Of a stretch of DNA of 64,000 nt, positions 1 through 64,000 are shown piece by piece. The stretch lies in NCBI GenBank assembly GCA_001724275.1, contig MEDZ01000009.1:108543-172542 (forward strand). The letters run 5' to 3'. The notes under the pieces are model-generated. The model was not told where the DNA came from, did not search any database, and saw nothing but the letters and a program-made list of their open reading frames with translations. Position numbers and translations under genes: made by a program. This stretch comes from Gemmatimonadetes bacterium SCN 70-22 (lineage in GTDB: Bacteria > Gemmatimonadota > Gemmatimonadetes > Gemmatimonadales > Gemmatimonadaceae). Every line of letters begins with the position of its first letter. Position 1 is the first letter of the stretch.

Positions 1-147
1 GACGCCGAGCGCCGGCACCAGGAGCTGGCGACCGCGATCCGCCGCGAGGCCTGGGAGCTCCGCTCGGCCAAGGCCGACCGGACCGTCCTCGCGGCGATGT
101 TCGCCGAGTTCGCGCAGCGCCTCGTGGGCGACGGCGAGGCGCGTTAG
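1..147 (+). CDS. 3' end of a gene truncated by the window edge (unknown product)
   Basis: Frame 1 is open from the window edge with GC-rich third positions and ends ..VGDGEAR-TAG at 145-147. It lies 14 nt upstream of the next start. No recognisable domain. Confidence 0.45.
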   Translation, partial: DAERRHQELATAIRREAWELRSAKADRTVLAAMFAEFAQRLVGDGEAR

Positions 148-161
148 GCGCGCGCGGCGCG

Positions 162-1835
162 ATGGCCGACCGCTGGCAGGAGCTGCGGGACCTCCTGGTC
201 GACCCGGAGCGCGAGCGCATCCGGGAGATCGAGCGCAAGCTCGCCAACCCGGCCCTCCACGTCGACGAGGTCGCGCGCGTCCTGCCGGAGGCGATCACTC
301 GCCGCGCGGCGGGGGACGATCGGCTGGGGGCGGCGCTCGGGCCGGTGGTGGGCGAGGCGATTCGCTCGTCGGTGCGCCGCGACCCGCAGCCGCTGGTCGA
401 TGCGATCTTCCCGGTCATGGGACCGGCCATCCGCCGGGCCATCGCCAATGCGCTGGGCGAGCTCGTCCAGTCGCTGAACACCACCCTCGACCACACCTTC
501 TCGCTGCGGGGGCTGGCGTGGCGATGGGAGGCGATGCGCACCGGACGGTCGTTCGGCGAGGTGGTCCTCTCCCACTCGCTGGTCTACCGGGTGGAGCAGC
601 TCTTCGTGATCCACCGCGCGTCGGGGCTCCTGATCGACCATCGCACCGCCCCCGGGGTGCAGGCGCTCTCCCCCGACATGGTCGCCTCGATGATGACGGC
701 GTTGCGTGACTTCGCCCGCGACTCGTTCCACGCGGCGGAGCACGAAGGGCTGGACTCGTTCGCGTTAGGCGACCTGACCGTGTGGGCCGAGAGCGGGCCC
801 GGGGCGGTGCTGGCGGCGGTCATCCGCGGCGAGCCGCCGCGATCGCTGCGCGCCACGCTGCAGCGCGCGCTCGAGGAGGTGCACCTGGCCCATGGCGAGG
901 CGATCGACCGCTTCGCCGAGACGGGCGTCGCCTTCCCCGTGCGCGACGGCGTGCTCGAGCGCTGCCTGGTCACCAAGGCGCAGGAGCGCGCCGCGCGTCC
1001 CGCCGCCTGGCGCCTCTGGGTCGTGGGGGCGCTGGTGCTGGCGGGCGCGGGGTGGTGCGCCGTCCCGCGGGTGCTGGAGCAGCGCCGCTTCGACCGCTAC
1101 CTCGGGGCGCTGCGCCGGGAGCCCGGGGTGGTGATCGCCTCGACGGGACGGGAGCAGGGACGACGCTTCATCGTGGGGCTGCGCGACCCGCTGGCGCGCG
1201 ACCCCGGCGCGATGGCGGCTGCGGCCGGCTTCGACTCCACCCGCCTCGACGCCAAGTGGGAGCCGTACGTGGCGCTCCACCCGGCGTTCGTCGTGGCGCG
1301 CGCGCGGGCACTCCTCGTCCCGCCCCCCGCCACATCCTTGCGGCTGGCGGGCGACACGCTGGTCGCCCAGGGAGTGGCGCCCGCCGCGTGGCGACGGGAG
1401 GCGCAACGCCTCGCCCTCGCCGTTCCCGGAGTCGCGGCGTTGCGCCTGACGGATCTGGCCGACTCGGCCACCGTCGCCCTCCGTGCCGCCGCCGACTCGC
1501 TGGAGGCGGTCACCTTCGACTTCCCGCTCGGGAGCGCCCTCCCGGTCGCGGGCCAGGGGCCCCGCATCGACTCCCTGGCCACGCGCATCCGCGCCTTCCT
1601 CGCCAGCGCCGCGCGCGCCGAGCACGCCGCCACGATCGAACTCGTCGGCTCGGCCGACAGCGTCGGCACCGAGGCCACCAACGCCATCCTCCGCCAGGCC
1701 CGCGCCTCGCGCCTGCGCGCCGCCCTCATCGCCCGCGGGGCCGATCCTCGGTGGCTGGTGGCGACGCCAGACACGAGCGCCCTCGACCGCACCCAACGCA
1801 AGGTGCACCTGCGCATCACGCTCGCGCAGCCGTAG
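162..1835 (+). CDS. Single-pass membrane protein with an N-terminal cytoplasmic Roadblock/LC7-like segment and a C-terminal OmpA-like domain
   Basis: 557-aa ORF. Residues ~140-235 (VYRVEQLFVIHRASGLLIDH..DMVASMMTALRDFARDSF..AVLAAVIRGEPP) look Roadblock-like by eye. TM helix WRLWVVGALVLAGAGWCAV. C-terminal OmpA-type signature ELVGSADSVGTEATNAILRQARASRLRAAL. Confidence 0.85.
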   Translation: MADRWQELRDLLVDPERERIREIERKLANPALHVDEVARVLPEAITRRAAGDDRLGAALGPVVGEAIRSSVRRDPQPLVDAIFPVMGPAIRRAIANALGELVQSLNTTLDHTFSLRGLAWRWEAMRTGRSFGEVVLSHSLVYRVEQLFVIHRASGLLIDHRTAPGVQALSPDMVASMMTALRDFARDSFHAAEHEGLDSFALGDLTVWAESGPGAVLAAVIRGEPPRSLRATLQRALEEVHLAHGEAIDRFAETGVAFPVRDGVLERCLVTKAQERAARPAAWRLWVVGALVLAGAGWCAVPRVLEQRRFDRYLGALRREPGVVIASTGREQGRRFIVGLRDPLARDPGAMAAAAGFDSTRLDAKWEPYVALHPAFVVARARALLVPPPATSLRLAGDTLVAQGVAPAAWRREAQRLALAVPGVAALRLTDLADSATVALRAAADSLEAVTFDFPLGSALPVAGQGPRIDSLATRIRAFLASAARAEHAATIELVGSADSVGTEATNAILRQARASRLRAALIARGADPRWLVATPDTSALDRTQRKVHLRITLAQP

Positions 1836-1874
1836 CTTCGGATTCCCGTCTCCCGTCTCCCGCCCGCCCTCCCC

Positions 1875-2378
1875 ATGCCCGTCGTCCAGAGAAAAATCTG
1901 CATGCTCGGCGCCACCGGCGTCGGGAAGACCAGTCTCGTCAGGCGCTTCGTCGAGTCGATCTTCTCGGAGAAGTACCAGGCGACGATCGGCGTGAAGATC
2001 GACCGCAAGCTCGTGGAGCTGGGCGACACCACGGTCGCGCTGCTCCTCTGGGACCTGCAGGGGGAGGACGAGTTCCAGCGCGTGCGCATGTCGTACCTGC
2101 GCGGCGCCTCGGGGCTCATCTACGTCGCCGACGGGACGCGTCCCGAGACGCTCGCGACGACCCGGTCGATTCGAACGGTCGCCGAGGAGGCCGTCGGCGA
2201 CATCCCGTCGATCCTCCTGCTCAACAAGACCGACCTCGCCGGCGAGTGGGCGCTCGACGATGCTGCCGTCTCGGCGAACGGGCCGACAGGGGTCCCGGTC
2301 CTGCGCACCTCGGCGCTCACGGGGGACCAGGTGGAGGAGGCGTTCCATCAGCTCGTGCGCCGGATGATCGGCGCGTAG
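1875..2378 (+). CDS. Ras-superfamily (Rab-like) small GTPase
   Basis: 167 aa carrying all G-boxes: G1 GATGVGKT, G2 YQATIGV, G3 WDLQGED, G4 NKTD, G5 TSAL. Same strand as the OmpA-domain gene and 39 nt downstream of it. Confidence 0.9.
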   Translation: MPVVQRKICMLGATGVGKTSLVRRFVESIFSEKYQATIGVKIDRKLVELGDTTVALLLWDLQGEDEFQRVRMSYLRGASGLIYVADGTRPETLATTRSIRTVAEEAVGDIPSILLLNKTDLAGEWALDDAAVSANGPTGVPVLRTSALTGDQVEEAFHQLVRRMIGA

Positions 2379-2429
2379 GCGCCGGATGATCGGCGACGGG
2401 TGGGCCGGCATTCGTCGGTGCGATGCCTG

Positions 2430-2990
2430 TCAGCCCGCGAAGGGAGCTCGGGGAGTCTCGGGAATCTCTGGAGTCTCGGGAGCCTCGCCGGCGATCGGCT
2501 CGCCTCCACGCGCAAAGGCGAACGCGCCGCCAACCGCCACCACCCATGCCAGCGCCCCCACCATGCGCACGCCGCGTGCGATCTCGCGGTCACGCCCCAG
2601 CGCGTCCCATTCGGTGAGGAGATACCACCAGTCGTGCACGGCGTTCTCGCCTCCCAGCAGCGGGAGCTCCTGCGCGCGCGCATCACCGATGTACGACGCG
2701 ACGTTGAGGAGGTTGACGGCGACCCATGCCAGCACGACCGATGCGGCAAATCGGTCGCGACGCGTGACGAAGTAGGCGACGAAGGCGAGCGGGACGAGGA
2801 GCTGGAAGAGCGAACCTCCCGCGGTCATGCCATGGTCGCCGAATGGCTGGAAGATCACGTGCCCCGCCTCATGGATCGCGAGGTCGACGTCGTCCAGGAG
2901 GTCCCAGTAGTCTGCGTTGGCGAGCCGCCTCGCGGCGTAGGCGGCGAGGAGGGGGACGGCAAGGAGTCGGAGGGCGAGTCGGGGCTTCAT
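2430..2990 (-). CDS. Polytopic membrane protein with HExxH motif (metalloprotease-like, uncharacterised)
   Basis: 186 aa with a signal/TM N-terminus, motif DLAIHEAGHVIF, and several hydrophobic helices. Confidence 0.7.
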   Translation of the reverse strand: MKPRLALRLLAVPLLAAYAARRLANADYWDLLDDVDLAIHEAGHVIFQPFGDHGMTAGGSLFQLLVPLAFVAYFVTRRDRFAASVVLAWVAVNLLNVASYIGDARAQELPLLGGENAVHDWWYLLTEWDALGRDREIARGVRMVGALAWVVAVGGAFAFARGGEPIAGEAPETPEIPETPRAPFAG

Positions 2991-3084
2991 CGGGGTTTAC
3001 CCGGAAGACGACTCGCCCCGGTGGATTGGCACCCGGGCGGCACCGCGATTAGCGTCGAGGGAGGGTGCCGCGCGCGTAGCGGCG

Positions 3085-4248
3085 ATGTCGTTCATCCCTT
3101 TCCTCCGAAGGCACGTCCCGGTGAAGACGATTCGTTCGATGGCCGGCCGCCGCGCCGCTCCCCAGGTGGCGCCGGTGGCGCCGGTGGCGCCGGTGGCGCC
3201 GGTGGCGCGGTTCGCGCGCGCCACGCTGGTCGCGGCGCTTGCTGCCGTGGCGCTCCTCGTCCCTGCATCGACCGCGCGGGCGCAGGGTGCGCTGATCGTC
3301 CTCAACAAGGGTGACGCGCGGGCCTCCATCGTCGACCTCGCGAGCGGGAAGATCGTGAAGACGTACCCCACCGGCGAGGGCCCGCACGAGGTGGCGGTGA
3401 GCCCCGATGGGCGCACGGCGGTGGTGGGGAACTATGGAGGGCAGGCACCGGGGAACTCGCTCACGGTGCTCGACCTCGCCGGGCGTGCCGCCCCGCGCAC
3501 CATCTCGCTCGGCGAGTACCGGCGGCCGCACGGAATCGTCTGGCTGAAGGACGGGCGCCGCGTGCTGGTGACGGTGGAGATGAGCCGCGCGCTCCTCGTG
3601 GTGGACGCGATGGCTGGCGCGGTGGAGCGGGCGATCGCCACCGACCAGCAGGGGACCCACATGGTGGCGCTTGCCCCCGACGAGTCGATGGCGTACACGG
3701 CGAACATCGGATCGGGGAGCGTGAGCCGGATCGACCTGGCGGCCGGGAAGGCGGTGCAGGTGAAGGTGACGGGGAAGGGGCCCGAGGCGATCGACGTTTC
3801 GCCCGACGGGCGCGAGGTCTGGGCGGCCGACCGCACGCTGGACTACATCACGATCATGCGGGCCGGCACGCTGGACTCGTTAGGCTCGGCGCCGACGCGT
3901 CGCTTTCCCAACCGCCTCAAGTTCACCCCCGACGGCCGGCGCGTTCTGGTCTCCAACGCGGCGGCCGGGGCGATCACCGTGTACGACGCCGCCACGCGCG
4001 CGCTCATCAAGGCCATCGAGATCCCCTTCGACCCATCCAGGAAGAAGGCCGAGGTGGTCCTGGGTGACATGGGGAACAGTGCGGTCCCGCTGGGGATCCT
4101 GGTCGAACCCAACGGCCAGCGGGCCTGGGTGGCGACGGCGGCCCTGGGCGAGGTGGTGGAGCTCGACCTGGCGACGCTGTCGGTGCGTCGCACGATCGAC
4201 GCAGGAAACAACCCGGATGGCATGGCCTTCATCGCCCGCCTGCCTTGA
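3085..4248 (+). CDS. Secreted YVTN-type beta-propeller repeat protein
   Basis: Repeated GxGPHEVAVSPDG / IDVSPDGREVW / PDGMAF units and signal peptide ..LLVPASTARAQG. An alternative ATG start lies at 3139. Confidence 0.85.
   Translation: MSFIPFLRRHVPVKTIRSMAGRRAAPQVAPVAPVAPVAPVARFARATLVAALAAVALLVPASTARAQGALIVLNKGDARASIVDLASGKIVKTYPTGEGPHEVAVSPDGRTAVVGNYGGQAPGNSLTVLDLAGRAAPRTISLGEYRRPHGIVWLKDGRRVLVTVEMSRALLVVDAMAGAVERAIATDQQGTHMVALAPDESMAYTANIGSGSVSRIDLAAGKAVQVKVTGKGPEAIDVSPDGREVWAADRTLDYITIMRAGTLDSLGSAPTRRFPNRLKFTPDGRRVLVSNAAAGAITVYDAATRALIKAIEIPFDPSRKKAEVVLGDMGNSAVPLGILVEPNGQRAWVATAALGEVVELDLATLSVRRTIDAGNNPDGMAFIARLP
3165..3209 (+). repeat. 9-bp tandem repeat GGTGGCGCC x5 (last copy imperfect), in frame
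   Basis: Direct reading. It encodes (VAP)n in the n-region of the signal peptide of the YVTN protein. Confidence 0.9.
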
Positions 4249-4327
4249 CTTGCCATCGCACGACGCGTAGAAACCGACGCGGGGCGCGCACGTCGCGTGC
4301 CCGGGTCGCAAGACGATAGGGGATGAC

Positions 4328-5197
4328 ATGTCCAGCGTGGTGTACCTGAACGGGGAGTTCCTCCCGCGTAGCGAGGCCAAGCTCTCGGTGGACGAGCGCG
4401 GCTTCTTCTTCGGCGATGGCGTCTACGAGGTGACCCGCGCGGTCGACGGGCGCCTGTTCGAATCCGGCCGGCACCTCAAGCGACTGGCGCGCGGGCTCAA
4501 GGAGCTGCGCCTGTCGCCATCGGTCTCGCTCGAGGAGATCGAGGCGATCTCGCTCGAGCTCCTCAAGCGCAACGACATCACGTCGGGCGAGGGGACCGTC
4601 TACCTGCAGATCACCCGCGGCGCCGCCCCGCGCACGCACCACTTCCCCCCCGCGGGGACGCCGTGCACGGTCTTCCTCTCGGCCGGGCGTTTCACCCTCC
4701 CGACCGACAAGCGCGCCCAGGGCGTCGGCGTCGTCACCTACCCCGACATTCGCTGGTCGCGCTGCGACATCAAGACGGTCAACCTCCTCGGGGCGGTGAT
4801 GGCGAAGCAGTATGCCACCGATCATGGCGCGTTCGAGTCGATTTTCGTGAAGGAGAGCGCGGTAACCGAGGGGTCGCACACCAACGTCTTCGGTGTCATC
4901 GACGGTGAGCTGCGCACCTACCCGTCGTCCAACCTGATCCTCCCCGGCATCACGCGCGACGTGGTGCTCGAGCTGGCGCGCGAGACCGGCGTCCCGGTCA
5001 ACGAGACGCCCTTCCACATCCACCACCTCCCGGACCTCCAGGAAGCGTTCCTGACGGGGACCACCACCGACGTGATGCCGATCGTCTCCATCGACGGCAA
5101 GGCGGTCGGCGACGGGAAGCCGGGGAAGGTGACGATGGCGCTGTACGACGCGCTCGCCGCGCGCCTGTACGGGGCCGTCGGCGCCGGCAAGCGTTAG
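4328..5197 (+). CDS. dat: Class IV aminotransferase, D-amino-acid (D-alanine) aminotransferase-like
   Basis: 289 aa. ERGFFFGDGVYEVTR matches the Dat signature RGYQFGDGVYEV. Fold-type IV length and layout. Confidence 0.8.
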   Translation: MSSVVYLNGEFLPRSEAKLSVDERGFFFGDGVYEVTRAVDGRLFESGRHLKRLARGLKELRLSPSVSLEEIEAISLELLKRNDITSGEGTVYLQITRGAAPRTHHFPPAGTPCTVFLSAGRFTLPTDKRAQGVGVVTYPDIRWSRCDIKTVNLLGAVMAKQYATDHGAFESIFVKESAVTEGSHTNVFGVIDGELRTYPSSNLILPGITRDVVLELARETGVPVNETPFHIHHLPDLQEAFLTGTTTDVMPIVSIDGKAVGDGKPGKVTMALYDALAARLYGAVGAGKR

Positions 5198-5199
5198 CC

Positions 5200-6297
5200 A
5201 TGCCGCGGCCGGCGCTCGACCGGTCGCGTGCGTGCCGCCTGTGGGCCACGGGCGCGGCGCTCCTCCTCGGGGGCGCCGCGCCCGTCGCCGCTCAGGCCAC
5301 GCCCGCGGCATCGTCCCGCCCGCGGGTCCACATCCTCGCGACCGGCGGGACGATCTCGAACCTGGGGAACGACCGGCGCCGGACGGGCACCGAACTGGTG
5401 GACGGGATTGCCGGACTTCGCGAGATGGCCACCGTCACCGTGGAGCAGTTCCGCAACGTCGCCTCGGGAAGCATCACGCACGACGACTGGCGGAAGCTCG
5501 CGGCGCGCATCCGTCAGCTGCAAACATCTCCCGACGCCCCGGCCGGCTACGTCATCACGCACGGCACCGACACCATGGAGGAGACGGCCTGGTTCCTCTT
5601 GCTCACCGTGGGCGGGTGCGAGCCGGTGATCCTCACCGGGGCGATGCGCCCCGCGAACGCCGTGGGGGCCGATGGCCCGGCCAACCTGCGGAACGCGGTG
5701 CGCGCGGCCATCGCCCCCGCGTCGCGCGGCCGTGGCGCGATGATCCTGATGAACGACGAGATCTTCGCCGCGCGCGACGTCACCAAGTCCAACACCACGC
5801 GCCTCAACGCCTTCACCGCGCCCGATGCCGGCGTCCTGGGGCTCGCCGACCCCGACACGCTCGTGTACCACCGCCCGCCGCCTGCCACGTGCCCCGCGCC
5901 GGCGTTCGACCTCGGGACCATTGGCCCCTTCCCGCGCGTCGACGTGGTGTATGCGCACATCGGTGCCGACTCGGTGACGGTGGATGCCCTCGTCGAGGCA
6001 GGGGCGAAGGGGGTGGTCGTGGCAGGGGTCGGACGTGGCGGAACGACGCCGTCCATGGGACGGGCACTCGAGCGTGCCACGGAACGGGGGGTGATGGTCG
6101 TCGTCTCCAACCGGACGGGAAGCGGGCGCGTGGGGGTGCGCAGCGAACCCGACTCGCTCGATGCGCTCCCGCCGGGGCGCGGGGCGTTCGTCGGCGCCAC
6201 GGACCTCAATCCGCAGAAGGCGCGCATCCTCCTCATGCTCGCCCTCGCGGCGCACCTGGAGCCGGTGGCCATCGTCGAGCAGTTCAACGCGCGCTGA
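5200..6297 (+). CDS. ansB: Periplasmic L-asparaginase, type II
   Basis: Signal peptide followed by the asparaginase signatures ILATGGTIS and THGTDTMEETA. The start lies 2 nt after the dat stop. Confidence 0.85.
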   Translation: MPRPALDRSRACRLWATGAALLLGGAAPVAAQATPAASSRPRVHILATGGTISNLGNDRRRTGTELVDGIAGLREMATVTVEQFRNVASGSITHDDWRKLAARIRQLQTSPDAPAGYVITHGTDTMEETAWFLLLTVGGCEPVILTGAMRPANAVGADGPANLRNAVRAAIAPASRGRGAMILMNDEIFAARDVTKSNTTRLNAFTAPDAGVLGLADPDTLVYHRPPPATCPAPAFDLGTIGPFPRVDVVYAHIGADSVTVDALVEAGAKGVVVAGVGRGGTTPSMGRALERATERGVMVVVSNRTGSGRVGVRSEPDSLDALPPGRGAFVGATDLNPQKARILLMLALAAHLEPVAIVEQFNAR

Positions 6298-6390
6298 CTG
6301 GCGCTACGTAATGTCGGTACGGGACGTCGCGGCGCCGCCGTTCGACGCCCATTGGTGCGCGCTCAGGCGGCCCCCCCAACCAAAGCCCTC

Positions 6391-7689
6391 ATGTCGCAGA
6401 CGCCCCCGATCGCCGTGACGACCGCTCGCTACTCCACTCGCCTCGTCGCGTCCCTGGCCGCCCTGGCCCTGCCGCTCACGGCGCAGCAACCGATCGCGAT
6501 TCCTCGTGAGCACGCCGCCGTGAAGGGGGCGCTCGAGGCCATCCAGCGCGACAACGCCTGGACGCTCGAACAGCAGGTCTCCATCTGCGAGATTCCCGCC
6601 CCGCCGTTCAAGGAGGAGAAGCGCGGCCTCGAGATGAAGCGTCGCTTCGAGGCACTCGGGCTCAAGGTCACCATCGACTCGATCGGCAACGTGATCGCCG
6701 AGCGCAAGGGGAGTGGAAACGGCCCCACGGTGGCCATCGCGGGGCACCTCGACACCGTCTTCCCCGAGGGGACCGACGTGACGGTCAAGAAGGACGGGAC
6801 GAAGCTCACCGCTCCCGGCATCGGGGACGACTGCCGGGGGCTCGCCACCGTGCTCGCCGTCGCCCGTGCCATGCAGCACGCGAAGATCCAGACGCCGGGG
6901 ACGATCCTCTTCATCGCCAACGTCGGCGAGGAAGGGCCGGGGAACCTGCGCGGGATGCGCTATCTCTTCCGCAAGCCGCCGCAGAAGATCGACTTCTTCA
7001 TCTCGGTCGACGGGACGGGACTCGGCCTCACCACGGGCGCCGTGGGGAGCCAGCGCTACCTGGTGCAGTACCAGGGCCCGGGCGGGCACAGCTACGGCGC
7101 CTTCGGAATGGCCAACCCCATCCACGCCATGGGGCGCGCGATCGCCAAGGTCGCGGAATTCCAGGTCCCGGCCTCGCCGCGCACCACCTTCAATGTCGGG
7201 ATCGTCTCGGGCGGGACCTCGGTGAACACCATCTCGCCGTTAGGCGCGATGGAGGTCGACATGCGCTCCGAGTCGCCCGAGGAGCTGGCCAAGCTCGATG
7301 CCAAGCTGAAAGCGGCGCTGGCGGCGGCGCTTCGCGAAGAGAACGCGCGCTGGCCCAACGCGCGCGACACCGTCGCGCTCAAGATCACCGACATGGGGAT
7401 CCGCCCGGCGGCGCAGGTGAACGATTCGTCGTACATCGCCCGCACCGCACTCGCGGCGGGCAAGGCGCTTGGCTTCACCGCCCCCACCGGCGCCTCCAGC
7501 ACCGACGCCAACATCCCGATGAGCCTGGGGATTCCGGCCATCACCATCGACGGCGGAGGCATCGGCCGCGGTGCGCACTCCATCACCGAGTCGTACGACG
7601 ATGGGGCGGAGGGTTACAAGGGGCCGCAGTGGGCGCTCCTCATCGTGAGTGCGCTGGCGGGAGTCGGGCGGGTGTCGTACACGCCATAG
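6391..7689 (+). CDS. M20-family metallopeptidase (secreted)
   Basis: IAGHLDTVFPEG and GIGDDCRGLA metal-binding motifs plus a signal peptide. The ORF is open from 6352; the ATG at 6391 is preferred. Confidence 0.8.
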   Translation: MSQTPPIAVTTARYSTRLVASLAALALPLTAQQPIAIPREHAAVKGALEAIQRDNAWTLEQQVSICEIPAPPFKEEKRGLEMKRRFEALGLKVTIDSIGNVIAERKGSGNGPTVAIAGHLDTVFPEGTDVTVKKDGTKLTAPGIGDDCRGLATVLAVARAMQHAKIQTPGTILFIANVGEEGPGNLRGMRYLFRKPPQKIDFFISVDGTGLGLTTGAVGSQRYLVQYQGPGGHSYGAFGMANPIHAMGRAIAKVAEFQVPASPRTTFNVGIVSGGTSVNTISPLGAMEVDMRSESPEELAKLDAKLKAALAAALREENARWPNARDTVALKITDMGIRPAAQVNDSSYIARTALAAGKALGFTAPTGASSTDANIPMSLGIPAITIDGGGIGRGAHSITESYDDGAEGYKGPQWALLIVSALAGVGRVSYTP

Positions 7690-7706
7690 ACGAGAAGACG
7701 AGAGGG
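7686..7706 (+). repeat. Copy 1 of the dispersed (AGAAGACG)n-AGAG element
   Basis: ATAGACG-AGAAGACG-AGAGGG, overlapping the TAG stop of the M20 gene. Confidence 0.6.
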
Positions 7707-7718
7707 CGACGGCGGTTG

Positions 7719-8411
7719 CTACAGCCAATGCCTCACCTGTTCGCCATACAGCGTTCGCATGGTGCGGCGGTTGACGGGGAGGGCGCTGGCCTTGAACGCC
7801 TGGAAGCGGCGCAGCACGCGCTGGTGGCGACGCTCGCCCATCGGCAGGGGGACGTGCGGCATGTCGATCAGCGCCCGCTCCACCCGCCACACGCTACGAC
7901 GGCTTAGGCGCCAGTCGGCGGGGGTGAGGGCGTCGAGGTGGGCGACGCCATAGGCGTTGAGGCGCCCGGAGCCGTCGACATACGGGTCCATGTAGCTGCG
8001 CACGAGTGCGGGGATCGACCGAAACACCGGCGGTCGGCCGTGCAGCCCGTAGTCGCGCGATCGCGCCACGGTCCCCCAATGGCCGTCGTGCCGGTACAGG
8101 AACAGGACGTGGTCGAGCCCGTCGTCGCTCTCGATGTCGAGGACGGCGGGCGGGTAGCCATGGTGCTCCAGGATCGCCGCGGTGAAGAGGACCGCCTCCA
8201 GGCACGACGCGCGCCCGGCGGCCACCGAGCCTCGGAAGCTGCGCAGCGTGTGCTCCCAGTTGTAGGGGAGCGAGCGCAGGTAGCGTTGCACCTGGAGGGG
8301 CGTCCGGAGCCGGGCGATCAGGCGCCGCTCCCGCCGGGTATACGCGGCGGGCGACGGCGTGCGTACCGGCGCCGACAGGATGCGTTCGAGATCGGGGCGA
8401 CGCATCGGCAT
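7719..8411 (-). CDS. Hypothetical protein, possibly a transglutaminase-like cysteine-protease fold
   Basis: Good GC3 frame. The Cys/His/Asp-containing core (RASCLEAVLFTAAILEHHGY .. DGLDHV) is suggestive only. Start taken at MPMRRPDL; the ORF is open to 8504. Confidence 0.55.
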   Translation of the reverse strand: MPMRRPDLERILSAPVRTPSPAAYTRRERRLIARLRTPLQVQRYLRSLPYNWEHTLRSFRGSVAAGRASCLEAVLFTAAILEHHGYPPAVLDIESDDGLDHVLFLYRHDGHWGTVARSRDYGLHGRPPVFRSIPALVRSYMDPYVDGSGRLNAYGVAHLDALTPADWRLSRRSVWRVERALIDMPHVPLPMGERRHQRVLRRFQAFKASALPVNRRTMRTLYGEQVRHWL

Positions 8412-8777
8412 GCGCGGGAGAGGGGGCGGGCGAGTTCGGCTTGCAGCGGGAAGCCTATCGCGGTGACCACCCGCGGACCAGCGCGAGATCCCCTGGTACC
8501 CCACGGCAGGCGGCGGCGCACCACGCCCGCGCGCATGCAGCCCGACGTCTCGGCGCCCCGGTTGCCGCCGGCGCTCCGGTCGCCGCCGGCGCTCCGTCGC
8601 GGAGGCTGGTGCACCGGGCGATGTGTCGAGGTGCCGGCGAGCGGTTCACGGGCCAACGATCGCTCCCCCCTCCGCGTCCTCTCGGTAGCGGCGCCGGTCA
8701 CCGTCCTCGGCCACCGGCGTCGCCCGACGCATCGACGTCGCTCACCTCCCCCCGGCCTCCACCCTCCCCGCCTTACA

Positions 8778-10418
8778 ATGACGCGTCGTCCCTCCCGCGT
8801 GCTCGCCGCCCTTGCCGCCGGCGCCGCCGCCCTCGCCCCCGTCGTCGCCCCCGCGCAGCAGCGGCCGGCCGGAGCTGCAACGCAGCCCGCCGCCGTCATC
8901 ACCCGCCAGTTCGGCGACCTGGGCGCCGGTCCGTACAAGTCGCTCGTCATCCGCAATGCCATGGTGATCCCCGGGCACGGCGGTCCGCCCGCCGGCCCGT
9001 ACGACATCATGATCGAGGGGAACATGATCACGCAGATGGTCCCCTTCGACCCGGTCGCCGCCGAGCGGCGCGGGGCGGGCTCGCGGATGACGGGTGACCG
9101 CATCATCGAGGCCGAGGGGAAGTACGTGATGCCGGGGATGATCGACCTCCACACGCACATCCGCACCCTCCCCGAGGAGATCGAGTACGTCTACTACCTG
9201 AAGCTGGCGATGGGCGTCACCACCATGGTGAACGCCGCCGATCGCGGCTACGCCAACGGCATGGAAGAGGCGAAGAAGAGCGCCGCCAACGAGATCATCG
9301 CCCCGCGCATGTTCCCGCTGGTGAGCTACGGTGCCGGGACCAGCTTCAAGGGGCGGCAGCTCGATGACCCGGCGATGGCGTCCCAGGTGGTGAAGGCCAT
9401 GGCCGCCAACGGCAACCGGGTCATCTCGATGGACCCGTTAGGCTGGTCGCTCGACCTCGTGGCCGCCATCGCCAAGGCGGCGAAGGAGAACGGGATGATC
9501 ACCTCGTTCCACCTGCAGCCGTCCAACACCGCCGTCACGCAGGCGGTGAAGGCGGCGTGCGCCGGCGTCACGATGATCGAGCACCATTACGGCTACGCCG
9601 AGTCGGCGCTGGACAACAAGACGCAGGACTTCCCGCGCACCTACAACTACGGCAACGAGAACGACCGCTTCCGCGAGGCGGGAAAGGTGTGGACGTACAC
9701 CAACAAGGAGCGCCTGCTCAACGAGGTGGCCGACACGCTCGTGAAGTGCGGCGTCACGATGCTCCCCACGCGCGTGGTGTACGAGGCCAATCGCGACGTC
9801 ATCCGCGCCACGTCGCTCCCGTGGACCGACAAGTACACCCACCAGGCGCTGTGGAACTGGAACCTCCCCAACCCCGCCTACCACGGCTCGTTCCACTATG
9901 ACTGGACGAGCGACGACGAGTACTACTGGACGACCGCGTTCCGCCTGTGGGGCGACCTGATCTACGAGTTCAACAAGCGCGGCGGGCGCGTGGCGTTCGG
10001 CACCGACGACAACTACATCTGGGCCACCCCGGGCTTCTCGTCCGTCCGCGAGCTGCAACTCCAGCGCGAGACGGGGATGCACGGGCTCGAGGTGATCAAG
10101 ACCGCCACCCTGAACTCGGCGCAGACGCTGGGCGAGCCGCAGCTGGGGCTCGTGCGACCCGGCTACAAGGCCGACCTCCTGATCGTCGACGGCAACCCGG
10201 CCGCCAACCTCAAGTACCTCTACTCGTTCGGTGACCTGGCCCTCGACAAGGACGGGAAGATGATCCGCACGAAGGGGATCGTGCACACCATCAAGGACGG
10301 CGTGGTGCTGAACAACGCCCGCCTCATGGAAGAGGTCGAGAAGATGGTGCAGGCGTCGCGCAAGCTCGCCCCGGCGGTCGACGTGATGCGCGATCCGTTC
10401 CGTGTCGGCAAGCCGTAA
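8778..10418 (+). CDS. Secreted amidohydrolase-family metal-dependent hydrolase
   Basis: Signal peptide MTRRPSRVLAALAAGAAALAPVVAPAQQ, HxH motif MPGMIDLHTHI, C-terminal GTDDNY. The upstream part of the 826-aa ORF is Arg/Pro-rich off-gene read-through. Confidence 0.85.
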   Translation: MTRRPSRVLAALAAGAAALAPVVAPAQQRPAGAATQPAAVITRQFGDLGAGPYKSLVIRNAMVIPGHGGPPAGPYDIMIEGNMITQMVPFDPVAAERRGAGSRMTGDRIIEAEGKYVMPGMIDLHTHIRTLPEEIEYVYYLKLAMGVTTMVNAADRGYANGMEEAKKSAANEIIAPRMFPLVSYGAGTSFKGRQLDDPAMASQVVKAMAANGNRVISMDPLGWSLDLVAAIAKAAKENGMITSFHLQPSNTAVTQAVKAACAGVTMIEHHYGYAESALDNKTQDFPRTYNYGNENDRFREAGKVWTYTNKERLLNEVADTLVKCGVTMLPTRVVYEANRDVIRATSLPWTDKYTHQALWNWNLPNPAYHGSFHYDWTSDDEYYWTTAFRLWGDLIYEFNKRGGRVAFGTDDNYIWATPGFSSVRELQLQRETGMHGLEVIKTATLNSAQTLGEPQLGLVRPGYKADLLIVDGNPAANLKYLYSFGDLALDKDGKMIRTKGIVHTIKDGVVLNNARLMEEVEKMVQASRKLAPAVDVMRDPFRVGKP

Positions 10419-10428
10419 CCGCCGCGGG

Positions 10429-10453
10429 GCTGGCGAGGCGTCCCCCTCGCCAG
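10429..10453. terminator. GC hairpin between convergent genes
   Basis: GCTGGCGAGG-cgtcc-CCTCGCCAGC, a 10-bp perfect stem. No clear U-tract. Confidence 0.4.
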
Positions 10454-10466
10454 CACCGCGCAGCGG

Positions 10467-11669
10467 CTAGCGCCGCACTGCCGTCACCAGGACCGCGATG
10501 TCGTCGTTGCGCGGGTTCACGAAGTCCAGCCGAACCCGCGCATCGTCGGTGCGCGAGACGGTGGCCGGCACCGAGCAGTTGGCCAGTGCCCATCCCGCGG
10601 GGAGCACCATCGCGTTGGCCGGCCGCCCGAAGGCGCGGTCCCACACCAGTGTGTCACCGCGCAGCGAATAGCGTGCGGCGTCGGTGTAGGTCTCGCTGAT
10701 GCGCAGCCGCACCGACTCCCCCGCCTTCACCGGGGCGAAGTCGATCACGACCACTTCGGCCTCGGGCGTCACCGGCGCCCCGATGTCGATCCCGGCGCGG
10801 GTGATCGCGCTCCCCGTCAGCGTGCGCGTGCGGAGCGACTCCCCGGTGTCGAGGATGCGTGCCGAGGGGTTCGAGGCCCGGCTCCCCCCCCGCACCACGT
10901 TCAGGTACTTGTCCACTCCGGGACGCGACTCGGTGTAATCGTGGTACAGGTCGAAGGCGTGCGTCTCCGGCTGCTGCAGGAAGTACACGATCTCGCGATC
11001 CTGGTGGGCCCGCTCGGCCAGGCGGCTGGCACTTGCCCCACCCAGCGCGCGAGCCACGGCGGGGTGCGCGGACTTGCGCCCCTTCACCACGAAGGGGACC
11101 TCGCCGACTCCCGTGTTGATGAACGAGACGGCGATGCGCCCGTCGGCCTCGGTGATCACCTGCGACGGGTAGTTCACCGACTCCAGTTCGTATCCCGCCG
11201 GCAGGACGACCGCGTTCCGGCGGATGCCGAGTGGCCTGGTGTAGACGATGGAGTCGCCGCCGGCGATGTAGCTGCGCGCGTCCTCGTATGTCTTGTCGAT
11301 GCGAAGGCGCGCCTCGCCGTCGCGAGGGACCGGGCGCGCCAGCGTGATCCTGATGTACTGGCCCGTGCTGTCGGCGCCGCGCACCCCGCCATCTCGGGCG
11401 ACGGCGCCACCCACGACCTGGAACGGGAGCGGCTTCCCGGTCATGCGGTCGTAGACCGCCTCGTCCGTTGCGATGCTCCCCTTCCGGATGACGTTGAAGT
11501 ACGTCGTCGCCCCCGGCGTGGTGGCCGTGACTTCGTAGATGATGCGGAACCTGGCGCTCCCGGGCTCCAGCAGCTCGTAGCGCGTGTAGTGATCGGCATC
11601 GGTCTGGCGTGGCGCCTGCCCCGCGGCCGGGAGGGCGAGCGCCGCCGCCGCGATCGAGGCCAGCGCCAT
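10467..11669 (-). CDS. Secreted hypothetical protein with an internal two-fold duplication
   Basis: Signal peptide MALASIAAAALALPAAGQ. The N- and C-terminal halves align (..RLRIDKTYEDARSYIAGGDSIVYTRPLGIRRNAVVLPAGYEL.. versus ..RLRISETYTDAARYSLRGDTLVWDRAFGRPANAMVLPAGWAL..). Confidence 0.7.
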   Translation of the reverse strand: MALASIAAAALALPAAGQAPRQTDADHYTRYELLEPGSARFRIIYEVTATTPGATTYFNVIRKGSIATDEAVYDRMTGKPLPFQVVGGAVARDGGVRGADSTGQYIRITLARPVPRDGEARLRIDKTYEDARSYIAGGDSIVYTRPLGIRRNAVVLPAGYELESVNYPSQVITEADGRIAVSFINTGVGEVPFVVKGRKSAHPAVARALGGASASRLAERAHQDREIVYFLQQPETHAFDLYHDYTESRPGVDKYLNVVRGGSRASNPSARILDTGESLRTRTLTGSAITRAGIDIGAPVTPEAEVVVIDFAPVKAGESVRLRISETYTDAARYSLRGDTLVWDRAFGRPANAMVLPAGWALANCSVPATVSRTDDARVRLDFVNPRNDDIAVLVTAVRR

Positions 11670-11764
11670 CCTCGCTCCCCCGCCCCCTGACTCCAGAGTC
11701 CAGGTGCAACGAGCGCGCGCGCGTCGCAGCCCCGACGGCGCGCGCGCCACCAGTGTCCGTGACC

Positions 11765-12013
11765 TCACGCCTTGGCCCCCACCCGCTTGGCGATCCAGAG
11801 CACGACCATGGCCCCGAGCACCGATGCGATCAGTCCGGCGCCTTCGCCGGGCGAGTACCACCCCACCAGGCGTCCCAGGAATCCGGCGAGGAAGGCGCCG
11901 GCGATGCCGAGGACCATCGTCTTGAGGAGTCCCATCGAGTCGTCTCCCTTGTACAGCGCACGCGCGATGAAGCCGACGACGAGTCCGATGATGAGGGTGT
12001 AGATGAGCCCCAT
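11765..12013 (-). CDS. GlsB/YeaQ/YmgE-family small stress membrane protein
   Basis: 82 aa. MGLIYTLIIGLVVGFIARAL..GIAGAFLAGFLGRL is typical of the transglycosylase-associated family. Confidence 0.8.
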   Translation of the reverse strand: MGLIYTLIIGLVVGFIARALYKGDDSMGLLKTMVLGIAGAFLAGFLGRLVGWYSPGEGAGLIASVLGAMVVLWIAKRVGAKA

Positions 12014-12062
12014 GGTACGCTCCTGATGGAAGTGGACGAGCGGCGCCGCGCGTCGGGCGGCG

Positions 12063-12650
12063 TCAGGGTGCGGGCGTGTGCGGGCCGGGCGGTCGCCGGG
12101 AACGGCGGCGTCGGACCGCGCGGAAGACGAGAACACCCGCGACGGTGCACAGCAAGAGGGCGACGACGGGGACGACGATCGACACGGCCGTGATGACGAC
12201 CGCCCCCGCCGTCTCGCCCGTGGCGACGACCGGGTTGCCGATGCCGCCGGTGGTCACGGTCGACTTGACGCGCGTCCCCACCGACAGCGCCTGCACGATG
12301 CCGGCGGCTCCCCCGCCCCCGATGATGGCGATGCTCCATCGCACCGTCGGCGGGAGGTCGGTGATGACGGCGGCACTGGCCACGATGCCGGCGACCACCG
12401 CGGCCGGCGTGGCCACCACGTCGAGGAGGTGGTCGAGCCAGGGGATGTAGTACGCGCCGACCTCCAGCGCCGTCGCCGTCCCGAAGGCGAGGAGCGCCGG
12501 GGTGGTCCCTACCCACGAAAAGCCGGGGGAGACCGGGAGGTATCCGAAGTGCGCGGCCAGGCCGGCCCCGAAGACGGGGACGAAGACCCGCAGTCCGGCG
12601 GCGGTGGCGAGCCCGAGCCCGAGGGCGATGCTGAGGACGGTTTCGCTCAT
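12063..12650 (-). CDS. DUF4126-like polytopic membrane protein
   Basis: Gly/Ala-rich TM helices (LGLGLATAAGLRVFVPVFGAGLAAHFG). Start taken at MSETVL. Confidence 0.7.
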   Translation of the reverse strand: MSETVLSIALGLGLATAAGLRVFVPVFGAGLAAHFGYLPVSPGFSWVGTTPALLAFGTATALEVGAYYIPWLDHLLDVVATPAAVVAGIVASAAVITDLPPTVRWSIAIIGGGGAAGIVQALSVGTRVKSTVTTGGIGNPVVATGETAGAVVITAVSIVVPVVALLLCTVAGVLVFRAVRRRRSRRPPGPHTPAP

Positions 12651-12714
12651 GACTCCGGAAAAGAGCGCCGCGCGGCGTGCGGCGCCATTCCCTACGCGGG
12701 GGTGAGGCGGGAAG

Positions 12715-14700
12715 TTACGGGAGGGCGAAGGCGCGCAGCGCCGTCCCGGCCCCCGCACCGGTGGCGATCACCACGAACTGCCGGCCGGCACGCGTTCGGT
12801 AGGTCATGGGATTGGCATAGCCCACGGTCCCCAGCGCGTGCGACCAGCGGACGCTCCCGTCGCGGGTGTCGATGGCGTACAGCGTGCTCCCGCCCCCCGT
12901 GAGGAAGAGGAGCCCGCCGCGCGTCACGACCCCACCCGGCGCGCCGGCCACGCCTAACGCCGGCGGCAGCGGGACCCCCCGCAGCGCCGGGTGATGGCGC
13001 ACCGCGGGAGAGTCGCCGATCGGCACCTGCCAGCGGTGCTCGCCGGTGGCCATGTCGATCGCGGTCAGGACGCCGTACGGTGGCTTGTTGATCGGGAGGG
13101 GCGGGACGGGCTTCCCGGCCGAGTCCCGCTCGAAGCCCGGGACCACCACGCCTAACGACGGGGCGTCGGGGTCGGTGAAGAAGTCGCTGTCGTTCGTGTC
13201 CGAGGGTGTGGGGCGCCGCGCGAGCTTCCAGAGCGCCGGGGCATTGGTCGCCTTGACGTACAGCACGTTCGTCTCGGGATCGTACGCCCCCCCTCCCCAG
13301 CCGGCGCCGCCGATCGCCCCCGGGCTGGTCACGGTCCCCTCCAGCGACGGCGGGGTGAAGAGCGGGCCGAATCGGAACGTCCGCAGCTTGGCGAGGGCGG
13401 CGGCCTTCACGGCCGGCGTGAAGTCGATGACGTCCTGCTCCCCGAACCCCTGCGCCGCGAGCGGAGCCGGCCTGGCGGGGAACGGCTGCGTCGGCCACGC
13501 CGCTTCCCCGGGCACGTCGCTCGGCGGGACGGGGCGTTCCTCGATGGGCCAGAGTGGCGCCCCCGTGACGCGGTCGAACGCGAAGATCCACCCCTGCTTG
13601 GTCGGGACGAGCACGGCATCCACGCGGCTCGCGCCACGCCGGATGGTCACCACGTTAGGCGGGGCGGGGAGGTCGTAGTCCCACAAGCCGTGATGGACCA
13701 GCTGGTGATGCCAGAGGCGCGTCCCCGTGCGGGCGTCGAGCGCCACGATCGCTTCCCCGAAGAGGTTCGCCCCGCGGCGGCGTCCGCCGTACCAGTCGTT
13801 GGACGGCGTCCCCACCGGGAGGTACACGATCCCGCGCGCCGAGTCGACCGTGAACGGCGCCCAGACGTTCGTGTGCCCGGTGTAGCGCCAGGAATCGCCG
13901 TCCCATGTCTCGTTCCCCACCTCCCCGGGGTGCGGCACGGTGCGGAAGGCCCAGACGCGCCTCCCCGTGCGCACATCGAACGCCTGCACGTCGCCCGGGG
14001 GATCACCCTTGTAGGCCAGGCGGTCGCCGACCCCGTTCCCCAGGATCACCAGGTCGCCCCACACCACCGGCGGCGACGTGTTGGTGTAGTGCCGGCGATT
14101 CACCGGGCGGTCGAGCTGTGCGGTGAGGTCCACCTCGCCGTTGGCGCCGAAGGAGGGAATCGGCTTCCCCGTCGACGCATCGAGGGCGATGAGCCGCCAG
14201 CGCGAGTTGATGAAGATGCGGCGCTGCCGGCCGTCGCTCCACGCCGCCACTCCGCGGTGCACCAGCCCCGTCCCGTTGGAGGGCTGTCCGGCGCGATAGG
14301 CACCGGGGTCGTAGCGCCAGTACTCGCGCCCGGTGTTGGCGTCGAGCGCCACGACGACGTTGAGCGGGGTGGGGAGGTACAGCGTGTCGCCGATCATGAG
14401 CGGCGTCGCCTGGAAGTTCCCCGGTCGCGCCGGCCGCCCCGAATCGGCGGGAGGCGACGCGGGGTCGCCGGTGTCCCAGCGCCACGCGGGAGCGAGCTGC
14501 GCGACGTTGTCGCGATTGATGTCGGCGAGGGGCGAGTACTTCATCCCGCCGGCATCGCCGCCGTACGCGGGCCACTCGACCATCGGGCCAGCCCCCCGCC
14601 TCCCCTGCTGGGCGGAGGCCCCGCCAGGGGCAACGCCCAGCACCAGCACGCCCGTGAGGGCGAGCGAGGCCGCCCCCCGGGAGCGGAGCGGCCCGGTCAT
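12715..14700 (-). CDS. Periplasmic PQQ-dependent dehydrogenase (quinoprotein beta-propeller)
   Basis: Signal peptide, N-terminal WPAYGGDAGGMKYSPL signature, and repeated W-containing propeller blades over 661 aa. Confidence 0.8.
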   Translation of the reverse strand: MTGPLRSRGAASLALTGVLVLGVAPGGASAQQGRRGAGPMVEWPAYGGDAGGMKYSPLADINRDNVAQLAPAWRWDTGDPASPPADSGRPARPGNFQATPLMIGDTLYLPTPLNVVVALDANTGREYWRYDPGAYRAGQPSNGTGLVHRGVAAWSDGRQRRIFINSRWRLIALDASTGKPIPSFGANGEVDLTAQLDRPVNRRHYTNTSPPVVWGDLVILGNGVGDRLAYKGDPPGDVQAFDVRTGRRVWAFRTVPHPGEVGNETWDGDSWRYTGHTNVWAPFTVDSARGIVYLPVGTPSNDWYGGRRRGANLFGEAIVALDARTGTRLWHHQLVHHGLWDYDLPAPPNVVTIRRGASRVDAVLVPTKQGWIFAFDRVTGAPLWPIEERPVPPSDVPGEAAWPTQPFPARPAPLAAQGFGEQDVIDFTPAVKAAALAKLRTFRFGPLFTPPSLEGTVTSPGAIGGAGWGGGAYDPETNVLYVKATNAPALWKLARRPTPSDTNDSDFFTDPDAPSLGVVVPGFERDSAGKPVPPLPINKPPYGVLTAIDMATGEHRWQVPIGDSPAVRHHPALRGVPLPPALGVAGAPGGVVTRGGLLFLTGGGSTLYAIDTRDGSVRWSHALGTVGYANPMTYRTRAGRQFVVIATGAGAGTALRAFALP

Positions 14701-15938
14701 GGATCGTTGCGGTAGACGTGCCCGCCCTTCATCACGAAGCGCGGGCGGCGGAGGGCCGTGGCGTCGCGGGTCACGTCACCCGCGAAGGCCACCAGGTCGG
14801 CCACCATGCCCGGCGCCACCGTCCCCAGCGAGTCGGCCAGCCCCATCGAGCGGGCGGCGAGCGACGTCGCCCCCGCGAGCGCCTGCAGCGATGGCTCCCC
14901 CGCCTCCTCGATGCGGCAGATCAGGTCCTCGACGTTGCGGCCGTGGGCACCGGCCACGGCGTCGGTCCCGAACACCACCTTGAGCCCCGGCGTGTTGACG
15001 GCCCGGCGCACGGCGGCGGTCGCCAGCGGGAGCGATTCCTCCATCGACCTGAAGCCGGCGTCGTTGTAGTTGCCGATCCCCTGGTACCGGGCCCGGTTGT
15101 CGAGGTAGTTGCGGAAGACGAGCCCGCACTGCGGGGAGAAGTAGGTCCCCTTCTGCGCCATCAGCCGCAAGACCTCGTCGGTGGCAAAGACCCCGTGCTC
15201 CACCTGGTCGCACCCCGCGTCGACCGCCGCCTTCACGGCCCCGGCGGCGTGGGCGTGGACCAGGACGCGGAGCCCGAGTGCGTGGGCCTCGCCGCACGCC
15301 GCCTGCAGCTGCGCGTCGGTCATGGTCTGCGCCCCGCCCTCCCGGATGGACTTCGAGGCGAAGAGCTTGATGAGGTCGGCACCGCGCGCCTTGAAGTCAC
15401 GGACCTTCTGGCGGAGTTCGTCGGGTGATCCGCTGGCCTCGCTCAGCGAGCCTAACGAGGTCAGGAGGCGTGGCCCGGGCACCGCCCCACGGTTGATGGC
15501 GTCGCGCAGGTCCTTGTCCCCGGGCGACCCCGGCGACTGGACCGTGGTGACCCCGGCAACCAGGGTGGCGTACGCATTTCCCGCCGCGGCGATCGCCTCC
15601 TGCGCCGGCGTCTCGCCGTCGCGCTCCGTGTGGAGGCGCCCCTGGGCGTTGAAGTACCACGCGACGTGCGCATGCACATCCATGAGCCCCGGCATCAGCG
15701 TCGCGTCGCCGAGATCGTAGCGCACCCCGCGGAACCCCGCCGGGAGCGCCCCGACGCTGGTGATGCGCCCCCGCTCGACCACGACCGTCGCGGCCCCGGT
15801 CAGCTTCGCCCCGTCGAACACCCGCTGCGCGGAAATGGCGACGGCCTGTGCGCCGGAGGCGCGTGGCGACCATGCGATGGCCAGCGCCGTGCCCGACAGC
15901 TGCACCCCCCGGACGGCAAGTCGAATCGAGCGCCTCAT
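14697..15938 (-). CDS. Secreted amidohydrolase-family protein
   Basis: Signal peptide and HxH motif MPGLMDVHAHV. Its stop overlaps the PQQ dehydrogenase start (ATGA, 14697-14700). Confidence 0.85.
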   Translation of the reverse strand: MRRSIRLAVRGVQLSGTALAIAWSPRASGAQAVAISAQRVFDGAKLTGAATVVVERGRITSVGALPAGFRGVRYDLGDATLMPGLMDVHAHVAWYFNAQGRLHTERDGETPAQEAIAAAGNAYATLVAGVTTVQSPGSPGDKDLRDAINRGAVPGPRLLTSLGSLSEASGSPDELRQKVRDFKARGADLIKLFASKSIREGGAQTMTDAQLQAACGEAHALGLRVLVHAHAAGAVKAAVDAGCDQVEHGVFATDEVLRLMAQKGTYFSPQCGLVFRNYLDNRARYQGIGNYNDAGFRSMEESLPLATAAVRRAVNTPGLKVVFGTDAVAGAHGRNVEDLICRIEEAGEPSLQALAGATSLAARSMGLADSLGTVAPGMVADLVAFAGDVTRDATALRRPRFVMKGGHVYRNDP

Positions 15939-16156
15939 GTCACGTCACCGGCGAAAATGGTCGTCTGGGGCTCCTCGCCTTCACGCTCCCCGCCGTTCGC
16001 CAATGTACGCCCTCCGGCGTTCGCCACAAGCAAGCCATGTCCACCGAGACTGGACGGGTGGGCGCGCCCGGTGGATGTTGGAACCGACTCACGCGCACGC
16101 CACGCGCTTCGCTCGTCATCGCGGGCGTGTGCGGCCGCGTCTCACGTCACGGACCG

Positions 16157-16672
16157 ATGCACCTCCCCCTCCCGCAGTGCACCATTCGCTCCTGGCGTCC
16201 CGCCGACGCCGCGCGCCTCGCCACCGTCGCCAACGATCGCGACATCTGGATCATGGTGCGCGACCGCTTCCCGCACCCCTATACCCTGGCCGATGCCGAC
16301 GCCTTCATCGCCCGCGTCCTGGCGGAGGAACCGGAACGGAACTTCGCGGTCGCCGTCGATGACGCCGCGGTCGGTGGCGTCGTGTACATGCCCGGTGAGG
16401 ACATCCATCGGGTGTCGGCCGAGGTGGGCTACTGGCTCGGGGCGGATGCGCGCGGGCGGGGGATCGCGACCGAGGCCGTGCGCGCCTTCGTGGGGTGGAT
16501 TTGGGAGAACACCGAGATCCAGCACCTCGAGGCCGGAGTGTTCACCTACAACCCCGCCTCGGCCCGCGTCCTCGAGAAGGTGGGCTTCACGCTCGCCTAC
16601 ACCGCCAGGAATTCGGCGATCAAGGACGGCGCCCTGCGTGACGAGTGGATCTACACCATCAACAGGGGCTGA
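16157..16672 (+). CDS. GNAT-family N-acetyltransferase (RimJ/RimL-like)
   Basis: Acetyl-CoA-binding motif GYWLGADARGRGIATEAV. 171 aa counted from the in-frame ATG at 16157. Confidence 0.85.
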   Translation: MHLPLPQCTIRSWRPADAARLATVANDRDIWIMVRDRFPHPYTLADADAFIARVLAEEPERNFAVAVDDAAVGGVVYMPGEDIHRVSAEVGYWLGADARGRGIATEAVRAFVGWIWENTEIQHLEAGVFTYNPASARVLEKVGFTLAYTARNSAIKDGALRDEWIYTINRG

Positions 16673-16766
16673 GCGCTCGACGCGACGGGCGCGACCGCGC
16701 CGCCGTCGGCGCGCCGGCCCGGCGCCGGGCGCATCCCTCCGTGCCCGGTGCCGGTACGAAACGAAA

Positions 16767-16790
16767 CAGGCGGCGCGTGTGCGCCGCCTG
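16767..16790. terminator. Bidirectional terminator-like hairpin
   Basis: CAGGCGGCGC-gtgt-GCGCCGCCTG, flanked by A-rich (gaaacgaaa) and T-containing (ctccgtttg) tracts, between convergent genes. Confidence 0.5.
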
Positions 16791-16816
16791 CTCCGTTTGC
16801 ACTGCGGGTGAGCCGC

Positions 16817-17926
16817 CTACCGACTCCCCCGGCAGAGGACCGACATCGCTCCGTCAGCCTGACATGTGCCAGACAGGCGAACGGCGCCGGTCGTCACATC
16901 GGAAGATTGTGCCGCCACCGCCTGGCCGCGTCCGCGGCGGACGCTGTTCGTCCACCGGGCGCGGCTCCCGCGCACGTCGATGTGGACGAAGGGGCCACTG
17001 GGGCCCATCTCGTGATAGAGGCCGAGCCCGCCCACGAGGTCGGGGTTGCGGTGCTCCACCAGCTGCACGGCACGGTCGATCACCTGGGCGTCGGCGAAGT
17101 CGACCACGCCATCGCGGTTCAGGTCGTCCATGCGCCCGTCGCGATTGGCGTCGATGATGAGGTCGGCGGCGTCGCCATACTGGTGGCGGCTCGAGCGCGC
17201 CATCCCTTCGCCCCCGCCTCGCGCGTTGTACTGCGGCGTCCGGAAGCCCGACAGCACGACGACGTGGCGCGTCGCGACGCCGAACGACTCCAGGGCGTCG
17301 AGGACCAGCTCGAGCTTGTCCAGCAACTCCTCGCGCAGCACCACGTACTTGGGCCACACGTGCGTCTGGTCGTGCGTGATGAAGTCGCGCAGGGTGAAGT
17401 GCGTCGAGACGCGCGTGTCCGCGTTCTCGGGCGTGACCTCGATGAATCCCGCGGGGTTGTCGTACGACGTGCTCACGGCGCGCAGCTCGCCGGGCCAGAG
17501 TCCGACGTGGTAGCCGTTCACGTAGCTCCCGATCTTCCTGCGCCACGGCGTGAGCGTGACGAAGGCGAACGACGACGCGAGGGCCGGGGTGGCGACGCCG
17601 TGGATGCCCGGGGCACGGACGTCGGGGCCGATCTGGCGCGTGAGCGTCGGGAAGGCCTCGATCTCCTCCAGCGTCAGGAGGCGCATGCGCAGGTCGCCCG
17701 AGCGCCCGCTCAACGAGTCGAAGTCGATCGCGCGGCTGGCGGCGACCGAGCCGTTCCGCACGACCGGGACGTTCACCAGCTCGGCGCGACGGGGGGCCTC
17801 GACCGGCTTGCCTAACGCTGCGCTGATCCCGCTGCGCGTGGCGGCAGCCGCGACCACGGTCGCGGCGACGATCGAAGCGAGGCGCCAGAGGCGGGAACGG
17901 TGCAACGGGACGGAGGGCGGCATCAC
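16817..17926 (-). CDS. Peptidase M15A / DUF882-type zinc D,D-carboxypeptidase-like protein with a Ca-binding-loop insertion
   Basis: SGFRTPQYN..SRHQYGDAADL (HxxxxxxD zinc site) and FVHIDVRG (third ligand). Between them lies DANRDGRMDDLNRDGVVD, two DxNxDG loops. Confidence 0.75.
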   Translation of the reverse strand: MMPPSVPLHRSRLWRLASIVAATVVAAAATRSGISAALGKPVEAPRRAELVNVPVVRNGSVAASRAIDFDSLSGRSGDLRMRLLTLEEIEAFPTLTRQIGPDVRAPGIHGVATPALASSFAFVTLTPWRRKIGSYVNGYHVGLWPGELRAVSTSYDNPAGFIEVTPENADTRVSTHFTLRDFITHDQTHVWPKYVVLREELLDKLELVLDALESFGVATRHVVVLSGFRTPQYNARGGGEGMARSSRHQYGDAADLIIDANRDGRMDDLNRDGVVDFADAQVIDRAVQLVEHRNPDLVGGLGLYHEMGPSGPFVHIDVRGSRARWTNSVRRGRGQAVAAQSSDVTTGAVRLSGTCQADGAMSVLCRGSR

Positions 17927-18156
17927 CGCAAGGACGACCGAGGGGAGACAAGGGCAACGCGTTGCCGTGCAACGTGTTGCAGGGTGACGGGACCGTCTCC
18001 AACCTGGCGATGCGCGTCACGCGGGCGTCACGTCCCTCGTGCGTGCCCTTTCTCGCGACGCGTCGTCCCTTTCCTCGGTGGCCGTTACCGCTGCGCCCCC
18101 CATCCCCCCGCCGGGCGGGGGACGGCGAACTCCCAACCCGCGTATCGCCCTCGACC

Positions 18157-18516
18157 GTGACCGCTCCGTCCTTGCCAACTGCCGGGGGAGGACCCCCCGC
18201 TCCCGTCGATGGGGGAGCCGCCCCGCTCACCCCGCCGCCGTCCCGTGAGACGGGGGTCCGCCCCCGGGACCGCGCGGTCGACGCGGTCGCCGCCCTCCTC
18301 CTGGCCGGCGGTGTCGCCCTCTTCTTCCTCGGACGCCAGGCGCTGACGTCCATCGCCGATGGAACCTATGCCGCTCCCATGGGCGAAACGTGGGTGCAGC
18401 GCGCGGACTTCCATGCGGCGCAGACCCGGTGGGGAGGGTGGCTCATCGCGGCGGGTGTCGCGGTCGCCCTCGTCTCGGCGGGGCGGCACGCCTGGCACCG
18501 GCGCGCCAGGCGTTAG
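18157..18516 (+). CDS. Hypothetical small membrane protein (start uncertain)
   Basis: The C-terminal ~90 aa have good GC3 and two TM helices (AVAALLLAGGVALFFL, WLIAAGVAVALVSAG). The N-terminus is Pro-rich. GTG at 18157 or ATG at 18010/17962 are possible starts. Confidence 0.35.
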   Translation: MTAPSLPTAGGGPPAPVDGGAAPLTPPPSRETGVRPRDRAVDAVAALLLAGGVALFFLGRQALTSIADGTYAAPMGETWVQRADFHAAQTRWGGWLIAAGVAVALVSAGRHAWHRRARR

Positions 18517-18550
18517 GCATCGGCGCGGCGGGCGCGGGGCGCCCGCGCCC

Positions 18551-18943
18551 TCACCTGTTTCCCTGGCGCAGGTAGTCGTCGGTCTTGTCGAGCCAATCCT
18601 GGCGCGGCGGCGAGAAGACGTCGACGTCCAGCGTGTCCTCCAGCGCCTCGGCCTTGTGCCACGCCCATGCCGGGATGTGCAGCACCTCGCCGGCTCCCAC
18701 GTCGACCACGCGCGTCTCGTCCTCACCAAGGAAGAAGCGGAGCCTTCCCTCCAGGATGTAGGTGACCTGCTCGTTGTGGTGCTGGTGGCGCGGGACGATC
18801 GCCCCCTGCTTCAGGAAGATCTGGGCGATCATGATCCCGTCGCCGGTGATGATCTTGCGATCGATCATGTGGCTGACGGTTTCCCGGGGGATGTCGCTCC
18901 AGCGGTGGTGCGTGATCTCCTTCGACGACATGCGGCGCTCCAT
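18551..18943 (-). CDS. Cupin-domain protein
   Basis: 130 aa with cupin motifs PRHQHHNEQVTYILEG and GEVLHIPAWAWH. Confidence 0.85.
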   Translation of the reverse strand: MERRMSSKEITHHRWSDIPRETVSHMIDRKIITGDGIMIAQIFLKQGAIVPRHQHHNEQVTYILEGRLRFFLGEDETRVVDVGAGEVLHIPAWAWHKAEALEDTLDVDVFSPPRQDWLDKTDDYLRQGNR

Positions 18944-19037
18944 GGCGGGTGAGGGGGCGCCGGAGAATATCGCCCGGCGCCTCGGGTTACCAGCGGCCGG
19001 GGCGCGCCGCGCGGCGGCACGCGCGCGCCGGCCGTGC

Positions 19038-19097
19038 CCCGCGGCACCATGTCCCGCGGCACCATGGCCCGCGGCACCATGGCCCGCGGCACCATTG
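19038..19097. repeat. 15-bp tandem repeat CCCGCGGCACCATGG x4 in a divergent intergenic region
   Basis: Direct reading. Each unit contains the palindromes CCGCGG and CCATGG. Copies 1 and 4 each have one substitution. Confidence 0.9.
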
Positions 19098-19116
19098 CCT
19101 GGCGTGGGCGTCGATA

Positions 19117-19134
19117 TATCTTATTACTGAGATA
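19117..19134. promoter_or_regulatory. Candidate MarR operator, copy A (TATCTTATTACTGAGATA)
   Basis: AT-rich island in GC-rich DNA ending 2 nt before the marR-family ATG. It matches the perfect palindrome at 19730-19747 at 15 of 18 positions. Confidence 0.55.
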
Positions 19135-19135
19135 T

Positions 19136-19627
19136 ATGCCAGCACCCAAGGTCACGCCCCCGGCATCGACCGCCTCCCTCCCCGCCGAGCAGCAGATAGC
19201 GCTCAAGCTGTGGGTCACGCTGGCGCGCGCCTTCGCCGCGGTGAACGAGCAGGCCACGCAGGATGCCCGCGGCCACGGCTTGTCGCTCACCGAGTTCGCG
19301 GTGCTCGAGCTCCTGTACCATCGCGGCCCCACGCTTCAGGGCGAGATCCAGAAGCGGATCCTCGTCTCGAGTGGCGGCATCACCTTCCTGGTGGACCGCC
19401 TGGTGGAGAAGGGGCTCGTGGAACGGCGCACCTGCGCCGAGGACAAGCGGGCCCGCTATGCCGCGCTCACCAGCCAGGGGCGACGCCTGATGCACCGGAT
19501 CTTCCCCCGCCACGCCCGCCGGATCGCAGCGGCCATGCGGGGGCTCGGGGTCGCCGAACAGCGCGAGGCCACGCGCCTCCTCAAGCAGCTGGGGCTGGCC
19601 GCCGCCGCGGCCGACGCCCCGCCCTGA
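19136..19627 (+). CDS. MarR-family transcriptional regulator (MhqR-like by context)
   Basis: Winged-helix core LSLTEFAVLELLYHRGPTLQGEIQKRILVSSGGITFLVDRLVEKGLVER. In-frame ATG at 19136. Confidence 0.9.
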   Translation: MPAPKVTPPASTASLPAEQQIALKLWVTLARAFAAVNEQATQDARGHGLSLTEFAVLELLYHRGPTLQGEIQKRILVSSGGITFLVDRLVEKGLVERRTCAEDKRARYAALTSQGRRLMHRIFPRHARRIAAAMRGLGVAEQREATRLLKQLGLAAAAADAPP

Positions 19628-19729
19628 CCGCCCCGACCGCCCTGCCCGGGCTGCCCTGCCCGGGCCGCCCTGACCGGGCCGCCCGAAGCCGGGCACCTTT
19701 TCGCCGGTTCGCGGGTTCATGAAACAGGA

Positions 19730-19747
19730 TATCTCAGTACTGAGATA
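19730..19747. promoter_or_regulatory. Candidate MarR operator, copy B (perfect 18-bp palindrome TATCTCAGTACTGAGATA)
   Basis: Perfect inverted repeat in an AT-rich patch 35 nt upstream of the dioxygenase ATG at 19782. Confidence 0.6.
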
Positions 19748-19781
19748 CAGACGCGATTGCACCACCCACAGGAGTCCCACC

Positions 19782-20858
19782 ATGCCCTCGCTCGCCACCG
19801 CCGGCTTCCACCACGTCACCATGGTCTCGTCCGATGCGCGCCGCACGCTCGCGTTCTACCGCGACCTGCTTGGCGTCGGGCTCGTGAAGCGCACCGTCAA
19901 TTTCGACGACCCCACCTCGTACCACCTCTACTTCGGTGATGCCACGGGGAGCCCCGGAACGATCCTGACCTTCTTCGAGTGGGGGAACGTCGCGCACGGG
20001 CACTGGGGCGTGGGGGGCGTGCACCATCTGGCGCTCGGCGTCGCCACCCCGGAGGCCCAGCTCATGTGGAAGCGGCGCCTCAACGACGCCGGCGTGGCCG
20101 TCAGCGGCCCCTTCGACCGCGGGTGGTTCCGCTCCATCTACTTCCGCGACCCCGACGGGCAGGTGCTCGAGATCGCCACCCGTGGCCCGGGCTACGCCGT
20201 CGACGAACCCATCGAGGCGTTGGGCAGGATCGAGCTGGCCCCACCCACGAGCGCCGAGATCCGCGGCGCGCGCGACGAGGCCGCGATCGCCGCCCGCACG
20301 TGGCCCGAGCCCGTCCCGGTCATCACCCTCGACATGGCCCTGGAGGGGATCCACCACGTTTCCGCCATTACCAGCGACCTCGAGCGGCTCAACGACTTCT
20401 ACGACAGCGCCCTCGGGCTCAAGCTGGTCAAGAAGTCGTTCAACCAGGACGACCCCGGCACGAAGCACTGGTTCTGGGCGTCCTACGACGGCGCGGAGGT
20501 CAAGCCACACTCGGCCCTCACGTTCTTCGGCTGGCCGCGCGGCGGACGGCCGGCGCGCGGCGGCGTGGGGCAGATGCACCACCTGGCCTTTCGCGCGGCG
20601 TCGGCCGACGAGCAGCTGGCGTGGCGCGATCACCTGCTGTCGCGGGGGGTGTCGGTCTCGCCCGTGATGGACCGGAGCTATTTCCAGTCGATCTACTTCC
20701 GGGATCCCGACGGGCTCCTGCTCGAAGTGGCCACCGACGGGCCGGGCTTCACCATCGACGAGGAGATCGCGACCCTGGGGACCGAGCTTCGCCTTCCGGC
20801 GTGGCTGCAGTCCGAGCGCGAACAGATCGAGGCTGGGCTCCAGCCGCTGCAGGTCTGA
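19782..20858 (+). CDS. Two-domain VOC-superfamily ring-cleaving dioxygenase / glyoxalase-family protein
   Basis: Duplicated GFHHVTMVS.. / GIHHVSAITS.. and ..GGVHHLAL / ..GQMHHLAF modules with IYFRDPDG repeated. Start taken at MPSLATAGFHHV. Confidence 0.85.
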   Translation: MPSLATAGFHHVTMVSSDARRTLAFYRDLLGVGLVKRTVNFDDPTSYHLYFGDATGSPGTILTFFEWGNVAHGHWGVGGVHHLALGVATPEAQLMWKRRLNDAGVAVSGPFDRGWFRSIYFRDPDGQVLEIATRGPGYAVDEPIEALGRIELAPPTSAEIRGARDEAAIAARTWPEPVPVITLDMALEGIHHVSAITSDLERLNDFYDSALGLKLVKKSFNQDDPGTKHWFWASYDGAEVKPHSALTFFGWPRGGRPARGGVGQMHHLAFRAASADEQLAWRDHLLSRGVSVSPVMDRSYFQSIYFRDPDGLLLEVATDGPGFTIDEEIATLGTELRLPAWLQSEREQIEAGLQPLQV

Positions 20859-20920
20859 CAACACGAGCGATGCCGGGCGGTGCCATCGCGCCGCCCGGCC
20901 GCTCCCCCCTCATTTGCCAC

Positions 20921-21565
20921 ATGACGACACCGATCCAGGGACCACACCAGGGGCAACCCGTCCTCGCCGGCGGGGCGCTGCTCTCCGAGGCGCGCGGCGC
21001 GCTGATCCTCACGCACGGGCGCGGCGCGACGGCGCAGAGCATCTTCTCGCTCGCACCGCTCCTTGGCGCCGAACATCTCGCGTGGTATGCGCCGCAGGCT
21101 GCGGGCAACACGTGGTATCCGTACTCGTTCCTTTCACCCATCCCGCAGAACGAGCCGGGGATCACCTCCGGGATCCGGGCGCTCGCCGACCTCGTGGCCG
21201 ACATCGAGGGGGGCGGGATCCCCGCGGAGCGCATTGCCCTCGTCGGCTTCTCGCAGGGGGCCTGTCTCACGCTCGAATTCGTCGCGCGCCATGCGCGGCG
21301 CTACGGGGCGGTGATCGCCTTCAGCGGGGGCCTCATCGGTCCCGACGACACGCCGCGCCGCTACCTCGGCTCGCTCGACGGCACCCCAATCTTCATCGGG
21401 TGCTCCGACATCGACTCGCACATCCCCCTCGCGCGCGTCCACGAGAGCGCCGAGGTGCTGGCCGGGCTGGGGGGGGCCGTCGATACGCGCATCTATCCTG
21501 GGATGGGGCACGTGGTGAACGACGACGAGATTGCCGCGGCCCGGGCGCTGGTGCGGGCGCTGTAG
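20921..21565 (+). CDS. Phospholipase/carboxylesterase-family alpha/beta hydrolase
   Basis: Nucleophile elbow GFSQGA, followed by CSDIDSHIP and GMGHVV (Ser/Asp/His). 214 aa. Confidence 0.85.
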   Translation: MTTPIQGPHQGQPVLAGGALLSEARGALILTHGRGATAQSIFSLAPLLGAEHLAWYAPQAAGNTWYPYSFLSPIPQNEPGITSGIRALADLVADIEGGGIPAERIALVGFSQGACLTLEFVARHARRYGAVIAFSGGLIGPDDTPRRYLGSLDGTPIFIGCSDIDSHIPLARVHESAEVLAGLGGAVDTRIYPGMGHVVNDDEIAAARALVRAL

Positions 21566-21631
21566 CGCGTCCGGGCACGGCCCCGGAGGTGTCGCGGCCT
21601 GCCCGCCGTGGCGCCACGTCGCTGTCGATCG

Positions 21632-23158
21632 CTAGGGCTGGTACGCCTTGTCGACGATGCGACCGAAGCTGTCCGGGTTCCAGCGCGGGCGATCGCGTGC
21701 GTTCCCCACATCCTGGCCGAGGTAGTAGATGAGGCGGAGGAGCCGCGCCTCCTTCTCGGCATCGATCTTGTCGGGGGTGTCGCTCGCCTGGTGGTAGTCG
21801 CGGTGCGTTCCGTTGAAGAAGAAGAGAATGGGGACGCCGCGGCGCGCGAAGTTGTAGTGGTCCGAGCGGAAGTAGAAGTTCTCGTGGGGCCACGGGTCGT
21901 CGATGGGCTGCATGCGCAGCTCCGGATGCGCCGCCGCGACGCGGTCGAGTGTGGCCCCCAGGTCGCTGTGCTCCCGCCCGATCACCGCGATCGTGTCGGG
22001 CCAGTTGCGCCCGATCATGTCCATGTTGATGTTGGCCACCACCTGCGACAGAGGAACCGGGAGGTGGGACGCGAAGTGGTTGCTCCCCCACAGCCCCTTC
22101 TCCTCGCCGCTCACCGTCACGAAGATGAGCGACCGCTTCGGGCGGGCCTCCGCCACGCTGAACGCCTCGGCGAGCTCCAGCACCCCGGCCGTCCCCGAGG
22201 CGTCGTCGTCGGCGCCGTTCCAGATGCTGTCGCCTTCGGCGCGCGAATCGATGCCCACGTGATCCATGTGGGCGGAAAAGACGATGTACTCGTTCCGAAG
22301 CACCGGGTCGCTCCCCGGGAGGATCGCGGCCACGTTCGGCGCGCTCGTCCCCGGGCCGCCGACGTCGGCGATCGTGACCTCGATGGCCAGCGCATCGAGC
22401 GCGCGCACCATGTAGGATGACGCGGCGCGGAACGCAGCCAGGTCGATCCCGGCGTCGGCGAAGACGTCGCCGAGGGCGCGCTGGTGCACCATCGTCACCA
22501 CGGGGTCGCGTTCCGTCTCGCCGTCGACCGGACCACGCTCGCGGAACTGGTTGGCCACCTGTCGGGCGAGGGTCAGCGTGTCGTTGTCGAGCACGATGAC
22601 GACGGCTGCCGGGTTGCGCTCGTAGGCGCCGGCCAGGAACTGGTTGACCGGGGCGGAGCCAGGGGCGCGCGTGTTGGGGGCGACGACGAGGATCTTCCCT
22701 TCGACGTCGAGCGCCTTACCCGCGTCTGGCCGCAACGGCCCTCCCACCAGCACGACCCCGCCGGTGACCGGGCGACCGGTGCGCGGGCCGAAGACATACA
22801 CCAGGTCACGGCGGGCGCTGGCGCGGGCGGTCGATCCGTTGGCGCGAAAGACGGCTCGCGACGAGTCGCCGTCGATGCGCGATCGCCCGAGCGGATATCG
22901 CTGGACGAAGCGTCCGGCGTCGCCCGCCGGCTCGAGCCCGAGTCTCGCGAACTCGGCGGCGACGAACGCCGCCGTGAGCTCGAGCCCGCGCGACGGTGTG
23001 TCACGCCCCCCCATCGAGTCGTGAGCGATCACCTCGATGCGACGTCGCACGTCGTGCTCGGAGATGGAGGCGGCCCCGCGGTGCACCGCGCCGTCCTGGG
23101 CGTGCGCGGACGCAGGGGCGCCGACGGCCAGGAGCGCGAGCAGGAGCGGGCGGCTCAC
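21632..23158 (-). CDS. Secreted M28-family aminopeptidase
   Basis: FSAHMDHVG, GADDDASGTAGVLELAEAF, SGEEKGLWGS. Start set at the GTG preceding signal peptide SRPLLLALLAVGAPASAHA. The ORF is open to 23449 but would overlap the divergent alkA start. Confidence 0.8.
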   Translation of the reverse strand: MSRPLLLALLAVGAPASAHAQDGAVHRGAASISEHDVRRRIEVIAHDSMGGRDTPSRGLELTAAFVAAEFARLGLEPAGDAGRFVQRYPLGRSRIDGDSSRAVFRANGSTARASARRDLVYVFGPRTGRPVTGGVVLVGGPLRPDAGKALDVEGKILVVAPNTRAPGSAPVNQFLAGAYERNPAAVVIVLDNDTLTLARQVANQFRERGPVDGETERDPVVTMVHQRALGDVFADAGIDLAAFRAASSYMVRALDALAIEVTIADVGGPGTSAPNVAAILPGSDPVLRNEYIVFSAHMDHVGIDSRAEGDSIWNGADDDASGTAGVLELAEAFSVAEARPKRSLIFVTVSGEEKGLWGSNHFASHLPVPLSQVVANINMDMIGRNWPDTIAVIGREHSDLGATLDRVAAAHPELRMQPIDDPWPHENFYFRSDHYNFARRGVPILFFFNGTHRDYHQASDTPDKIDAEKEARLLRLIYYLGQDVGNARDRPRWNPDSFGRIVDKAYQP

Positions 23159-23315
23159 GGAGGCGAGGGTGCTGGCCGCGAGGCAGGTGGGGCGAGGCAC
23201 GATGGGGCGGGCTCCGGGCGTCGGGACGGCTGGGTCGCAAGCTACCCGGCGCACCCGCGGGCGCCAGCCGCGGGGGGCAATCGCACGCCGCGCCCGGACT
23301 GCGTAGTGTTCTCCC

Positions 23316-23927
23316 ATGCATCGCAAGGCCGTGAACCACCTTCGCCGGGCCGACCCGGTGATGGCCGGGGTGATCGACACCATCGGTCCCTGTCGCTTCA
23401 CGACGCGCCCGGAGCTCTCGCACTTCGAGGCCGTGGCGCGGTCGATCATCCATCAGCAGCTGTCGGGAAAGGCGGCGGCCACGATCTACGACCGCTTCCA
23501 GTCGCTGTTCGGCGGCGAACGCCCGCATGCCGCGGCGCTCGTGGCGCTCGACGACGAGGCGCTGCGGGGCGCCGGGATCTCTCGCCAGAAGATGAGCTAC
23601 CTGCGCGACCTGGCGGCGCGCGTGCACGCCGGGGCGATCCCGATCGAGTCGCTGCACGAACTGGACGATCAGGGCGTGATCGGGCACCTGACGAGCGTGA
23701 AGGGCGTTGGTGTGTGGACGGCGCAGATGTTCCTGATGTTCAAGCTCGGTCGCCTCGACATCCTCCCGGATCTCGACCTGGGGATCCGGAAGGGGATCAA
23801 GGAGGCCTACCGGCTGCGGAAGCTCCCCGATGCGCGGCGTGTGCAGGCGATCGGGGCCAAATGGGCGCCATACCGGACCATTGCCTGCTGGTACCTGTGG
23901 CGGCTCCTGGACGGCGAGGCCGCCTAG
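23316..23927 (+). CDS. alkA: HhH-GPD DNA glycosylase (3-methyladenine DNA glycosylase II-like)
   Basis: Helix-hairpin-helix LTSVKGVGVWTAQMFLMF followed by the catalytic Asp region DLDLGIRKG. 203 aa. Confidence 0.8.
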   Translation: MHRKAVNHLRRADPVMAGVIDTIGPCRFTTRPELSHFEAVARSIIHQQLSGKAAATIYDRFQSLFGGERPHAAALVALDDEALRGAGISRQKMSYLRDLAARVHAGAIPIESLHELDDQGVIGHLTSVKGVGVWTAQMFLMFKLGRLDILPDLDLGIRKGIKEAYRLRKLPDARRVQAIGAKWAPYRTIACWYLWRLLDGEAA

Positions 23928-23967
23928 GCGCGCACGCGGGCGGGGCGTCGCGGCGCGCGCCCGGGGA

Positions 23968-24027
23968 GGCGAGGAGGCCAGGCGAGGAGACCAGGCGAGG
24001 AGACCAGGCGAGGAGGCCAGGCGAGGG
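23968..24027 (+). repeat. 13-bp purine-rich tandem repeat GGCGAGGAG(G/A)CCA x4.6
   Basis: Direct reading. It ends 8 nt before the GTG start at 24035, and each unit contains a Shine-Dalgarno-like GAGGAG. Confidence 0.9.
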
Positions 24028-24034
24028 TGGCATC

Positions 24035-24928
24035 GTGAGAATTGCGATCACCGGGGCAACGGGATTCATAGGCGAGGCGTTGGTCCGCCGGCTGCAAGGG
24101 GCGGGGCACACCGTGCTGCGCATCGGGCGGGGGCGGAACGGCCCGGCGGCGCCGGACGTCACGTGGGACGCGGCGACCGTGCTCGACGCGGCCGCGCTGG
24201 AGGGGGTGGAAGGCGTCGTGCACCTGGCGGGAGAGTCGATTGCCCAGCGATGGAGCGCGACCGCCAGGCGCGCGATTCGTGACTCGCGGGTGCAGGGGAC
24301 CACGCTCCTCGCGCGCACCCTGGCCGGGCTGGCGCGCAGGCCGGCGGTCCTGGTGAGCATGTCGGCCATCGGGATCTACGGAGATCGGGGCGACGAGCTC
24401 CTCGACGAGTCGTCGCCCTCGGGGAGCGGTTTCCTCCCCGACATCGCCCGCGCGTGGGAATCGTCGGCCGACCCGGCGCGCGCGGCGGGGATTCGCGTGG
24501 TCCATCCGCGGGTCGGGATCGTCCTCAGTCCCAAGGGGGGTGCGCTGGCCCAGCTCCTCCCGATCTTCTCGCTGGGGATCGGCGGCAAGATCGGGCGCGG
24601 GCGTCAGTGGATGAGCTGGATCTCGCTCACCGACACACTGCGCGCCATCGAGTTCGCCCTGGCGACGACGACCCTCGAGGGGGCGGTCAACGTCACGGCC
24701 CCGAACCCGGTGACCAACGCCGACTTCACCGCGGTGCTCGGCCGCCTCCTCCGCCGCCCGACCTTCGCCCCGGTCCCCGAGTTCGCGATCGAGCTGCTCT
24801 ACGGCGAAATGGGGCGGGCCACGGTGATCGAGGGGCAACGCGTGGTCCCCCGCAAGCTGCTGGACGCCGGGTTCCGTTTCGAGCACAATGAGCTGGAAGT
24901 TGCCCTGCGCGCCGAGGGCGTGCGGTAA
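24035..24928 (+). CDS. TIGR01777/YfcH-like NAD-dependent epimerase-family protein (SDR plus DUF1731-like C-terminus)
   Basis: Rossmann motif IAITGATGFIG. GTG start is in frame with the long ORF. C-terminus ..NVTAPNPVTNADF..FRFEH. Confidence 0.8.
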   Translation: MRIAITGATGFIGEALVRRLQGAGHTVLRIGRGRNGPAAPDVTWDAATVLDAAALEGVEGVVHLAGESIAQRWSATARRAIRDSRVQGTTLLARTLAGLARRPAVLVSMSAIGIYGDRGDELLDESSPSGSGFLPDIARAWESSADPARAAGIRVVHPRVGIVLSPKGGALAQLLPIFSLGIGGKIGRGRQWMSWISLTDTLRAIEFALATTTLEGAVNVTAPNPVTNADFTAVLGRLLRRPTFAPVPEFAIELLYGEMGRATVIEGQRVVPRKLLDAGFRFEHNELEVALRAEGVR

Positions 24929-24965
24929 CCCCCGGGTCTCTCGTCTTCTCGTCTTCTCGTCTTCT
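24929..24965 (-). repeat. Copy 2 of the dispersed (AGAAGACG)n-AGAG element, x3, followed by CCCGGGGG
   Basis: The plus strand reads CCCCCGGG-TCTCT-(CGTCTTCT)x3, starting 1 nt after the TAA stop at 24926-24928. Confidence 0.7.
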
Positions 24966-24974
24966 GCCGTTCTG

Positions 24975-25220
24975 ATGGCCGCCATCATAATGGAAACGGT
25001 GCTCGTCGCCGCGCTGGTGGTGGCGATCGGGACGCTGCTGTACTTCGGCGTCACCAGCTTCACGCCGATGGGGAGGCGCTGGGCGCGCGCGCGCGCGGCG
25101 CGGGCGGGTGGGGCGGCTGGGCTGGCCTGCCCGATCCACGGCGTCATCGCCGAGGAGTCGGTACTGCGGCTCCCCTCCGGCGAACGCGCCTGCCCGCACT
25201 GCGCCCGGCAGACGCATTAG
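24975..25220 (+). CDS. Small hypothetical protein with an N-terminal TM helix and a C-terminal CxxH..CxxC zinc-ribbon-like motif
   Basis: 81 aa with good GC3. TVLVAALVVAIGTLLYFGV, then ACPIHG..ACPHCA. It ends 10 nt before the next gene. Confidence 0.45.
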   Translation: MAAIIMETVLVAALVVAIGTLLYFGVTSFTPMGRRWARARAARAGGAAGLACPIHGVIAEESVLRLPSGERACPHCARQTH

Positions 25221-25230
25221 CTTCCGACGC

Positions 25231-26265
25231 ATGTCTCGCCATCACATGCGTCGTCGCGCCGTGGTCGCGGCGACTCTGCTCGTCGCCACCGCGTCCGCCT
25301 GCGGGCGTGAGCGCACCCCCGCGGCCGGCAGCGCCGACTCCGCCGCCGCCGGAGAGCCCATCACCGTCTTCGCGGCTGGAAGCCTCGCGCGCCCGATGCG
25401 CGCCGCGCTCGATTCCTTCGCCCGGCACACCGGGACGACGTACACCCTCGAGTCGGCCGGGAGCCTCGAACTGGCCCGGCGGCTGACCGACCTCGGGAAG
25501 TCGGCCGACCTGGTCGCCCTGGCCGACGAGGACGTCTTCCCGCGCTTCCTGATGCCGGGGAAGGTGACCTGGTACGCCCGCTTCGCCCGCAATCGCCTCG
25601 TGCTCGCGTACGGTGCCAACGCCAAGCGGGTGAGCGAGGCCGAGGCGGGGGACTGGCGCTCGGTACTGCAGCGGCCGGAGGTGGAGACGGGGCGGGCGGA
25701 CCCCGACCTCGACCCGGCGGGGTATCGGACGCTGATGCTCTTTCAGCTGGCGGAGCGACATTACGCGGAGCCCGGGCTGGCGAAACGCCTCGAGGCGAGC
25801 GCCGCGCGGCGGAACATGCGTCCGAAATCCGCGGAGCTGGTGGCACTGCTCCAGTCCAACGAAATCGACTATGCCTGGATGTACGAGTCGTCGGCGCGAG
25901 GGGCGCGCCTGTCCTTCGTCGCCGTGCCCCCCGACATCGACCTGGGGGACGAGCGTCTTGCGGCTGCCTACGGCGCCGCGCGCGTGCGCGTGCTCGGGGC
26001 CGAGCCGGGGGACTCGATCGAGATGACGGGCACACCGATCCGCTACGGGCTGACGATTCCGACCGGCGCCCCGCACGCGGCGCGGGCGGCGGATTTCGTG
26101 CGCTACCTCTTCTCGCCGGCGGGGCAACGCGTCCTCAAGGGCGAGTTCCTGGATGCGCTCGACGCCCCGATCGTGATTGGCGAGGGGCGACCGCCCTTCA
26201 TCGATTCGCTCGCCACCGGGCGCGCGGGCGGGGCGAAGCCGGCGTCCGATTCTGCGCGGCGATAA
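25231..26265 (+). CDS. Lipoprotein, ModA/WtpA-like (molybdate/tungstate-type) periplasmic substrate-binding protein
   Basis: Lipobox LLVATASAC. ITVFAAGSLARPM..ESAGSLELARRL..ADLVALAD resembles the ModA-type PBP fold. No permease or ATPase gene is adjacent. Confidence 0.7.
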   Translation: MSRHHMRRRAVVAATLLVATASACGRERTPAAGSADSAAAGEPITVFAAGSLARPMRAALDSFARHTGTTYTLESAGSLELARRLTDLGKSADLVALADEDVFPRFLMPGKVTWYARFARNRLVLAYGANAKRVSEAEAGDWRSVLQRPEVETGRADPDLDPAGYRTLMLFQLAERHYAEPGLAKRLEASAARRNMRPKSAELVALLQSNEIDYAWMYESSARGARLSFVAVPPDIDLGDERLAAAYGAARVRVLGAEPGDSIEMTGTPIRYGLTIPTGAPHAARAADFVRYLFSPAGQRVLKGEFLDALDAPIVIGEGRPPFIDSLATGRAGGAKPASDSARR

Positions 26266-26317
26266 CTTGCCAGGTGGCGGCGCGCGACGCGCCGCCGTGA
26301 CGGAGAGCGTACGAGCC

Positions 26318-26806
26318 ATGCCGATTGTCCCTTTCGATTCACTCCCCGACGACGCGCGCGTCTGGGTCTTTGGTGCGAGCGATGCCCTGCGGGGCGAGCT
26401 CGAGGCAGCGCTGTTGCGGCACGTGGACTCGTGGCTGGCCGGATGGCAGGCGCACGGCGCCCCGCTGACCTGCGCGCGCGACTGGCGTCACGGACGCTTC
26501 CTGGCCGTCGGCGTCGACCAGTCGGCAACGGGTGCCTCGGGATGTTCGGTCGACGCCCTGTTCCACATCCTGCAGGGGCTCGAGCGCACGCTGGGCACCT
26601 CGCTGGTGGCCGGTGGGCGCGTCTTCTATCGGGACGCGCGGGGCATGGTGCAGTGCGTGGATCGCGAGACGTACGCCAGTCGTGCCAGGGCGGGGGAGAT
26701 CGGTGGCGACGTGCCGGTCTTCGACACGACCGTCACGACCGTCGGCGCATACCGGGCGGATTTCGAGCGCCCGGCGTCGGCGTCGTGGCACGCGCAACTC
26801 GTCTAG
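26318..26806 (+). CDS. Conserved hypothetical protein
   Basis: 162 aa with good GC3. No motif recognised with confidence. Confidence 0.6.
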   Translation: MPIVPFDSLPDDARVWVFGASDALRGELEAALLRHVDSWLAGWQAHGAPLTCARDWRHGRFLAVGVDQSATGASGCSVDALFHILQGLERTLGTSLVAGGRVFYRDARGMVQCVDRETYASRARAGEIGGDVPVFDTTVTTVGAYRADFERPASASWHAQLV

Positions 26807-26810
26807 CCGC

Positions 26811-27912
26811 TCACCCCAGCCAGCGCGCCAGCCCCTCTTCCACGAAGGCGTCGTCCGCCAGTTCCGGGTGCGCCAGGGCCACCCGGTCGAGTTCGCGGGC
26901 CTGTCCGGGGGAGAGCCCCTCGCGGGGGTCGAGGCACCACGTGCCGCGCAGGAGCCCCTGCCGGCGCAGCACCTCGTGGATGCCGGCAATGCACCCGGCG
27001 AAGCCGTTGGCGGCATCGAAGATGGCGGCGTTCGCGTCGGTGAGCGCGGCGGCGCGGGAGAGCCATCGGGTGATGCTTGCATCTGGCGGGTGGACGAGCG
27101 GGGGGGCGGGCTGCCCCGCGCCGGGCAGCGGGGCACGTCCCTCGCCCGATCCCGGGGCGCGCACGCCCTTGACCTGCTCGAGCAGCTCGACGGCGCGCCG
27201 CGTCCACACGGCCCACTGTCCCAGCAGCCCGCCGGCGATGTGGCGGGGGCCCGCCGCTGGTGAAGGTGAAGGGAGTGAGGAGGTCGGTGACGATGGCGTC
27301 GTCGTTCCCGGTGTACAGCGCGACGTCGTCGCGCCCCGCTTCCACCACCGCCCGCACGACGTCGAGCGTCTGGTAGCGGTTGAACGGGGCGATCTTGATG
27401 GCGACGACGTTCGGGATCTCGGCGAAGTCGCGCCAGAAGCGGAAGTCCAGGACGCGCCCCCCAACGGCGGGCTGCAGGTAGAAGCCGACGACCGGGAGCA
27501 CCTCCGCGACCCGCTGGCAATGGCGGATGAGGTCGCGGTGCGTCGCCTCGTCGTGCCCGGCCAGCGAGAGGAGGGCGGCGTCGTAGCCTAACGAGCGCGC
27601 CAGTTCGGCCTCGTCGGCCGCCTGTCGCCGGTCGCCCACCACCCCGGCGATGAGGGCGAAGGGGCGGGGCGCGCGCGCCAGCCACTCGCGCGCCGCCTCC
27701 GCGGCCAGCGCCAGGACCTCGCGCAGCATCCCGTGCTGGCGAATGGCGAACTGCGTCGTGTGCACGCCGACCGCCATGCCCCCCGCGCCGGCCTCCACGT
27801 AGTAGCGCGTCAGCGCGCGCTGGCGCCGCTCGTCGAGCGTGCGACGGGGGGTGAGGGCCAGCGGGTGGGCGGGGATGACCTGCCCGGCCAGGAGGTGGGG
27901 GCGCAGTGACAT
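26811..27912 (-). pseudogene. Dihydrodipicolinate-synthase-like (class I aldolase) family gene interrupted by a frameshift
   Basis: The N-terminal 220 aa (MSLRPHLL..GNDDAIVTDLLTPFTFTSGG) lie in one frame. The protein-like C-terminus (RHIAGGLLGQWAVW..CIAGIHEVLRRQGLL..ARWLG-stop at 26811) lies in another. The junction is at a G5C3 run, 27245-27252. Confidence 0.75.
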
Positions 27913-27923
27913 GGCAACGCGGG

Positions 27924-28979
27924 TCAGAAGGCGCCGTCGCGCCGCTCGAAGCGCGTCGCCTTGCCTAACGTACGCCCGCCGGCCAGCGCCCAGGCGGCCA
28001 CCCACGCCGCGATCGTCTCCTCTCCCACCGGCGGGGGACCGAACAGCGCTTGCGCCTTGTCGGTGTCGCTGAGGAGGGCATCCGCGCCCTCGCGCCCCGC
28101 GAAGCGCGGTACCCTCCCCAGGAGCCGGCCCAGCTCGAGCGCGACGGCGCGCACGGCCAGCCGCGCCCGCCCCGTCACGTTGAGCACGAATGGCGGGACG
28201 CTCGCCAGCGGAAGGGTGCGGAGCGCGATCGCATTGGCGTCGCCCTGCCAGATGCAGTTCACGTATCCCATGGCCAGGTCGATCGCCTCGTTGCGCAGGA
28301 TCCGCTGGGCGAGATCGACGAGGACGCCGTACCGCAGGTCGACGGCGTAGTTGAGGCGAATCAGCGCCACGCGGGTCGCCCATCGCGCGGCCGCATCCTC
28401 GAAGACGCGCTCGCGCCCCACGCACGACGCCGCGTACTCCCCCACCGGCGAGAGTACGTCGGATTCGCGCGACCCGCTCCCCGTGGCCGGCGTGAGCGGG
28501 TAGACGTTGCCGGTGGAGAAGGCGACGATGCGCGCGTCGCGGTAGCGCTCCGCCGCTCGCGCCGGGAGGATGGTGTTGGTCATCCACGTCAGCGACGGAG
28601 CCGCCGTGGTCCCGAACTTCTGCCCAATCATGAAGAACACGTTCGGGGCGTCGGGGAGTCGCCTCCAGGCATCGCTCGAGAGCAGGTCGGCGCGCACCAG
28701 GTCGACGCCGAGCCCCTCGAGGCGAGCGGCGTCACCTGCATTCCCCCACCGCGAGACGGCGACCACTCGGCGGCCGTCGCCCAGGGCATCCGCGGCGCGC
28801 TTCACCATCGCGGTCAGCGATGGCCCCATCTTTCCTCCCGCCCCCAGCACCACCACGTCGCCCGGCGTCGAGCGCAGCGCCTCCACGACCTCGGGGGTCG
28901 GGCGACTCAGGCGTTCCTCCAGCTCCTCCTCGGAGCGAGGGGCGACCGGCGTAGTGCGGGGGGCGATTCCGGGGTTCAC
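27924..28979 (-). CDS. NAD-dependent epimerase/dehydratase-family protein
   Basis: VVVLGAGGKMG Rossmann motif, 351 aa. It lies 11 nt upstream of the DHDPS-like gene. Confidence 0.8.
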   Translation of the reverse strand: MNPGIAPRTTPVAPRSEEELEERLSRPTPEVVEALRSTPGDVVVLGAGGKMGPSLTAMVKRAADALGDGRRVVAVSRWGNAGDAARLEGLGVDLVRADLLSSDAWRRLPDAPNVFFMIGQKFGTTAAPSLTWMTNTILPARAAERYRDARIVAFSTGNVYPLTPATGSGSRESDVLSPVGEYAASCVGRERVFEDAAARWATRVALIRLNYAVDLRYGVLVDLAQRILRNEAIDLAMGYVNCIWQGDANAIALRTLPLASVPPFVLNVTGRARLAVRAVALELGRLLGRVPRFAGREGADALLSDTDKAQALFGPPPVGEETIAAWVAAWALAGGRTLGKATRFERRDGAF

Positions 28980-29299
28980 GCCGACGAACCCTCCCCCGAT
29001 GATGACGGCGACGCCGAAGGCGCAGGCGCGTTCGATGGGGTGCCGGCCGGGGCGCCGGAGGGAGTGCTGGACGGCGTCGAGGACGTTGCGGCCAGGGTCC
29101 CGTCGAACCCGATCGTCCGATGGCTCGTGTCGCAGAACGGCTTCCGCTTCGACGCGCCGCAGCGACAGAGGGAGATCCCCTTTCCCGTGGGGAGCGGGAT
29201 GAGTGCTCCGGTGTGATCGGTGAGCTGCAGCTTGTCGACGTCGTCGGCGGCGATGAAGAGGGGGCCGTTGTTGCGGATCGTGATGGTCAGCTTGGACAT
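28976..29299 (-). CDS. CDGSH-type iron-sulfur domain protein (CDTSH variant)
   Basis: CRCGASKRKPFCDTSH fits C-x-C-x2-S-x3-P-x-C-D-x-S-H. Low-complexity Ser/Pro/Ala tail. The stop overlaps the next start (ATGA-type, 28976-28979). Confidence 0.8.
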   Translation of the reverse strand: MSKLTITIRNNGPLFIAADDVDKLQLTDHTGALIPLPTGKGISLCRCGASKRKPFCDTSHRTIGFDGTLAATSSTPSSTPSGAPAGTPSNAPAPSASPSSSGEGSSA

Positions 29300-29460
29300 G
29301 GCGTGTTGGTGCGGGCTATTCGGGGCGGCGCTCGCGCGGGGCGTGCCGGCGCTGGGCGCCTCGATCCGGTCAATGTCCCCCGGCGCCGAGGACGGGGAAA
29401 GGGGGCGCGGCCGGCGCGAAGCCCCGATTGCGGAGCGTCAACGGTACCCGGAGATTCGTC

Positions 29461-29476
29461 GTTAATAATTCATGAC
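29461..29476. promoter_or_regulatory. AT-rich box GTTAATAATTCATGAC upstream of a TonB-dependent receptor (weak Fur-box-like candidate)
   Basis: This is the only AT-rich patch in the 244-bp leader. Its resemblance to the GATAATGATAATCATTATC-type consensus is partial. Confidence 0.2.
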
Positions 29477-29543
29477 CGGGGTCGTGCGCCATCGTGGCGG
29501 CGACGCCGGGTTTGCCTTTTCCCCAGCGTTCTGCCGAGCTCCC

Positions 29544-31574
29544 ATGTCGCGTCGTCCCATCGCCTTCGCTGCGGCCGTCGCCTTCGCCATCCTGTCGGCC
29601 GGAACGCCGGCCAGGGGGCAGCGGGTGGCTCGCGACAGCACCGCGGACACGGCGCGAACGCGGCTCGAGACCTTTTCCATCACGGCCGGGCGGAGCGCGA
29701 CCACCGTGGGGGGGACGTCGGCCATCATCCTGACGATCGACTCGCTGCACCTGGCGCCGGCGGCGCCGCTCGACCGGGCGCTGCGCGAGGTCCCGTTCGT
29801 CCTCGTGCGCGTGAACTCCCGCGGCGAGTCGGAGCTGTCGGTGCGCGGCTCCGACTCGCGCCAGGCGGCGGTCCTGTTCGATGGGCTCCCGCTCAGTATC
29901 GGGTGGGACCATCGCTCCGATCCGTCGGTCTTCCCGACCACCGGGATCGTGAGCGTGAACGTCGTGCGCGGGCTGAGCACGCTCCTGCAGGGGCCCAACA
30001 CGCTGGGCGGGGTGATCGACCTCGGGATGTCGTCGTATCGCGGGGAGCGCCTGGCGCGCACGCGCGTCGGGGTGTCGCTCGGGACGGACCAGCTGGGGAC
30101 GCAGTCGGTCGCGGGCGACGTCGCCCGGCCGTTCGAGCTCGGCGCGGGGCAGCTCACGCTTCGGGCGGGAGCGGGGTATCGCAACGTGGATGCGATCGCC
30201 CTGAGCCACCAGGTGACGGACCCGTTTCCGCACGCCGCGCACGAGCGCACCAACAGCGACGTGAACCAGCGCGACGGATTCCTCTCGGCGCGCTACCTGT
30301 CGCAGAGCGGGGCGTGGCTCGGGGCGAGCCATTCCGGCTATGCACTGGAGCGCGGGGTCATGCCCGAGCTGCACGTCGCGGCGCCGCGCTTCTGGCGCTA
30401 TCCCGACCAGAACCGTTCGCTCTCGCTCGTGACGGCGGGGACCGGGCGCCACCGCACCCCCTTCGGGGAGGGGGATGCGGAGTTCGTCGTCGGCCGCAAC
30501 GGCTCGTACACGTCCATCGAGAGCTTCCGCGACGCCGCCTACGACTCCATTGTCGGGACGGAGACGGGGGACGAGGCGACGACCACGGCCCGGCTGCAGG
30601 CCGATCACTCGCTGGGGCGCGGCGAGCTGCGCACGGCGTTCTCGTACTCGGGCGTGCGCTACCTCGAGGGGCTCAACGGGGCCGCGCCTAACGAATACAC
30701 CCAGCGGCTGTGGAGCGGCGCGGCGGAGGTGGAGCAGCCCGTCGTCGGCACGCTGCGCCTGACCGGCGGCTATGCCGTCGACGTCAGCACGACGCCGCAC
30801 ACCGCGGGCCGCGAGGCGCTCGGCCGCCTCGCCGAGTGGGGGGGACGGCTCGGGGTGAGTGCGCTCGCCTTCGGGGGGCAGTGGCGCCTGCACGCGTCGG
30901 CGAACCGGCGCGCGCGATTCGCGGCGCTGCGCGAGCTGTACTCGGGAGCCCTCAACCGATTCGAGCCGAACCCCACGCTCCGCCCCGAGGTCCTCGTCGG
31001 CGGCGAAGCCGGCGCCACGCTGCTCTCGAGCCGCTACCAGTTCCAGGGGGTCGCGTTCCACAACGCGCTCCATGACGCGATCGTCCGCACCACGCTTCCC
31101 AACCGCAAGTTCAAGCGCGTCAACCGCGACGAGGTCCGCAGCACCGGGGTGGAGCTCCTCGGCGGCTTCAGCACCGGCGCGTTGCAGCTCTCGGCGGACG
31201 CCCTGCTCCAGCGCGTCCGGATCGCCGATCCCGCCGTGAGCGGCTCGGAGCGCAAGCCCGAGAACCAGCCCGACCTGCGCCTCGGCGCCGACCTGCGGTT
31301 CCCCGCGGTTGCCGGATTCACGCTGCGGGCCAGCGTCGACCACGCCGGGCGGCAGTATTGCGTCAACCCCGACACGCAGCGCAACCAGGCGCTCGGGGCG
31401 CAGACCTGGACCGGGGGGGGCGCGGAGCGGGCCTTCGTCCTGAAGGGGAACTCGCTCTTTTCCCGCCTCGTCGCCTCGCTCGACATCGACAACATCGTCG
31501 ACGCCGGGGTGTACGATCAATGTGGCCTGCCGCAACCCGGCCGCACGCTGCGCCTGGGGCTCGCCCTCCGCTAG
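29544..31574 (+). CDS. TonB-dependent outer-membrane receptor
   Basis: Signal peptide, plug region (ETFSITAGRS .. VRGSDSRQAAVLFDGLPL), a long beta-barrel, and a C-terminal ..GRTLRLGLALR ending. Confidence 0.85.
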   Translation: MSRRPIAFAAAVAFAILSAGTPARGQRVARDSTADTARTRLETFSITAGRSATTVGGTSAIILTIDSLHLAPAAPLDRALREVPFVLVRVNSRGESELSVRGSDSRQAAVLFDGLPLSIGWDHRSDPSVFPTTGIVSVNVVRGLSTLLQGPNTLGGVIDLGMSSYRGERLARTRVGVSLGTDQLGTQSVAGDVARPFELGAGQLTLRAGAGYRNVDAIALSHQVTDPFPHAAHERTNSDVNQRDGFLSARYLSQSGAWLGASHSGYALERGVMPELHVAAPRFWRYPDQNRSLSLVTAGTGRHRTPFGEGDAEFVVGRNGSYTSIESFRDAAYDSIVGTETGDEATTTARLQADHSLGRGELRTAFSYSGVRYLEGLNGAAPNEYTQRLWSGAAEVEQPVVGTLRLTGGYAVDVSTTPHTAGREALGRLAEWGGRLGVSALAFGGQWRLHASANRRARFAALRELYSGALNRFEPNPTLRPEVLVGGEAGATLLSSRYQFQGVAFHNALHDAIVRTTLPNRKFKRVNRDEVRSTGVELLGGFSTGALQLSADALLQRVRIADPAVSGSERKPENQPDLRLGADLRFPAVAGFTLRASVDHAGRQYCVNPDTQRNQALGAQTWTGGGAERAFVLKGNSLFSRLVASLDIDNIVDAGVYDQCGLPQPGRTLRLGLALR

Positions 31575-31610
31575 CCTCCCAGCCGCTGCCCGACGAGTCC
31601 CCCCAATCCC

Positions 31611-32210
31611 GTGGCGATGTCGTTCAATCCACGCGTCTTCTCGCGCAAGGCCCACCGATGGGGGGCCATCGGCGTCGCCCTCCCGTTCCTGGTCGTGATC
31701 GTCTCGGGGCTGTTGCTGCAGCTCAAGAAGCACTGGAGCTGGGTCCAGCCGGTGGAGGTCCGCGGCGCCGGCACGGCACCGGCGCTCCCCTTCGACAGCC
31801 TCCTGACGATCGCGCGATCCGTCCCCGAGGCCGGGATCCGCGGCTGGGACGACATCGACAAGCTCGACGTCCGCCCCGGGAAGGGGATCGTCAAGATCAC
31901 CAGCAACGCCCGCTGGGAGCTGCAGGTGGACTCCGAGAGCGGCGCCGTGCTGCACAGCGCCTATCGCCGCTCCGACTGGCTCGAGTCGCTCCACGACGGC
32001 TCGTGGTTTCACCCGCTGGCCAAGCTCGGCGTCTTCCTCCCCTCGGGAATCGTCGTCCTCGTGTTGTGGCTGACGGGGATCTACCTCTGGCTCGTCCCCT
32101 ACCAGACGCGGCGCCAGCGCGCCCGCATGGCCGCGATCGGGGGGCCGCAGCGGCGGTCCGACCGGCACGACGACCGGCACGACGACCGTCGCGCGGCTGG
32201 CGCCGGGTGA
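31611..32210 (+). CDS. PepSY-associated TM-helix protein
   Basis: RKAHRWGAIGVALPFLVVIVSGLLL .. HDGSWF .. second TM helix. C-terminal RHDD repeat. Confidence 0.75.
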   Translation: MAMSFNPRVFSRKAHRWGAIGVALPFLVVIVSGLLLQLKKHWSWVQPVEVRGAGTAPALPFDSLLTIARSVPEAGIRGWDDIDKLDVRPGKGIVKITSNARWELQVDSESGAVLHSAYRRSDWLESLHDGSWFHPLAKLGVFLPSGIVVLVLWLTGIYLWLVPYQTRRQRARMAAIGGPQRRSDRHDDRHDDRRAAGAG

Positions 32211-32229
32211 CGCGTGCGGGCGATGCCCG

Positions 32230-32784
32230 CTAGAAGAAGTAGCGGCGCCACCCCGTCGCGTCGCGGCGGCGCATCCGCCAGAAGACGAGGAAGCCGCTGA
32301 CCGTCAGCGCGGCCAGGCACAGCCCCCACGCCATGGCCAGCACGAGCCCGCCGTCGCCGAACGCTTCGCCGCTGTGCAGCCGATAGAGGAACGGCTTGTC
32401 GGCGTAGGTCTCGGTGGCGAGGAGCGCCCCGGTGGTCGCGTGGATGATGAACTTGCGGTCCTCGCCCCCCGCGGGCTTGCCGGTGAAGACGGTCACCGTG
32501 GGGCGGTCGCCCTTGAACTGCACCTCGATCTTGTCCACCGGCGCGTCGCCAGCCGTGGCCGCGACCGTCGCCAGCGCCCGCTGCACCGGATCGCTCCACG
32601 AGGCCGCCTCCGACGCCGCCGTCACGGGGCTCACCAGGTCGCGCGTGCGCTCCCGCAGCGCCTCCGCCTCGCCGAAGAACTCCGTCCCGGCCACCAGCAT
32701 CCCGGTGATGGACGCGAAGAGGAGGAAGATGGCGGAGGGGAATCCGATCCATCGGTGCCAGCGGCGCCAGAACTGCGGGTTCAT
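32230..32784 (-). CDS. PepSY-domain membrane protein
   Basis: WRRWHRWIGFPSAIFLLFASITG .. YRLHSGEAFG .. C-terminal TM helix. Start taken at MNPQFW. Confidence 0.75.
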   Translation of the reverse strand: MNPQFWRRWHRWIGFPSAIFLLFASITGMLVAGTEFFGEAEALRERTRDLVSPVTAASEAASWSDPVQRALATVAATAGDAPVDKIEVQFKGDRPTVTVFTGKPAGGEDRKFIIHATTGALLATETYADKPFLYRLHSGEAFGDGGLVLAMAWGLCLAALTVSGFLVFWRMRRRDATGWRRYFF

Positions 32785-32821
32785 CCGTTCGCGGGGTGAG
32801 GGGAATGGTGGGAGCGCCGGG

Positions 32822-33250
32822 CTACGCGCGGAGGTAGTCCGGGCGCCACTGCGTGATCGCCTGCTTGATGGCCTTGGCGTCGGCAAACTCGCCGTTGCGC
32901 ACGCGCCGGAACAGCGCGGGCAGCTCGGCGTCCGACGCGAAGCGCAGGGCAATGAACTCCTTGCGCGACAGTTGCGCAATCTCACCGTGCTGCTCGGCGG
33001 GAAGCAGGCGTTGCAGCCGCAGCGTCTCCTCGAGACGTATCACCCGGTCCTGCACCGTGAGCGCCATGACGCGCGCCAGGCCGATTCCGCCGAGGATCGC
33101 GAAGGCGACGATCGCTCCCCAGATGCTCCACGCGCCCGGGCGCCGGATGGCGTCGTACACCGCGAGGCCGAGGTTGACCGTGAGGATCGGCGAGACGATG
33201 AAGTGATAGGGAACAAACCAGCGAGTGTGGTTCGCGTAGCTCTGCGGCAT
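32822..33250 (-). CDS. Hypothetical two-TM membrane protein (DUF6526-like)
   Basis: 142 aa with good GC3 and two TM helices followed by a soluble tail. Confidence 0.6.
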   Translation of the reverse strand: MPQSYANHTRWFVPYHFIVSPILTVNLGLAVYDAIRRPGAWSIWGAIVAFAILGGIGLARVMALTVQDRVIRLEETLRLQRLLPAEQHGEIAQLSRKEFIALRFASDAELPALFRRVRNGEFADAKAIKQAITQWRPDYLRA

Positions 33251-33296
33251 GGTGGCCCCGGCGATGGTGGAGGGTGGATCGTGACGGATTCGGCGG

Positions 33297-33755
33297 TCAG
33301 GGAGCGGGAGGCGCGGCGCGCATCGCCTCGCGGGCATGTCGCTGGAGACGTGCGACGATTGCCTCCAGCCCCACTTCGCGCGTCCCCAGCCCCACGCTCT
33401 GCATCACGGTGCGCACGAAATCGCCCGGGATGGCGAGCGTCGTGGCCGGCGGCTCGTCGTTCACCGCGCCGAAGACGATGCTGAGAAATGCCGCAACCGT
33501 GGGCGACTGGCGCACGTTGATATCGGCATAGAAGTGCAGGCGCCCATCGGACGTCTCGGAAAAGAGGCGCACGGGCGTCTGGCATTCCGGCACGGCGTAC
33601 CCGTCGTCGCCCACGTCGCGGTAGCGCTCCGGGAGGGGCTCCAGCTTGCGGGCGTAGGCGACGAGCGCCGCCATCTTGTCCTCGCGACCCAGGGAGGCGA
33701 AGCGCCGCAGGACCTGCTCCAGGCGGGGCGGAAGGGAAGGGGAAGGGGCAGTCAT
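33297..33755 (-). CDS. sufE: SufE-family sulfur-acceptor protein
   Basis: 152 aa with ..VPECQTPVRLF.. (conserved Cys loop) and SufE-like length and layout. Confidence 0.7.
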   Translation of the reverse strand: MTAPSPSLPPRLEQVLRRFASLGREDKMAALVAYARKLEPLPERYRDVGDDGYAVPECQTPVRLFSETSDGRLHFYADINVRQSPTVAAFLSIVFGAVNDEPPATTLAIPGDFVRTVMQSVGLGTREVGLEAIVARLQRHAREAMRAAPPAP

Positions 33756-33893
33756 GCGGGAAGCCTAACCGCGCTTCGGCGCGCCGCCAGTCGGACTTGC
33801 CTCACTGCAGGCACTGGCACCCGGCGTCGCCCGTGAGGATTGTATAGAAGATCTCGCACGACCAACGCACGATCATCCAACCAATCGACGCCA

Positions 33894-34322
33894 ATGCCAA
33901 CTCGCCACTCATCTGCCGTCTGGGAAGGAACGCTTCGCGAGGGAAAGGGGACGTACTCCGGCGAATCGGGGACGCTCGGCGGCAAGTACTCGTTCGGGAC
34001 CCGCTTCGGCGAGGACAAGGGCTCCAACCCCGAGGAGTTGCTCGCCGCGGCCAATGCTGCCTGCTACAGCATGGCCCTCAGTGGTGCCCTCGAGCGGAAC
34101 GGAACTCCCTCCACCCGCATCGAGACCAGCGCCGCCTGCTCGATCGAGAAGCAGGACGCCGGCTTCACCATCACCACCATGAAGCTCTCGACCAGGGTTT
34201 CGGCCGCCGGCATCACCAACGAGGCGTTCCAGGCCATCGCGGCGGCTACCAAGGATGCGTGCCCGGTCTCCCGGGCCATCAAGGGGAACGTCGTGATCGA
34301 ACTCGACGCCCAACTGGCCTGA
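33894..34322 (+). CDS. osmC: OsmC-family peroxiredoxin
   Basis: ..NPEELLAAANAACYSMAL.. and ..KDACPVSRAI.. carry the two conserved Cys of OsmC/Ohr. Confidence 0.85.
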   Translation: MPTRHSSAVWEGTLREGKGTYSGESGTLGGKYSFGTRFGEDKGSNPEELLAAANAACYSMALSGALERNGTPSTRIETSAACSIEKQDAGFTITTMKLSTRVSAAGITNEAFQAIAAATKDACPVSRAIKGNVVIELDAQLA

Positions 34323-34946
34323 TCACCGGCGAATGAGGTCGTTGAAGAGCGTCGCCACGCCGGCGTGAACGCTCAAACGGCGGACGTCGCGTGCCTGCAA
34401 CCCCTGCACTTCGAGTTGCACCGCGCGGCGCCCGCTCCCCCCGACCCCCAGGCGCACGCCCACCGCTCCAAGCAGTCCGAAGTTGTTGGTGTTGTACCGT
34501 CGGTCGATCGGGACCGAGCCGAAGGTGCTCGACAGGACGTGCACCCCGACCCCGGTGACCACATAGGGTGAAACCTTCGCGGTGGGCGCGGTCGCGTGGA
34601 AGGCGACGGCGACGTGCCCGGAGAGGTCGCGAAAGACGTCGCGGTAGCTCTGTCCGTCCACCTCCACGTACTCCTCATGCGGGAGGGTGAGGAGGTACTC
34701 GAGGTCGGCCAGGAGCCGCACCCGGGGCGACCGGAAGTGTCCGAAGTCGACGGTGGTGCCGAGCGCGACACCGTGGATTCCACGCTCGATGCTCGCCCAG
34801 CCGGCGCTCATCACGAACGCCCCAGCGGCGGCGAGACCGAGCTTCGCGCGCGCGGGCGACGCCGCGGAGTCCTCCTGCCCCTGCGCCGCCGACGCCAGGG
34901 CGAGGAGCGCGCAGGAGGCGACGCGCAGCGTGCGGAATCGGGTCAT
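34323..34946 (-). CDS. Outer-membrane beta-barrel protein (porin-family / OmpW-like)
   Basis: Signal peptide ..LALASAAQGQ, alternating beta-strand pattern, C-terminal ..VATLFNDLIRR. Its stop abuts the osmC stop. Confidence 0.65.
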   Translation of the reverse strand: MTRFRTLRVASCALLALASAAQGQEDSAASPARAKLGLAAAGAFVMSAGWASIERGIHGVALGTTVDFGHFRSPRVRLLADLEYLLTLPHEEYVEVDGQSYRDVFRDLSGHVAVAFHATAPTAKVSPYVVTGVGVHVLSSTFGSVPIDRRYNTNNFGLLGAVGVRLGVGGSGRRAVQLEVQGLQARDVRRLSVHAGVATLFNDLIRR

Positions 34947-35140
34947 GCCGTGAACTGCCGGTGAACGGGGCGCATGGGGATCCTCGGCGCGGGCACGAAT
35001 GACGTGGGCGGCGGGTAAACTAGCTACCACCGCCACCGCGCGCGTCGTGACCCCCGGCGGATTGGGGCGGTCCGTTTAGATTGAGGGGGTGACTCCCGCT
35101 GCGTGAACGACGACGGCGGGGGCGGCGCAGTATCCGGAGG

Positions 35141-37447
35141 ATGGACGCGGCGATGATTCGGACCGGGCTTCGCTCGAGACCACGGGTGGCGATCGCGATC
35201 GCCGGTACCGCGCTCGCCCTGGGCGCAGGTGCTCTCGTCGTCGTGCGCGCGCCGCACCCGCGAGCGCGTCCCGACATCGCGCGCGAGTTCTCGTCAGGCG
35301 CCCGATGGGGCGATTCGCTGGAACGGGCGCTGGCTCGCCAGCCCGCGCGCGAGATGCCGGCGGGGTCGGTCATGGCGGCGCTGTACCTCGAGCGATTGCG
35401 GCTCGGCGTCGGGAGTCCGTTCCGGCTCATCGACTACGCCCTCCGCGACCCCCTCGTCCCCGAGCCGATGCGCCGTCCGCTGGCGGAGGCGATCCTGGCG
35501 CGAACGAGTGTGGGGGCGACGTATGCGACCCCCGCCGAGGCGCTCGACCTCGTCGCCCGTCGCCCCGGCGATGGGAGCGGGCTCGCGCACCGGCAATTCA
35601 TGGAATCGGTGACCGAGGAGTCGGATTCTCCGCGAGCGGCGGAGCTCGGGCTGCGTCTCGCGTACTCGGTGGGGACGGCGAGCGGCGCGGTATCGCACCG
35701 CGCATCGTCGGTGGCGCTTGGGGCAATTGCCCAGGCGCGCGACCGGGCCCTGGCCATGCGTGACGTGGCGGCGCTCCTGGCGGAGTCACGCCGCCAGCGT
35801 CTCGACCCGGTGGACTTGGTGCCGCTCTGGCGAGCGGCGCGGCGCTTCTCCGTCGAGCGCCCACTCGTCGATCCTCCGCATGTCGAGGAGGAGGCGGCGG
35901 CAGTTCGTCTCCTTCCGCAGCTCGCCCGTCGTCTCGACTCGCTGGAGCAGCAGCCGGTACCGGCTGCGACCGTGCGCTCGTTGGGGGGCGAGGCGGGGCG
36001 CGTGGCGTCGGAGCTGGTGGCCCGTCGTGCCGCGCCGCCGCAGGCCCCTGTCACGGTCACGATGGGGGGCTACGCCTCGTACGTGGCCGGCGCTAAGGTC
36101 GCCTCGGAGGGGGGGAACGCGCGGTCGCAGTTCGTGGCCCGCGCCCGCACGGAGGAGTCGCTCGTCGCCGAGTTGGCGCGGCTGCGGGGTGTCGTCGGAC
36201 CGTCGACCGAGGCGGCGCTTGCCACCCTCGCCGCCTCCGTCGCGATGCGGGCCTATGCGCAGGAACGGGCCTGGCTTCCTGGCGATGACGGCCCGGCGGC
36301 TCTCGAGCTGCAGGGACGCCTGGGGCTGGCCTCGCTCTCCTTCGATGACCGGGTGCCAACGGCCTGGCGCCCCTATTACACGCGGATGCTGAGCGAGGTG
36401 GTGACCGACCTCGCCACCGTCTTTCCCTCGCTCGACCTGCGCGGCCTGAACGTGCGCTTCGGCGAGTCGCCGCTGGCCGATCGTGCCCTCGCCCTCCACG
36501 ACCCCGCGACGCGTACGGTCTACTTCCCCCTCGCCACCAGTGCGGGAGCGATGGCGCACGAGCTTGCGCACGACCTGGACTGGCAGGCGGCCCGCCGACG
36601 CTACGGCGTGCGCGGCGGATACCGGACCGATCGCTCCGTCAGGCAGTACAGTGACCAGCTCTCGGTCACCGTGCGCCGCCTTGCCAGTGCGGCGCGCCCC
36701 AGGCGCGAGTCGCTGGCGTCGTCGGTACAGGCCGATCGCCCCACCGAGGCGTTCGCGCGCGGCGTGGACTGGTTCGTCGCCGCCGCGCTGGCGCACCGGG
36801 GGCGCTCGAACGGCTACCTGAGCGCCGTTCAGGACGCATCCATCACCGGATACGCATCGGCTGCGGCTCCGCACGGGGGGGCGATCGAGGGCGACGCCAC
36901 GCTCGACGCGCTGCGTGAGATCGCGACGGTCGACGCATCGGTCGTTGCGTGGTACGACACGACGTACGGAAGCGGGCGGCGCCTCGGGGTCGGCGACGCC
37001 GTGCGCCGCACCTTGGTCGCGCCGCTGTCGCGCATGGACATCAGCGCCGGTGCTCCGACCGGGTTCGGCGCGGTGTCGGCGACGTTACGGGCGCTGCGCG
37101 AGTCGCCGGAGGCGGCCGAGGGGTGGCAGTGCCTGCTGGATGCGCCATCGCTCCGCGGACGCACTGCCGCCGTGCAGGATGCGATGCGCATTGCCGCCGA
37201 GGCGCGCGCGAACGGCCTCGTCCAGCGCTGGGGCGACTACGCGCGCACGGTCCCCGGGGCTGCCTGGCGGTTCCGCGCGTTAGGCGGGGCCCCCTGGAAT
37301 CCGGCCACGCGCGACTCGGTCGTGCGCGAGGTGCGCGACGCGATCCTCTGGCGCGCCGCGCGTCCCGACGACGGGCGGGCCGGGCTCGATTTCGCCGAGC
37401 GTGCCGAGCGGCGCGCCGCGTGGGCGCACTGCGCCGCGGGCGAGTAG
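35141..37447 (+). CDS. Large hypothetical protein (768 aa) with an N-terminal TM anchor and one HExxH motif
   Basis: GGAGG lies upstream of the ATG. TM helix VAIAIAGTALALGAGALVVV and motif AGAMAHELAHDLDW. No other recognisable domains. Confidence 0.75.
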   Translation: MDAAMIRTGLRSRPRVAIAIAGTALALGAGALVVVRAPHPRARPDIAREFSSGARWGDSLERALARQPAREMPAGSVMAALYLERLRLGVGSPFRLIDYALRDPLVPEPMRRPLAEAILARTSVGATYATPAEALDLVARRPGDGSGLAHRQFMESVTEESDSPRAAELGLRLAYSVGTASGAVSHRASSVALGAIAQARDRALAMRDVAALLAESRRQRLDPVDLVPLWRAARRFSVERPLVDPPHVEEEAAAVRLLPQLARRLDSLEQQPVPAATVRSLGGEAGRVASELVARRAAPPQAPVTVTMGGYASYVAGAKVASEGGNARSQFVARARTEESLVAELARLRGVVGPSTEAALATLAASVAMRAYAQERAWLPGDDGPAALELQGRLGLASLSFDDRVPTAWRPYYTRMLSEVVTDLATVFPSLDLRGLNVRFGESPLADRALALHDPATRTVYFPLATSAGAMAHELAHDLDWQAARRRYGVRGGYRTDRSVRQYSDQLSVTVRRLASAARPRRESLASSVQADRPTEAFARGVDWFVAAALAHRGRSNGYLSAVQDASITGYASAAAPHGGAIEGDATLDALREIATVDASVVAWYDTTYGSGRRLGVGDAVRRTLVAPLSRMDISAGAPTGFGAVSATLRALRESPEAAEGWQCLLDAPSLRGRTAAVQDAMRIAAEARANGLVQRWGDYARTVPGAAWRFRALGGAPWNPATRDSVVREVRDAILWRAARPDDGRAGLDFAERAERRAAWAHCAAGE

Positions 37448-37456
37448 CCGGGAGCT

Positions 37457-37558
37457 CCCGGGCGACGGCCGCTAACCGGCGGCCGCCCCTCCCGGGCGAC
37501 GGCCGCTAACCGGCGGCCGCCCCTCCCGGGCGACGACCGCTAACCGGCGGCCGCCCCT
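37457..37558. repeat. 34-bp tandem repeat x3, each unit containing hairpin GGCCGC-taaccg-GCGGCC
   Basis: CCCGGGCGACGGCCGCTAACCGGCGGCCGCCCCT repeated three times, with a single G-to-A change in copy 3. It lies between convergent genes, and copy 3 supplies the last codons and the stop of the MscS-like gene. Confidence 0.9.
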
Positions 37559-38658
37559 CCCGCGCCACGCGCCTCGCCCGACACCGCCGCTCCATCGGCC
37601 GACGTGTGGATGATGGTGCGCGTGGGGAAGGCGAACTCGATCCGCTCGGCGTTGAAGCGTCGCAGCAGCGCGAGGTTCACCTTCTGCTGCGTATCCATGA
37701 ACGTCAGGTAGTCGTTGGTGGTCATGTAGTAGACCACTTCGAACTCGAGCGACGAGTCCATGAAGCGGGCGAAGTGCGCACGGTCGAATCGCGTGTGCTC
37801 CATCGCCTCGATGATCGACCGGATGATGGTGGGGACCTGCTCGACCTTTTCCGGCGGGGTGTCGTAGGTGATCCCGATGGTGAAGACGATGCGCCGCTCC
37901 GCCATCCGCTTGAGGTTGCGGACGCGCGACTTCAGCAGGTCGGCGTTGGAGAAGATGACCTGTTCGCCGCCAAGGGCGCGGATGCGGGTCGTCTTGAGCC
38001 CGATGTGTTCGACGGTCCCGACGGCGGTGTCGACGGCGATGGTATCGCCGATCTCGAAGGGCTTGTCGAGGACGATCGAGAGGGCGGCGAAGACGTCGCC
38101 GAGGATGTTCTGGACGGCGAGGGCGATGGCGATACCGCCGATCCCCAGGCCGGTGACCAGGGCCGCGATGTCGAAGTTCCAGACGTTCTTGAGCGCGATG
38201 AGGGCGACGAACGACCAGAGCACGCCTCGCGCGAGGACGCCGATGGCATTGATCGTCGCCGAGGTCGAGCTTTCGCCCCCATTGCGCCCGCGCGACCACT
38301 TCGCGAGCCAGAAATTGATGAGCGCGCTCCCCCAGACCGCGAACTGGAGGAGGATCGCGATGCTGGTGAGGTCGTCCAGCACTTCGCGGGCGAAGGGCGT
38401 AAGGACGAGTGCGTGCGATCCGGCACGCAGGGAGAGGGCGAGGATGAAGTAGTAGCGGGTGCGCCCGAGCAGGTCGGAGGCGACGTCGTCGAGTTGGGTG
38501 GCGGTGCGATTGGCCAGGGTGGCGAGGCGGCGGCCGATGACGTGCCTGACGGTGTACAGCAGCAGACCAATCGCGACCGCGATGGCGCCGGCGGTGACCC
38601 AGTCGGCGATCGGGTTGCCGAGGAACGATCGATCGAGTGAAGCGAGCGACGGCAGCAT
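37540..38658 (-). CDS. MscS-family mechanosensitive channel
   Basis: TM3/beta-domain signature GLGIGGIAIALAVQNILGDVFAALSIVLDKPFEIGDTI..GTVEHIGLKTTRIR. Start taken at MLPSLASL. Confidence 0.85.
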   Translation of the reverse strand: MLPSLASLDRSFLGNPIADWVTAGAIAVAIGLLLYTVRHVIGRRLATLANRTATQLDDVASDLLGRTRYYFILALSLRAGSHALVLTPFAREVLDDLTSIAILLQFAVWGSALINFWLAKWSRGRNGGESSTSATINAIGVLARGVLWSFVALIALKNVWNFDIAALVTGLGIGGIAIALAVQNILGDVFAALSIVLDKPFEIGDTIAVDTAVGTVEHIGLKTTRIRALGGEQVIFSNADLLKSRVRNLKRMAERRIVFTIGITYDTPPEKVEQVPTIIRSIIEAMEHTRFDRAHFARFMDSSLEFEVVYYMTTNDYLTFMDTQQKVNLALLRRFNAERIEFAFPTRTIIHTSADGAAVSGEARGAGGAAAG

Positions 38659-38933
38659 GCGACGAGTGGGTTCGGGACTGGATTGCAAGGTAGCCCCGTG
38701 GCCGGGTGAGCGGCGACTCACCGCGTCACACTCGCGTGTCGCGTCTCGTCCCGTTGGATATGCGAACTATCCCGGGCTGGATTGACCTACGCTGCGCGAT
38801 CCGCGATTGTATGCAAAGCTCAATGCACGGTCGAATGCGGTATGGGATTCCCCGCCCCGGCCGCCCGTTGGTGACCGTGTCCCGCCCTGAGCTGCTCGCC
38901 CTCCCGCACGACGCACCCAAGACAGGAGGCTTC

Positions 38934-41897
38934 ATGCCCACCACTCGTTCTCCAGGAAATCGCAGGACCACCAGATGGCTGGTGGCGCTGGCGGCGTTGC
39001 TGCTGCCGGTGACCGCCACGGCGCAGGACGCCACCGGCATGCTGGTCGGCACCGTCACCGATCGCGCGTCCGGCGCGCCGATCAGCGGCGCCCGCATCCA
39101 GATCGTCGGCGAAGCGGCGCTTGGCGCCAACACCGACGACGCCGGACGCTACTTCCTCCGCGGCATCCCGGCCGGGGCGCGCACCGTGCGCGTCACGCGC
39201 ATCGGCTTCCGCCCGGAGGCCCAGCCGGCGACCATCGCCGCGAATGACACGACGCGCCTCGACTTCGCCCTCGCCGCCTCCGCCGTGGAGCTGCAGCAGG
39301 TCGTGGTGACCGGGACGGGGGGCGCGGTGGAGAAGCGCAAGATCGGCGCCTCGCTCGGCACGATGGACGTGGCCGCCCAGCAGGAAATCATGCCGGTCAC
39401 CAACTTCTCGTCGGTGCTGGCCAACAAGGTCACCGGCGTGCGGTCGGTGGGCGTGGGCGGTGGCGTCGGCGGGTCGCAGGATCTGCGCATCCGCGGCATC
39501 GCCTCCTTCTCGCTGAACCAGCGCCCCGTCATCTACATCGACGGCGTGCGCGTCGACTCGCGCGGCACCGAGTGGACGACCGCCACCGGCATGGCGTCGA
39601 CCGCGTGCTGCTCGTTCTCGGGCGGCAACTCGGCCGATCGCCTGAGCGACCTCAACCCGAACGACATCGAGCGCGTCGAGGTCCTCAAGGGTGCGGCCGC
39701 GGCCACGCTGTACGGCTCCGAGGCGACCAACGGCGTCATCCAGATCTTCACCAAGAAGGGGCGCGGTGAGGGGCGGACCCAGTGGAACCTCGGGCTCGGC
39801 ACCGGCTTCAACCGCCTGCGCGAGAACCTCCCGACCAAGACCTTCCCCCGCTTCACCGGGCCGGATGGCACGCGGGCCCAGGATGCCAACAACCTCATCA
39901 AGAACGGGCCGTTCAACTCCATCGACGTCAGCGGGCAGGGCGGGACGACTCGCTCCACCTACTTCGTCTCGGCGTTGGGCTCCAAGGAAGAGGGCTCCAT
40001 CCAGCCCAACGACCAGAGCAAGGCCAACCTGCGCGCCAACGTGACCTTCGTCCCGACCGACAAGTGGACGGTCGAGGTGCGCTCGTCGTACACGCGCAAC
40101 ATCATCAACGAGCTGCAGGCCGGGAACAACTGGACCGCCCTCCTCGGCAACGCCATCAACGGCAACCCGCGCACCGCCACGAAGGACCGTCCGTACGGTG
40201 AGGCGTGGGTCCCGGTGAAGGACATCCAGACCATGGAGACCAAGAGCGACGCCGACCGCTGGACCGGTGGCGTGACGCTCTCGTACGCCTTCAACCCCAA
40301 CTTCACGCATCGCCTCATCTTCGGGACCGATGCCGTGAACGAGCAGAAGTCCCGCTTCTTCCCGTACGCCGGCGCCTTCGGTCCGGCGGGGGTGACCAAC
40401 GGGCAGCGCAACATCGGCGTCCGCACCTATCGCACGACGACGGTCGACTACCTCGGGACGCTGAACTACAAGCTCCCCTTCGACATCGAGTCGAACTTCT
40501 CGTTCGGCGGCCAGGGCTTCTGGGAGTCGCAGCGGCTCAACATCGCCGTCGGCAACACCTTCCCGGGCCCCGGTGTCTCGACCGTTGCGGCTGCGGCCGT
40601 CACCAGCGGTGGCGAGGCGTTCACCGAGACCATCAACCTCGGCATCCTGGCGCAGAACCGCTTTGCCTGGAACGATCGCCTCTTCGTGACGCTCGGCCTC
40701 CGCATGGACGGCAACTCGGCGTTCGGCGCCGACTACGGCTTCCAGAAGTATCCCAAGGCCGACCTGTCGTACGACCTCTCGAAGCACGAGGGACTCCTGC
40801 CCAAGGCGTTCAGCGCCTTCCGCGTCCGCGGCGCCGTTGGCCAGGCCGGCAAGATGCCCGGGCCGTTCGATTCGTTCACGAGCTACGGCGCGCAGCCGGT
40901 GTACGAGAATGTCCCCGGCATCGTCCCGCTCAACCCGGGCAACAAGGACCTCAAGCCCGAGCTGACGACCGAGCGCGAGTTCGGCTTCGAGATCGGGCTG
41001 TGGGAGGACCGCGTCGGGATCGAGGCGTCGCAGTACTACTCCAAGACGACCGATGCCATCGTGAGCCGCGCCTTCGCGCCGTCGCAGGGCTTCAGCCAGG
41101 CGCAGCGCGTGAACATCGGCGCGCTCGAGAACAAGGGGTGGGAGGCGTCGGTGAAGTACCTCGTCGTCTCGCGCGCCCGCTTCGACTGGTCGACCGGCAT
41201 CAACGTCGACGGCAACAAGAACAACGTCCTCGACCTGGGCGGCGTCACGCTCCCGGGGACGGCGATCCGCGTGGGCTATCCGGTGCAGGGCGTGTGGGGG
41301 CAGAAGCCGAACGGCTTCAGCGTCGTCACCACCGGCACCACGTGCGCCGGCCAGCCGATGCAGAGCTGGGGGTGCCCGACCACCACGCGCACCGCGTCGC
41401 AGGAGTACTTCGGCCCGCCGCTCCCGACCTTCAACGGCTCGTGGTCGAACACGATCCGCTGGGGCTCGTTCTCGCTGTACGGCCTCATCTCGATGGAGAA
41501 GGGCGCCTGGTTCAGCAACGGCGACCGTCCGTATCGCATCCGGCAGGGCGGCTCCGACGAGTACCTCTCGGCGCTGGGCCCCAACGGCGAGCGCACCTTC
41601 AAGGCCGACTCGATCTACCAGTGGTCGAGCATCCTGTCGCACTACGACAAGCGTGACAACGTCCGCCTCCGCGAGCTCTCGCTCACGTGGCAGGTGCCGG
41701 CGAACATCAGCTCGATGTTCAAGACCGGGCGCACGAGCGTTTCGCTGGCCGGGCAGAACCTGATGTGGTGGGATGACTGCAACTGCGTCGACCCGAACAT
41801 GAACTGGGCTGGCGCGGATTCGTACACGATCAACAGCGGCTTCCTCGCGCAGCCGGCGCCCCGCCAGTTCCGACTCCAGATTCGCACGAGGTTCTAA
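38934..41897 (+). CDS. SusC/RagA-family TonB-dependent receptor with an N-terminal carboxypeptidase-regulatory-like domain
   Basis: AGGAGG lies upstream of the ATG. Signal peptide, GTVTDRASGAPISGARIQIVG..GRYFLRGIPAG, plug and barrel, and the terminal ..RQFRLQIRTRF aromatic residue. Confidence 0.9.
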   Translation: MPTTRSPGNRRTTRWLVALAALLLPVTATAQDATGMLVGTVTDRASGAPISGARIQIVGEAALGANTDDAGRYFLRGIPAGARTVRVTRIGFRPEAQPATIAANDTTRLDFALAASAVELQQVVVTGTGGAVEKRKIGASLGTMDVAAQQEIMPVTNFSSVLANKVTGVRSVGVGGGVGGSQDLRIRGIASFSLNQRPVIYIDGVRVDSRGTEWTTATGMASTACCSFSGGNSADRLSDLNPNDIERVEVLKGAAAATLYGSEATNGVIQIFTKKGRGEGRTQWNLGLGTGFNRLRENLPTKTFPRFTGPDGTRAQDANNLIKNGPFNSIDVSGQGGTTRSTYFVSALGSKEEGSIQPNDQSKANLRANVTFVPTDKWTVEVRSSYTRNIINELQAGNNWTALLGNAINGNPRTATKDRPYGEAWVPVKDIQTMETKSDADRWTGGVTLSYAFNPNFTHRLIFGTDAVNEQKSRFFPYAGAFGPAGVTNGQRNIGVRTYRTTTVDYLGTLNYKLPFDIESNFSFGGQGFWESQRLNIAVGNTFPGPGVSTVAAAAVTSGGEAFTETINLGILAQNRFAWNDRLFVTLGLRMDGNSAFGADYGFQKYPKADLSYDLSKHEGLLPKAFSAFRVRGAVGQAGKMPGPFDSFTSYGAQPVYENVPGIVPLNPGNKDLKPELTTEREFGFEIGLWEDRVGIEASQYYSKTTDAIVSRAFAPSQGFSQAQRVNIGALENKGWEASVKYLVVSRARFDWSTGINVDGNKNNVLDLGGVTLPGTAIRVGYPVQGVWGQKPNGFSVVTTGTTCAGQPMQSWGCPTTTRTASQEYFGPPLPTFNGSWSNTIRWGSFSLYGLISMEKGAWFSNGDRPYRIRQGGSDEYLSALGPNGERTFKADSIYQWSSILSHYDKRDNVRLRELSLTWQVPANISSMFKTGRTSVSLAGQNLMWWDDCNCVDPNMNWAGADSYTINSGFLAQPAPRQFRLQIRTRF

Positions 41898-41900
41898 GCC

Positions 41901-43223
41901 ATGACACCGATGAATCGCTTCAGACAGTTTGGTCGCGTGGCGGCCGCCGTGCTCCTCGCGGCGGGGTGCAGCGGGGTCTTCGACGTCGAGGACCCGCAGG
42001 CCTTCGGCAACGAGGACCTGAACGACCCCGTCATCATCAAGAACGTCGCTGATGGCGCCGAAGGGTCGCTGCAGCAGTCCGTCGACGACGTCATCGTCAT
42101 GACGTCGCTCCTCGGCGACGAGGTCGAGTCCACCTCGACGTGGATCGACTGGGAAGACATCTCGGAGGGACGCGTGCGTGGCGATTGGGCCACCACGGGC
42201 TCCTTCTCCGGGACCCAGGACAACGTGCTTCGCGCCCGGTACGCCGCGCAGAGCGCCGCCGAGCGGATCAAGACCGTGCTCGGGAATGCCGCGAACACCA
42301 GCCCGCTCCTCACGCAGGTGTCGTGGGTGGACGGTTTCGCCGACCTCTTCCTCGGGATGTCGTTCTGCGAGGGGCCGCTCACGCAGGGTGGGCCGCGCTC
42401 GCCCAACACCGCCTTCTTCCCGCAGGCGGTGACGAAGCTGACGGCGGCGCTGGCGCTGGCCAACGGACTCCCCGCGGCCGACAAGGCCAAGTGGGTCCCG
42501 GTCATCCAGGCCAGCCGCGCGCGCGCCAACCTGTTCGCCGGCAACTACGATGCGGCGCTCGCCGACGCGCTGGCGATCCCTGCGGGCTTCCACAAGGACG
42601 CGATCTACGCCGAGGCGGCCGGCGTGCAGCAGAGCTGGACCGGCAACCAGTTCCACCAGAATCGCAACCGCTCGGGTGGGCTGCGCCGCAAGTACCACAA
42701 CCGGGTGCTCGGGACGTTCAACAACGCCGGCTACACCACCGGCTACCTGGCCGACTGGTACGACCCCACCAAGCCCGATCCGCGCATGGCGGTGACGCGC
42801 AAGGAAGGGGAGCTGGGGGTGAACAACCGCTTCGCGTACTACGGCATCACCAAGTACAGCGATCGCGGCGCCGACCAGCCGATGGTCAGCTCGAAGGAGA
42901 TGAACCTGATCGCCGCCGAGGTCTACATGCGGAAGGGCGACTTCGCGAACATGGCGGCCAAGCTCAACGTCGAGCGTACGGCGGTCGGCCTCGCGCCGAT
43001 TCCGGTGCCCGCCAACGCCGCCGACGCGCAGAAGGCGCTGCTGAACGAGCGCATGGCGGTCCTGTTCGTCGAGGGGCAGCGGGCGTACGACCTGCACCGG
43101 TTCAACCTGGTGGGGGCGGAGCTCGGCACGAACCGCGCGACGATGCTTCCGCTGTCGCGCAACGAGATCCTGGCCAATCCGAGCATGAAGGAAGGCGAGG
43201 CCACCTGCCCGAAGATTTCCTGA
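41901..43223 (+). CDS. SusD/RagB-family outer-membrane lipoprotein
   Basis: It starts 3 nt after the SusC-like stop. Lipobox LLAAGCS. TPR-like helical body with ..LLNERMAVLFVEGQRAYDLHRF.. Confidence 0.85.
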   Translation: MTPMNRFRQFGRVAAAVLLAAGCSGVFDVEDPQAFGNEDLNDPVIIKNVADGAEGSLQQSVDDVIVMTSLLGDEVESTSTWIDWEDISEGRVRGDWATTGSFSGTQDNVLRARYAAQSAAERIKTVLGNAANTSPLLTQVSWVDGFADLFLGMSFCEGPLTQGGPRSPNTAFFPQAVTKLTAALALANGLPAADKAKWVPVIQASRARANLFAGNYDAALADALAIPAGFHKDAIYAEAAGVQQSWTGNQFHQNRNRSGGLRRKYHNRVLGTFNNAGYTTGYLADWYDPTKPDPRMAVTRKEGELGVNNRFAYYGITKYSDRGADQPMVSSKEMNLIAAEVYMRKGDFANMAAKLNVERTAVGLAPIPVPANAADAQKALLNERMAVLFVEGQRAYDLHRFNLVGAELGTNRATMLPLSRNEILANPSMKEGEATCPKIS

Positions 43224-43240
43224 GCGGCGGTGGATACAGG

Positions 43241-43273
43241 ACGGGGGGCGGGGCGCAACGCCCCGCCCCCCGT
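43241..43273 (+). terminator. 15-bp perfect GC hairpin (terminator/attenuator or RNA-processing site)
   Basis: ACGGGGGGCGGGGCG-caa-CGCCCCGCCCCCCGT, 18 nt after the SusD-like stop. No U-tract. Confidence 0.45.
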
Positions 43274-43301
43274 CGCACGCCCCGCCCTCGCGGCGGGAAG
43301 G

Positions 43302-44039
43302 ATGCCGGCGATGTTTGCATCTGACGAGCAGGGCGCGGCGCGGGGGGACGGCGCCGCGCGCGACGGATACACGCGCAGGGAATTCGTGCGCGTGATGGGG
43401 TTCGCGGTCGGCGTCCTGTCGCTGGCCGTGGACGGGTGCGGCGGCCAGGGTGACGCGACCGCCCCGCCGGCAACCGCCGGGCTGGTGGAGGGCGTCGTGA
43501 CCGACGTGCAGGGGACGCCACAGGCCAACTTCGGCACCCTCATCCTCATGTACCCGAGCGGGCAGCACGTGGGGATCACCGTGACCCCCGACGGGGCCGG
43601 GAGGTTCCGCTACAAGGACCTCCCTCCCGGCGACTACCAGATCCGTTTCCAGGCGGCGGGGCAGGCGATCGTCCCGGAGCCGTACCAGCACCCCATCAAG
43701 TTCACGGTGCAGGCGGGGAAGGTCACCACGCTCGCGGTGCGCATCCAGCGCGGCACCTTCAACCAGAACCAGGTCGAGATCTACTGCGGCGACGACTTCT
43801 ACCAGTTGCAGCCCGACGGCGCCGAGAACGGCGAGACCGTGGTCAAGCTGGGGACGATCGTCTGCTGGTACAACGTGGGCATCAAGGTGCACACGGTCAC
43901 CGGCGGCCCCTGGAACGACTCGGGCGACCTGCAGAGTACGCAATCCTACATCTGGGTGGCGACCGTCCCCGGGGTGCACGCCTACCAGTGCAAGTACAAC
44001 CAGCCCGGCATGCGCGCGACGCTGCGCGTCGTGCCCTGA
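43302..44039 (+). CDS. TAT-signal lipoprotein with a carboxypeptidase-regulatory-like domain and a cupredoxin-like C-terminal domain
   Basis: TRREFVRVMGFAVGVLSLAVDGC (twin-Arg plus lipobox). GVVTDVQG..GRFRYKDLPPGDY. C-terminus GTIVCWYNVGIKVHTV..GVHAYQCKYNQPGMRATLRVV. Confidence 0.7.
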   Translation: MPAMFASDEQGAARGDGAARDGYTRREFVRVMGFAVGVLSLAVDGCGGQGDATAPPATAGLVEGVVTDVQGTPQANFGTLILMYPSGQHVGITVTPDGAGRFRYKDLPPGDYQIRFQAAGQAIVPEPYQHPIKFTVQAGKVTTLAVRIQRGTFNQNQVEIYCGDDFYQLQPDGAENGETVVKLGTIVCWYNVGIKVHTVTGGPWNDSGDLQSTQSYIWVATVPGVHAYQCKYNQPGMRATLRVVP

Positions 44040-44126
44040 GCGCGGCCCATGGCCGCCACGGGTGCCGAACAACGGAGCCCTGCCGCTCCGCGTAACGCCT
44101 TTGCCCTCATCTGGAGTCTCTCCCTC

Positions 44127-46556
44127 ATGACATCACGCGTCCTCCGCCTCGTCGCGCCGGCCCTCCTGCTGGCTGCCGGGCCCCTGGCGGCGCAGGTCAC
44201 CTATTCGCGCGCCGAGCAGCTCCTCAACTGGAACACCGACCGCCTCGTGAGCGGCGACCAGGTGCAGCCGCAGTGGATGAAGGACGGCAACCGCTTCTGG
44301 TACCGGAACAAGACCGCCACGGGCGCCGAGTTCGTCCTGGTGGACCCGGTGGCCAATGCGCGCCGCCTCCTCTTCGATCACGTGAAGCTGGCGCAGGCCA
44401 TGACGGCCGCCGCCGACACCGCCTTCGAGGGGAACAAGCTCCCCTTCCAGACCTTCCGCTTCGGCAACGACGGCGTCAACGAGTCGGAGATCGAGTTCAA
44501 CGCGGTGCGCAAGCGCTTCACCTGCAACATCGCCACCTACCGGTGCGTGGCGGGTGACACGCTCCCCAGCGACGTTCCCTTCGTGGCGTCGCCCGACAAG
44601 TCGCTCGAGGCGTTCATCTCCAACCACAACCTGTGGATCCGCAACCGGGCCACCAAGCGCGACTCGGTGCAGCTGACGACGGACGGCGTGGCGTACAACA
44701 GCTACGGCATCACCATGCCGCGCCCCAGCCAGCTGCAGCGCCCGCAGCCGCAGCGTCCCAACCTCCGCTGGTCACCCGACGGGAAGCGGATCGCGGTGAT
44801 GCGCCAGGACGAGCGGTACGTGGAGCACATGCACTACATCTCGTACACGCCACAGCGCCCCAAGCACTACTCCCAGCCGTACGCCCTCCCCGGCGACACC
44901 GCGGTCCCGTACCCGCGCATCCACGTCGTCGACGTCGCGAGCAAGGCGAACGTCGTCGCGCAGCTCCCGGTGCGCCCCAACAACCTCTCGATCGGCGGGT
45001 CGGTGCGCGACTCGGCGTGGGCCGAGAACTCGCAGAAGGTCCACGTCTCGTGGCTGATGCGCGGCTCCAAGGCGGCCTACCTCGCCGAAGTCGATGCGGC
45101 CACTGGCGCCACCCGCGTCATTGCCCGTGACACCGGGAAGACCTACGTCGAGATCTCCAACCCGCAGGACCCTGGCTCCTTCTACGTCACCAAGGACCTG
45201 AAGGACGCCTTCTGGTGGTCGGAACGCGACGGGTGGGGGCACCTCTATCGCTTCGACGGGGCAGGGGTCGCCAGCGTCGCCTCGACCAACGGCAACGGCG
45301 GCATGTCGCTGGCGCCGGAGCCCAAGGCGCAGCTGACGTCGGGCGCCTGGCAGGTGGGGCAGATCGCATACGTCGACGAGACCGCGCGCCAGGTGTACTT
45401 CACGGCGCGGGGACGCGATGGATTCCTCTACTACCCGAAGCTCTACCGCACGAGCTACGATGGCGGCAACGTCACGCTGCTCACGCCCGAGGACGGACAC
45501 CACGTTGTCTCGTTCAGCCCCAGCGGGAAGTACTTCGTCGACACGTACTCGCGCGTCGAGGCGCCGCCGGTGACCGTGCTGCGCAGCGCGGCGACGGGCG
45601 CGGTGATCCGGAAGCTCGAGGAGGCGGACGTCTCGCGGCTGAAGGAGGTCGGCTGGCGCCCGGCACAGGTGTTCAGCGTGAAGGCCCGCGATGGCGTGAC
45701 CGACATCTATGGGCTGCTCTACCTCCCGCCCAACATCGATTCCACGAAGAAGTACCCGATCATCACCCATATCTACCCCGGGCCGCAGGTCGGGTCGGTG
45801 GGGCGGTGGGACTTCAAGAACGGCGGTGAGCCGTTCTCCCTGGCGGAGCTGGGCTTCGTCGTCATCCAGCTCGATCACCTGGGGACGCCGCTCCGCTCCA
45901 AGGTGTTCCACGACAACTACTACGGCTTCTTCGGCGACAACGGCCTCCCCGACCACATCACCGCCATCAAGCAGCTGGGGGCGCGCTACGGGTTCATCGA
46001 CACCGACAAGGTCGGGATCTTCGGTCACTCGGGCGGCGGCTTCGCCTCCACCGATGCCATGCTGCGCTTCCCCGAGTTCTTCAAGGTCGCCGTGAGCGGC
46101 GCCGGGAACCACGACAACCGCAGCTACAACATCTACTGGGCCGAGAAGTACCAGGGGCTGATGAAGAAGGACACGCTCCGCAAGACGGACAACTTCGAGA
46201 CGTCGGCCAACAAGACGATGGCGAAGAACCTGCAGGGGAAGCTCATGCTGATGCACGGCGACATGGACGACAACGTGCATCCGGCGATGACCGTGCAGGT
46301 GGTCGACGAGCTGATCAAGGCCAACAAGTCGTTCGACATGGTGTGGGCGCCGAACCGGAACCACGGGCTGAACGAGCCCTACTTCATCCGCCGTCGCTGG
46401 GACTACTTCGTCGAGCACCTGCTGGGGCAGGTGCCGCCGGACAACTACGAGATCAAGCAGCCGGCCGACGGCGGGGCACGCCCCCCGAACGCGCCGGCCT
46501 GGGATGACTGGGACGACGGCTTCCCGTTCTGGAAGCCGTTCCGGGCGCCGTGGTAG
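44127..46556 (+). CDS. Dipeptidyl-peptidase IV-like S9B serine peptidase
   Basis: Signal peptide, DPP-IV N-terminal propeller, nucleophile GIFGHSGGGFAS, and later MHGDMDDNVH and NRNHG (Asp/His). Confidence 0.85.
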   Translation: MTSRVLRLVAPALLLAAGPLAAQVTYSRAEQLLNWNTDRLVSGDQVQPQWMKDGNRFWYRNKTATGAEFVLVDPVANARRLLFDHVKLAQAMTAAADTAFEGNKLPFQTFRFGNDGVNESEIEFNAVRKRFTCNIATYRCVAGDTLPSDVPFVASPDKSLEAFISNHNLWIRNRATKRDSVQLTTDGVAYNSYGITMPRPSQLQRPQPQRPNLRWSPDGKRIAVMRQDERYVEHMHYISYTPQRPKHYSQPYALPGDTAVPYPRIHVVDVASKANVVAQLPVRPNNLSIGGSVRDSAWAENSQKVHVSWLMRGSKAAYLAEVDAATGATRVIARDTGKTYVEISNPQDPGSFYVTKDLKDAFWWSERDGWGHLYRFDGAGVASVASTNGNGGMSLAPEPKAQLTSGAWQVGQIAYVDETARQVYFTARGRDGFLYYPKLYRTSYDGGNVTLLTPEDGHHVVSFSPSGKYFVDTYSRVEAPPVTVLRSAATGAVIRKLEEADVSRLKEVGWRPAQVFSVKARDGVTDIYGLLYLPPNIDSTKKYPIITHIYPGPQVGSVGRWDFKNGGEPFSLAELGFVVIQLDHLGTPLRSKVFHDNYYGFFGDNGLPDHITAIKQLGARYGFIDTDKVGIFGHSGGGFASTDAMLRFPEFFKVAVSGAGNHDNRSYNIYWAEKYQGLMKKDTLRKTDNFETSANKTMAKNLQGKLMLMHGDMDDNVHPAMTVQVVDELIKANKSFDMVWAPNRNHGLNEPYFIRRRWDYFVEHLLGQVPPDNYEIKQPADGGARPPNAPAWDDWDDGFPFWKPFRAPW

Positions 46557-46562
46557 CACAGT

Positions 46563-46583
46563 AGAAGACGAGAAGACGAGAGG
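46563..46583 (+). repeat. Copy 3 of the dispersed (AGAAGACG)n-AGAG element, x2, followed by CCCCGGGG
   Basis: AGAAGACG-AGAAGACG-AGAGG, starting 7 nt after the TAG stop at 46554-46556. Confidence 0.7.
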
Positions 46584-46585
46584 AG

Positions 46586-46615
46586 CCCCGGGGGGCGCGG
46601 TGTTCCCCGGGGTTT
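46586..46615 (+). terminator. Hairpin CCCCGGGG-(11 nt)-CCCCGGGG followed by TTT
   Basis: 8-bp GC stem with an 11-nt loop and a short T-run, between the DPP-IV-like gene and the next S9 gene. Confidence 0.45.
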
Positions 46616-46647
46616 CCGTTGGCCTGGCACCGCACTCCTCAGCTGCA

Positions 46648-49233
46648 ATGGTGAAGTCCATGTGGATGGTTCGTTGGGAACGCCGGGGGCGTCGGGCGCG
46701 GCGCGCGTGCGGCGCCTTCGTGGCGGTGTCGCTGCTGGGGATTGCGGCTGGCGACGCCGGGGCGCAGGTCACGGTCGACCGGTGGCTGGTGCTGGGGCCC
46801 GTCCCGGCCACGCTCCCCTTCGCCAGCGCCACCTCCGATTCCGCGGCGCTTGGCGCGCTGCGGCTGCGCCCCGATGCGGGGTGGCCGTCGGAGGGGCGCA
46901 GCGTGCCGCTCCCGGCGGGTGCGCCGCTGCGCTGGACGGCGGGCAATGCCGCGCTGGCGCGCGGGACGCTGGCCTATGCGGTGGCGTACGTCACCAGCGA
47001 CCGCTGGCAGCGGGTGACGCTGGGCACGCCCGCGGGAAGCGCCGAGCTGCCACGGGTCTGGATCGACGGCGCACGGGTGACCGGGGCGCAGGTGACGCTG
47101 GCGCGCGGCACACACGTCGTCATGGTGGAGCGCGTGGCGCGCTCGGCGGGGGCGGAGGCGCTGGCCCTGGCGCTGACGCCGGTTGCGCCTGGCGGATCGC
47201 TCGCGGCATCGCTCGACCCGCGCCACGCCCCGAGCTGGCGCGAACTCCACGCCATGGCGTCCATCGCCGGCGTGGCCCTCGATCCCACGGCCACCCGCGT
47301 CGCCGTGTCGATGCGTGCGCGCGACCTCGCGGCGGATCGCGCCAACGGCTGGATGGAAGTGCGCGAGGTGGCGAGCGGCCGCGTGCTGGCCGAGCTGCGC
47401 AGCGGCTCCCCCACCTCGCCGGCGTGGTCGCGCGACGGCCGGCGGCTGGCCGTGCTCACCGCCGCCGATCGCCCCGACACGCCCGGCCGCGACCTCTGGC
47501 TCTGGGACGCCACGACCATGTCGGCCACGCAGCTCCTGCGCGGCGAGCCGATGACACGTCTCGTGGGATGGTCGCCCGACGGCGAGTGGATCTACTACCT
47601 CGGGACGGAGCGCCCGGCGGCGTCCGCCCCGCCGACGCCGGGCGAGATGACGCGCCTCACCGAGGTGTGGCAGCGCGGCGACGACTCCCCCTACCGCACG
47701 CAGCTGTACGCCGTGAGCGCCTCGCAGGGAATCCGGACGACGCTGGTGGGGGACTCGGCGGTCGGCGTGGCGGGAGCGGCGCTCTCCCCCGACGGCCGCA
47801 CCATCGCCTTCACGCGCTCGGTGAACACGAATGCCGGGCGCCCGTGGCTGCGCGCCGAGCTGTGGACGCTCGACGTCGCGACGCTGGCCACGCGACGCCT
47901 CCTCGACCTCACGCGCGAGGCCTTCAGTGCCCCGGCGACCCTGGCCTGGTCGCCCGACTCGAAGGCGCTCGCCTTCTGCGCCAGTGCCAAGGAGCTCGTG
48001 GAGCGCGAGGACCCGTCGTTCAGCGTGTACGAGAACGAGCTGTACGCGACGTCGCTCGAACGCCCGGCGCTCGTGCACCTCAGCGAAGGATTCGTCCCGT
48101 CGGTAGGGGCAGGGCTGGGGTGCTCGGAGGTGGTGTGGAGCGCGCGGGACGGGCGGATCCTCGTCCCGGTGGACGCGGGGGCGCGGACGCTCCTGGCCAG
48201 GACGAAGGCACCGGTGCCGTCGTCGGTGGCGAAGACCACGCTGGAGCTCGTCCCGCTTCCCGGCGAGACCATGTCGGCGTTCGACGTGGCCGCGGGGACG
48301 GTCGTGGCGGCGGTGGAGGGGCCGGTGACGCCCCCGGCGCTGCAGCGGATCGACCTGGCGACGGGGCGCGCGATGACGCTCGCCGCGCCTAACGCCGACG
48401 CCGTCGCGCCACTCGCCCTCCCGACCTGGCGTCCGTGGTCGTTCCGCAACTCGCGCGGCGAGGAGATCGAGGGATGGTACTGGCTCCCGCCGGCCTTCGA
48501 CTCCACGGCGCGCTACCCGATGATCGTGCACTACTACGGCGGGACGCTCCCCATGAAGAAGGAGTTCGAGGCGCGGCTCCTCTGGTTCGCGGCCAACGGC
48601 TACGTGGTGCTGATGACGAACCCCGCCGGGGCCCCGGGCTACGGGCAGGCGTTCTCCAACCATCACGCCAACGACTGGGGGTTTCCCGCCGCCAGCGACA
48701 TCATCGAGGGGACGCAGCAGTTCCTGCAACAGCACCGCTTCGTGGACGCCGCCCGGGTGGGGAATTTCGGCCACTCGTACGGCGGCTTCATGACGATGCA
48801 CCTGCACACGCGCACCACCCTGTTCCGTACCGGGATCTCGCTGGCCGGGATCTCGAACATCGCCAACTACTGGGGGGCGGGGAACTCCGGCTACAGCTAC
48901 ACCGACGGGACGTGCCCCGGGTGCTACCCGTGGAACCGGAAGGACGTGTTCGTCGATCGTTCCCCGCTCTTTGCCGCCGACCAGGTGCGTTCGCCGCTCC
49001 TGCTCATGCACGGCACCGGCGACACCAACGTCGTCCCGACCGAGTCGGAGCAGATGTTCACCGCGCTGCGCATGCTGGGGCGCGAGGTGGAGCTGGTGCG
49101 CGTGGCGGGCGAGAACCACGGGATCAACTCCCGTCCTTCGGTCGAGAGGGGACGCGACGGCGCGATGCTCGACTGGTTCGACAAGTACCTGCGCGACCGC
49201 CCCGAGGCGTGGAGCGCGCGCTGGAGCCGCTGA
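46648..49233 (+). CDS. S9-family prolyl-oligopeptidase / acylaminoacyl-peptidase-like serine peptidase with an N-terminal extra domain and a TolB-like propeller
   Basis: Signal peptide, repeated SPDG / WSPDG propeller blades, nucleophile GNFGHSYGGFMT, and later MHGTGDTNV and ENHG. Confidence 0.85.
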   Translation: MVKSMWMVRWERRGRRARRACGAFVAVSLLGIAAGDAGAQVTVDRWLVLGPVPATLPFASATSDSAALGALRLRPDAGWPSEGRSVPLPAGAPLRWTAGNAALARGTLAYAVAYVTSDRWQRVTLGTPAGSAELPRVWIDGARVTGAQVTLARGTHVVMVERVARSAGAEALALALTPVAPGGSLAASLDPRHAPSWRELHAMASIAGVALDPTATRVAVSMRARDLAADRANGWMEVREVASGRVLAELRSGSPTSPAWSRDGRRLAVLTAADRPDTPGRDLWLWDATTMSATQLLRGEPMTRLVGWSPDGEWIYYLGTERPAASAPPTPGEMTRLTEVWQRGDDSPYRTQLYAVSASQGIRTTLVGDSAVGVAGAALSPDGRTIAFTRSVNTNAGRPWLRAELWTLDVATLATRRLLDLTREAFSAPATLAWSPDSKALAFCASAKELVEREDPSFSVYENELYATSLERPALVHLSEGFVPSVGAGLGCSEVVWSARDGRILVPVDAGARTLLARTKAPVPSSVAKTTLELVPLPGETMSAFDVAAGTVVAAVEGPVTPPALQRIDLATGRAMTLAAPNADAVAPLALPTWRPWSFRNSRGEEIEGWYWLPPAFDSTARYPMIVHYYGGTLPMKKEFEARLLWFAANGYVVLMTNPAGAPGYGQAFSNHHANDWGFPAASDIIEGTQQFLQQHRFVDAARVGNFGHSYGGFMTMHLHTRTTLFRTGISLAGISNIANYWGAGNSGYSYTDGTCPGCYPWNRKDVFVDRSPLFAADQVRSPLLLMHGTGDTNVVPTESEQMFTALRMLGREVELVRVAGENHGINSRPSVERGRDGAMLDWFDKYLRDRPEAWSARWSR

Positions 49234-49298
49234 CCATCTCGCCGGCACTCCCACCCGAGGCCCTTCCATCCCATGCACCCATACCCCGGACCGACACC

Positions 49299-51653
49299 GT
49301 GACGACTGCACCAATCCATCGCCTGGCGGCGCCCCTGATGGCGCTGGCCATGCTCCCCGTCATCGCTGCGCCGGTCCAGGCGCAGGGGACCCGCGCGGAC
49401 TATGCGCGGGCCGAGCAGCTCCTGCCGTGGAACGCGACCGAGCTGGTGACCAACGACGCGGTGCGCCCGCGCTGGATGAGCGGCGACCGATTCTGGTTCC
49501 GCAACCGCGCGGCGAAGGGGTGGGAGTTCGTGGTCGTCGAGATGGCGACCGGGACGCGGCGCCCCGCCTTCGACCATGCGCGCCTCGCGGCCGCGCTGTC
49601 GCAGGCGGCCGACACGTCGTACGACGCGGGCAAGCTCCCCTTCACCCAGTTCACCTGGGTCGACGGCGAGAAGGCGATCCGCTTCGCCGTGTCCAAGGGG
49701 AAGTCCTGGACGTGCGACGTCACGACGTACGCCTGCACCGGCCCCGATACGACGGCGGTCGACAAGGCGAGCGAGGTGAGGTCGCCCGACGGGAAGTGGA
49801 TCGCCACCGAGCGCGCGGGGAACATCTACGTGCGCCCGGCGGGCGGGGGCGAGGAGGTGCAGCTGACGACCGACGGGACGCCCGACTGGGGATACGGGCT
49901 GGCGAACATCGGCTGCTGCCAGCAGGTCACCGTCGTCCGCAACAAGGTCGAGCTGCGTCCCTACGTCCTCTGGTCGCCCGACTCGAGGCGCCTGGTGACC
50001 CACAAGTGGGACCAGCGCAACGTGCGCCTGATGCACCTGCTGGAGACGAAGAATCCCGCCCCGATCCTCCACTCGTATCGTTATGCTCTCCCCGGCGACT
50101 CGGTGATCCCGCGCTACGACCTGTACGTCCTGGACGTGGAGGGACGCCGCGCGGTGAAGCTCGGCGTGCCGGCGATGGACGCGGTCAACACCTCGTGCTG
50201 CTGGCTGGCGACCGATACCGTCTGGAAGGACGTGCGCTGGGCGACGAATGACGCCGTGGCGTTCACGGCGGGGAAGCGCGGCTTCGACGAGCTCTCGCTC
50301 GTCCTGGCCGACGCCCGCAGCGGCACGGCGCGCACGATCCTCACCGAGCGTTCGAAGACGTTCGTGGAGACCAACCAGAACTCGGGGGGCATCCCCAACT
50401 GGCGTCCGGTGGGCGGGGGGCGCGAGTTCGTCTGGTGGTCGGAGCGCGACGGGTGGGGGCACCTGTACCTGGTGGACGGGGCCACCGGGGCGGTGAAGAA
50501 CCGCATCACCGGCGGCGACTGGATGGTGAGCGACCTGGTGTGGGTCGATGAGGTGCAACGGTATGCGTACTTCACCGCGCGCGGGCGCGAGGAGGGGCGC
50601 GACCCGTATTTCCGGCACCTGTACCGCGCCCGCCTCGACGGCTCCGCCGTGGAGCTGCTGACGAAGGAGGACGCCGACCACGAGGTCACCGTTGCGCCTG
50701 GCGGCCGCTACCTCGTGGACGTGGTGGCCCGCCCCGAGCGCCCCCCGGTCTCGCTGCTACGGCGCCTGGACGGGACGGTGGTGAAGGAGATCCAGGCCGC
50801 CGACATCTCGCGCCTGGTGGCGGCGGGCTATCGCCCCCCCGAACCGTTCACCGTGCGCGCCCGCGACGGGGTGACCGAGCTGCGCGGACTCCTCTGGCGC
50901 CCGGCCCGCTTCGACTCGACGAAGTCCTACCCCATCATCGACTACATCTACCCGGGGCCGCAGGTGGGGGCCATCGGACAGCGGCAGTTCGCCTCCCGCC
51001 CCGGCGGCGCGGCCAACGCCCTCGCCGAGCTCGGCTTCTTCGTGGTGCAGGTCGATGCGTTAGGCAGCCCGGGGCGGTCGAAGGCCTTCCACGATGCCTA
51101 CTACGGCAACATGGGCGACAACGGCCTCCCCGACCACATCGCGACCATCAAGCAGCTGGCGGCGCGCCACCCGCAGGTGGACCTGGGGCGCGTCGGGATC
51201 TACGGCCACTCCGGCGGCGGCTTCTCCGGGACCGACGCGATCCTCCGCTACCCCGACTTCTTCAAGGTCGCCGTCTCGTCGGCCGGGAACCACGACAACC
51301 GCAGCTACGACTTCACCTGGGGCGAGAAGTACCAGGGGCTGCGGCGCCAGCTGAGCGACACCGTCGACACCTTCGACTCGCAGTCCAACTGGCGGTTGGC
51401 GAAGAACCTCCAGGGGAAGCTCCTCCTCTCCTACGGGACGCTCGACGACAACGTGCACCCCGTCTCGACGCAGCTCCTCATCGACGAGCTCATCAAGCAC
51501 AACAAGGACTTCGACCTCGTGGTGATGCCCAATCGCAACCACGGCTACGCCGGCGAGGCGTATTGGGTGCGTCGCACCTGGGACTACTTCGTGAAGCACC
51601 TGCTGGGCATCGAGCCGCCGCCCCAGTACGAGCTCAAGCCGCCCACGCCGTAG
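49299..51653 (+). CDS. Second dipeptidyl-peptidase IV-like S9B peptidase (paralog of 44127-46556)
   Basis: The N-terminus YARAEQLLPWNATELV parallels YSRAEQLLNWNTDRLV in the paralog. Nucleophile GIYGHSGGGFSG. GTG start at 49299, with an alternative ATG at 49338. Confidence 0.85.
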   Translation: MTTAPIHRLAAPLMALAMLPVIAAPVQAQGTRADYARAEQLLPWNATELVTNDAVRPRWMSGDRFWFRNRAAKGWEFVVVEMATGTRRPAFDHARLAAALSQAADTSYDAGKLPFTQFTWVDGEKAIRFAVSKGKSWTCDVTTYACTGPDTTAVDKASEVRSPDGKWIATERAGNIYVRPAGGGEEVQLTTDGTPDWGYGLANIGCCQQVTVVRNKVELRPYVLWSPDSRRLVTHKWDQRNVRLMHLLETKNPAPILHSYRYALPGDSVIPRYDLYVLDVEGRRAVKLGVPAMDAVNTSCCWLATDTVWKDVRWATNDAVAFTAGKRGFDELSLVLADARSGTARTILTERSKTFVETNQNSGGIPNWRPVGGGREFVWWSERDGWGHLYLVDGATGAVKNRITGGDWMVSDLVWVDEVQRYAYFTARGREEGRDPYFRHLYRARLDGSAVELLTKEDADHEVTVAPGGRYLVDVVARPERPPVSLLRRLDGTVVKEIQAADISRLVAAGYRPPEPFTVRARDGVTELRGLLWRPARFDSTKSYPIIDYIYPGPQVGAIGQRQFASRPGGAANALAELGFFVVQVDALGSPGRSKAFHDAYYGNMGDNGLPDHIATIKQLAARHPQVDLGRVGIYGHSGGGFSGTDAILRYPDFFKVAVSSAGNHDNRSYDFTWGEKYQGLRRQLSDTVDTFDSQSNWRLAKNLQGKLLLSYGTLDDNVHPVSTQLLIDELIKHNKDFDLVVMPNRNHGYAGEAYWVRRTWDYFVKHLLGIEPPPQYELKPPTP

Positions 51654-51721
51654 CCGGCGGAGCCGCCCGCCCCGGCCACCGTCGTGGGCGGCGCGGCACC
51701 TGCGGCGCCTGTTCGAACTCC

Positions 51722-51762
51722 AGAGGGGGTGACGGGTTCGCGCGCGAACCCTCGCCCCCTCT
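51722..51762 (+). terminator. Long imperfect palindrome centred on GGGTTCGCGCGCGAACCC
   Basis: AGAGGGGGTGACGGGTTCGCG / CGCGAACCCTCGCCCCCTCT, about 70 nt after the DPP-IV paralog stop. Confidence 0.45.
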
Positions 51763-51903
51763 CGATCGTTGACGAGAGGAAGGCGCCGAGGAACCTCCCG
51801 CCGGCTCCCGCGGTACGTCCCTTCACGCCCATCGTCGTACGCCGCTCTCCGGCTCCTCTTCCGCTCCACTCCCGCTTCTCTCCCGCCCCTCGTCGTCCCT
51901 CCC

Positions 51904-52854
51904 ATGCTCCTGCGCACTCCCGACGCCCTCCCCATCGCCCCATCCGAGATCACCAGCGAGTCGCACTACGAGAACCGCCGGCAATTCCTCAAGGACGCGG
52001 GGCTCCTCGGCCTCGGGATCGCCGGAATGGCGCTCGCCTCACGCGACGCGCGGGCGCAACCGCCGCAGCAGGGGACGAGCATCGGCGGCGCGGAGCTCAA
52101 GCCCGAGCTCACGCCATGGGAGGACGTGACCGGCTACAACAACTTCTACGAGTTCGGGACCGACAAGAGCGACCCGGCCGACCACGCGCAGAAGTTCCGC
52201 ACCAAGCCGTGGAGCGTGGCGGTCGAGGGGCTCGTCGCCAAGCCGGGGCGCTACGCGCTCGAGGACTTCCTCAAGCCGCACAAGCTCGAGGACCGGATCT
52301 ACCGCCACCGCTGCGTCGAGGCCTGGTCCATGGTGATCCCGTGGCTCGGCTTCCCGATGGCCGACTTCATCAAGCGCGTGCAGCCGTTAGGCTCGGCGAA
52401 ATACGTGGAGTTCACCACGCTGCTCGACCCCAAGCAGATGCCGGGGCAGCGCTCGCCCATCCTCGACTGGCCGTACGTCGAGGCGTTGCGCCTGGACGAG
52501 GCGATGCACCCGCTCACGATCTTCGCCGTCGGAGTCTACGGGAAGATGCTCCCCAACCAGAACGGGGCGCCGCTCCGTCACGTCGTCCCGTGGAAGTACG
52601 GCTTCAAGAGCTGCAAGTCGATCGTGAAGATCCGCTTCACGGAAACGATGCCGAAGACGGCGTGGAACGTGGCCAACCCGGGCGAGTACGGCTTCTACGC
52701 CAACGTGAATCCCACGGTCGACCACCCGCGCTGGTCGCAGGCCAAGGAACGGCGCATCGGCGAGTTCCGGCGGCGCGACACGCTGATGTTCAACGGGTAT
52801 GCGCAGCAGGTGGCGTCGCTGTACGGCGGGATGGACCTGCGGAAGTTCTACTGA
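51904..52854 (+). CDS. msrP: Protein-methionine-sulfoxide reductase catalytic subunit MsrP (YedY-type molybdoenzyme)
   Basis: TAT signal [38 protein letters not shown] and the PWKYGFKS signatures are typical of YedY/MsrP. Confidence 0.9.
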
Positions 52855-52860
52855 GCCGGC

Positions 52861-53505
52861 GTGCGACACCCTCGCTGGCTCCCGGCGCTCGTCTTCGCGC
52901 TGTCGCTCCTGCCGTTCGTCTTCGTCGCCGGAGCCCTGGCGTCGGACTTCTTCACCGGGACGCGCTACCTGGGCTCCAACCCCATCAAGGAGGGCGAGCA
53001 CTTCACGGGGAAGTGGACGCTCCGCTTCCTCGCGCTGTCGCTCGCCATCACGCCGGCGGTGCGGTTGCTGCAACAGGGATGGCTGATCCGCTACCGCCGC
53101 ACCTTCGGGCTGTTCGCCTTCTTCTATGCGTGCACGCACCTGGTGATCTACGCCGTCCTCGACGTGGAGCTCACCTGGCGCGACATGATCGAGGACGTGG
53201 CGAAGCGCCTGTACATCACCATCGGGATGACCGCGCTCGCCCTGATGGTCCCGCTCGCCGTGACGTCGACCAAGGGGTGGATCCGTCGCCTCGGGAACCG
53301 GCGCTGGAATGCGATCCACCGGCTGGTCTACGTCAGCGCCGTCCTCGGGCTGGTGCATTACTGGATGTCCGTGAAGAAGGATGTGACCGAACCCGCGCTC
53401 TTCGGGATCGTCTTCGCATCGCTCCTGGGGTGGCGCGTGTGGCGAGCACGGGCAAGGGCACGCGCGAAGCCGGCGGGCGCGTCCTCGGCGAGGGTGCCGG
53501 CGTAA
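52861..53505 (+). CDS. msrQ: MsrQ (YedZ) haem-binding membrane subunit
   Basis: It lies 6 nt after msrP. Six-TM ferric-reductase-like protein with conserved His residues (FFYACTHLVIY, NAIHRLVYV). Confidence 0.85.
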   Translation: MRHPRWLPALVFALSLLPFVFVAGALASDFFTGTRYLGSNPIKEGEHFTGKWTLRFLALSLAITPAVRLLQQGWLIRYRRTFGLFAFFYACTHLVIYAVLDVELTWRDMIEDVAKRLYITIGMTALALMVPLAVTSTKGWIRRLGNRRWNAIHRLVYVSAVLGLVHYWMSVKKDVTEPALFGIVFASLLGWRVWRARARARAKPAGASSARVPA

Positions 53506-53648
53506 TCGCGTAGTTGAGCGTCTACTGGCGTGTAACAGTGTGGTAAGTGGCGCGTAAGTGGCGCAAAATTAGCGCTCAAGCTGGCTCTCCGTTGCGCGTT
53601 TCGCCCGGCAGCAATAGGCCGGATGGGGGAGCGACTCGAAGCTGAGTC

Positions 53649-53680
53649 TTGACAGATTCGACGTGCTAATACGTATTAGC
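53649..53680 (+). promoter_or_regulatory. Candidate promoter -35 (TTGACA, 53649-53654) plus a 16-bp perfect palindrome GCTAATACGTATTAGC (53665-53680), a putative LacI-family operator
   Basis: Direct reading. The palindrome sits where a -10 element would fall and ends 7 nt upstream of the proposed GTG start of the LacI-family gene. Confidence 0.5.
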
Positions 53681-53686
53681 GCGCCT

Positions 53687-54721
53687 GTGACTACCCCCCA
53701 GAAGCCATCCGCGCGCGCTACGGCGCATGACGTCGCTGCCCGCGCCGGCGTCTCGCAGCCCACGGTCTCCCAGGTCCTGTCGGGGAACCCCAAGGCGCGC
53801 GTCTCCGCCGCCACCCGCACGCGCGTCCTGCGGGCCGCCGAGGAGCTGGGATATCGCCCGAACGTCCTGGCGCAGGGGCTCGTCAGGCGCCGGTCCTTCG
53901 CCCTGGGCGTCGTCGTCCCCGATCTCGCCAACCCATTCTTCGCGGCGGTGGTCAGCGGCGCCGAGAAGGTGGCCGCCAAGGCGGGCTACGCCGTCTTCCT
54001 GTGCGAGGCCGGCGAGACCTCCGCCGAAGATCACCTCGACGCCCTCAAGTCGCGGCAGATCGACGGCGTGATCCTCGACGCCGTCGGCGCGGCGGCGCTG
54101 ACACCCGAGGCGCTGTCCGGGATCAACGTCGTCCTGGTGGACGAGGCCCTGGAGCACTATCCCGGCATCGTGAGCGACGCCGAGCGCGCCGGGGAGGAGG
54201 CGGCGCGCCACCTCCTGTCGCTCGGCCACCGGCGACTCGCCTTCATCGGGCCAGCCGTCGACGCCAGTGCCTTCCGGTTGCGGGAGCGCGGCTTCACCCG
54301 GACGCTGCGCGCGGCCGGCGTGACGCTGGAGTCGCCATGCCTGCGACGCGCGAGCGCGACCGTGGCCGGCGGAATGCGCGGAATGCGCGAGCTGCTCGCC
54401 GTTCGCCCGCGCCCCACCGCCGTCTTCTGCGCCAACGACCTCGTCGCGCTCGGGGCGCTCAAGGCGTGCGCCCGGGCGCGTGTCGCCGTCCCGGGAGACG
54501 TCTCGGTCGTGGGATGCGACGACATCGAGCTGGCCCAGCTGGTGACCCCGGAGCTCACCACCATCGCCATCCCCGCGCGCGAGCTGGGGGCACGGGCGGC
54601 CCGCCTCCTCATCCGCGAGCTGTCGGGCGAGGCGGTTGCGGCTGGCGGCCAGCAGGGGCGTCCGCTCCCCGTGCGCCTCGTGCCACGAGGGACGACCGCC
54701 CCCGCGCCGGAGGGCGCATGA
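53687..54721 (+). CDS. LacI-family transcriptional regulator
   Basis: HTH ATAHDVAARAGVSQPTVSQVLSG, then a periplasmic-binding-fold sugar-type domain. GTG at 53687 is preferred; the ORF is open from the GTG at 53663 inside the palindrome. Confidence 0.85.
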   Translation: MTTPQKPSARATAHDVAARAGVSQPTVSQVLSGNPKARVSAATRTRVLRAAEELGYRPNVLAQGLVRRRSFALGVVVPDLANPFFAAVVSGAEKVAAKAGYAVFLCEAGETSAEDHLDALKSRQIDGVILDAVGAAALTPEALSGINVVLVDEALEHYPGIVSDAERAGEEAARHLLSLGHRRLAFIGPAVDASAFRLRERGFTRTLRAAGVTLESPCLRRASATVAGGMRGMRELLAVRPRPTAVFCANDLVALGALKACARARVAVPGDVSVVGCDDIELAQLVTPELTTIAIPARELGARAARLLIRELSGEAVAAGGQQGRPLPVRLVPRGTTAPAPEGA

Positions 54722-55761
54722 GCGCCGTGCGCCACGTCGTGCGCCACGCCGTGCGCCACGCCGTCATCACGGGGACGGGGAGCCACGTCCCCGCGCGCGT
54801 CGTGCGCAACGCCGAGCTGGAGCGCATCCTCGGCGTGCCGGTGGACCCCTTCGTGTCGGAGACGCTGGGAATTCGCGAGCGACACTTCTGCGCGCCTGAC
54901 GAGTCCACGGTCGACCTGTGCGTCCCGGCGGCGCGCCAGGCGCTGGCGGCCGCGGGGCTCACGGCCGCCGACATCGACCTCCTCATCGTCGCTACCGACA
55001 CCCCCGAGTACATCTCGCCCGCCACCTCGTCGGTGCTGCACGGCCGGCTGGGCACCAGGCGTGCCGGGACCTTCGACGTGAACTGCGGCTGCGCCGGCTA
55101 CGTCACCGCCCTCGACATCGCCGCCAAGTTCATCCGCGCCGACGAGCGGTACGCACGCATCCTCGTCGTGGCGGCCTACGCGATGTCCAGGTTCCTGGAC
55201 CTGCACGACAAGAAGACCGCGACGATCTTCGCCGACGGCGCCGGCGCCACGGTGATCGAGGCGAGCGATCGTCCCGGCGTGCTCGCCAGCGAACTGTTTG
55301 CCGACGGGCGCTACTGCGAGGGGATGGGGGTGTTCGCCGGCGGGACGAAGGAGCCCATCACCGAGGAGGTGCTGCGCCACGGGGTGCGCAACAAGCTGCG
55401 CTTCGTGCAGAAGTACCCGAAGGAGGTGAACGAGGAGGGGTGGCCGCGCATCGTGCGGTCCGTCCTGGCGCGCGCCGGACGCGAGGTGGCGCAGGTGGAC
55501 CTCTGGCTGTGGACGCAGGTGAACCTCTCGACGATCCGCGTCGTGATGGAGCAGCTCGGGGTCCCGATGGACAGGGCACACACGGTGATGGGGAAGTGGG
55601 GGTACACGGGGGCGGCGTGCATCCCGATGGCGCTCGACGACGCGGTGCGCGCGGGGCGCGTGGCTGCGGGCGACCTGGTGATGATGACGGGGTCGGGTGC
55701 GGGGCTGGCGATGGGGTGCGTCGCGCTCGAGTGGCGCCCGGGCCGTGCGGAGGGGAGGTGA
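54718..55761 (+). CDS. KAS III (FabH)-like thiolase-fold protein with non-canonical active-site residues
   Basis: FDVNCGCAGY aligns to the FabH Cys112 region. Positions matching HQAN and GNTSAAS read TQVN and GYTGAAC. The ATG overlaps the LacI stop (ATGA). Confidence 0.85.
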   Translation: MSAVRHVVRHAVRHAVITGTGSHVPARVVRNAELERILGVPVDPFVSETLGIRERHFCAPDESTVDLCVPAARQALAAAGLTAADIDLLIVATDTPEYISPATSSVLHGRLGTRRAGTFDVNCGCAGYVTALDIAAKFIRADERYARILVVAAYAMSRFLDLHDKKTATIFADGAGATVIEASDRPGVLASELFADGRYCEGMGVFAGGTKEPITEEVLRHGVRNKLRFVQKYPKEVNEEGWPRIVRSVLARAGREVAQVDLWLWTQVNLSTIRVVMEQLGVPMDRAHTVMGKWGYTGAACIPMALDDAVRAGRVAAGDLVMMTGSGAGLAMGCVALEWRPGRAEGR

Positions 55762-57593
55762 TGCGGCTCGACGGCACCGTCCCGGTCCTGTTCCGCGACC
55801 GTGTCGCGGCCTCGGGCGACGCGCGGGCCCTGGGCGAGTACGACCCGGCGACGGGCGGGGTGGCGAGGGGGCTCAGCTGGCGCGAGTGGCGCGAGGGGGC
55901 GCTCGACGTGGCGGCGGCCCTTGTTGCGGCTGGCGGCACGCCGGGCGCCACGGTCGCGATCCTGGCCGGGAACACGATCCTCTGGCCCCTCGCCGAGCTG
56001 GGGGCGCTCGAGGCGGGGATGGTGACGGTCGGGATCTACCCGACGGCGTCGGCGTCGCAGCTGCGCGAGCTCCTCCTCGACGCCGAGGCGGCGGTCCTCG
56101 TGGTCGACACGCCGGCGCAGCTGGACAAGGCGCGCCAGGCGGCGGAGGGGCTGGCCTCGCCCCTCCTGGTCGTGGCCGACGTGGCGCCCGCCCTGCTGCG
56201 CGATCCCGCCGCCCCGGCGGTGCGCGAGACGGGGTGGGCGGCGTTCGTCGCCGATGGACGCGAGGCGCGCGGGGCGGGGGCGGACGGCGACGTTGCCCGG
56301 CGGATGGCGGCACTTCGCCCCGACGACATCGCGATGCTGATCTACACGTCCGGGTCGACCGGGGTGGCCAAGGGGGCGCGCCTTTCGCACCGCACGGTGC
56401 TGGCGTCGGCGCAGTCGGTGCGCGACACGCTCGGCCTGACGAGCGGCGACTCCGCGCTCTCGTTCCTCCCCTTCTGCCACTCCGCCGAGCGGATATTCGG
56501 CCTCCACACGCGCATTGCCTGCGGGATGCCGGCGACGCTGGTGGGCGACCCGGCACACATCTGGGACGCCGGGGTGGCGGTGGCCCCATCGCTGTTCGGC
56601 GGCGTGCCGCGGCACTTCGAGAAGGTCTACGAGCGGCTCCTGGCCGCGCGCGGCGAGGTCACGGCGGCGGTGGCGGCGCGGTGGGATGCGGCGCTGGCGC
56701 TGGGGCGGGAGCGCGCGCGCCTGCGGCAGCGGGGGGAGGCCGTGCCGGCGTCGCTGGAGGGGCGGTGGCGCGCGGAGCGCGCGGTGATCGCCCCGGTCCT
56801 GGAGCGCCACTTCGGCCCGGCGTTGCGGCTGGCGACGTCGGGCGGGGCGGCGCTCCCGGCGGAAGTCGCGGAGTACCTCGACGCGTGCGGTGTCACCGTC
56901 CTGGGGGCGTATGGGCAGACCGAGCACCTGTGCGTCGCCTTCAACCGCCCGGAGCGGTACCGGCACGACGCGGTGGGGCTCCCGATGCCGGGGACCACGC
57001 TCCGGATTGCCCCTGACGGCGAGGTGCAGGTGCGCCGCTCGGCGCTCACCTTCTCGGGATACCACCGGCGCGACGCCGAGACGGCGGCGGCGTTCACCGA
57101 CGACGGCGCGTGGCTCCACACCGGCGACCTCGGGACGCTGGACGCCGAGGGCTTCCTCCGGATCACCGGGCGGTCGAAGGAGATGATCGTGCTCTCCAAC
57201 GGGAAGAAGGTGGCGCCGCTCCCGCTGGAAGCACGCCTGTGCGAGGGGGCACTCATCGAGCACGCGGTCGTGCACGGCGAGGGACGCCCCTACCTGGTCG
57301 CCCTCATCGCCCCCCGCTGGCCGCTCGTGACGCAGTGGCAGCGTGCCCGGGGGATCGCCGGGGACGCCGCGTCGCTGGTCCGCCACCCCGCGCTGCGCGA
57401 GGCGATCGGGCGCGAGGTGGCGCGCGTGAACGCCGACGTCTCGCGCCCGGAGCAGGTGCGCACGTTCGCCATCCTCCCGCATCCCCTCACCGTCGAGGCG
57501 GGAGAGCTCACCGCGACATTCAAGGTGCGGCGCGCCGCGGTGGCATCGCGCCATGCCGCGCTCATCGACGCGCTGTACGAGGAATCCCCATGA
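55761..57593 (+). CDS. AMP-forming acyl-CoA synthetase (long-chain-fatty-acid-CoA-ligase-like)
   Basis: LIYTSGSTGVAKGARLSH, AYGQTE, HTGDLGTLDAEGFLRITGRSKE, GKKVAP. The start overlaps the previous stop (TGATG). Confidence 0.85.
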   Translation: MRLDGTVPVLFRDRVAASGDARALGEYDPATGGVARGLSWREWREGALDVAAALVAAGGTPGATVAILAGNTILWPLAELGALEAGMVTVGIYPTASASQLRELLLDAEAAVLVVDTPAQLDKARQAAEGLASPLLVVADVAPALLRDPAAPAVRETGWAAFVADGREARGAGADGDVARRMAALRPDDIAMLIYTSGSTGVAKGARLSHRTVLASAQSVRDTLGLTSGDSALSFLPFCHSAERIFGLHTRIACGMPATLVGDPAHIWDAGVAVAPSLFGGVPRHFEKVYERLLAARGEVTAAVAARWDAALALGRERARLRQRGEAVPASLEGRWRAERAVIAPVLERHFGPALRLATSGGAALPAEVAEYLDACGVTVLGAYGQTEHLCVAFNRPERYRHDAVGLPMPGTTLRIAPDGEVQVRRSALTFSGYHRRDAETAAAFTDDGAWLHTGDLGTLDAEGFLRITGRSKEMIVLSNGKKVAPLPLEARLCEGALIEHAVVHGEGRPYLVALIAPRWPLVTQWQRARGIAGDAASLVRHPALREAIGREVARVNADVSRPEQVRTFAILPHPLTVEAGELTATFKVRRAAVASRHAALIDALYEESP

Positions 57594-58051
57594 CGAGACG
57601 GGTCGCGATCGGCGCGACGTTCTGCGCGACGTGCGGCATCGCCGCCGCCTACCTGTCCGCCTTCCTCCCCGGCGGGACGGAATGGGGGGCGTGGTGCATG
57701 GTCGCGGGGCTGGCGACGATGGTGGTGTCGCTGATGGTGCTGGGAGCGGTGCGCCGCAACGGTGGCGTGGGACGGATCGCGATCCCGCTGGCCATCACGT
57801 TCGTCGTGATCGTCGCGGGCTTCGGCGCCGCCCTCCTCCTCCCGCAGGAGGGGAGCGGGTCGCTCGTCGTCCTCGGGCTCCCCGTACGCGCGGCGCTCGT
57901 CCTGTACGGGATCGGGCTCGTGCCGCTGATCGTGCTCCCCCTGGCCTATGCCCGCACCTTCGACGACATGACGCTGCGCGAGGAGGACCTGGCGCGCGTG
58001 CGCGAGCTGGCGGCGGAGCACGCCGCGCGCCACGGGAGGGGCGAGCCCTGA
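57590..58051 (+). CDS. Small four-TM membrane protein (unknown function), coupled to the symporter
   Basis: 153 aa and hydrophobic. ATGA overlap upstream and TGATG overlap downstream. Confidence 0.7.
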   Translation: MTRRVAIGATFCATCGIAAAYLSAFLPGGTEWGAWCMVAGLATMVVSLMVLGAVRRNGGVGRIAIPLAITFVVIVAGFGAALLLPQEGSGSLVVLGLPVRAALVLYGIGLVPLIVLPLAYARTFDDMTLREEDLARVRELAAEHAARHGRGEP

Positions 58052-59568
58052 TGGCGCCGACCCTCGATGCCCTGCTCCAGGGAGGGGCGCTCGCGCTGCC
58101 GGCGCAGCCGACGATCGTCGCCGTCGCGCTGGTCTACTTCGCGATCGTCGCCGGGATCGGCGTCTGGGCCGCGCGCCGGACGCACAGCGCGAGCGACTTC
58201 TTCGTGGCCGGGCAGGGGATCGGCCTCTGGACGATGGCGATCGCGGCGATGGCCGCGACGCTGTCCGGCTTCGCCTTCATCGGCGGTCCGGGGCTGGTGT
58301 ACACGCTGGGGCTGGGCGCGGTCTTCATCATCCTCCCCATCGGCGTGACCGGTACGTTAGGCGCGTGGACCATGGCCAAGCGCGTCCGGCTGCTCGGGGA
58401 GCTGCGCGGGCTCATCACCGTCCCCGATGCCATCGACGCGCGCTTCGACTCCCGACTGGCCCGCGGGCTCTCGGCGGTGGCGATGCTGGTGGCGATCGTC
58501 GGCTACATGGCGACCAACATCCTGGCGCTCGGCCTGGTGATCGACGCGATCTTCGGCACCGGGCTCACGGCGGGGCTGTGGATCGGGATGGCGATCACGC
58601 TGGCGTACTCGGTGTCGGGGGGGATCCTGGCGGGCGTGTACACCGACCTCTTCCAGGGGGGGGTGATGGCGGCCGCGTCGGTCCTGGTCTTCGTGTACAC
58701 GCTCAAGGTGGGCGGGGGGGAAGCGGGCTTCGCCGCGACGATCCTCCCTGCCGATGCCCCCTTCCTGGCCCCCTGGGGGAAGATGACCCCGCTTGCCGCG
58801 CTCTCGTTCTTCTTCGTCTTCGGGATCGGGTCGTTAGGGCAGCCGCACGTGGTGCACAAGTTCTACATGCTGCGCGACCCGCGGAAGCTCAAGTGGTACC
58901 CGCTGATCATGGGATGGGCGATCGTGATCAGCCAGCTCCTCTTCATCGGGGTCGGGCTGGCGGTCAAGGCGTTGGTGGTGCGCGGGGAGATCGCCCCGCT
59001 GGCCCGGGCGGACGACGCCACGCCGACGTTCCTGCTCGGCTTCACGCCGCTGCTGCTGTCGGCGGTGGTCTTTGCCGGCGTCGCGGCGGCCATCATGAGC
59101 ACCGTGAACTCGTTCATGAGCGTCGGCGCTGCCGCCCTCACGCACGACCTCCCGCTGGCCCTCGGGCGGCGGGTGCGGAACGAGCTGTTCTGGGGGCGGG
59201 TGTCGACGGTGGCCATTTCGCTGGCCGCCACCGTGGTGGCCAGCCTCTCGGGGACGCTCGTCGCCTTCCTCGGGATCTTCGGCTGGGGATTGTTTGCCTC
59301 GACGCTCGTCCCGTCGCTGGCCATCGGGCTCAACTGGGCCGGGGCGACGCGCGCCGGCGCGATCGCCTCCATCGCCACGGGGCTGGTGGTGACGCTGGTG
59401 TTCGAGACGCTGGCCTACCTCAAGGTCTTCACCTTCCCGGCCGGGGTGACCGCCACTGCCCTGGCCCTGGTGAGTTCGCTCCTGGTCTTCTTCGCGGTCT
59501 CGTGGCTCACGCGCGACTCCGCGGCGGCCACGCTCGCCGACGACATTCGCTTCGTGATGGACACATGA
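58051..59568 (+). CDS. Sodium:solute symporter (SSF) family transporter
   Basis: About 13 TM helices and the N-terminal signature ..ASDFFVAGQGIGLWTMAIAAMAATLSGFAFIGGPG.. Confidence 0.85.
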   Translation: MAPTLDALLQGGALALPAQPTIVAVALVYFAIVAGIGVWAARRTHSASDFFVAGQGIGLWTMAIAAMAATLSGFAFIGGPGLVYTLGLGAVFIILPIGVTGTLGAWTMAKRVRLLGELRGLITVPDAIDARFDSRLARGLSAVAMLVAIVGYMATNILALGLVIDAIFGTGLTAGLWIGMAITLAYSVSGGILAGVYTDLFQGGVMAAASVLVFVYTLKVGGGEAGFAATILPADAPFLAPWGKMTPLAALSFFFVFGIGSLGQPHVVHKFYMLRDPRKLKWYPLIMGWAIVISQLLFIGVGLAVKALVVRGEIAPLARADDATPTFLLGFTPLLLSAVVFAGVAAAIMSTVNSFMSVGAAALTHDLPLALGRRVRNELFWGRVSTVAISLAATVVASLSGTLVAFLGIFGWGLFASTLVPSLAIGLNWAGATRAGAIASIATGLVVTLVFETLAYLKVFTFPAGVTATALALVSSLLVFFAVSWLTRDSAAATLADDIRFVMDT

Positions 59569-59999
59569 CCATGCCGATGGCCACGCTGCAGGTGGGACAG
59601 ACCGCGGAGTTCAGCAAGACCGTCACGGAGAGTGACGTCACCCTCTTCGCGGGGATCACCGGAGACTTCAATCCCGCGCACGTCGACGAGGTGCGGGCCT
59701 CGGCGTCGCGCTTCGGCGGGCGCATCGCCCATGGCATGCTGTCGGCGGGCTTCATCTCGGCGTGCATCGCCATGCGGCTCCCGGGCCCCGGCGCGATCTA
59801 CCTGTCGCAGACGCTCAAGTTCACGCGGCCGGTCAGGATCGGCGACACGGTGACCGCGCGGGTGGAGGTCCTGGAATGGAATGAGGGGAAGCGGCGAGCG
59901 CGACTGCTGACCACCTGCCGCAACCAGCGAGGCGAGCTGGTGATCGAGGGCGAGGCGCTGGTGCTGGTGCCTGACGAGGCGGCCGGCGACGGCCGATGA
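59565..59999 (+). CDS. MaoC-like (R)-specific enoyl-CoA hydratase / dehydratase
   Basis: Hot-dog hydratase motif FAGITGDFNPAHVD..RIAHGML. The ATG overlaps the symporter stop (ATGA). Confidence 0.85.
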   Translation: MTMPMATLQVGQTAEFSKTVTESDVTLFAGITGDFNPAHVDEVRASASRFGGRIAHGMLSAGFISACIAMRLPGPGAIYLSQTLKFTRPVRIGDTVTARVEVLEWNEGKRRARLLTTCRNQRGELVIEGEALVLVPDEAAGDGR

Positions 60000-60093
60000 A
60001 GGTCCGGCGCGAGCCGGATGGTGTCGGGGACGGAGGGCGAGTGCCCAGCCGGCCGGAAGCAGGACGAGAAATCTCCCGAAGGAGGCATATCCG

Positions 60094-62565
60094 ATGAGAG
60101 TGACACGTGAGGTGCGGCGAGTCCTGATCGTTCTGGCCATCGTGGCAGCGATCCCGCTTGCCGCTCAGGGACAGGGTGGGCGCATCGTGGGGACCGTGTC
60201 GGATTCGGCGCGGCGTCCGCTCGAGAACGCGAGCGTGAGCGTGGTGGGGACGCGGCATGGTGCCTTCACCGACGCCAACGGCCGCTATGCGATCGCCAAC
60301 GTCCCGACGGGGCAGTACACCCTGCGGGTGCAGCGCATCGGCAGTCGTGCGCGCGAGGTGGCGGGCGTGTCGGTCACTGCCGGGGGGGCGACCGAGGTCG
60401 ACGTGACGCTCGAGGCGGCGCCGCTGCAGCTGGGGGGGGTCGTGATCTCGGCGTCGCGCCGGGTCGAGAAGCTCACCGACGCGCCGGCCACCGTCACGCG
60501 GCTGGAGGCGGCGCAGATCGCCAACTCCGTCGGCAACTCCTTCGCCCCGGCGCTCAAGGAGGTGAAGGGGATCGACTTCATCCAGGTGGGCGTCACGTCG
60601 GTGGCCATCAATGCGCGCGGCTTCAACTCGTCGTTCAACAATCGCATGCTGATGATGGAGGATGGGCGCATCGGTGTCCTCCCCGAGAACGGCCTCCCCG
60701 TCGGCGGCTTCACCACGATCCCGAAGGTCGACCTGGCCGGCGTCGAGGTCCTGATCGGTCCGGGGTCGGCGCTATACGGTCCCGACGCCTCGAACGGAGT
60801 CCTCACGCTGCAGACCAAGGATCCGAAGCAGTATCAGGGGACCACGGTGGAGGTGGCGGGCGGGTCGCACAGCTTCATGGACCTCCAGGCGCGCCACGCC
60901 GGCGTCACCACCAGCGGGACGTTCGGCTACAAGCTGAGCGGCGAGTACCTCTCGGCCAACGACTTCGAGAACCAGCTGCGCTATGCGGGAAACGTGCGTG
61001 AGCAGGGGATCGGGGGAAAGGTCGACTGGAAGACCGACGTCCTTCGCGCCGAGGGGGCGCTGGTGTACTATGGCGGCGACAATCGGGTGGAGCTCTCGCT
61101 CGGGAACAGCAAGTCGAACGGCGTGGGGCAGACCAACGTGGGGCGCAACCAGCTGGTGGATTGGCAGTACCGGCACGCGCAGCTCAAGTGGACGTCGCCG
61201 CGCTGGTATGCCAATACCTATTTCGCGCAGTCCCTGTCCGGCGACTCGTACGCCATCAACCGCTACTCCTCGGCGCGCCTCACGACCCCGCCGACGATCA
61301 GCGACGACTCCGTGGCAAAGCTCTCCGATTGGCCGGCCGACGGGCGGCTGATGGCGGCCGAGCTCCAGAACAACTTCACGCTGGCCCCGCTGGCCGACAC
61401 GCGGGTCGTGTGGGGGGCGCAGGTGAGGAAGGACCGGGTGAGCTCCGACCGCGAGTGGCTCAGCGACCGCGAGACGGGGAAGGACATCGTCGTCAACCAG
61501 GTGGGAGCGTACGGACAGACCGAGACGCCGCTTGGCGACGCGTGGCGCCTGATCCTGGCGGCGCGCCTGGACAAGCACGACCTGTACGACCAGCAGTTCT
61601 CGCCGAAGGCGGCGCTGACGTACACGCCGTGGAGCGACCAGACGTTCCGGGTCACGTTCAACCGTGCCTTCAAGTCGCCCACGCTCCTCAACACCGACTT
61701 CTCGGCCCCGGACTTCGTGAAGCTGGCGGCGGGGCTGGGAGGGTTCGGGGTGTTCGGCAACAAGGACGGCTACACGGTGCGGAACGCCGCCGGGACGACG
61801 GTGGCGACGTACCAGCCGCTCGAACCCGAGCGCAACACCACGTACGAGTTCGGCTACAAGGGGATCCTGCGGGACCGGCTGTTCATCGACGCCGCCTACT
61901 ACCGGTCGGACTACGAGCACTTCATCTCGCCGCTGGTGACGATCAACGCGCACCTGGCGGGGATGTTCGCCTACAACGCCAAGGGCGAGCGCGTGGAGTC
62001 GCCGAACGGGGCGCAGTCGGTGCTGACGTACCTCAACCTCGGCAAGGCGAAGCTCGAGGGGGTGGACGCGGGCGTGCGCTGGGTCTTCACCGACAACGTG
62101 GCCGCATCGGGGACGCTGAGCCTCACGAAGCTCGACCGCGTGGAGAAGAAGCCGACCGATCCGGCGGCGGTGGTCGAGGCGACCGCGCTCAACACGACGC
62201 CGGTCAAGTGGAACGTGGGGATGGACTTCAACTCGCCTGCCCGCAACCTGCTGGGCGGCTTCACCGTGCGCCACGTGACCGGGTACAACTTCCGGTCGGG
62301 GATCAACGCCGGTGTCATCCCGACGTTCGAGACGCTCGACCTCACCCTGGGGCGACGCCTCCCCTCGCTGGGGGCGCAGGTCAACGTGTCGCTGCAGAAC
62401 ATCGCCGCGTGCCGCAGCGGCGACTACGAGCTTCGCCTGGGGCAGGTCTCGCCCGGGACCCTGGTGCGCAAGCGCAGCTGCAACATCGGCTTGCGCCACC
62501 TCGAGATGATCAACATGCCGTCCATCGGCACGATGCTGTTCGTCGGTGTTCGCTACGACCGGTAG
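60094..62565 (+). CDS. TonB-dependent receptor with an N-terminal carboxypeptidase-regulatory-like domain
   Basis: GGAGG lies upstream of the ATG. Signal peptide, GTVSDSARRPLENASVSVVG..GRYAIANVPTG, plug (INARGFNSSFNNRMLMMEDG) and barrel, ending ..VGVRYDR. Confidence 0.85.
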   Translation: MRVTREVRRVLIVLAIVAAIPLAAQGQGGRIVGTVSDSARRPLENASVSVVGTRHGAFTDANGRYAIANVPTGQYTLRVQRIGSRAREVAGVSVTAGGATEVDVTLEAAPLQLGGVVISASRRVEKLTDAPATVTRLEAAQIANSVGNSFAPALKEVKGIDFIQVGVTSVAINARGFNSSFNNRMLMMEDGRIGVLPENGLPVGGFTTIPKVDLAGVEVLIGPGSALYGPDASNGVLTLQTKDPKQYQGTTVEVAGGSHSFMDLQARHAGVTTSGTFGYKLSGEYLSANDFENQLRYAGNVREQGIGGKVDWKTDVLRAEGALVYYGGDNRVELSLGNSKSNGVGQTNVGRNQLVDWQYRHAQLKWTSPRWYANTYFAQSLSGDSYAINRYSSARLTTPPTISDDSVAKLSDWPADGRLMAAELQNNFTLAPLADTRVVWGAQVRKDRVSSDREWLSDRETGKDIVVNQVGAYGQTETPLGDAWRLILAARLDKHDLYDQQFSPKAALTYTPWSDQTFRVTFNRAFKSPTLLNTDFSAPDFVKLAAGLGGFGVFGNKDGYTVRNAAGTTVATYQPLEPERNTTYEFGYKGILRDRLFIDAAYYRSDYEHFISPLVTINAHLAGMFAYNAKGERVESPNGAQSVLTYLNLGKAKLEGVDAGVRWVFTDNVAASGTLSLTKLDRVEKKPTDPAAVVEATALNTTPVKWNVGMDFNSPARNLLGGFTVRHVTGYNFRSGINAGVIPTFETLDLTLGRRLPSLGAQVNVSLQNIAACRSGDYELRLGQVSPGTLVRKRSCNIGLRHLEMINMPSIGTMLFVGVRYDR

Positions 62566-62569
62566 GACG

Positions 62570-63577
62570 ATGGCCAACGCGATGCTCCTGGCGGCCGCGG
62601 CCGGGGCGCTCGGCGCCCCGCCGCGGGCACGTGCCTCGGGCAGCGCCGGGATCGGCGCATCGCCCCCGGCGAACGGCCGGGTGATCCGGGGAACCTACAG
62701 GAATGCAGCAGGCGAGCGGCCGTACGTGCTCCACGTCCCGGACGGCAGCGCCGCGGCCGGGCGGCGAGGGCTCGTCGTGATGCTCCATGGGTGCACGCAG
62801 GACGCCGACGACATCGCCCGGGGCACGCGCCTGCACGAGGCGGCGGCGCGGAAGGGGTGGCTCGTGCTGTACCCGGAGCAGCCGGTGGCGCACAACCCCA
62901 AGCGATGCTGGAACTGGTTCGACCCCGCGCATCAGGGGCGCGATGCCGGGGAGCCGTCGATCATCGCCGGGCTCACGTCGCAGGTGGTGGCCGACCACCA
63001 GGTCGATCCGCACCGCGTGTACCTGGCGGGGTTGTCGGCAGGAGCCGCGATGGCGGCGCTGGTGGCGGCGGCCTACCCCGAGCGGTACGCCGCGCTGGCG
63101 CTGCATTCCGGCCTGGTGTACGGGGGGGCACACGCGGCGATGGCGGCGGTGGGGGTGATGCAGCGCGGCGTGGCGAGCCCCGAACCGTACGCGGAGTCGG
63201 CCCACCGGGCGATGGGAGGGCGTTCGCGGGTGATCCCCACGCTCGTCATCCACGGCGAGGCGGATGCCGTCGTGGCGCCGATCAACGGTGCGCAGGCGGC
63301 GCGACAGTGGTTCCTGACCAATGCCCTCGCGATGGGGCAGCCGCTCGATACCACGAGCGGGGCGACCGATCGCTCGGAGCGCGAGGAGGGGGGATACCTG
63401 GTGCGCCGGTCGACGTATCGGGCGAAGGACGGGACCCCGCTGTCGCAGCTCGTCATGGTGCGCGGGCTGGGGCATGCGTGGTCTGGTGGGGCGCCCGAGG
63501 GGAGCTTCACGGATCCGCGCGGCCCCGCCGCCACGGCGATGATCCTCGACTTCTTCGCCTCGTCGGGCAGGCGTTAG
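62570..63577 (+). CDS. PHB-depolymerase-family esterase (LpqC-like)
   Basis: VVMLHGCTQDADD..LVLYPEQ..CWNWF..RVYLAGLSAGAAMA..HSGL matches the polyhydroxybutyrate-depolymerase esterase family signature. Confidence 0.8.
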   Translation: MANAMLLAAAAGALGAPPRARASGSAGIGASPPANGRVIRGTYRNAAGERPYVLHVPDGSAAAGRRGLVVMLHGCTQDADDIARGTRLHEAAARKGWLVLYPEQPVAHNPKRCWNWFDPAHQGRDAGEPSIIAGLTSQVVADHQVDPHRVYLAGLSAGAAMAALVAAAYPERYAALALHSGLVYGGAHAAMAAVGVMQRGVASPEPYAESAHRAMGGRSRVIPTLVIHGEADAVVAPINGAQAARQWFLTNALAMGQPLDTTSGATDRSEREEGGYLVRRSTYRAKDGTPLSQLVMVRGLGHAWSGGAPEGSFTDPRGPAATAMILDFFASSGRR

Positions 63578-63584
63578 GCGCGTC

Positions 63585-64000
63585 ATGGCCAGCTCCCCCC
63601 TCCCCGCATTCCCGGCGTACCCCGACCCCATCCGCTGGTGGGGGCGCGTGACCCCGGGGCGCCTCGCGCTGGTGGAGCGGCGGCGCGACCAGCGCCTGAC
63701 GTACGCGGAGCTGGATGCGCTCGCCGACGCCTGGGGCGACGTGCTGGCCATGCACGGCGTGGGGCGCGGCGATCGCGTGGCGACGCTGGCGGGGACCCGC
63801 GTGGCGCAGGTGGCGCTGCTCCATGCGTGCGCGCGCCTGGGCGCGGCGCTCGTGCCGCTCAACTGGCGGCTGGCGGCCCCCGAACTGGCGCGCCTGGTCG
63901 GCAATGCCCGTCCCGCCCTGGTGGTGGGCGAGGGACGCTTCCGGGCGCTGGCGGAAGGGGGAGGGGTGGATGCCACGGGGGCCGCCTGGCTCGAGCTCGC
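63585..64000 (+). CDS. AMP-binding enzyme (acyl-CoA synthetase-like), 5' part, truncated by the window end
   Basis: Open frame from the ATG at 63585 (MASSPLPAFPAYPDPIRWWGRVTPGRLALVERRRDQRLTYAELDALA..VATLAGTRVAQVALLHACARLGAALVPLNWRL). This is a typical N-terminal region of adenylate-forming enzymes. Confidence 0.7.
   Translation, partial: MASSPLPAFPAYPDPIRWWGRVTPGRLALVERRRDQRLTYAELDALADAWGDVLAMHGVGRGDRVATLAGTRVAQVALLHACARLGAALVPLNWRLAAPELARLVGNARPALVVGEGRFRALAEGGGVDATGAAWLEL

Follow-up and report, generated by a model that had tools for sequence, protein, structure and literature searches.

The window analysed here, a stretch of Gemmatimonadaceae DNA taken at its full length of 64 kb, carries genes for several peptidases, for amidohydrolases and a PQQ dehydrogenase, and for a TonB-dependent receptor, a sodium:solute symporter and an esterase, among others; no tRNA genes were found in it. 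Distributed along this DNA are 20 exact copies of an asymmetric 8-base word, CGTTAGGC, 12 on the plus strand and 8 on the minus strand (Table 1). The word is not peculiar to this contig, as genomes across one Gemmatimonadaceae group carry it on either strand, inside genes, at stop codons and in spacers. Gemmatirosa kalamazoonensis KBS708, a cultured strain, has 778 copies on its 1.1-Mb plasmid 1 (hereafter plasmid 1), 404 on the plus and 374 on the minus strand, where 15-39 would be expected.

The coordinates and strands of all 20 window copies had been listed in a first-pass annotation of the sequence, and each was matched on recount. The annotation had also judged the word to be far too frequent for chance, and in agreement with this, dinucleotide-preserving shuffles of the window gave a mean of 0.98 copies and a maximum of 5. 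Nearly every TTAGG in the window lies within the word, as had been claimed: there are 23 in total, namely the 20 word copies and those at 7904, 33765 and 58834. The description of the word as non-palindromic and as lacking conservation outside its 8 bp was equally accurate, in that the reverse complement, GCCTAACG, differs from CGTTAGGC, and no flanking conservation was detected. The treatment of near matches was less reliable. A site at 7902 (GCTTAGGC) reported as a one-mismatch copy differs at two positions, and the list of such copies was too short, as 37 exist in the window, mostly GC-richer variants. One-mismatch copies are at chance level, with 57 window matches at one mismatch or fewer compared with 44 expected. 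Markov k-mer scoring at maximal order missed CGTTAGGC, because its sub-words are equally enriched, and detection of its enrichment needed lower-order models together with comparison with relatives. A literature search for CGTTAGGC returned primers only.

Table 1. Exact copies of the 8-base word in the 64-kb window and the context of each.
Feature	Position	Strand	Context
word	142-149	+	CGT-TAG, stop codon (147) of gene entering from upstream; frame GC1/2/3 = 0.80/0.51/0.98
word	763-770	+	sense GCG-TTA-GGC, gene 162-1835
word	3878-3885	+	sense TCG-TTA-GGC, beta-propeller/lactonase-like gene 3085-4248
word	7238-7245	+	sense CCG-TTA-GGC, M20 peptidase gene 6391-7689
word	9436-9443	+	sense CCG-TTA-GGC, amidohydrolase gene 8799-10418
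word	12952-12959	-	sense GCG-TTA-GGC, PQQ dehydrogenase gene 12715-14700 (-)
word	13150-13157	-	sense TCG-TTA-GGC, PQQ dehydrogenase gene 12715-14700 (-)
word	13653-13660	+	antisense to PQQ dehydrogenase gene 12715-14700 (-); gene reads G-CCT-AAC-G (Pro-Asn)
word	15450-15457	-	sense TCG-TTA-GGC, amidohydrolase gene 14697-15905 (-)
word	17810-17817	-	sense GCG-TTA-GGC, M15 peptidase-like gene 16817-17926 (-)
word	18511-18518	+	CGT-TAG closes weak ORF 17962-18516; may in reality be intergenic
word	27586-27593	-	sense TCG-TTA-GGC, minus-strand gene ~27230-27900; GC1/2/3 = 0.78/0.48/0.95, no stops
word	27963-27970	-	sense ACG-TTA-GGC, gene 27924-28979 (-)
word	30686-30693	-	antisense to TonB-dependent receptor gene 29544-31574 (+); gene reads Pro-Asn
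word	37278-37285	+	sense GCG-TTA-GGC, gene 35186-37447
word	48387-48394	-	antisense to S9 peptidase gene 46720-49233 (+); gene reads Pro-Asn
word	51058-51065	+	sense GCG-TTA-GGC, DPP-IV/S9 peptidase gene 49338-51653
word	52385-52392	+	sense CCG-TTA-GGC, molybdopterin oxidoreductase gene 51904-52854
word	58355-58362	+	sense ACG-TTA-GGC, sodium:solute symporter gene 58051-59568
word	63572-63579	+	CGT-TAG, stop codon of esterase gene 62570-63577

Reading frames, codons and occupancy

The frames used by the window copies were as first described, with 14 copies reading xCG-TTA-GGC in the sense direction, 3 reading G-CCT-AAC-G in antisense and 3 reading CGT-TAG. The last group had been taken to supply three stop codons; those at 147 and 63577 belong to genes with good support, whereas the ORF that runs to 18516 has a weak coding signal. 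In new gene calls on the window, 13 of 15 TTA codons fell within xCG-TTA-GGC, and the copy at 27586, which lies in a real minus-strand gene missed by the caller, supplies a 14th (14 of 16 in total). The TTA codons outside the word were, by our own gene calls, those at 37085 and 58834, the same two that had been noted before.

Several observations indicate that the pressure bears on the DNA word rather than on a codon or a peptide, as the annotation had suggested. The word occurs in all frames, in both orientations, in stop codons and in intergenic DNA, and sense and antisense sites are occupied to a similar degree. CGTTAGGC fills 25-55% of the sites at which the encoded protein would permit it; for plasmid 1 these occupancies are 24.5% for [ASPT]LG, 55% for PN[VADEG], 26% for Arg-stop and 30% for Ala-stop, with similar values in the set comprising the window and its relatives. 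Density on plasmid 1 is higher in intergenic (1.04/kb) than in genic DNA (0.65/kb). The 17:3 excess of sense copies in the window arises because the peptide [A/S/P/T]-Leu-Gly is common, and is thus a by-product of peptide abundance that carries no transcript-level signal.

TTA-dependent translational control, which the annotation had raised as an alternative, or a motif acting at the level of mRNA, would account for the in-frame TTA of 14 of the 20 window copies and for the finding that the word holds 79% of all TTA codons on plasmid 1. We regard such control as hardly credible. Per available site, copies that are antisense, out of frame, part of a stop codon or intergenic equal or exceed the in-frame sense copies in frequency, and on the plasmid the word likewise accounts for 40% of the CCT codons and 61% of the TAA stops.

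The word has also left an imprint on protein sequence. The ratio of observed to expected Leu-Gly is 1.06-1.13, compared with 0.86 in word-poor relatives, and that of Pro-Asn on plasmid 1 is 1.6 compared with 1.0, while the reversed dipeptides are unchanged. When orthologs were compared, a check that had been proposed as a way of separating conservation of the word from conservation of the peptide, the partner peptide often differed (PIG or SIG, for example, opposite a word-bearing PLG or SLG). Base specificity is graded, with a strict GTTAGG core and softer edge positions. In compositionally atypical genes occupancy drops only mildly (19% compared with 33%), and few copies are present in insertions of low GC content or inside the ORFs of integron cassettes.

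Distribution, polarity and spacing

Among relatives, the density of CGTTAGGC is all-or-none by lineage, at 0.27-1.34 copies/kb in 12 loci and at most 0.05/kb in 68 others. The 12 word-rich related Gemmatimonadaceae genomes contain 110 copies in 227 kb; other GC-rich relatives contain 4 copies in 944 kb. The word appears confined to one clade and is near-absent in other relatives. On a tree of the PQQ dehydrogenase gene the word-rich loci form a clade of seven, a clade of three and two singletons, a split that probably reflects paralogy and that leaves monophyly of the host organisms not established. A strain-level comparison of the loci L001-L006 had no power, the loci being more than 99% identical. 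The species to which the window belongs, from wastewater or bioreactors, is represented in more than 20 assemblies. We also considered whether word-poor relatives might use other words as dialects of this one, and rejected the candidates, as the abundant 8-mers there were local tandem or inverted arrays rather than dispersed.

The first-pass annotation had compared the word with Chi sites, FtsK-orienting sequences and DNA-uptake sequences, and only the pattern of the last fits. Like CGTTAGGC, Chi (the RecBCD/AddAB hotspot; GCTGGTGG and equivalents) and the FtsK-orienting KOPS (GGGNAGGG) are short, asymmetric, over-represented oligomers read on chromosomal DNA, and a frequency of about one per 1-3 kb would suit them. 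However, Chi and KOPS are co-oriented with replication and modestly enriched, whereas CGTTAGGC is non-polar and hyper-abundant. On plasmid 1, a complete replicon although a megaplasmid rather than a chromosome, and with origin and terminus placed from a weak GC skew, 53.1% of copies lie on the leading strand compared with 53.5% of coding bases; this GC-skew check, which the annotation had called for, therefore shows no replication polarity. Occupancy on the plasmid is likewise equal in leading- and lagging-strand genes. Even single loci of 12-22 kb have equal copies on the two strands (9 and 9 in L011). The 20- to 150-fold enrichment and the use of the rarest codons also set the word apart from known Chi sites. 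An identity as Chi or KOPS is on these grounds very improbable.

Overall, one copy occurs about every 0.7-3 kb, with a spacing more regular than chance would give, and copies avoid each other. Measured against a null model of random choice among compatible sites, the coefficient of variation of the spacings is 0.848 compared with 1.005 +/- 0.037 (0 of 1000 simulations were as low), and spacings below 500 bp number 131 compared with 198 +/- 10. Among the pairs of copies listed for plasmid 1 with a separation of at most 60 bp, only three are close -/+ pairs, and there are no terminator-like inverted pairs.

This spacing bears on the proposal, also made in the annotation, that a context-specific mutation or mismatch-repair bias (such as VSP-like very-short-patch repair) creates the word. 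The lineage-specificity of the word and its presence in all sequence classes would be expected of such a bias. The published SMRT methylome of KBS708, which covers m6A and m4C and cannot exclude m5C methylation, contains only the motifs RGATCY, ATGCAC and CCAGN7TCA, none of which matches CGTTAGGC (PMC3974934). Site-independent mutation predicts random spacing, however, and two findings contradict it: the copies are evenly spaced, and no one-off variant is depleted as a source, edge variants being enriched instead. In addition, two changes are needed to convert CTG or CTC into TTA, and the AT core of the word opposes the GC bias of the genome. We therefore consider a mutational or repair origin improbable, if a little less so than Chi or KOPS.

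Identity with the integron core site

CGTTAGGC is, letter for letter, the integron core site GTTAGGC together with its usual 5' C, an identity that the annotation had missed while describing the word itself. GTTAGGC belongs to the core site family GTTRRRY, the place of strand exchange (PMC8876359). Across 80 environmental integron loci the R' box is GTTAGGC, and C usually precedes it, in about 27 of 37 listed cases by hand count, so that the 8-mer is the R' consensus of the family; of the R' (GTTRRRY) and R'' (RYYYAAC) boxes of attC and attI, the seven bases GTTAGGC / GCCTAAC and the common 5' C are exact in CGTTAGGC. Plasmid 1 itself carries an intI gene at 856827-857786 (TIGR02249, 423 bits) adjoining an array of about 60 kb whose attC sites fold into hairpins, and the attC arms of this G. 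kalamazoonensis integron are CGTTAGGC itself, the full 8-mer being present in all 70 of 70 R boxes.

One explanation that follows from this identity is that the dispersed copies form a genome-wide recombination or binding site of the integron type, in which IntI or a related tyrosine recombinase would bind isolated R' boxes that serve as cassette landing pads (attG-like), as raw material from which new cassettes and attC sites are built, or as sinks by which the integrase is kept under control. The plasmid 1 integron speaks for this idea, and so does the finding that roughly one in four to one in three of the compatible stop codons on plasmid 1 fall inside the word, just as the stop codons of cassettes often lie within the R'' box. 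Genuine integron sites, however, are paired with an L box, form a bulged hairpin and lie next to intI, whereas the thousands of dispersed copies stand alone within ordinary genes and lack an L box, a partner R box and hairpin potential, and are thus not recombination sites as currently defined. The combination of inverse core site, L boxes and bulged hairpin was found in neither the window nor the metagenome-assembled word-rich loci, only in the Gemmatirosa array; the window contains no attC-like structures, and no integrase was detected among 20 window proteins scanned against Pfam, intI being found only on plasmid 1. Integrons with the same R box also reside in hosts whose flanking DNA is word-free (the metagenome-assembled Gemmatimonadaceae locus L191, and L120, L158, L170, L192 and L194). 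Furthermore, enrichment is limited to exact GTTAGGC and does not extend to the GTTRRRY family; a one-off spectrum on plasmid 1 that had seemed to match GTTRRRY disappeared once the integron region was removed. Words at gene ends are equal in both orientations, with no cassette-like asymmetry, and we know of no mechanism that would give each isolated R box a strong advantage per site. Integrons by themselves do not produce the genome-wide word, and an integron-type site appears an unlikely explanation.

A putative self tag and its possible relation to integrons

The reading that we favor, with a probability of roughly 40%, is that CGTTAGGC acts as a lineage-specific, orientation-independent self tag of the DUS/USS type, spread by transmission bias. 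The word would be read on the DNA itself, and each DNA segment would be rewarded for carrying at least one copy. Only such a per-segment reward, we infer, would give a per-site advantage large enough to outweigh codon usage and the choice of amino acid at thousands of positions, and it would also make a second nearby copy worthless. The known process of this type is found in competent cells, which take up tagged DNA in preference to other DNA and use it for homologous replacement, a molecular drive under which one-off sites that mutate into the word would be over-transmitted. The DUS of Neisseriaceae (GCCGTCTGAA) and the USS of Pasteurellaceae (AAGTGCGGT) resemble CGTTAGGC in being short, asymmetric and restricted to one clade each, in occurring at ~0.3-1.3 copies/kb on both strands of coding and non-coding DNA, and in their graded tolerance at some positions, proteome imprint and more even than random spacing. 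Unlike these, CGTTAGGC is found in Gemmatimonadota, lacks flanking AT tracts and terminator-forming inverted pairs, and equals the integron core site. Counting against the self tag, our literature search found no paper that combines "Gemmatimonad" with "uptake sequence", and nothing on a dedicated receptor or competence machinery.

Hyper-abundance, strand symmetry, even spacing and a proteome imprint are also seen with HIP1 of cyanobacteria (GCGATCGC), itself of unsettled mechanism and still unexplained after 30 years. The word could accordingly serve some other orientation-independent function under ordinary selection with no uptake drive, for example as a binding site for a nucleoid or repair protein or as a mark, without polarity, by which a recombination nuclease would recognize self DNA. 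HIP1 is likewise an 8-mer that occurs in genes in all frames, is conserved clade-wide and is quasi-regularly spaced, and its 15- to 300-fold excess has a mechanism that is still debated (PMC5861425, PMC4390886). Strand symmetry and even spacing would suit any function exerted per DNA segment. Spread over thousands of redundant sites, however, selection at any one of them would be very weak, and yet the word prevails over codon usage and alters amino acids. HIP1 is moreover palindromic and methylated by dedicated methyltransferases, whereas the asymmetric CGTTAGGC corresponds to none of the m6A motifs of KBS708, three in number, nor to any m4C motif. A HIP1-like function is, in our estimate, about as unlikely as an integron-type site. 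As the closest 8-mer analogue, HIP1 has itself recently been tied to transformation (bioRxiv 10.1101/2024.09.10.611283), which favors the self tag.

To return to the self tag, the scarcity of copies in low-GC insertions and inside cassette ORFs is in its favor, whereas the only mild drop in occupancy in compositionally atypical genes speaks against it. A plain uptake model would also not predict that the word is exactly the integron core site. Because the word is identical to the R' core site, the identity suggests that its reader may be tuned to, or derived from, integron-site recognition. A more specific and rather doubtful proposal, to which we give somewhat less weight than to the integron-type or HIP1-like explanations, is that one Gemmatimonadaceae lineage took over the R' core site as a tag for self recognition or uptake throughout the genome. 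In that case a system for competence or recombination, with a specificity for C-GTTAGGC, would preferentially import or process cassette-carrying DNA, and by drive the same system would have placed the word in genes of the host at a density of about one per kilobase.

To our knowledge, uptake-type self tags are established in two proteobacterial families only, and a third, independent hyper-abundant word would be useful. The phylum that carries CGTTAGGC is a soil group that has received little study, and because the word occurs in KBS708, a type strain that is in culture and completely sequenced, the phenomenon is open to direct testing. In practical terms, the word marks the DNA of its clade in metagenomes, and it explains odd codon statistics, accounting for most TTA codons and for many CCT codons and TAA stops. 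Its identity with the core site was unexpected and bears on two open questions of integron biology, namely the origin of new cassettes and attC sites, a named outstanding question (PMC8618304), and the supply of chromosomal integrons by transformation (PMC12614218). If the co-option of the core site is real, natural transformation would be coupled to cassette capture in this lineage, and its genomes would hold ready-made R boxes on both strands for new attC sites and cassettes.

An all-or-none word in Gemmatimonadaceae

The 64-kb window (G+C 71%) contains 20 copies of the asymmetric 8-mer CGTTAGGC (the word), 12 on the plus strand and 8 on the minus strand, whereas dinucleotide-preserving shuffles yield 0.98 on average and at most 5. 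Of the 23 TTAGG pentamers, 20 lie inside the word. The first-pass annotation, made by a model from the sequence alone, had placed these copies and their reading frames correctly; its list of one-mismatch copies fared less well, as the window holds 37 such sites, most at chance level, and the one listed at 7902 has two mismatches. Its observation that TTA codons fall almost entirely within the word is borne out: with genes called by a model of codon usage that had been trained on the window itself, 13 of 15 TTA codons have the context xCG-TTA-GGC, and a fourteenth such codon, at 27586, belongs to a genuine minus-strand gene absent from the called set. Three copies are antisense, the affected gene then encoding Pro-Asn, and three end ORFs with CGT-TAG, firmly so in two cases.

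Other features of the window were also recorded. Stop codons of the 53 called genes are TAG in 20, TGA in 27 and TAA in 6; the TAG share is unusually high for 71% GC, and the word explains only part of it. A second 8-mer, AGGGGACC, is mildly over-represented (10 copies, 3.2 expected), and 8-mers overlapping it are conspicuous in relatives too (GGGGACCA in locus L008). Between convergent genes, a 34-bp unit is repeated in tandem (3.4 copies, 96% matches), and every unit has on the minus strand CGGTTAGCGG, which includes a TTAG without being the word. The palindrome CTAATACGTATTAG lies in an AT-rich stretch immediately upstream of a gene beginning near 53687; this stretch may serve as an operator or promoter.

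The window encodes peptidases, TonB/SusC-SusD-like receptors and a PQQ dehydrogenase, and its closest species-level relatives are metagenome-assembled Gemmatimonadaceae genomes. The identical dehydrogenase occurs on more than 20 contigs of independent assemblies (including GCA_035325725.1 and GCA_045863255.1), with MEGAHIT- and SPAdes-style names among them. Because these assemblies are independent and nine of nine word positions are kept across six loci more than 99% identical, the word is not an artefact of assembly or base calling. In a set of 80 loci that surround homologues of the PQQ dehydrogenase, its presence is all-or-none: eleven Gemmatimonadaceae loci carry 0.27-1.34 copies per kb, and all remaining loci (Gemmatimonadota, Acidobacteriota and Proteobacteria), many of them equally GC-rich, carry at most 0.05 (pooled, 110 copies in 227 kb versus 4 in 944 kb). 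Abundant 8-mers of other loci, considered as alternative dispersed words, proved to be local tandem arrays. The highest densities, 1.1-1.3 per kb, were in L010 and L011 (Gemmatimonadaceae; GC 0.61-0.64).

Gemmatirosa kalamazoonensis KBS708, a type strain in culture, is likewise word-rich. Its plasmid 1 (NZ_CP007129.1; 1,106,233 bp, analysed complete) holds 778 copies (404 plus, 374 minus), with 15-39 expected from Markov models of order 0-3, and the first 50 kb of plasmid 2 hold 20. Word positions recur at the offset of a 53,060-bp tandem duplication, which agrees with the collapsed repeat of the genome announcement and slightly inflates raw plasmid 1 counts.

Positions of features in the window, plasmid 1 and related loci
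Location	Feature	Position	Strand
Window	AGGGGACC sites	3650, 4590, 6767, 9038, 11093, 13333, 15144, 24294, 49384, 60836	
Window	34-bp tandem repeat	37455-37569	
Window	TonB-dependent receptor and SusD-like gene pair	38982-43223	
Window	AT-rich palindrome stretch	~53560-53690	
Plasmid 1	Tandem duplication	1-106,000	
Plasmid 1	Word-free pairs of large genes	177375-182005, 305194-309781	
Plasmid 1	Inverted tandem-unit arrays	115802, 202010, 454806, 472778	
Plasmid 1	Sedentary integron (also loci L102-L104)	~796,000-857,800	
Plasmid 1	intI (TIGR02249, 423 bits, cutoff 265), beside the array	856827-857786	-
L015	Inverted tandem-unit array	2324-2480	
L021	Inverted tandem-unit array	7121-7220	
L037	Inverted tandem-unit array	3286-3350	

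Pressure on DNA, imprint on proteins and spacing

The word is specific to the clade, independent of strand and orientation and enriched 20- to 150-fold, and the pressure behind it acts on DNA rather than on the codon. The first-pass annotation had suggested selection on the DNA or RNA word itself; all contexts are used, including antisense, stop-codon and intergenic ones. The share of peptide-compatible sites carrying the word was 24.5% on plasmid 1 and 25% in the window plus relatives for [ASPT]LG, 55% and 45% for PN[VADEG], 26% and 18% for Arg-stop, and 30% and 25% for Ala-stop; the sense excess seen at first arises only because Leu-Gly occurs much more often than Pro-Asn. Copies of the word supply 79% of the TTA codons, 40% of the CCT codons and 61% of the TAA stops on plasmid 1, and are denser between genes (1.04 per kb) than within them (0.65 per kb). 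Control through TTA codons or at the RNA level, raised earlier as TTA-dependent translational control, is largely contradicted by the occupied antisense, stop-codon and intergenic sites, and is the least credible of the readings considered.

Contexts of the word in the window with its related loci (110 copies) and on plasmid 1
Context	Window and related loci	Plasmid 1
Sense xCG-TTA-GGC	55	307
Antisense G-CCT-AAC-G	19	180
Sense C-GTT-AGG-C	9	21
Antisense GC-CTA-ACG	8	22
CGT-TAG stops	6	41
GCC-TAA stops	1	47
Intergenic	12	160

This pressure is strong enough to outweigh codon bias and change proteins. At orthologous positions of word-rich species, the word was common to both partners in 120 comparisons, the peptide was equal and the DNA unequal in 67, and the peptide itself differed in 307, typically with PIG, SIG or YLG in the partner and PLG, SLG or ALG in the word-bearing gene. 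Leu-Gly observed/expected ratios were 1.06-1.13 in word-rich proteomes versus 0.86 in word-poor relatives; for Pro-Asn the ratio was 1.6 on plasmid 1 versus 1.0, but close to 1.0 for the window with its related loci. The reversed dipeptides (Gly-Leu, Asn-Pro) showed no shift. The word has thus altered amino-acid sequences.

An analogue of Chi or of FtsK-orienting polar sequences (KOPS), also proposed at first, should show replication polarity, the defining feature of both. With an origin at ~1.0 Mb and a terminus at ~0.33 Mb placed from a weak cumulative GC-skew signal, 413 of 778 plasmid 1 copies (53.1%) were on the leading strand, which holds 53.5% of coding bases. Occupancy was similar in leading- and lagging-strand genes ([ASPT]LG, 24.7% and 24.3%; PN, 53% and 57%), and both orientations were equally frequent even in single loci of 12-22 kb. 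This reading is thus largely contradicted and very improbable. In the KBS708 SMRT methylome, m6A occurs only at RGATCY, ATGCAC and CCAGN7TCA, and no m6A or m4C motif equals the word (PMC3974934).

Copies of the word avoid one another and are evenly spaced. Compared with simulations that scattered equally many copies at random over the peptide-compatible sites and intergenic positions of plasmid 1 (leaving out the integron and one copy of the duplication), the coefficient of variation of spacing was 0.848 (simulated 1.005 +/- 0.037; none of 1000 simulations as low), with 131 spacings below 500 bp (198 +/- 10 simulated) and 33 gaps above 4 kb (45 +/- 4.5 simulated). A context-specific mutation or repair bias, suggested earlier, would act on each site independently; it is largely contradicted by this avoidance and improbable, slightly less so than Chi or KOPS.

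The longest word-free stretches on plasmid 1 include a low-GC insertion, appearing twice because of the 53-kb duplication, and two pairs of large genes that are SusC/SusD-like by size and lower GC only. A receptor and SusD-like pair in the window also lacks the word and has a GC content below its surroundings. Such pairs may have been acquired recently, or the word may be disfavoured by their composition. Occupancy is somewhat lower in compositionally atypical genes, 19% versus 33%. Some intergenic regions contain inverted arrays whose tandem units are 7-9 bp long (such as CGTGGCTG repeats followed by their complement); those on plasmid 1 have one CGTTAGGC copy precisely at the symmetry centre, and related arrays built of other units are present in word-poor relatives.

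Coincidence with an integron core site

When intergenic copies on plasmid 1 were sorted, many at ~796-853 kb were found to terminate conserved arms of ~30 nt. Twelve exact inverse-core/core (R''/R') pairs, ~90-120 bp apart, were detected there; as single strands they fold into classic attC hairpins made up of an R box, an unpaired spacer, an L box carrying an extrahelical base, and a variable loop (folding z-scores -4 to -10). These belong to a large sedentary integron with a cassette array of ~60 kb (GC ~0.70), whose integrase points toward the array and so may share the cassettes' direction of transcription. The core site GTTRRRY, of which GTTAGGC is one member, is the place of strand exchange (PMC8876359). 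Among 80 environmental integron loci found with the plasmid 1 integrase (54-65% identity), R' is GTTAGGC, with a 5' C in ~27 of 37 by hand count, and R'' is followed by G in only ~5 of 22. The genome-wide 8-mer is therefore the R' consensus of this integron family, an identity unlikely to be due to chance (16/65,536 8-mers for the 7-mer, 2/65,536 for the full 8-mer), even allowing for many known motifs. In the Gemmatirosa array, the full 8-mer occupies 70 of 70 R boxes, in both arms, which suggests that attC sites, too, are subject to the host-wide pressure.

This identity would favour use of dispersed copies as solitary R boxes in an integron-linked process. However, integrons are insufficient for a genome-wide word, as ordinary genes flanking intI lack it in the integron loci L120, L158, L170, L192 and L194 and in the Gemmatimonadaceae genome L191. 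Dispersed copies have no partner R box, L box or hairpin, and were ruled out as attC sites; outside the array of plasmid 1, only exact GTTAGGC is enriched and not the GTTRRRY family. We consider this reading unlikely and rank it after an uptake tag. Cassette ORF interiors are nearly free of the word.

Flank comparison found no conservation beyond the eight bases. The GTTAGG core is strict; position 1 on plasmid 1, excluding the integron region, is mostly C (673 copies), otherwise T (72), A (18) or G (15), and position 8 tolerates T in some species. L010 and L011 each have 6 copies of a second common form, CGTTAGGT, hinting that species differ in this tolerance.

A possible self tag for DNA uptake

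We rank first, at a probability of roughly 0.4, a self tag like the uptake sequences of Neisseria (DUS) and Haemophilus (USS). We infer that ordinary selection cannot hold each of thousands of redundant sites against mutation and codon cost, which also makes a selected function like that of HIP1, the cyanobacterial iterated palindrome, doubtful, on a level with the integron-linked use. A transmission advantage per DNA segment could hold them, the known example being biased uptake with homologous replacement, as in DUS and USS. Such an advantage would leave a second nearby copy redundant, and even spacing is what one-copy-per-segment benefit predicts; this match, and the need for a segment-level advantage, place the uptake tag first.

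The literature library searched held no paper joining a Gemmatimonad with an uptake sequence, no report of CGTTAGGC as a genomic word among the matches listed, and, for Gemmatimonadota integrons, mere listings of their presence. The origin of cassettes is an acknowledged open question (PMC8618304), and in Vibrio single-stranded DNA acquired by transformation has recently been shown to feed chromosomal integrons (PMC12614218); uptake and integrons may be parts of a single explanation. The word belongs to a known kind, the hyper-abundant lineage-specific genomic words, and is unusual among them in its asymmetry and in its coincidence with an integron core site.

Follow-up and report, generated by a model that had tools for sequence, protein, structure and literature searches.

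The start of the 64,000-nt stretch of Gemmatimonadetes bacterium SCN 70-22 DNA analyzed here (the window) holds, by ORF analysis, the 3´ end of one gene (gene A), a complete gene for a membrane protein (gene B) and a complete gene for a small GTPase, all on the + strand (Table 1). Gene B begins 14 nt after the gene A stop codon (TAG, 145-147) and is followed after 39 nt by the GTPase gene, an arrangement that agrees with the truncated gene, 557-aa protein and Ras-superfamily GTPase described in an initial annotation of this DNA. The gene A frame is open through the window edge (49 codons with the stop), and the next gene after the GTPase is a convergent 186-aa membrane ORF. No promoter-like or terminator-like site was found within positions 1-3200, no terminator-like site between the three cassette genes, and no Rfam family or tRNA gene in the window. 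We also noted that the last GTPase codons and the TAG stop belong to a duplicated tandem 22-nt unit (2358..2396, + strand), which is not a functional part and is present in two copies here vs three in a near-identical relative (L005) aligned with the window.

Table 1. Cassette genes and gene B domains, with positions in the window.
Feature	Position	Strand	Basis and remarks
Gene A 3´ end ('DUFY' cytoplasmic coiled-coil protein)	1..147	+	Translation; last 48 codons and TAG, 5´ part beyond the window edge
Gene B ('DUFX:OmpA'), 557-aa single-pass inner-membrane protein, N-terminus in the cytoplasm	162..1835	+	ORF
Gene B aa 1-130, most sequence-conserved part	162..551	+	Invariant columns; predicted helical with low confidence (pLDDT 46-75)
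Predicted Roadblock/LC7 (MglB-like) alpha/beta domain, aa ~131-254	552..923	+	AF2 and fold search; order a1-b1-b2-a2-b3-b4-b5-a3
Single TM helix, gene B aa ~283-303, WRLWVVGALVLAGAGWCAV	1008..1070	+	Only hydropathy peak
Two small periplasmic alpha/beta units, tentatively BON-like, aa ~323-428	1128..1445	+	pLDDT > 90, Foldseek
Periplasmic OmpA/Pal-like peptidoglycan-binding domain, aa ~430-555	1449..1826	+	Foldseek, Pfam matches of homologs, conserved residues
Small Ras-superfamily GTPase, very probably Rup (Group 1), 167 aa, G1-G5 intact, Glu64 at the catalytic-Gln position	1875..2378	+	ORF, Pfam Ras

The full-length gene A is present in the strain-level relative L005 (7691-8245), where it encodes 184 aa; the window fragment is 98% identical to its C-terminus. 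This fragment also aligns with the gene preceding gene B in Gemmatimonadota, Mesorhizobium and Verrucomicrobia (three phyla), and the gene A proteins have a conserved N-terminal motif, VDKIRDILFGxQMRDYDRRF. Pfam searches with gene A returned nothing but coiled-coil-type noise across many unrelated families, and a gene A HMM had no matches among the 387 proteins fetched.

The GTPase matches Pfam Ras (PF00071) with an E value of 2.8e-29 over residues 7-164 of 167, and every motif on which it had been called a complete Ras-superfamily GTPase was located: GATGVGKT (12-19), TIGV (37-40), WDLQGED (59-65), NKTD (117-120) and TSAL (145-148). The elements GxxxxGKT, D60xxG63, N117KxD120 and S146A147 are kept in all 80 aligned orthologs, while position 37 is T in 71/80 and S in 7/80. 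The invariance of G1-G5 across these orthologs indicates that nucleotide binding is maintained. The catalytic Gln, which the initial annotation had reported to be replaced after DxxG, is indeed exchanged for Glu64 at the position that aligns with Q67 of Rab1B and Q61 of HRAS, and the exchange is lineage-wide (Glu in 61/80 orthologs, Gln in 3/80). Because this Glu is combined with a bulky residue at the position of Ras Gly12, efficient GTP hydrolysis should need a partner. The nearest solved structures are Rab1 and Sec4 (E ~2e-24, with Rab1B best at 2.1e-24), and in this respect the description of the protein as Rab-like holds. It does not extend to family membership, however, as the C-terminus (...HQLVRRMIGA) is without a prenylation Cys, which together with the Gln would mark a Rab, and the protein very probably belongs with the bacterial Rup1 group. 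Consistent with this placement, the G3 Asp that MglA is without is present and the size falls within the 150-240 aa range of single-domain Rup proteins.

Conservation of the gene neighborhood was assessed in 80 species-level genome loci from approximately ten phyla, counting only loci with room on the given side. The GTPase gene is directly downstream of gene B in 73 of 76 such loci and gene A is directly upstream in 76 of 77, an adjacency far beyond chance; the neighborhood check proposed with the initial annotation thus found the pair to be co-conserved. The cassette is present in Gemmatimonadota, Acidobacteriota, Cyanobacteria, Nitrospira, Desulfobacterota, Binatia, Armatimonadota, Gammaproteobacteria, Verrucomicrobia and Alphaproteobacteria, and at least ~550 such loci occur among species-representative genomes. 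Given that the genes overlap at start and stop codons in two of the loci (L003 and L087), the three fit an operon. Apparent GTPase-output fusions in two other loci (L066 and L073) were rejected since an in-frame stop inside the BLAST segment separates the genes, and apparent gene A fusions (P0255 and P0316) proved to be N-terminal extensions consisting of low-complexity tails. Among the proteins fetched, no GTPase fusion of more than 240 aa was found.

The order DUFY>DUFX:OmpA>Rup, with a Rup GTPase that is without the catalytic Gln, has been described as the neighborhood of Group 1 Rup GTPases (Wuichet and Sogaard-Andersen 2014, PMC4316618). The window matches this description in gene order, in the DUFY coiled coil, in the combination of DUFX with a TM helix and OmpA, and in the Gln-less GTPase. 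The loci related to the window share taxa with Table S2 of that study, among them Nostoc/Anabaena (Nostocales), Nitrospira and Mesorhizobium (PMC4316618), and the window GTPase shares 54% identity with its counterpart in the Mesorhizobium cassette and 47-60% with those in the cassettes of non-Gemmatimonadota loci. We therefore regard the locus as very probably a Group 1 Rup cassette, in a phylum that appears in the earlier study under MglA only, with no Rup entry. The statement that no characterized system has this architecture needs to be qualified accordingly: the architecture was published in 2014 (PMC4316618), though in the literature outside subscription-only papers we found no experimental work on Rup1/Group 1 Rup GTPases or on a Roadblock link.

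The published version of the cassette differs from the window in having a fourth highly conserved gene, which encodes an output protein (kinase, GGDEF/EAL and similar) with an invariant-Gln N-terminal region, and this Gln module was proposed to act in trans as the GAP of Rup (PMC4316618). An HMM for the module matched 68/86 loci, with the Gln, in a QKAR motif, 98% conserved. No match was obtained in a six-frame translation of the window, and the module was likewise absent, within 6-10 kb, from 11/11 Gemmatimonadota loci. The window is thus without the fourth gene of Group 1 Rup; the neighborhood strings of Table S2 contain the three core genes only, with the fourth gene outside the defining string (PMC4316618). 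As no Gln-module gene is adjacent, the output partner in Gemmatimonadota may be encoded elsewhere. In L087, a gene B homolog carries the module as an N-terminal fusion (HMM E 6e-34) and the adjacent kinase has it as well (E 8e-74), a Rosetta-stone link that places the output module at the cytoplasmic face of gene B.

Gene B has more than 1000 homologs, and its cytoplasmic part alone corresponds to 3783 clusters at 50% identity. The AF2 model of the protein (mean pLDDT 80.4), Foldseek searches and hydropathy all agree with the previously proposed layout, in which one TM helix separates a cytoplasmic part from a periplasmic domain of OmpA type. The Kyte-Doolittle 19-residue maximum (1.78, centered at aa 290-296) lies inside model helix 283-319, and no signal peptide was found in gene B. 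Foldseek matched the two small periplasmic units to the BON+OmpA protein Rv0899 (2l26, E 3.6e-6) and to DolP (7a2d), OsmY (8rjx) and BonA (6v4v), each with E values of 2-4e-4, while Pfam BON was detected in 1/59 gene B homologs (E 0.004). For the last domain, the fold match is to Pal (4g4w, E 2.3e-6, TM 0.75). Pfam OmpA (PF00691) is below threshold in the window protein (E 0.003, 18.3 bits vs a cutoff of 27.2), but 51/59 homologs match (best 3e-12; 3.3e-12 in L003 and 4.6e-11 in L002), and the family has a conserved motif, G-S-A-D499-S-V-G502-x4-N507-x2-L510-x3-R514-A, in which D499 is kept in 58/59, N507 in 56/59 and R514 in 59/59 members. From OmpA and Pal, the conserved Asp and Arg presumably contact the peptide stem of peptidoglycan. 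The OmpA-type assignment is well founded on these grounds, and the BON-like and OmpA-like domains appear to carry conserved residues for binding peptidoglycan.

On the cytoplasmic side, the best-conserved stretch of gene B (aa 40-135) lies outside the predicted Roadblock domain. Within aa 1-130, L41, P42, P75, P84, P88-A89-I90-R91, N106, W120, R121, E123 and R126 are invariant, and Pfam and NCBIfam gave no match; we infer that this part may have a role in partner binding. The following domain consists in the AF2 gene B model of H131-139, E140-151, E157-162, H171-189, E199-202, E205-211, E215-223 and H227-254 (DSSP), an order that was reproduced in a second, independent AF2 run of the domain only. 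Strands have pLDDT values of 81-92 and helix a2 of 61-67. With the domain alone, the best PDB matches found by Foldseek were MglB chains, 3t12_C at rank 1 (E 2.7e-4), followed by 3t1r, 3t1s and 1j3w; 3t12 is the MglA-MglB complex. Ego3, Rag C-terminal domains, LAMTOR, Asgard Roadblock proteins, MglC and longins were matched as well. The best 50 PDB matches of the isolated domain are all Roadblock/longin, nearly all from small-GTPase or vesicle-coat complexes, with no PAS, GAF or other sensor folds among them. The scores are moderate (E 3e-4 to 3e-3, TM 0.42-0.57), and longins are interleaved with Roadblock proteins.

Sequence searches gave a different picture. Robl_LC7 (PF03259) was not matched by the window gene B in Pfam and NCBIfam scans, and over the family Pfam Robl_LC7 was found in 1/59 members, at E 0.04. 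A profile of the domain run against all PDB sequences retrieved no Roadblock protein and a single chance match to a phage-tail protein (E 1). The initial annotation had called this segment Roadblock-like by eye; a Roadblock-like fold is indeed predicted by AF2 around residues 140-235, with MglB as the top match, whereas the profile searches were negative and the fold scores moderate. Judging from the models, we consider it probable that aa 131-254 adopt a Roadblock/longin fold.

The arrangement recalls MglA-MglB, the polarity switch of Myxococcus and Thermus, where the GTPase gene likewise adjoins a gene for a Roadblock-fold protein and hydrolysis depends on the partner, as predicted for the window GTPase. 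MglB, however, is small, soluble and matched by PF03259, whereas the gene B domain has no PF03259 match and forms part of a 557-aa membrane protein attached to peptidoglycan. MglA, which carries its own Gln, is a different type of GTPase from the window protein, a Rup-type GTPase that has the G3 Asp, has Glu in place of Gln and is closest to Rab; Rup GTPases were stated not to be coupled to MglB homologs (PMC4316618). The actinobacterial conservon (CvnA-D/Mfp: membrane histidine kinase, Roadblock protein, DUF742 protein and MglA-like GTPase) shares the mix of a small GTPase, a Roadblock fold, a protein of unknown function and a kinase (a histidine kinase for Rup in most phyla). This analogy has been drawn before (PMC4316618), and MfpD is a Roadblock-fold GAP (PMC13015309). 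Differences are that the conservon GTPase belongs to MglA group 2 rather than Rup1, that its Roadblock protein is separate and soluble rather than fused to an anchor, and that it has a kinase while the window cassette does not.

In eukaryotes, Ragulator-Rag, Mon1-Ccz1-Rab7/Ypt7 and TRAPP likewise use membrane-held Roadblock/longin domains to bind and regulate Ras-like GTPases, and structures of such platforms (5ldd, 2j3t, 6ulg and 5x6u) are among the fold matches of gene B. The likeness is one of predicted fold alone, with no detectable sequence homology, and these platforms are anchored by lipidation whereas gene B is held by its TM helix and peptidoglycan binding. Of all bacterial proteins, Rup1 GTPases cluster most closely with eukaryotic Rab/Ras/Rho/Ran (PMC4316618; bioRxiv 10.1101/2024.02.28.582541). 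In structure, the periplasmic half of gene B can be overlaid on the C-domains of Pal/OmpA and on the BON+OmpA-like arrangement of Rv0899/ArfA (OmpATb), but Rv0899/ArfA, Pal and MotB have neither a large cytoplasmic domain nor a paired GTPase, both of which gene B has.

We lean, with somewhat better than even confidence, towards reading the locus as a three-gene Group 1 Rup module in which a predicted MglB-type Roadblock platform sets the state of the Rup GTPase. The Roadblock domain, probably dimeric as in MglB, Ragulator and Mon1-Ccz1, would be a docking platform for the GTPase and would determine either its nucleotide state, by assisting as a GAP or acting as a GEF, or its residence at the membrane. 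In this way, a GTP/GDP switch on the cytoplasmic side could respond to the state or position of the cell envelope. In most phyla, the adjacent kinase or cyclase with its nearly invariant-Gln N-terminal module would read out or complete the switch. Whether the Roadblock-fold domain regulates the GTPase directly is close to an even call, leaning slightly against. The stricter claim, that DUFX holds a true MglB-type Roadblock module exerting such direct control as GAP or GEF, is held more tentatively still.

Some Roadblock proteins, such as the LAMTOR subunits and MglC, are scaffolds and not enzymes, and both are among the fold matches of gene B. Gene B could be a mere membrane/peptidoglycan anchor or scaffold that positions the GTPase and its effectors but leaves the nucleotide cycle unaffected, with the GAP being the Gln-module protein or, in Gemmatimonadota, another factor encoded elsewhere in the genome. 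The prevalence of the Gln module and its conserved QKAR motif, as described before (PMC4316618), would be in line with this, and the L087 fusion would suit a scaffold that brings components together. All 11 Gemmatimonadota loci and the window, however, keep a Glu64-type GTPase with no Gln-module gene within 6-10 kb or within the 64-kb window. Something other than the Gln module must serve in these genomes, where gene A and gene B are the only invariant partners. MglB, which is closest in structure to the gene B domain, is moreover a GAP, which argues against a role as scaffold only, and we consider the anchor or scaffold explanation unlikely.

We give less weight to the idea that the alpha/beta domain is a generic dimerization or ligand-sensing module and that the GTPase works mainly via gene A, for example in a cytoskeleton-like or polarity role. 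MglA-type GTPases act on coiled-coil or cytoskeletal effectors, gene A is conserved as strictly as gene B and has a conserved N-terminal motif, and both the moderate fold scores and the absence of a Roadblock sequence signal would be expected of a generic module; yet the 50 best structural neighbors are uniformly Roadblock/longin and the order of elements matches Roadblock exactly, making this explanation improbable. A stator-like or Zorya-like envelope machine, possibly for anti-phage defense, with gene B in the place of ZorB/MotB and gene A in that of the ZorA tail, is suggested by ZorB (8qyd_F) and MotB among the gene B fold matches, reached via the OmpA-like domain, and by weak PADLOC matches of gene A to the ZorA tail (E 4e-4 to 3e-3). 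The latter fall in the coiled-coil region and are compositional, like the scatter of Pfam coiled-coil families noted for gene A, and PADLOC gave no match for gene B or the GTPase. In addition, the cassette contains no MotA/ZorA-type channel protein, MotB and ZorB have no counterpart of the ~280-aa cytoplasmic domain of gene B, and the neighbors of the cassette are housekeeping or signaling genes and not defense islands. We rejected the defense-system interpretation, and the envelope machine as a whole is highly improbable.

Collectively, the cassette architecture and the missing Gln were already known, and the locus is an additional member of a described group; what is gained is a sharper hypothesis rather than a new system. 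What goes beyond the published description (PMC4316618) is an MglB-like fold predicted for DUFX, there a domain of unknown function, a periplasmic part that is BON-like and OmpA-like, and the occurrence in Gemmatimonadota without a Gln-module kinase. No report of a regulator, effector or phenotype of any Rup1 GTPase was found in the literature outside subscription-only papers. The predicted MglB-like fold in an invariant membrane partner is a concrete candidate for the missing regulator that is cheap to test, and it points to a switch that senses the cell envelope. If direct control by the Roadblock-fold domain is true, the partnership of Roadblock proteins with small GTPases would extend beyond MglA to Rup1, at odds with the 2014 conclusion (PMC4316618). 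A switch hard-wired to peptidoglycan in one polypeptide would then transmit directly from the envelope to the GTPase and be the bacterial equivalent of platforms of the Ragulator and Mon1-Ccz1 type. The Gemmatimonadota version, with three core genes and no Gln-module kinase, offers a natural minimal system in which to see whether the core genes suffice for GTPase cycling.

The window has a G+C content of ~71%, and its closest relatives are Gemmatimonadota metagenome bins. Its left end carries three same-strand genes (the cassette): the end of gene A, a coiled-coil gene; gene B, a membrane protein gene; and a gene for a small Ras-superfamily GTPase. The initial annotation had described this layout, with intergenic gaps of 14 and 39 nt, and the ORF coordinates gave the same values. 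No terminator-like or promoter-like sites were found in window 1-3200.

Features of the cassette and the adjacent ORF, by window position or gene B residue (H, helix; E, strand)
Feature	Position	Strand	Description
Gene A, 3´ end	final 48 codons; TAG at 145-147	+	cut by window edge
Gene B	162-1835	+	557-aa ORF
Gene B, N-terminal part	aa 1-127		helices, low confidence (AlphaFold2 model)
Gene B, alpha/beta domain	H131-139, E140-151, E157-162, H171-189, E199-202, E205-211, E215-223, H227-254		AlphaFold2 model
Gene B, hydrophobic segment	aa 283-303		sole such segment, inside one long helix (hydropathy and model)
Gene B, periplasmic part			three well-predicted alpha/beta units (AlphaFold2 model)
GTPase	1875-2378	+	167-aa ORF
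Membrane ORF	2430-2990	-	186 aa, next after and convergent with the GTPase gene (ORF call)

Homologues of gene B number more than 1000; its cytoplasmic part alone recovered 3783 clusters at 50% identity (1545 with E <=1e-30), and at least 552 loci were confirmed in species-representative genomes. Conservation of the trio was counted in 80 retrieved loci from about ten phyla, using as denominators the loci with enough sequence. A GTPase orthologue was found directly downstream of gene B on the same strand in 73/76 loci; of the exceptions, two Desulfobacterota loci have it on the opposite side of gene B and on the opposite strand, and a single locus has no GTPase orthologue. Directly upstream of gene B, a gene A homologue was present in 76 of 77 loci, and the layout noted initially, truncated upstream gene included, is a conserved one. 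Experimentally tractable carriers of the cassette include Nostoc punctiforme (at Npun_F1891), Mesorhizobium loti (at mlr3243), Anabaena and Sorangium. Gene A encodes a coiled-coil protein of ~185-220 aa whose N-terminal part holds a conserved motif (VDKIRDILFGxQMRDYDRRF). The part of gene A inside the window shares 98% identity with the end of its 184-aa counterpart in L005, the locus of a strain-level relative; between L005 and the window, gene B is 99% identical.

At a position that in the window would lie beyond its left edge, L005 (3714-7404) and a second related locus, L001 (885-4611), carry genes for an ECF sigma factor, a ~255-272-aa protein without Pfam match and two HEAT-repeat proteins, directly upstream of gene A and on the same strand. 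The pair of HEAT-repeat genes is seen again upstream of the cassette in L008, L009 and L015, which are further Gemmatimonadaceae loci, and a functional link of these upstream genes to the cassette is possible.

The 167-aa GTPase matches Pfam Ras over nearly its full length (2.8e-29), its closest solved structures are Rab1B, Rab1A and Sec4 (E ~2e-24), and none of the five G motifs is missing. In a set of 80 orthologues from related loci, every aligned sequence keeps GxxxxGKT, DxxG, NKxD and SA, and switch-I Thr37 is Thr in 71 and Ser in 7. Glu64, which aligns with Ras Gln61 and Rab1 Gln67, is Glu in 61/80 orthologues and Gln in only 3/80. The position of Ras Gly12 is occupied by Thr in the window protein and by Phe in most orthologues, and Cys is absent from the C-terminus. 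Together, these features point to a nucleotide-binding switch, not a degenerate copy, whose hydrolysis chemistry is predicted to differ from that of Ras and Rab throughout the lineage.

Pfam and NCBIfam scans of gene B gave only a sub-threshold OmpA match (residues 480-534); in Pfam, homologues further away in sequence score above the OmpA threshold. In an AlphaFold2 model (59 homologues in the alignment; mean pLDDT 80.4), the C-terminal unit resembles Pal and OmpA C-domains in PDB (4g4w, E 2.3e-6, TM 0.75), while the units before it resemble the BON-domain proteins Rv0899, DolP, OsmY and BonA. Family members keep the canonical peptidoglycan-binding motif of OmpA: D499 is found in 58/59, G502 in 59/59, N507 in 56/59 and R514 in 59/59. 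OmpA and BON domains are periplasmic and gene B lacks a signal peptide; we therefore infer that its N-terminus is in the cytoplasm and its C-terminus in the periplasm. Conservation across the family is strongest at aa 40-135 (window 279-566), where many Pro, Arg and Trp residues are invariant; invariant positions include W120, R121, E123 and R126. For this region, no known family was matched and AlphaFold gives only low-confidence helices (pLDDT 46-63). It may need a partner or the membrane in order to fold.

The alpha/beta domain had been called Roadblock-like by eye. Modeled separately, residues 111-263 (pLDDT 79, pTM 0.67) gave the same alpha-beta-beta-alpha-beta-beta-beta-alpha order as in the full-length model. 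MglB, as solved in complex with MglA (3t12_C, E 2.7e-4), was the top PDB match, and more MglB structures were among the best. Below these ranked Ego3, Rag GTPases (through their C-terminal Roadblock domains), LAMTOR/MP1-p14, Asgard Roadblock proteins and MglC. Longins (AP sigma subunits, zeta-COP, Mon1-Ccz1 and TRAPP) were interleaved among these matches, and the best 50 included no fold classes other than Roadblock and longin. Given the topologies of the two folds, the helix right before strand 1 and the single helix after strand 5 in the predicted structure fit an MglB-type Roadblock better than a longin. The scores were moderate (TM 0.42-0.57), and sequence methods were silent: Pfam Robl_LC7 was matched by 1/59 family members (E 0.04), and a profile of the domain found no Roadblock protein among PDB sequences. 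Roadblock is therefore supported as a predicted fold, with MglB as best match, but not as demonstrable homology. With this qualification, the initial domain reading was largely right.

The architecture had also been taken as novel, a claim that does not stand, since the cassette already appears in the study that defined the Rup family, Group 1 included (Wuichet and Sogaard-Andersen, 2014; PMC4316618). Group 1 Rup GTPases are without the G3 Gln, and their neighbors include a coiled-coil protein and a signaling output protein with an invariant Gln in its N-terminal region, proposed as a trans-acting catalytic residue (PMC4316618). Table S2 of that study gives the string DUFY>DUFX:OmpA>Rup for cyanobacteria, Nitrospira and alpha-, delta-, epsilon- and gamma-proteobacteria, and Gemmatimonas under MglA only; as of 2014, no Rup was coupled to an MglB homologue and none was characterized (PMC4316618). 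Neither later experimental work on Group 1 nor a DUFX-Roadblock link was found in the literature searched, mostly outside subscription journals. The window locus has the same three genes and is very probably a Group 1 Rup cassette, from a phylum unlisted for Rup and reduced in that it lacks the output gene carrying the Gln module.

In the 69 loci compared, a histidine kinase gene most often comes next after the GTPase (HATPase_c in 30); genes for cyclases, sigma-54 activators and SpoIIE phosphatases also occur there. A homologous N-terminal module is common to 56 of these 69 genes, and the Gln in its QKAR motif is 98% conserved, in agreement with the published description (PMC4316618). An HMM of this module matched 68/86 loci but had no match in any of the 11 Gemmatimonadota loci or in the 64-kb window translated in six frames. 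Arrangements seen instead in Gemmatimonadota include a PAS histidine kinase upstream, a downstream gene resembling a receiver (some loci) and, in the family of the window, the two HEAT-repeat genes and the ECF sigma factor upstream. The kinase and the receiver gene are both absent from the clade of the window itself (L005 and L006). In three Gemmatimonadales/Gemmatimonadota loci (L019 9084-10721, L041 7156-8898 and L052 3645-5300), the gene after Rup encodes a true OmpA protein of the outer membrane. It combines a beta-barrel with thrombospondin type 3 repeats and an OmpA domain, and adds another peptidoglycan-binding protein to the neighborhood.

In one locus (L087, on a 127-kb contig), the gene B homologue P0331 (6001-8316) carries at its N-terminus a Gln module (E 6e-34), which is normally a part of the output kinase, followed by DUFX, TM and OmpA. 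DUFY and Rup genes lie on either side, and the kinase after the cassette, itself followed by a sigma-54 response regulator, has its own Gln module (E 8e-74); the neighboring genes are at 5342-5965, 8313-8810 and 8824-10035. The fusion is predicted to put the output module at the cytoplasmic face of gene B, and supports gene B as the assembly point of the pathway.

Several repeats were also seen in the window. The final 22 nt of the GTPase gene, including the TAG stop (GCGCCGGATGATCGGCGCGTAG), are tandemly duplicated (2358-2396; 2 copies); this copy-number-variable mini-repeat has 3 copies in L005 and is missing from L001 and L009, which have two extra genes at that position. The 186-aa membrane ORF, for which no family or Pfam match was found, ends in a PET/PEI peptide repeat encoded by five copies of a 9-nt unit (GGGAGTCTC; 2442-2487). 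ORF 3085-4248, a beta-propeller (lactonase/YncE-like) protein, has a perfect 9-nt repeat (4.9 copies, 3165-3217) encoding (APV)n in its N-terminal signal-like region, and an intergenic tandem repeat (37455-37569; 34 nt x 3.4 copies, 96% matches) directly follows ORF 35141-37447.

Roadblock/longin proteins include GAPs (MglB and MfpD), GEFs (Ragulator, Mon1-Ccz1 and TRAPP) and scaffolds (MglC and LAMTOR subunits). The cassette, as observed or predicted, is an operon of three invariant partners, in which gene B has a conserved peptidoglycan-binding domain outside and a predicted Roadblock-type domain inside, and the GTPase is predicted to bind nucleotide without the usual catalytic Gln. Gene B, probably dimeric, would dock the GTPase on its Roadblock platform and control its hydrolysis, exchange or membrane residence, whether as GAP, GEF or scaffold, and would in this way convey the state of the envelope to a GTP switch in the cytoplasm. 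The gene A product may be an adaptor or effector and, in most phyla, the Gln-module kinase would complete or read the switch. In addition to the BON-like annotation of gene B and the natural fusion of the Gln module to a gene B homologue, the predicted MglB-like fold inside DUFX provides a candidate, open to experimental test, for the missing regulator of Rup.
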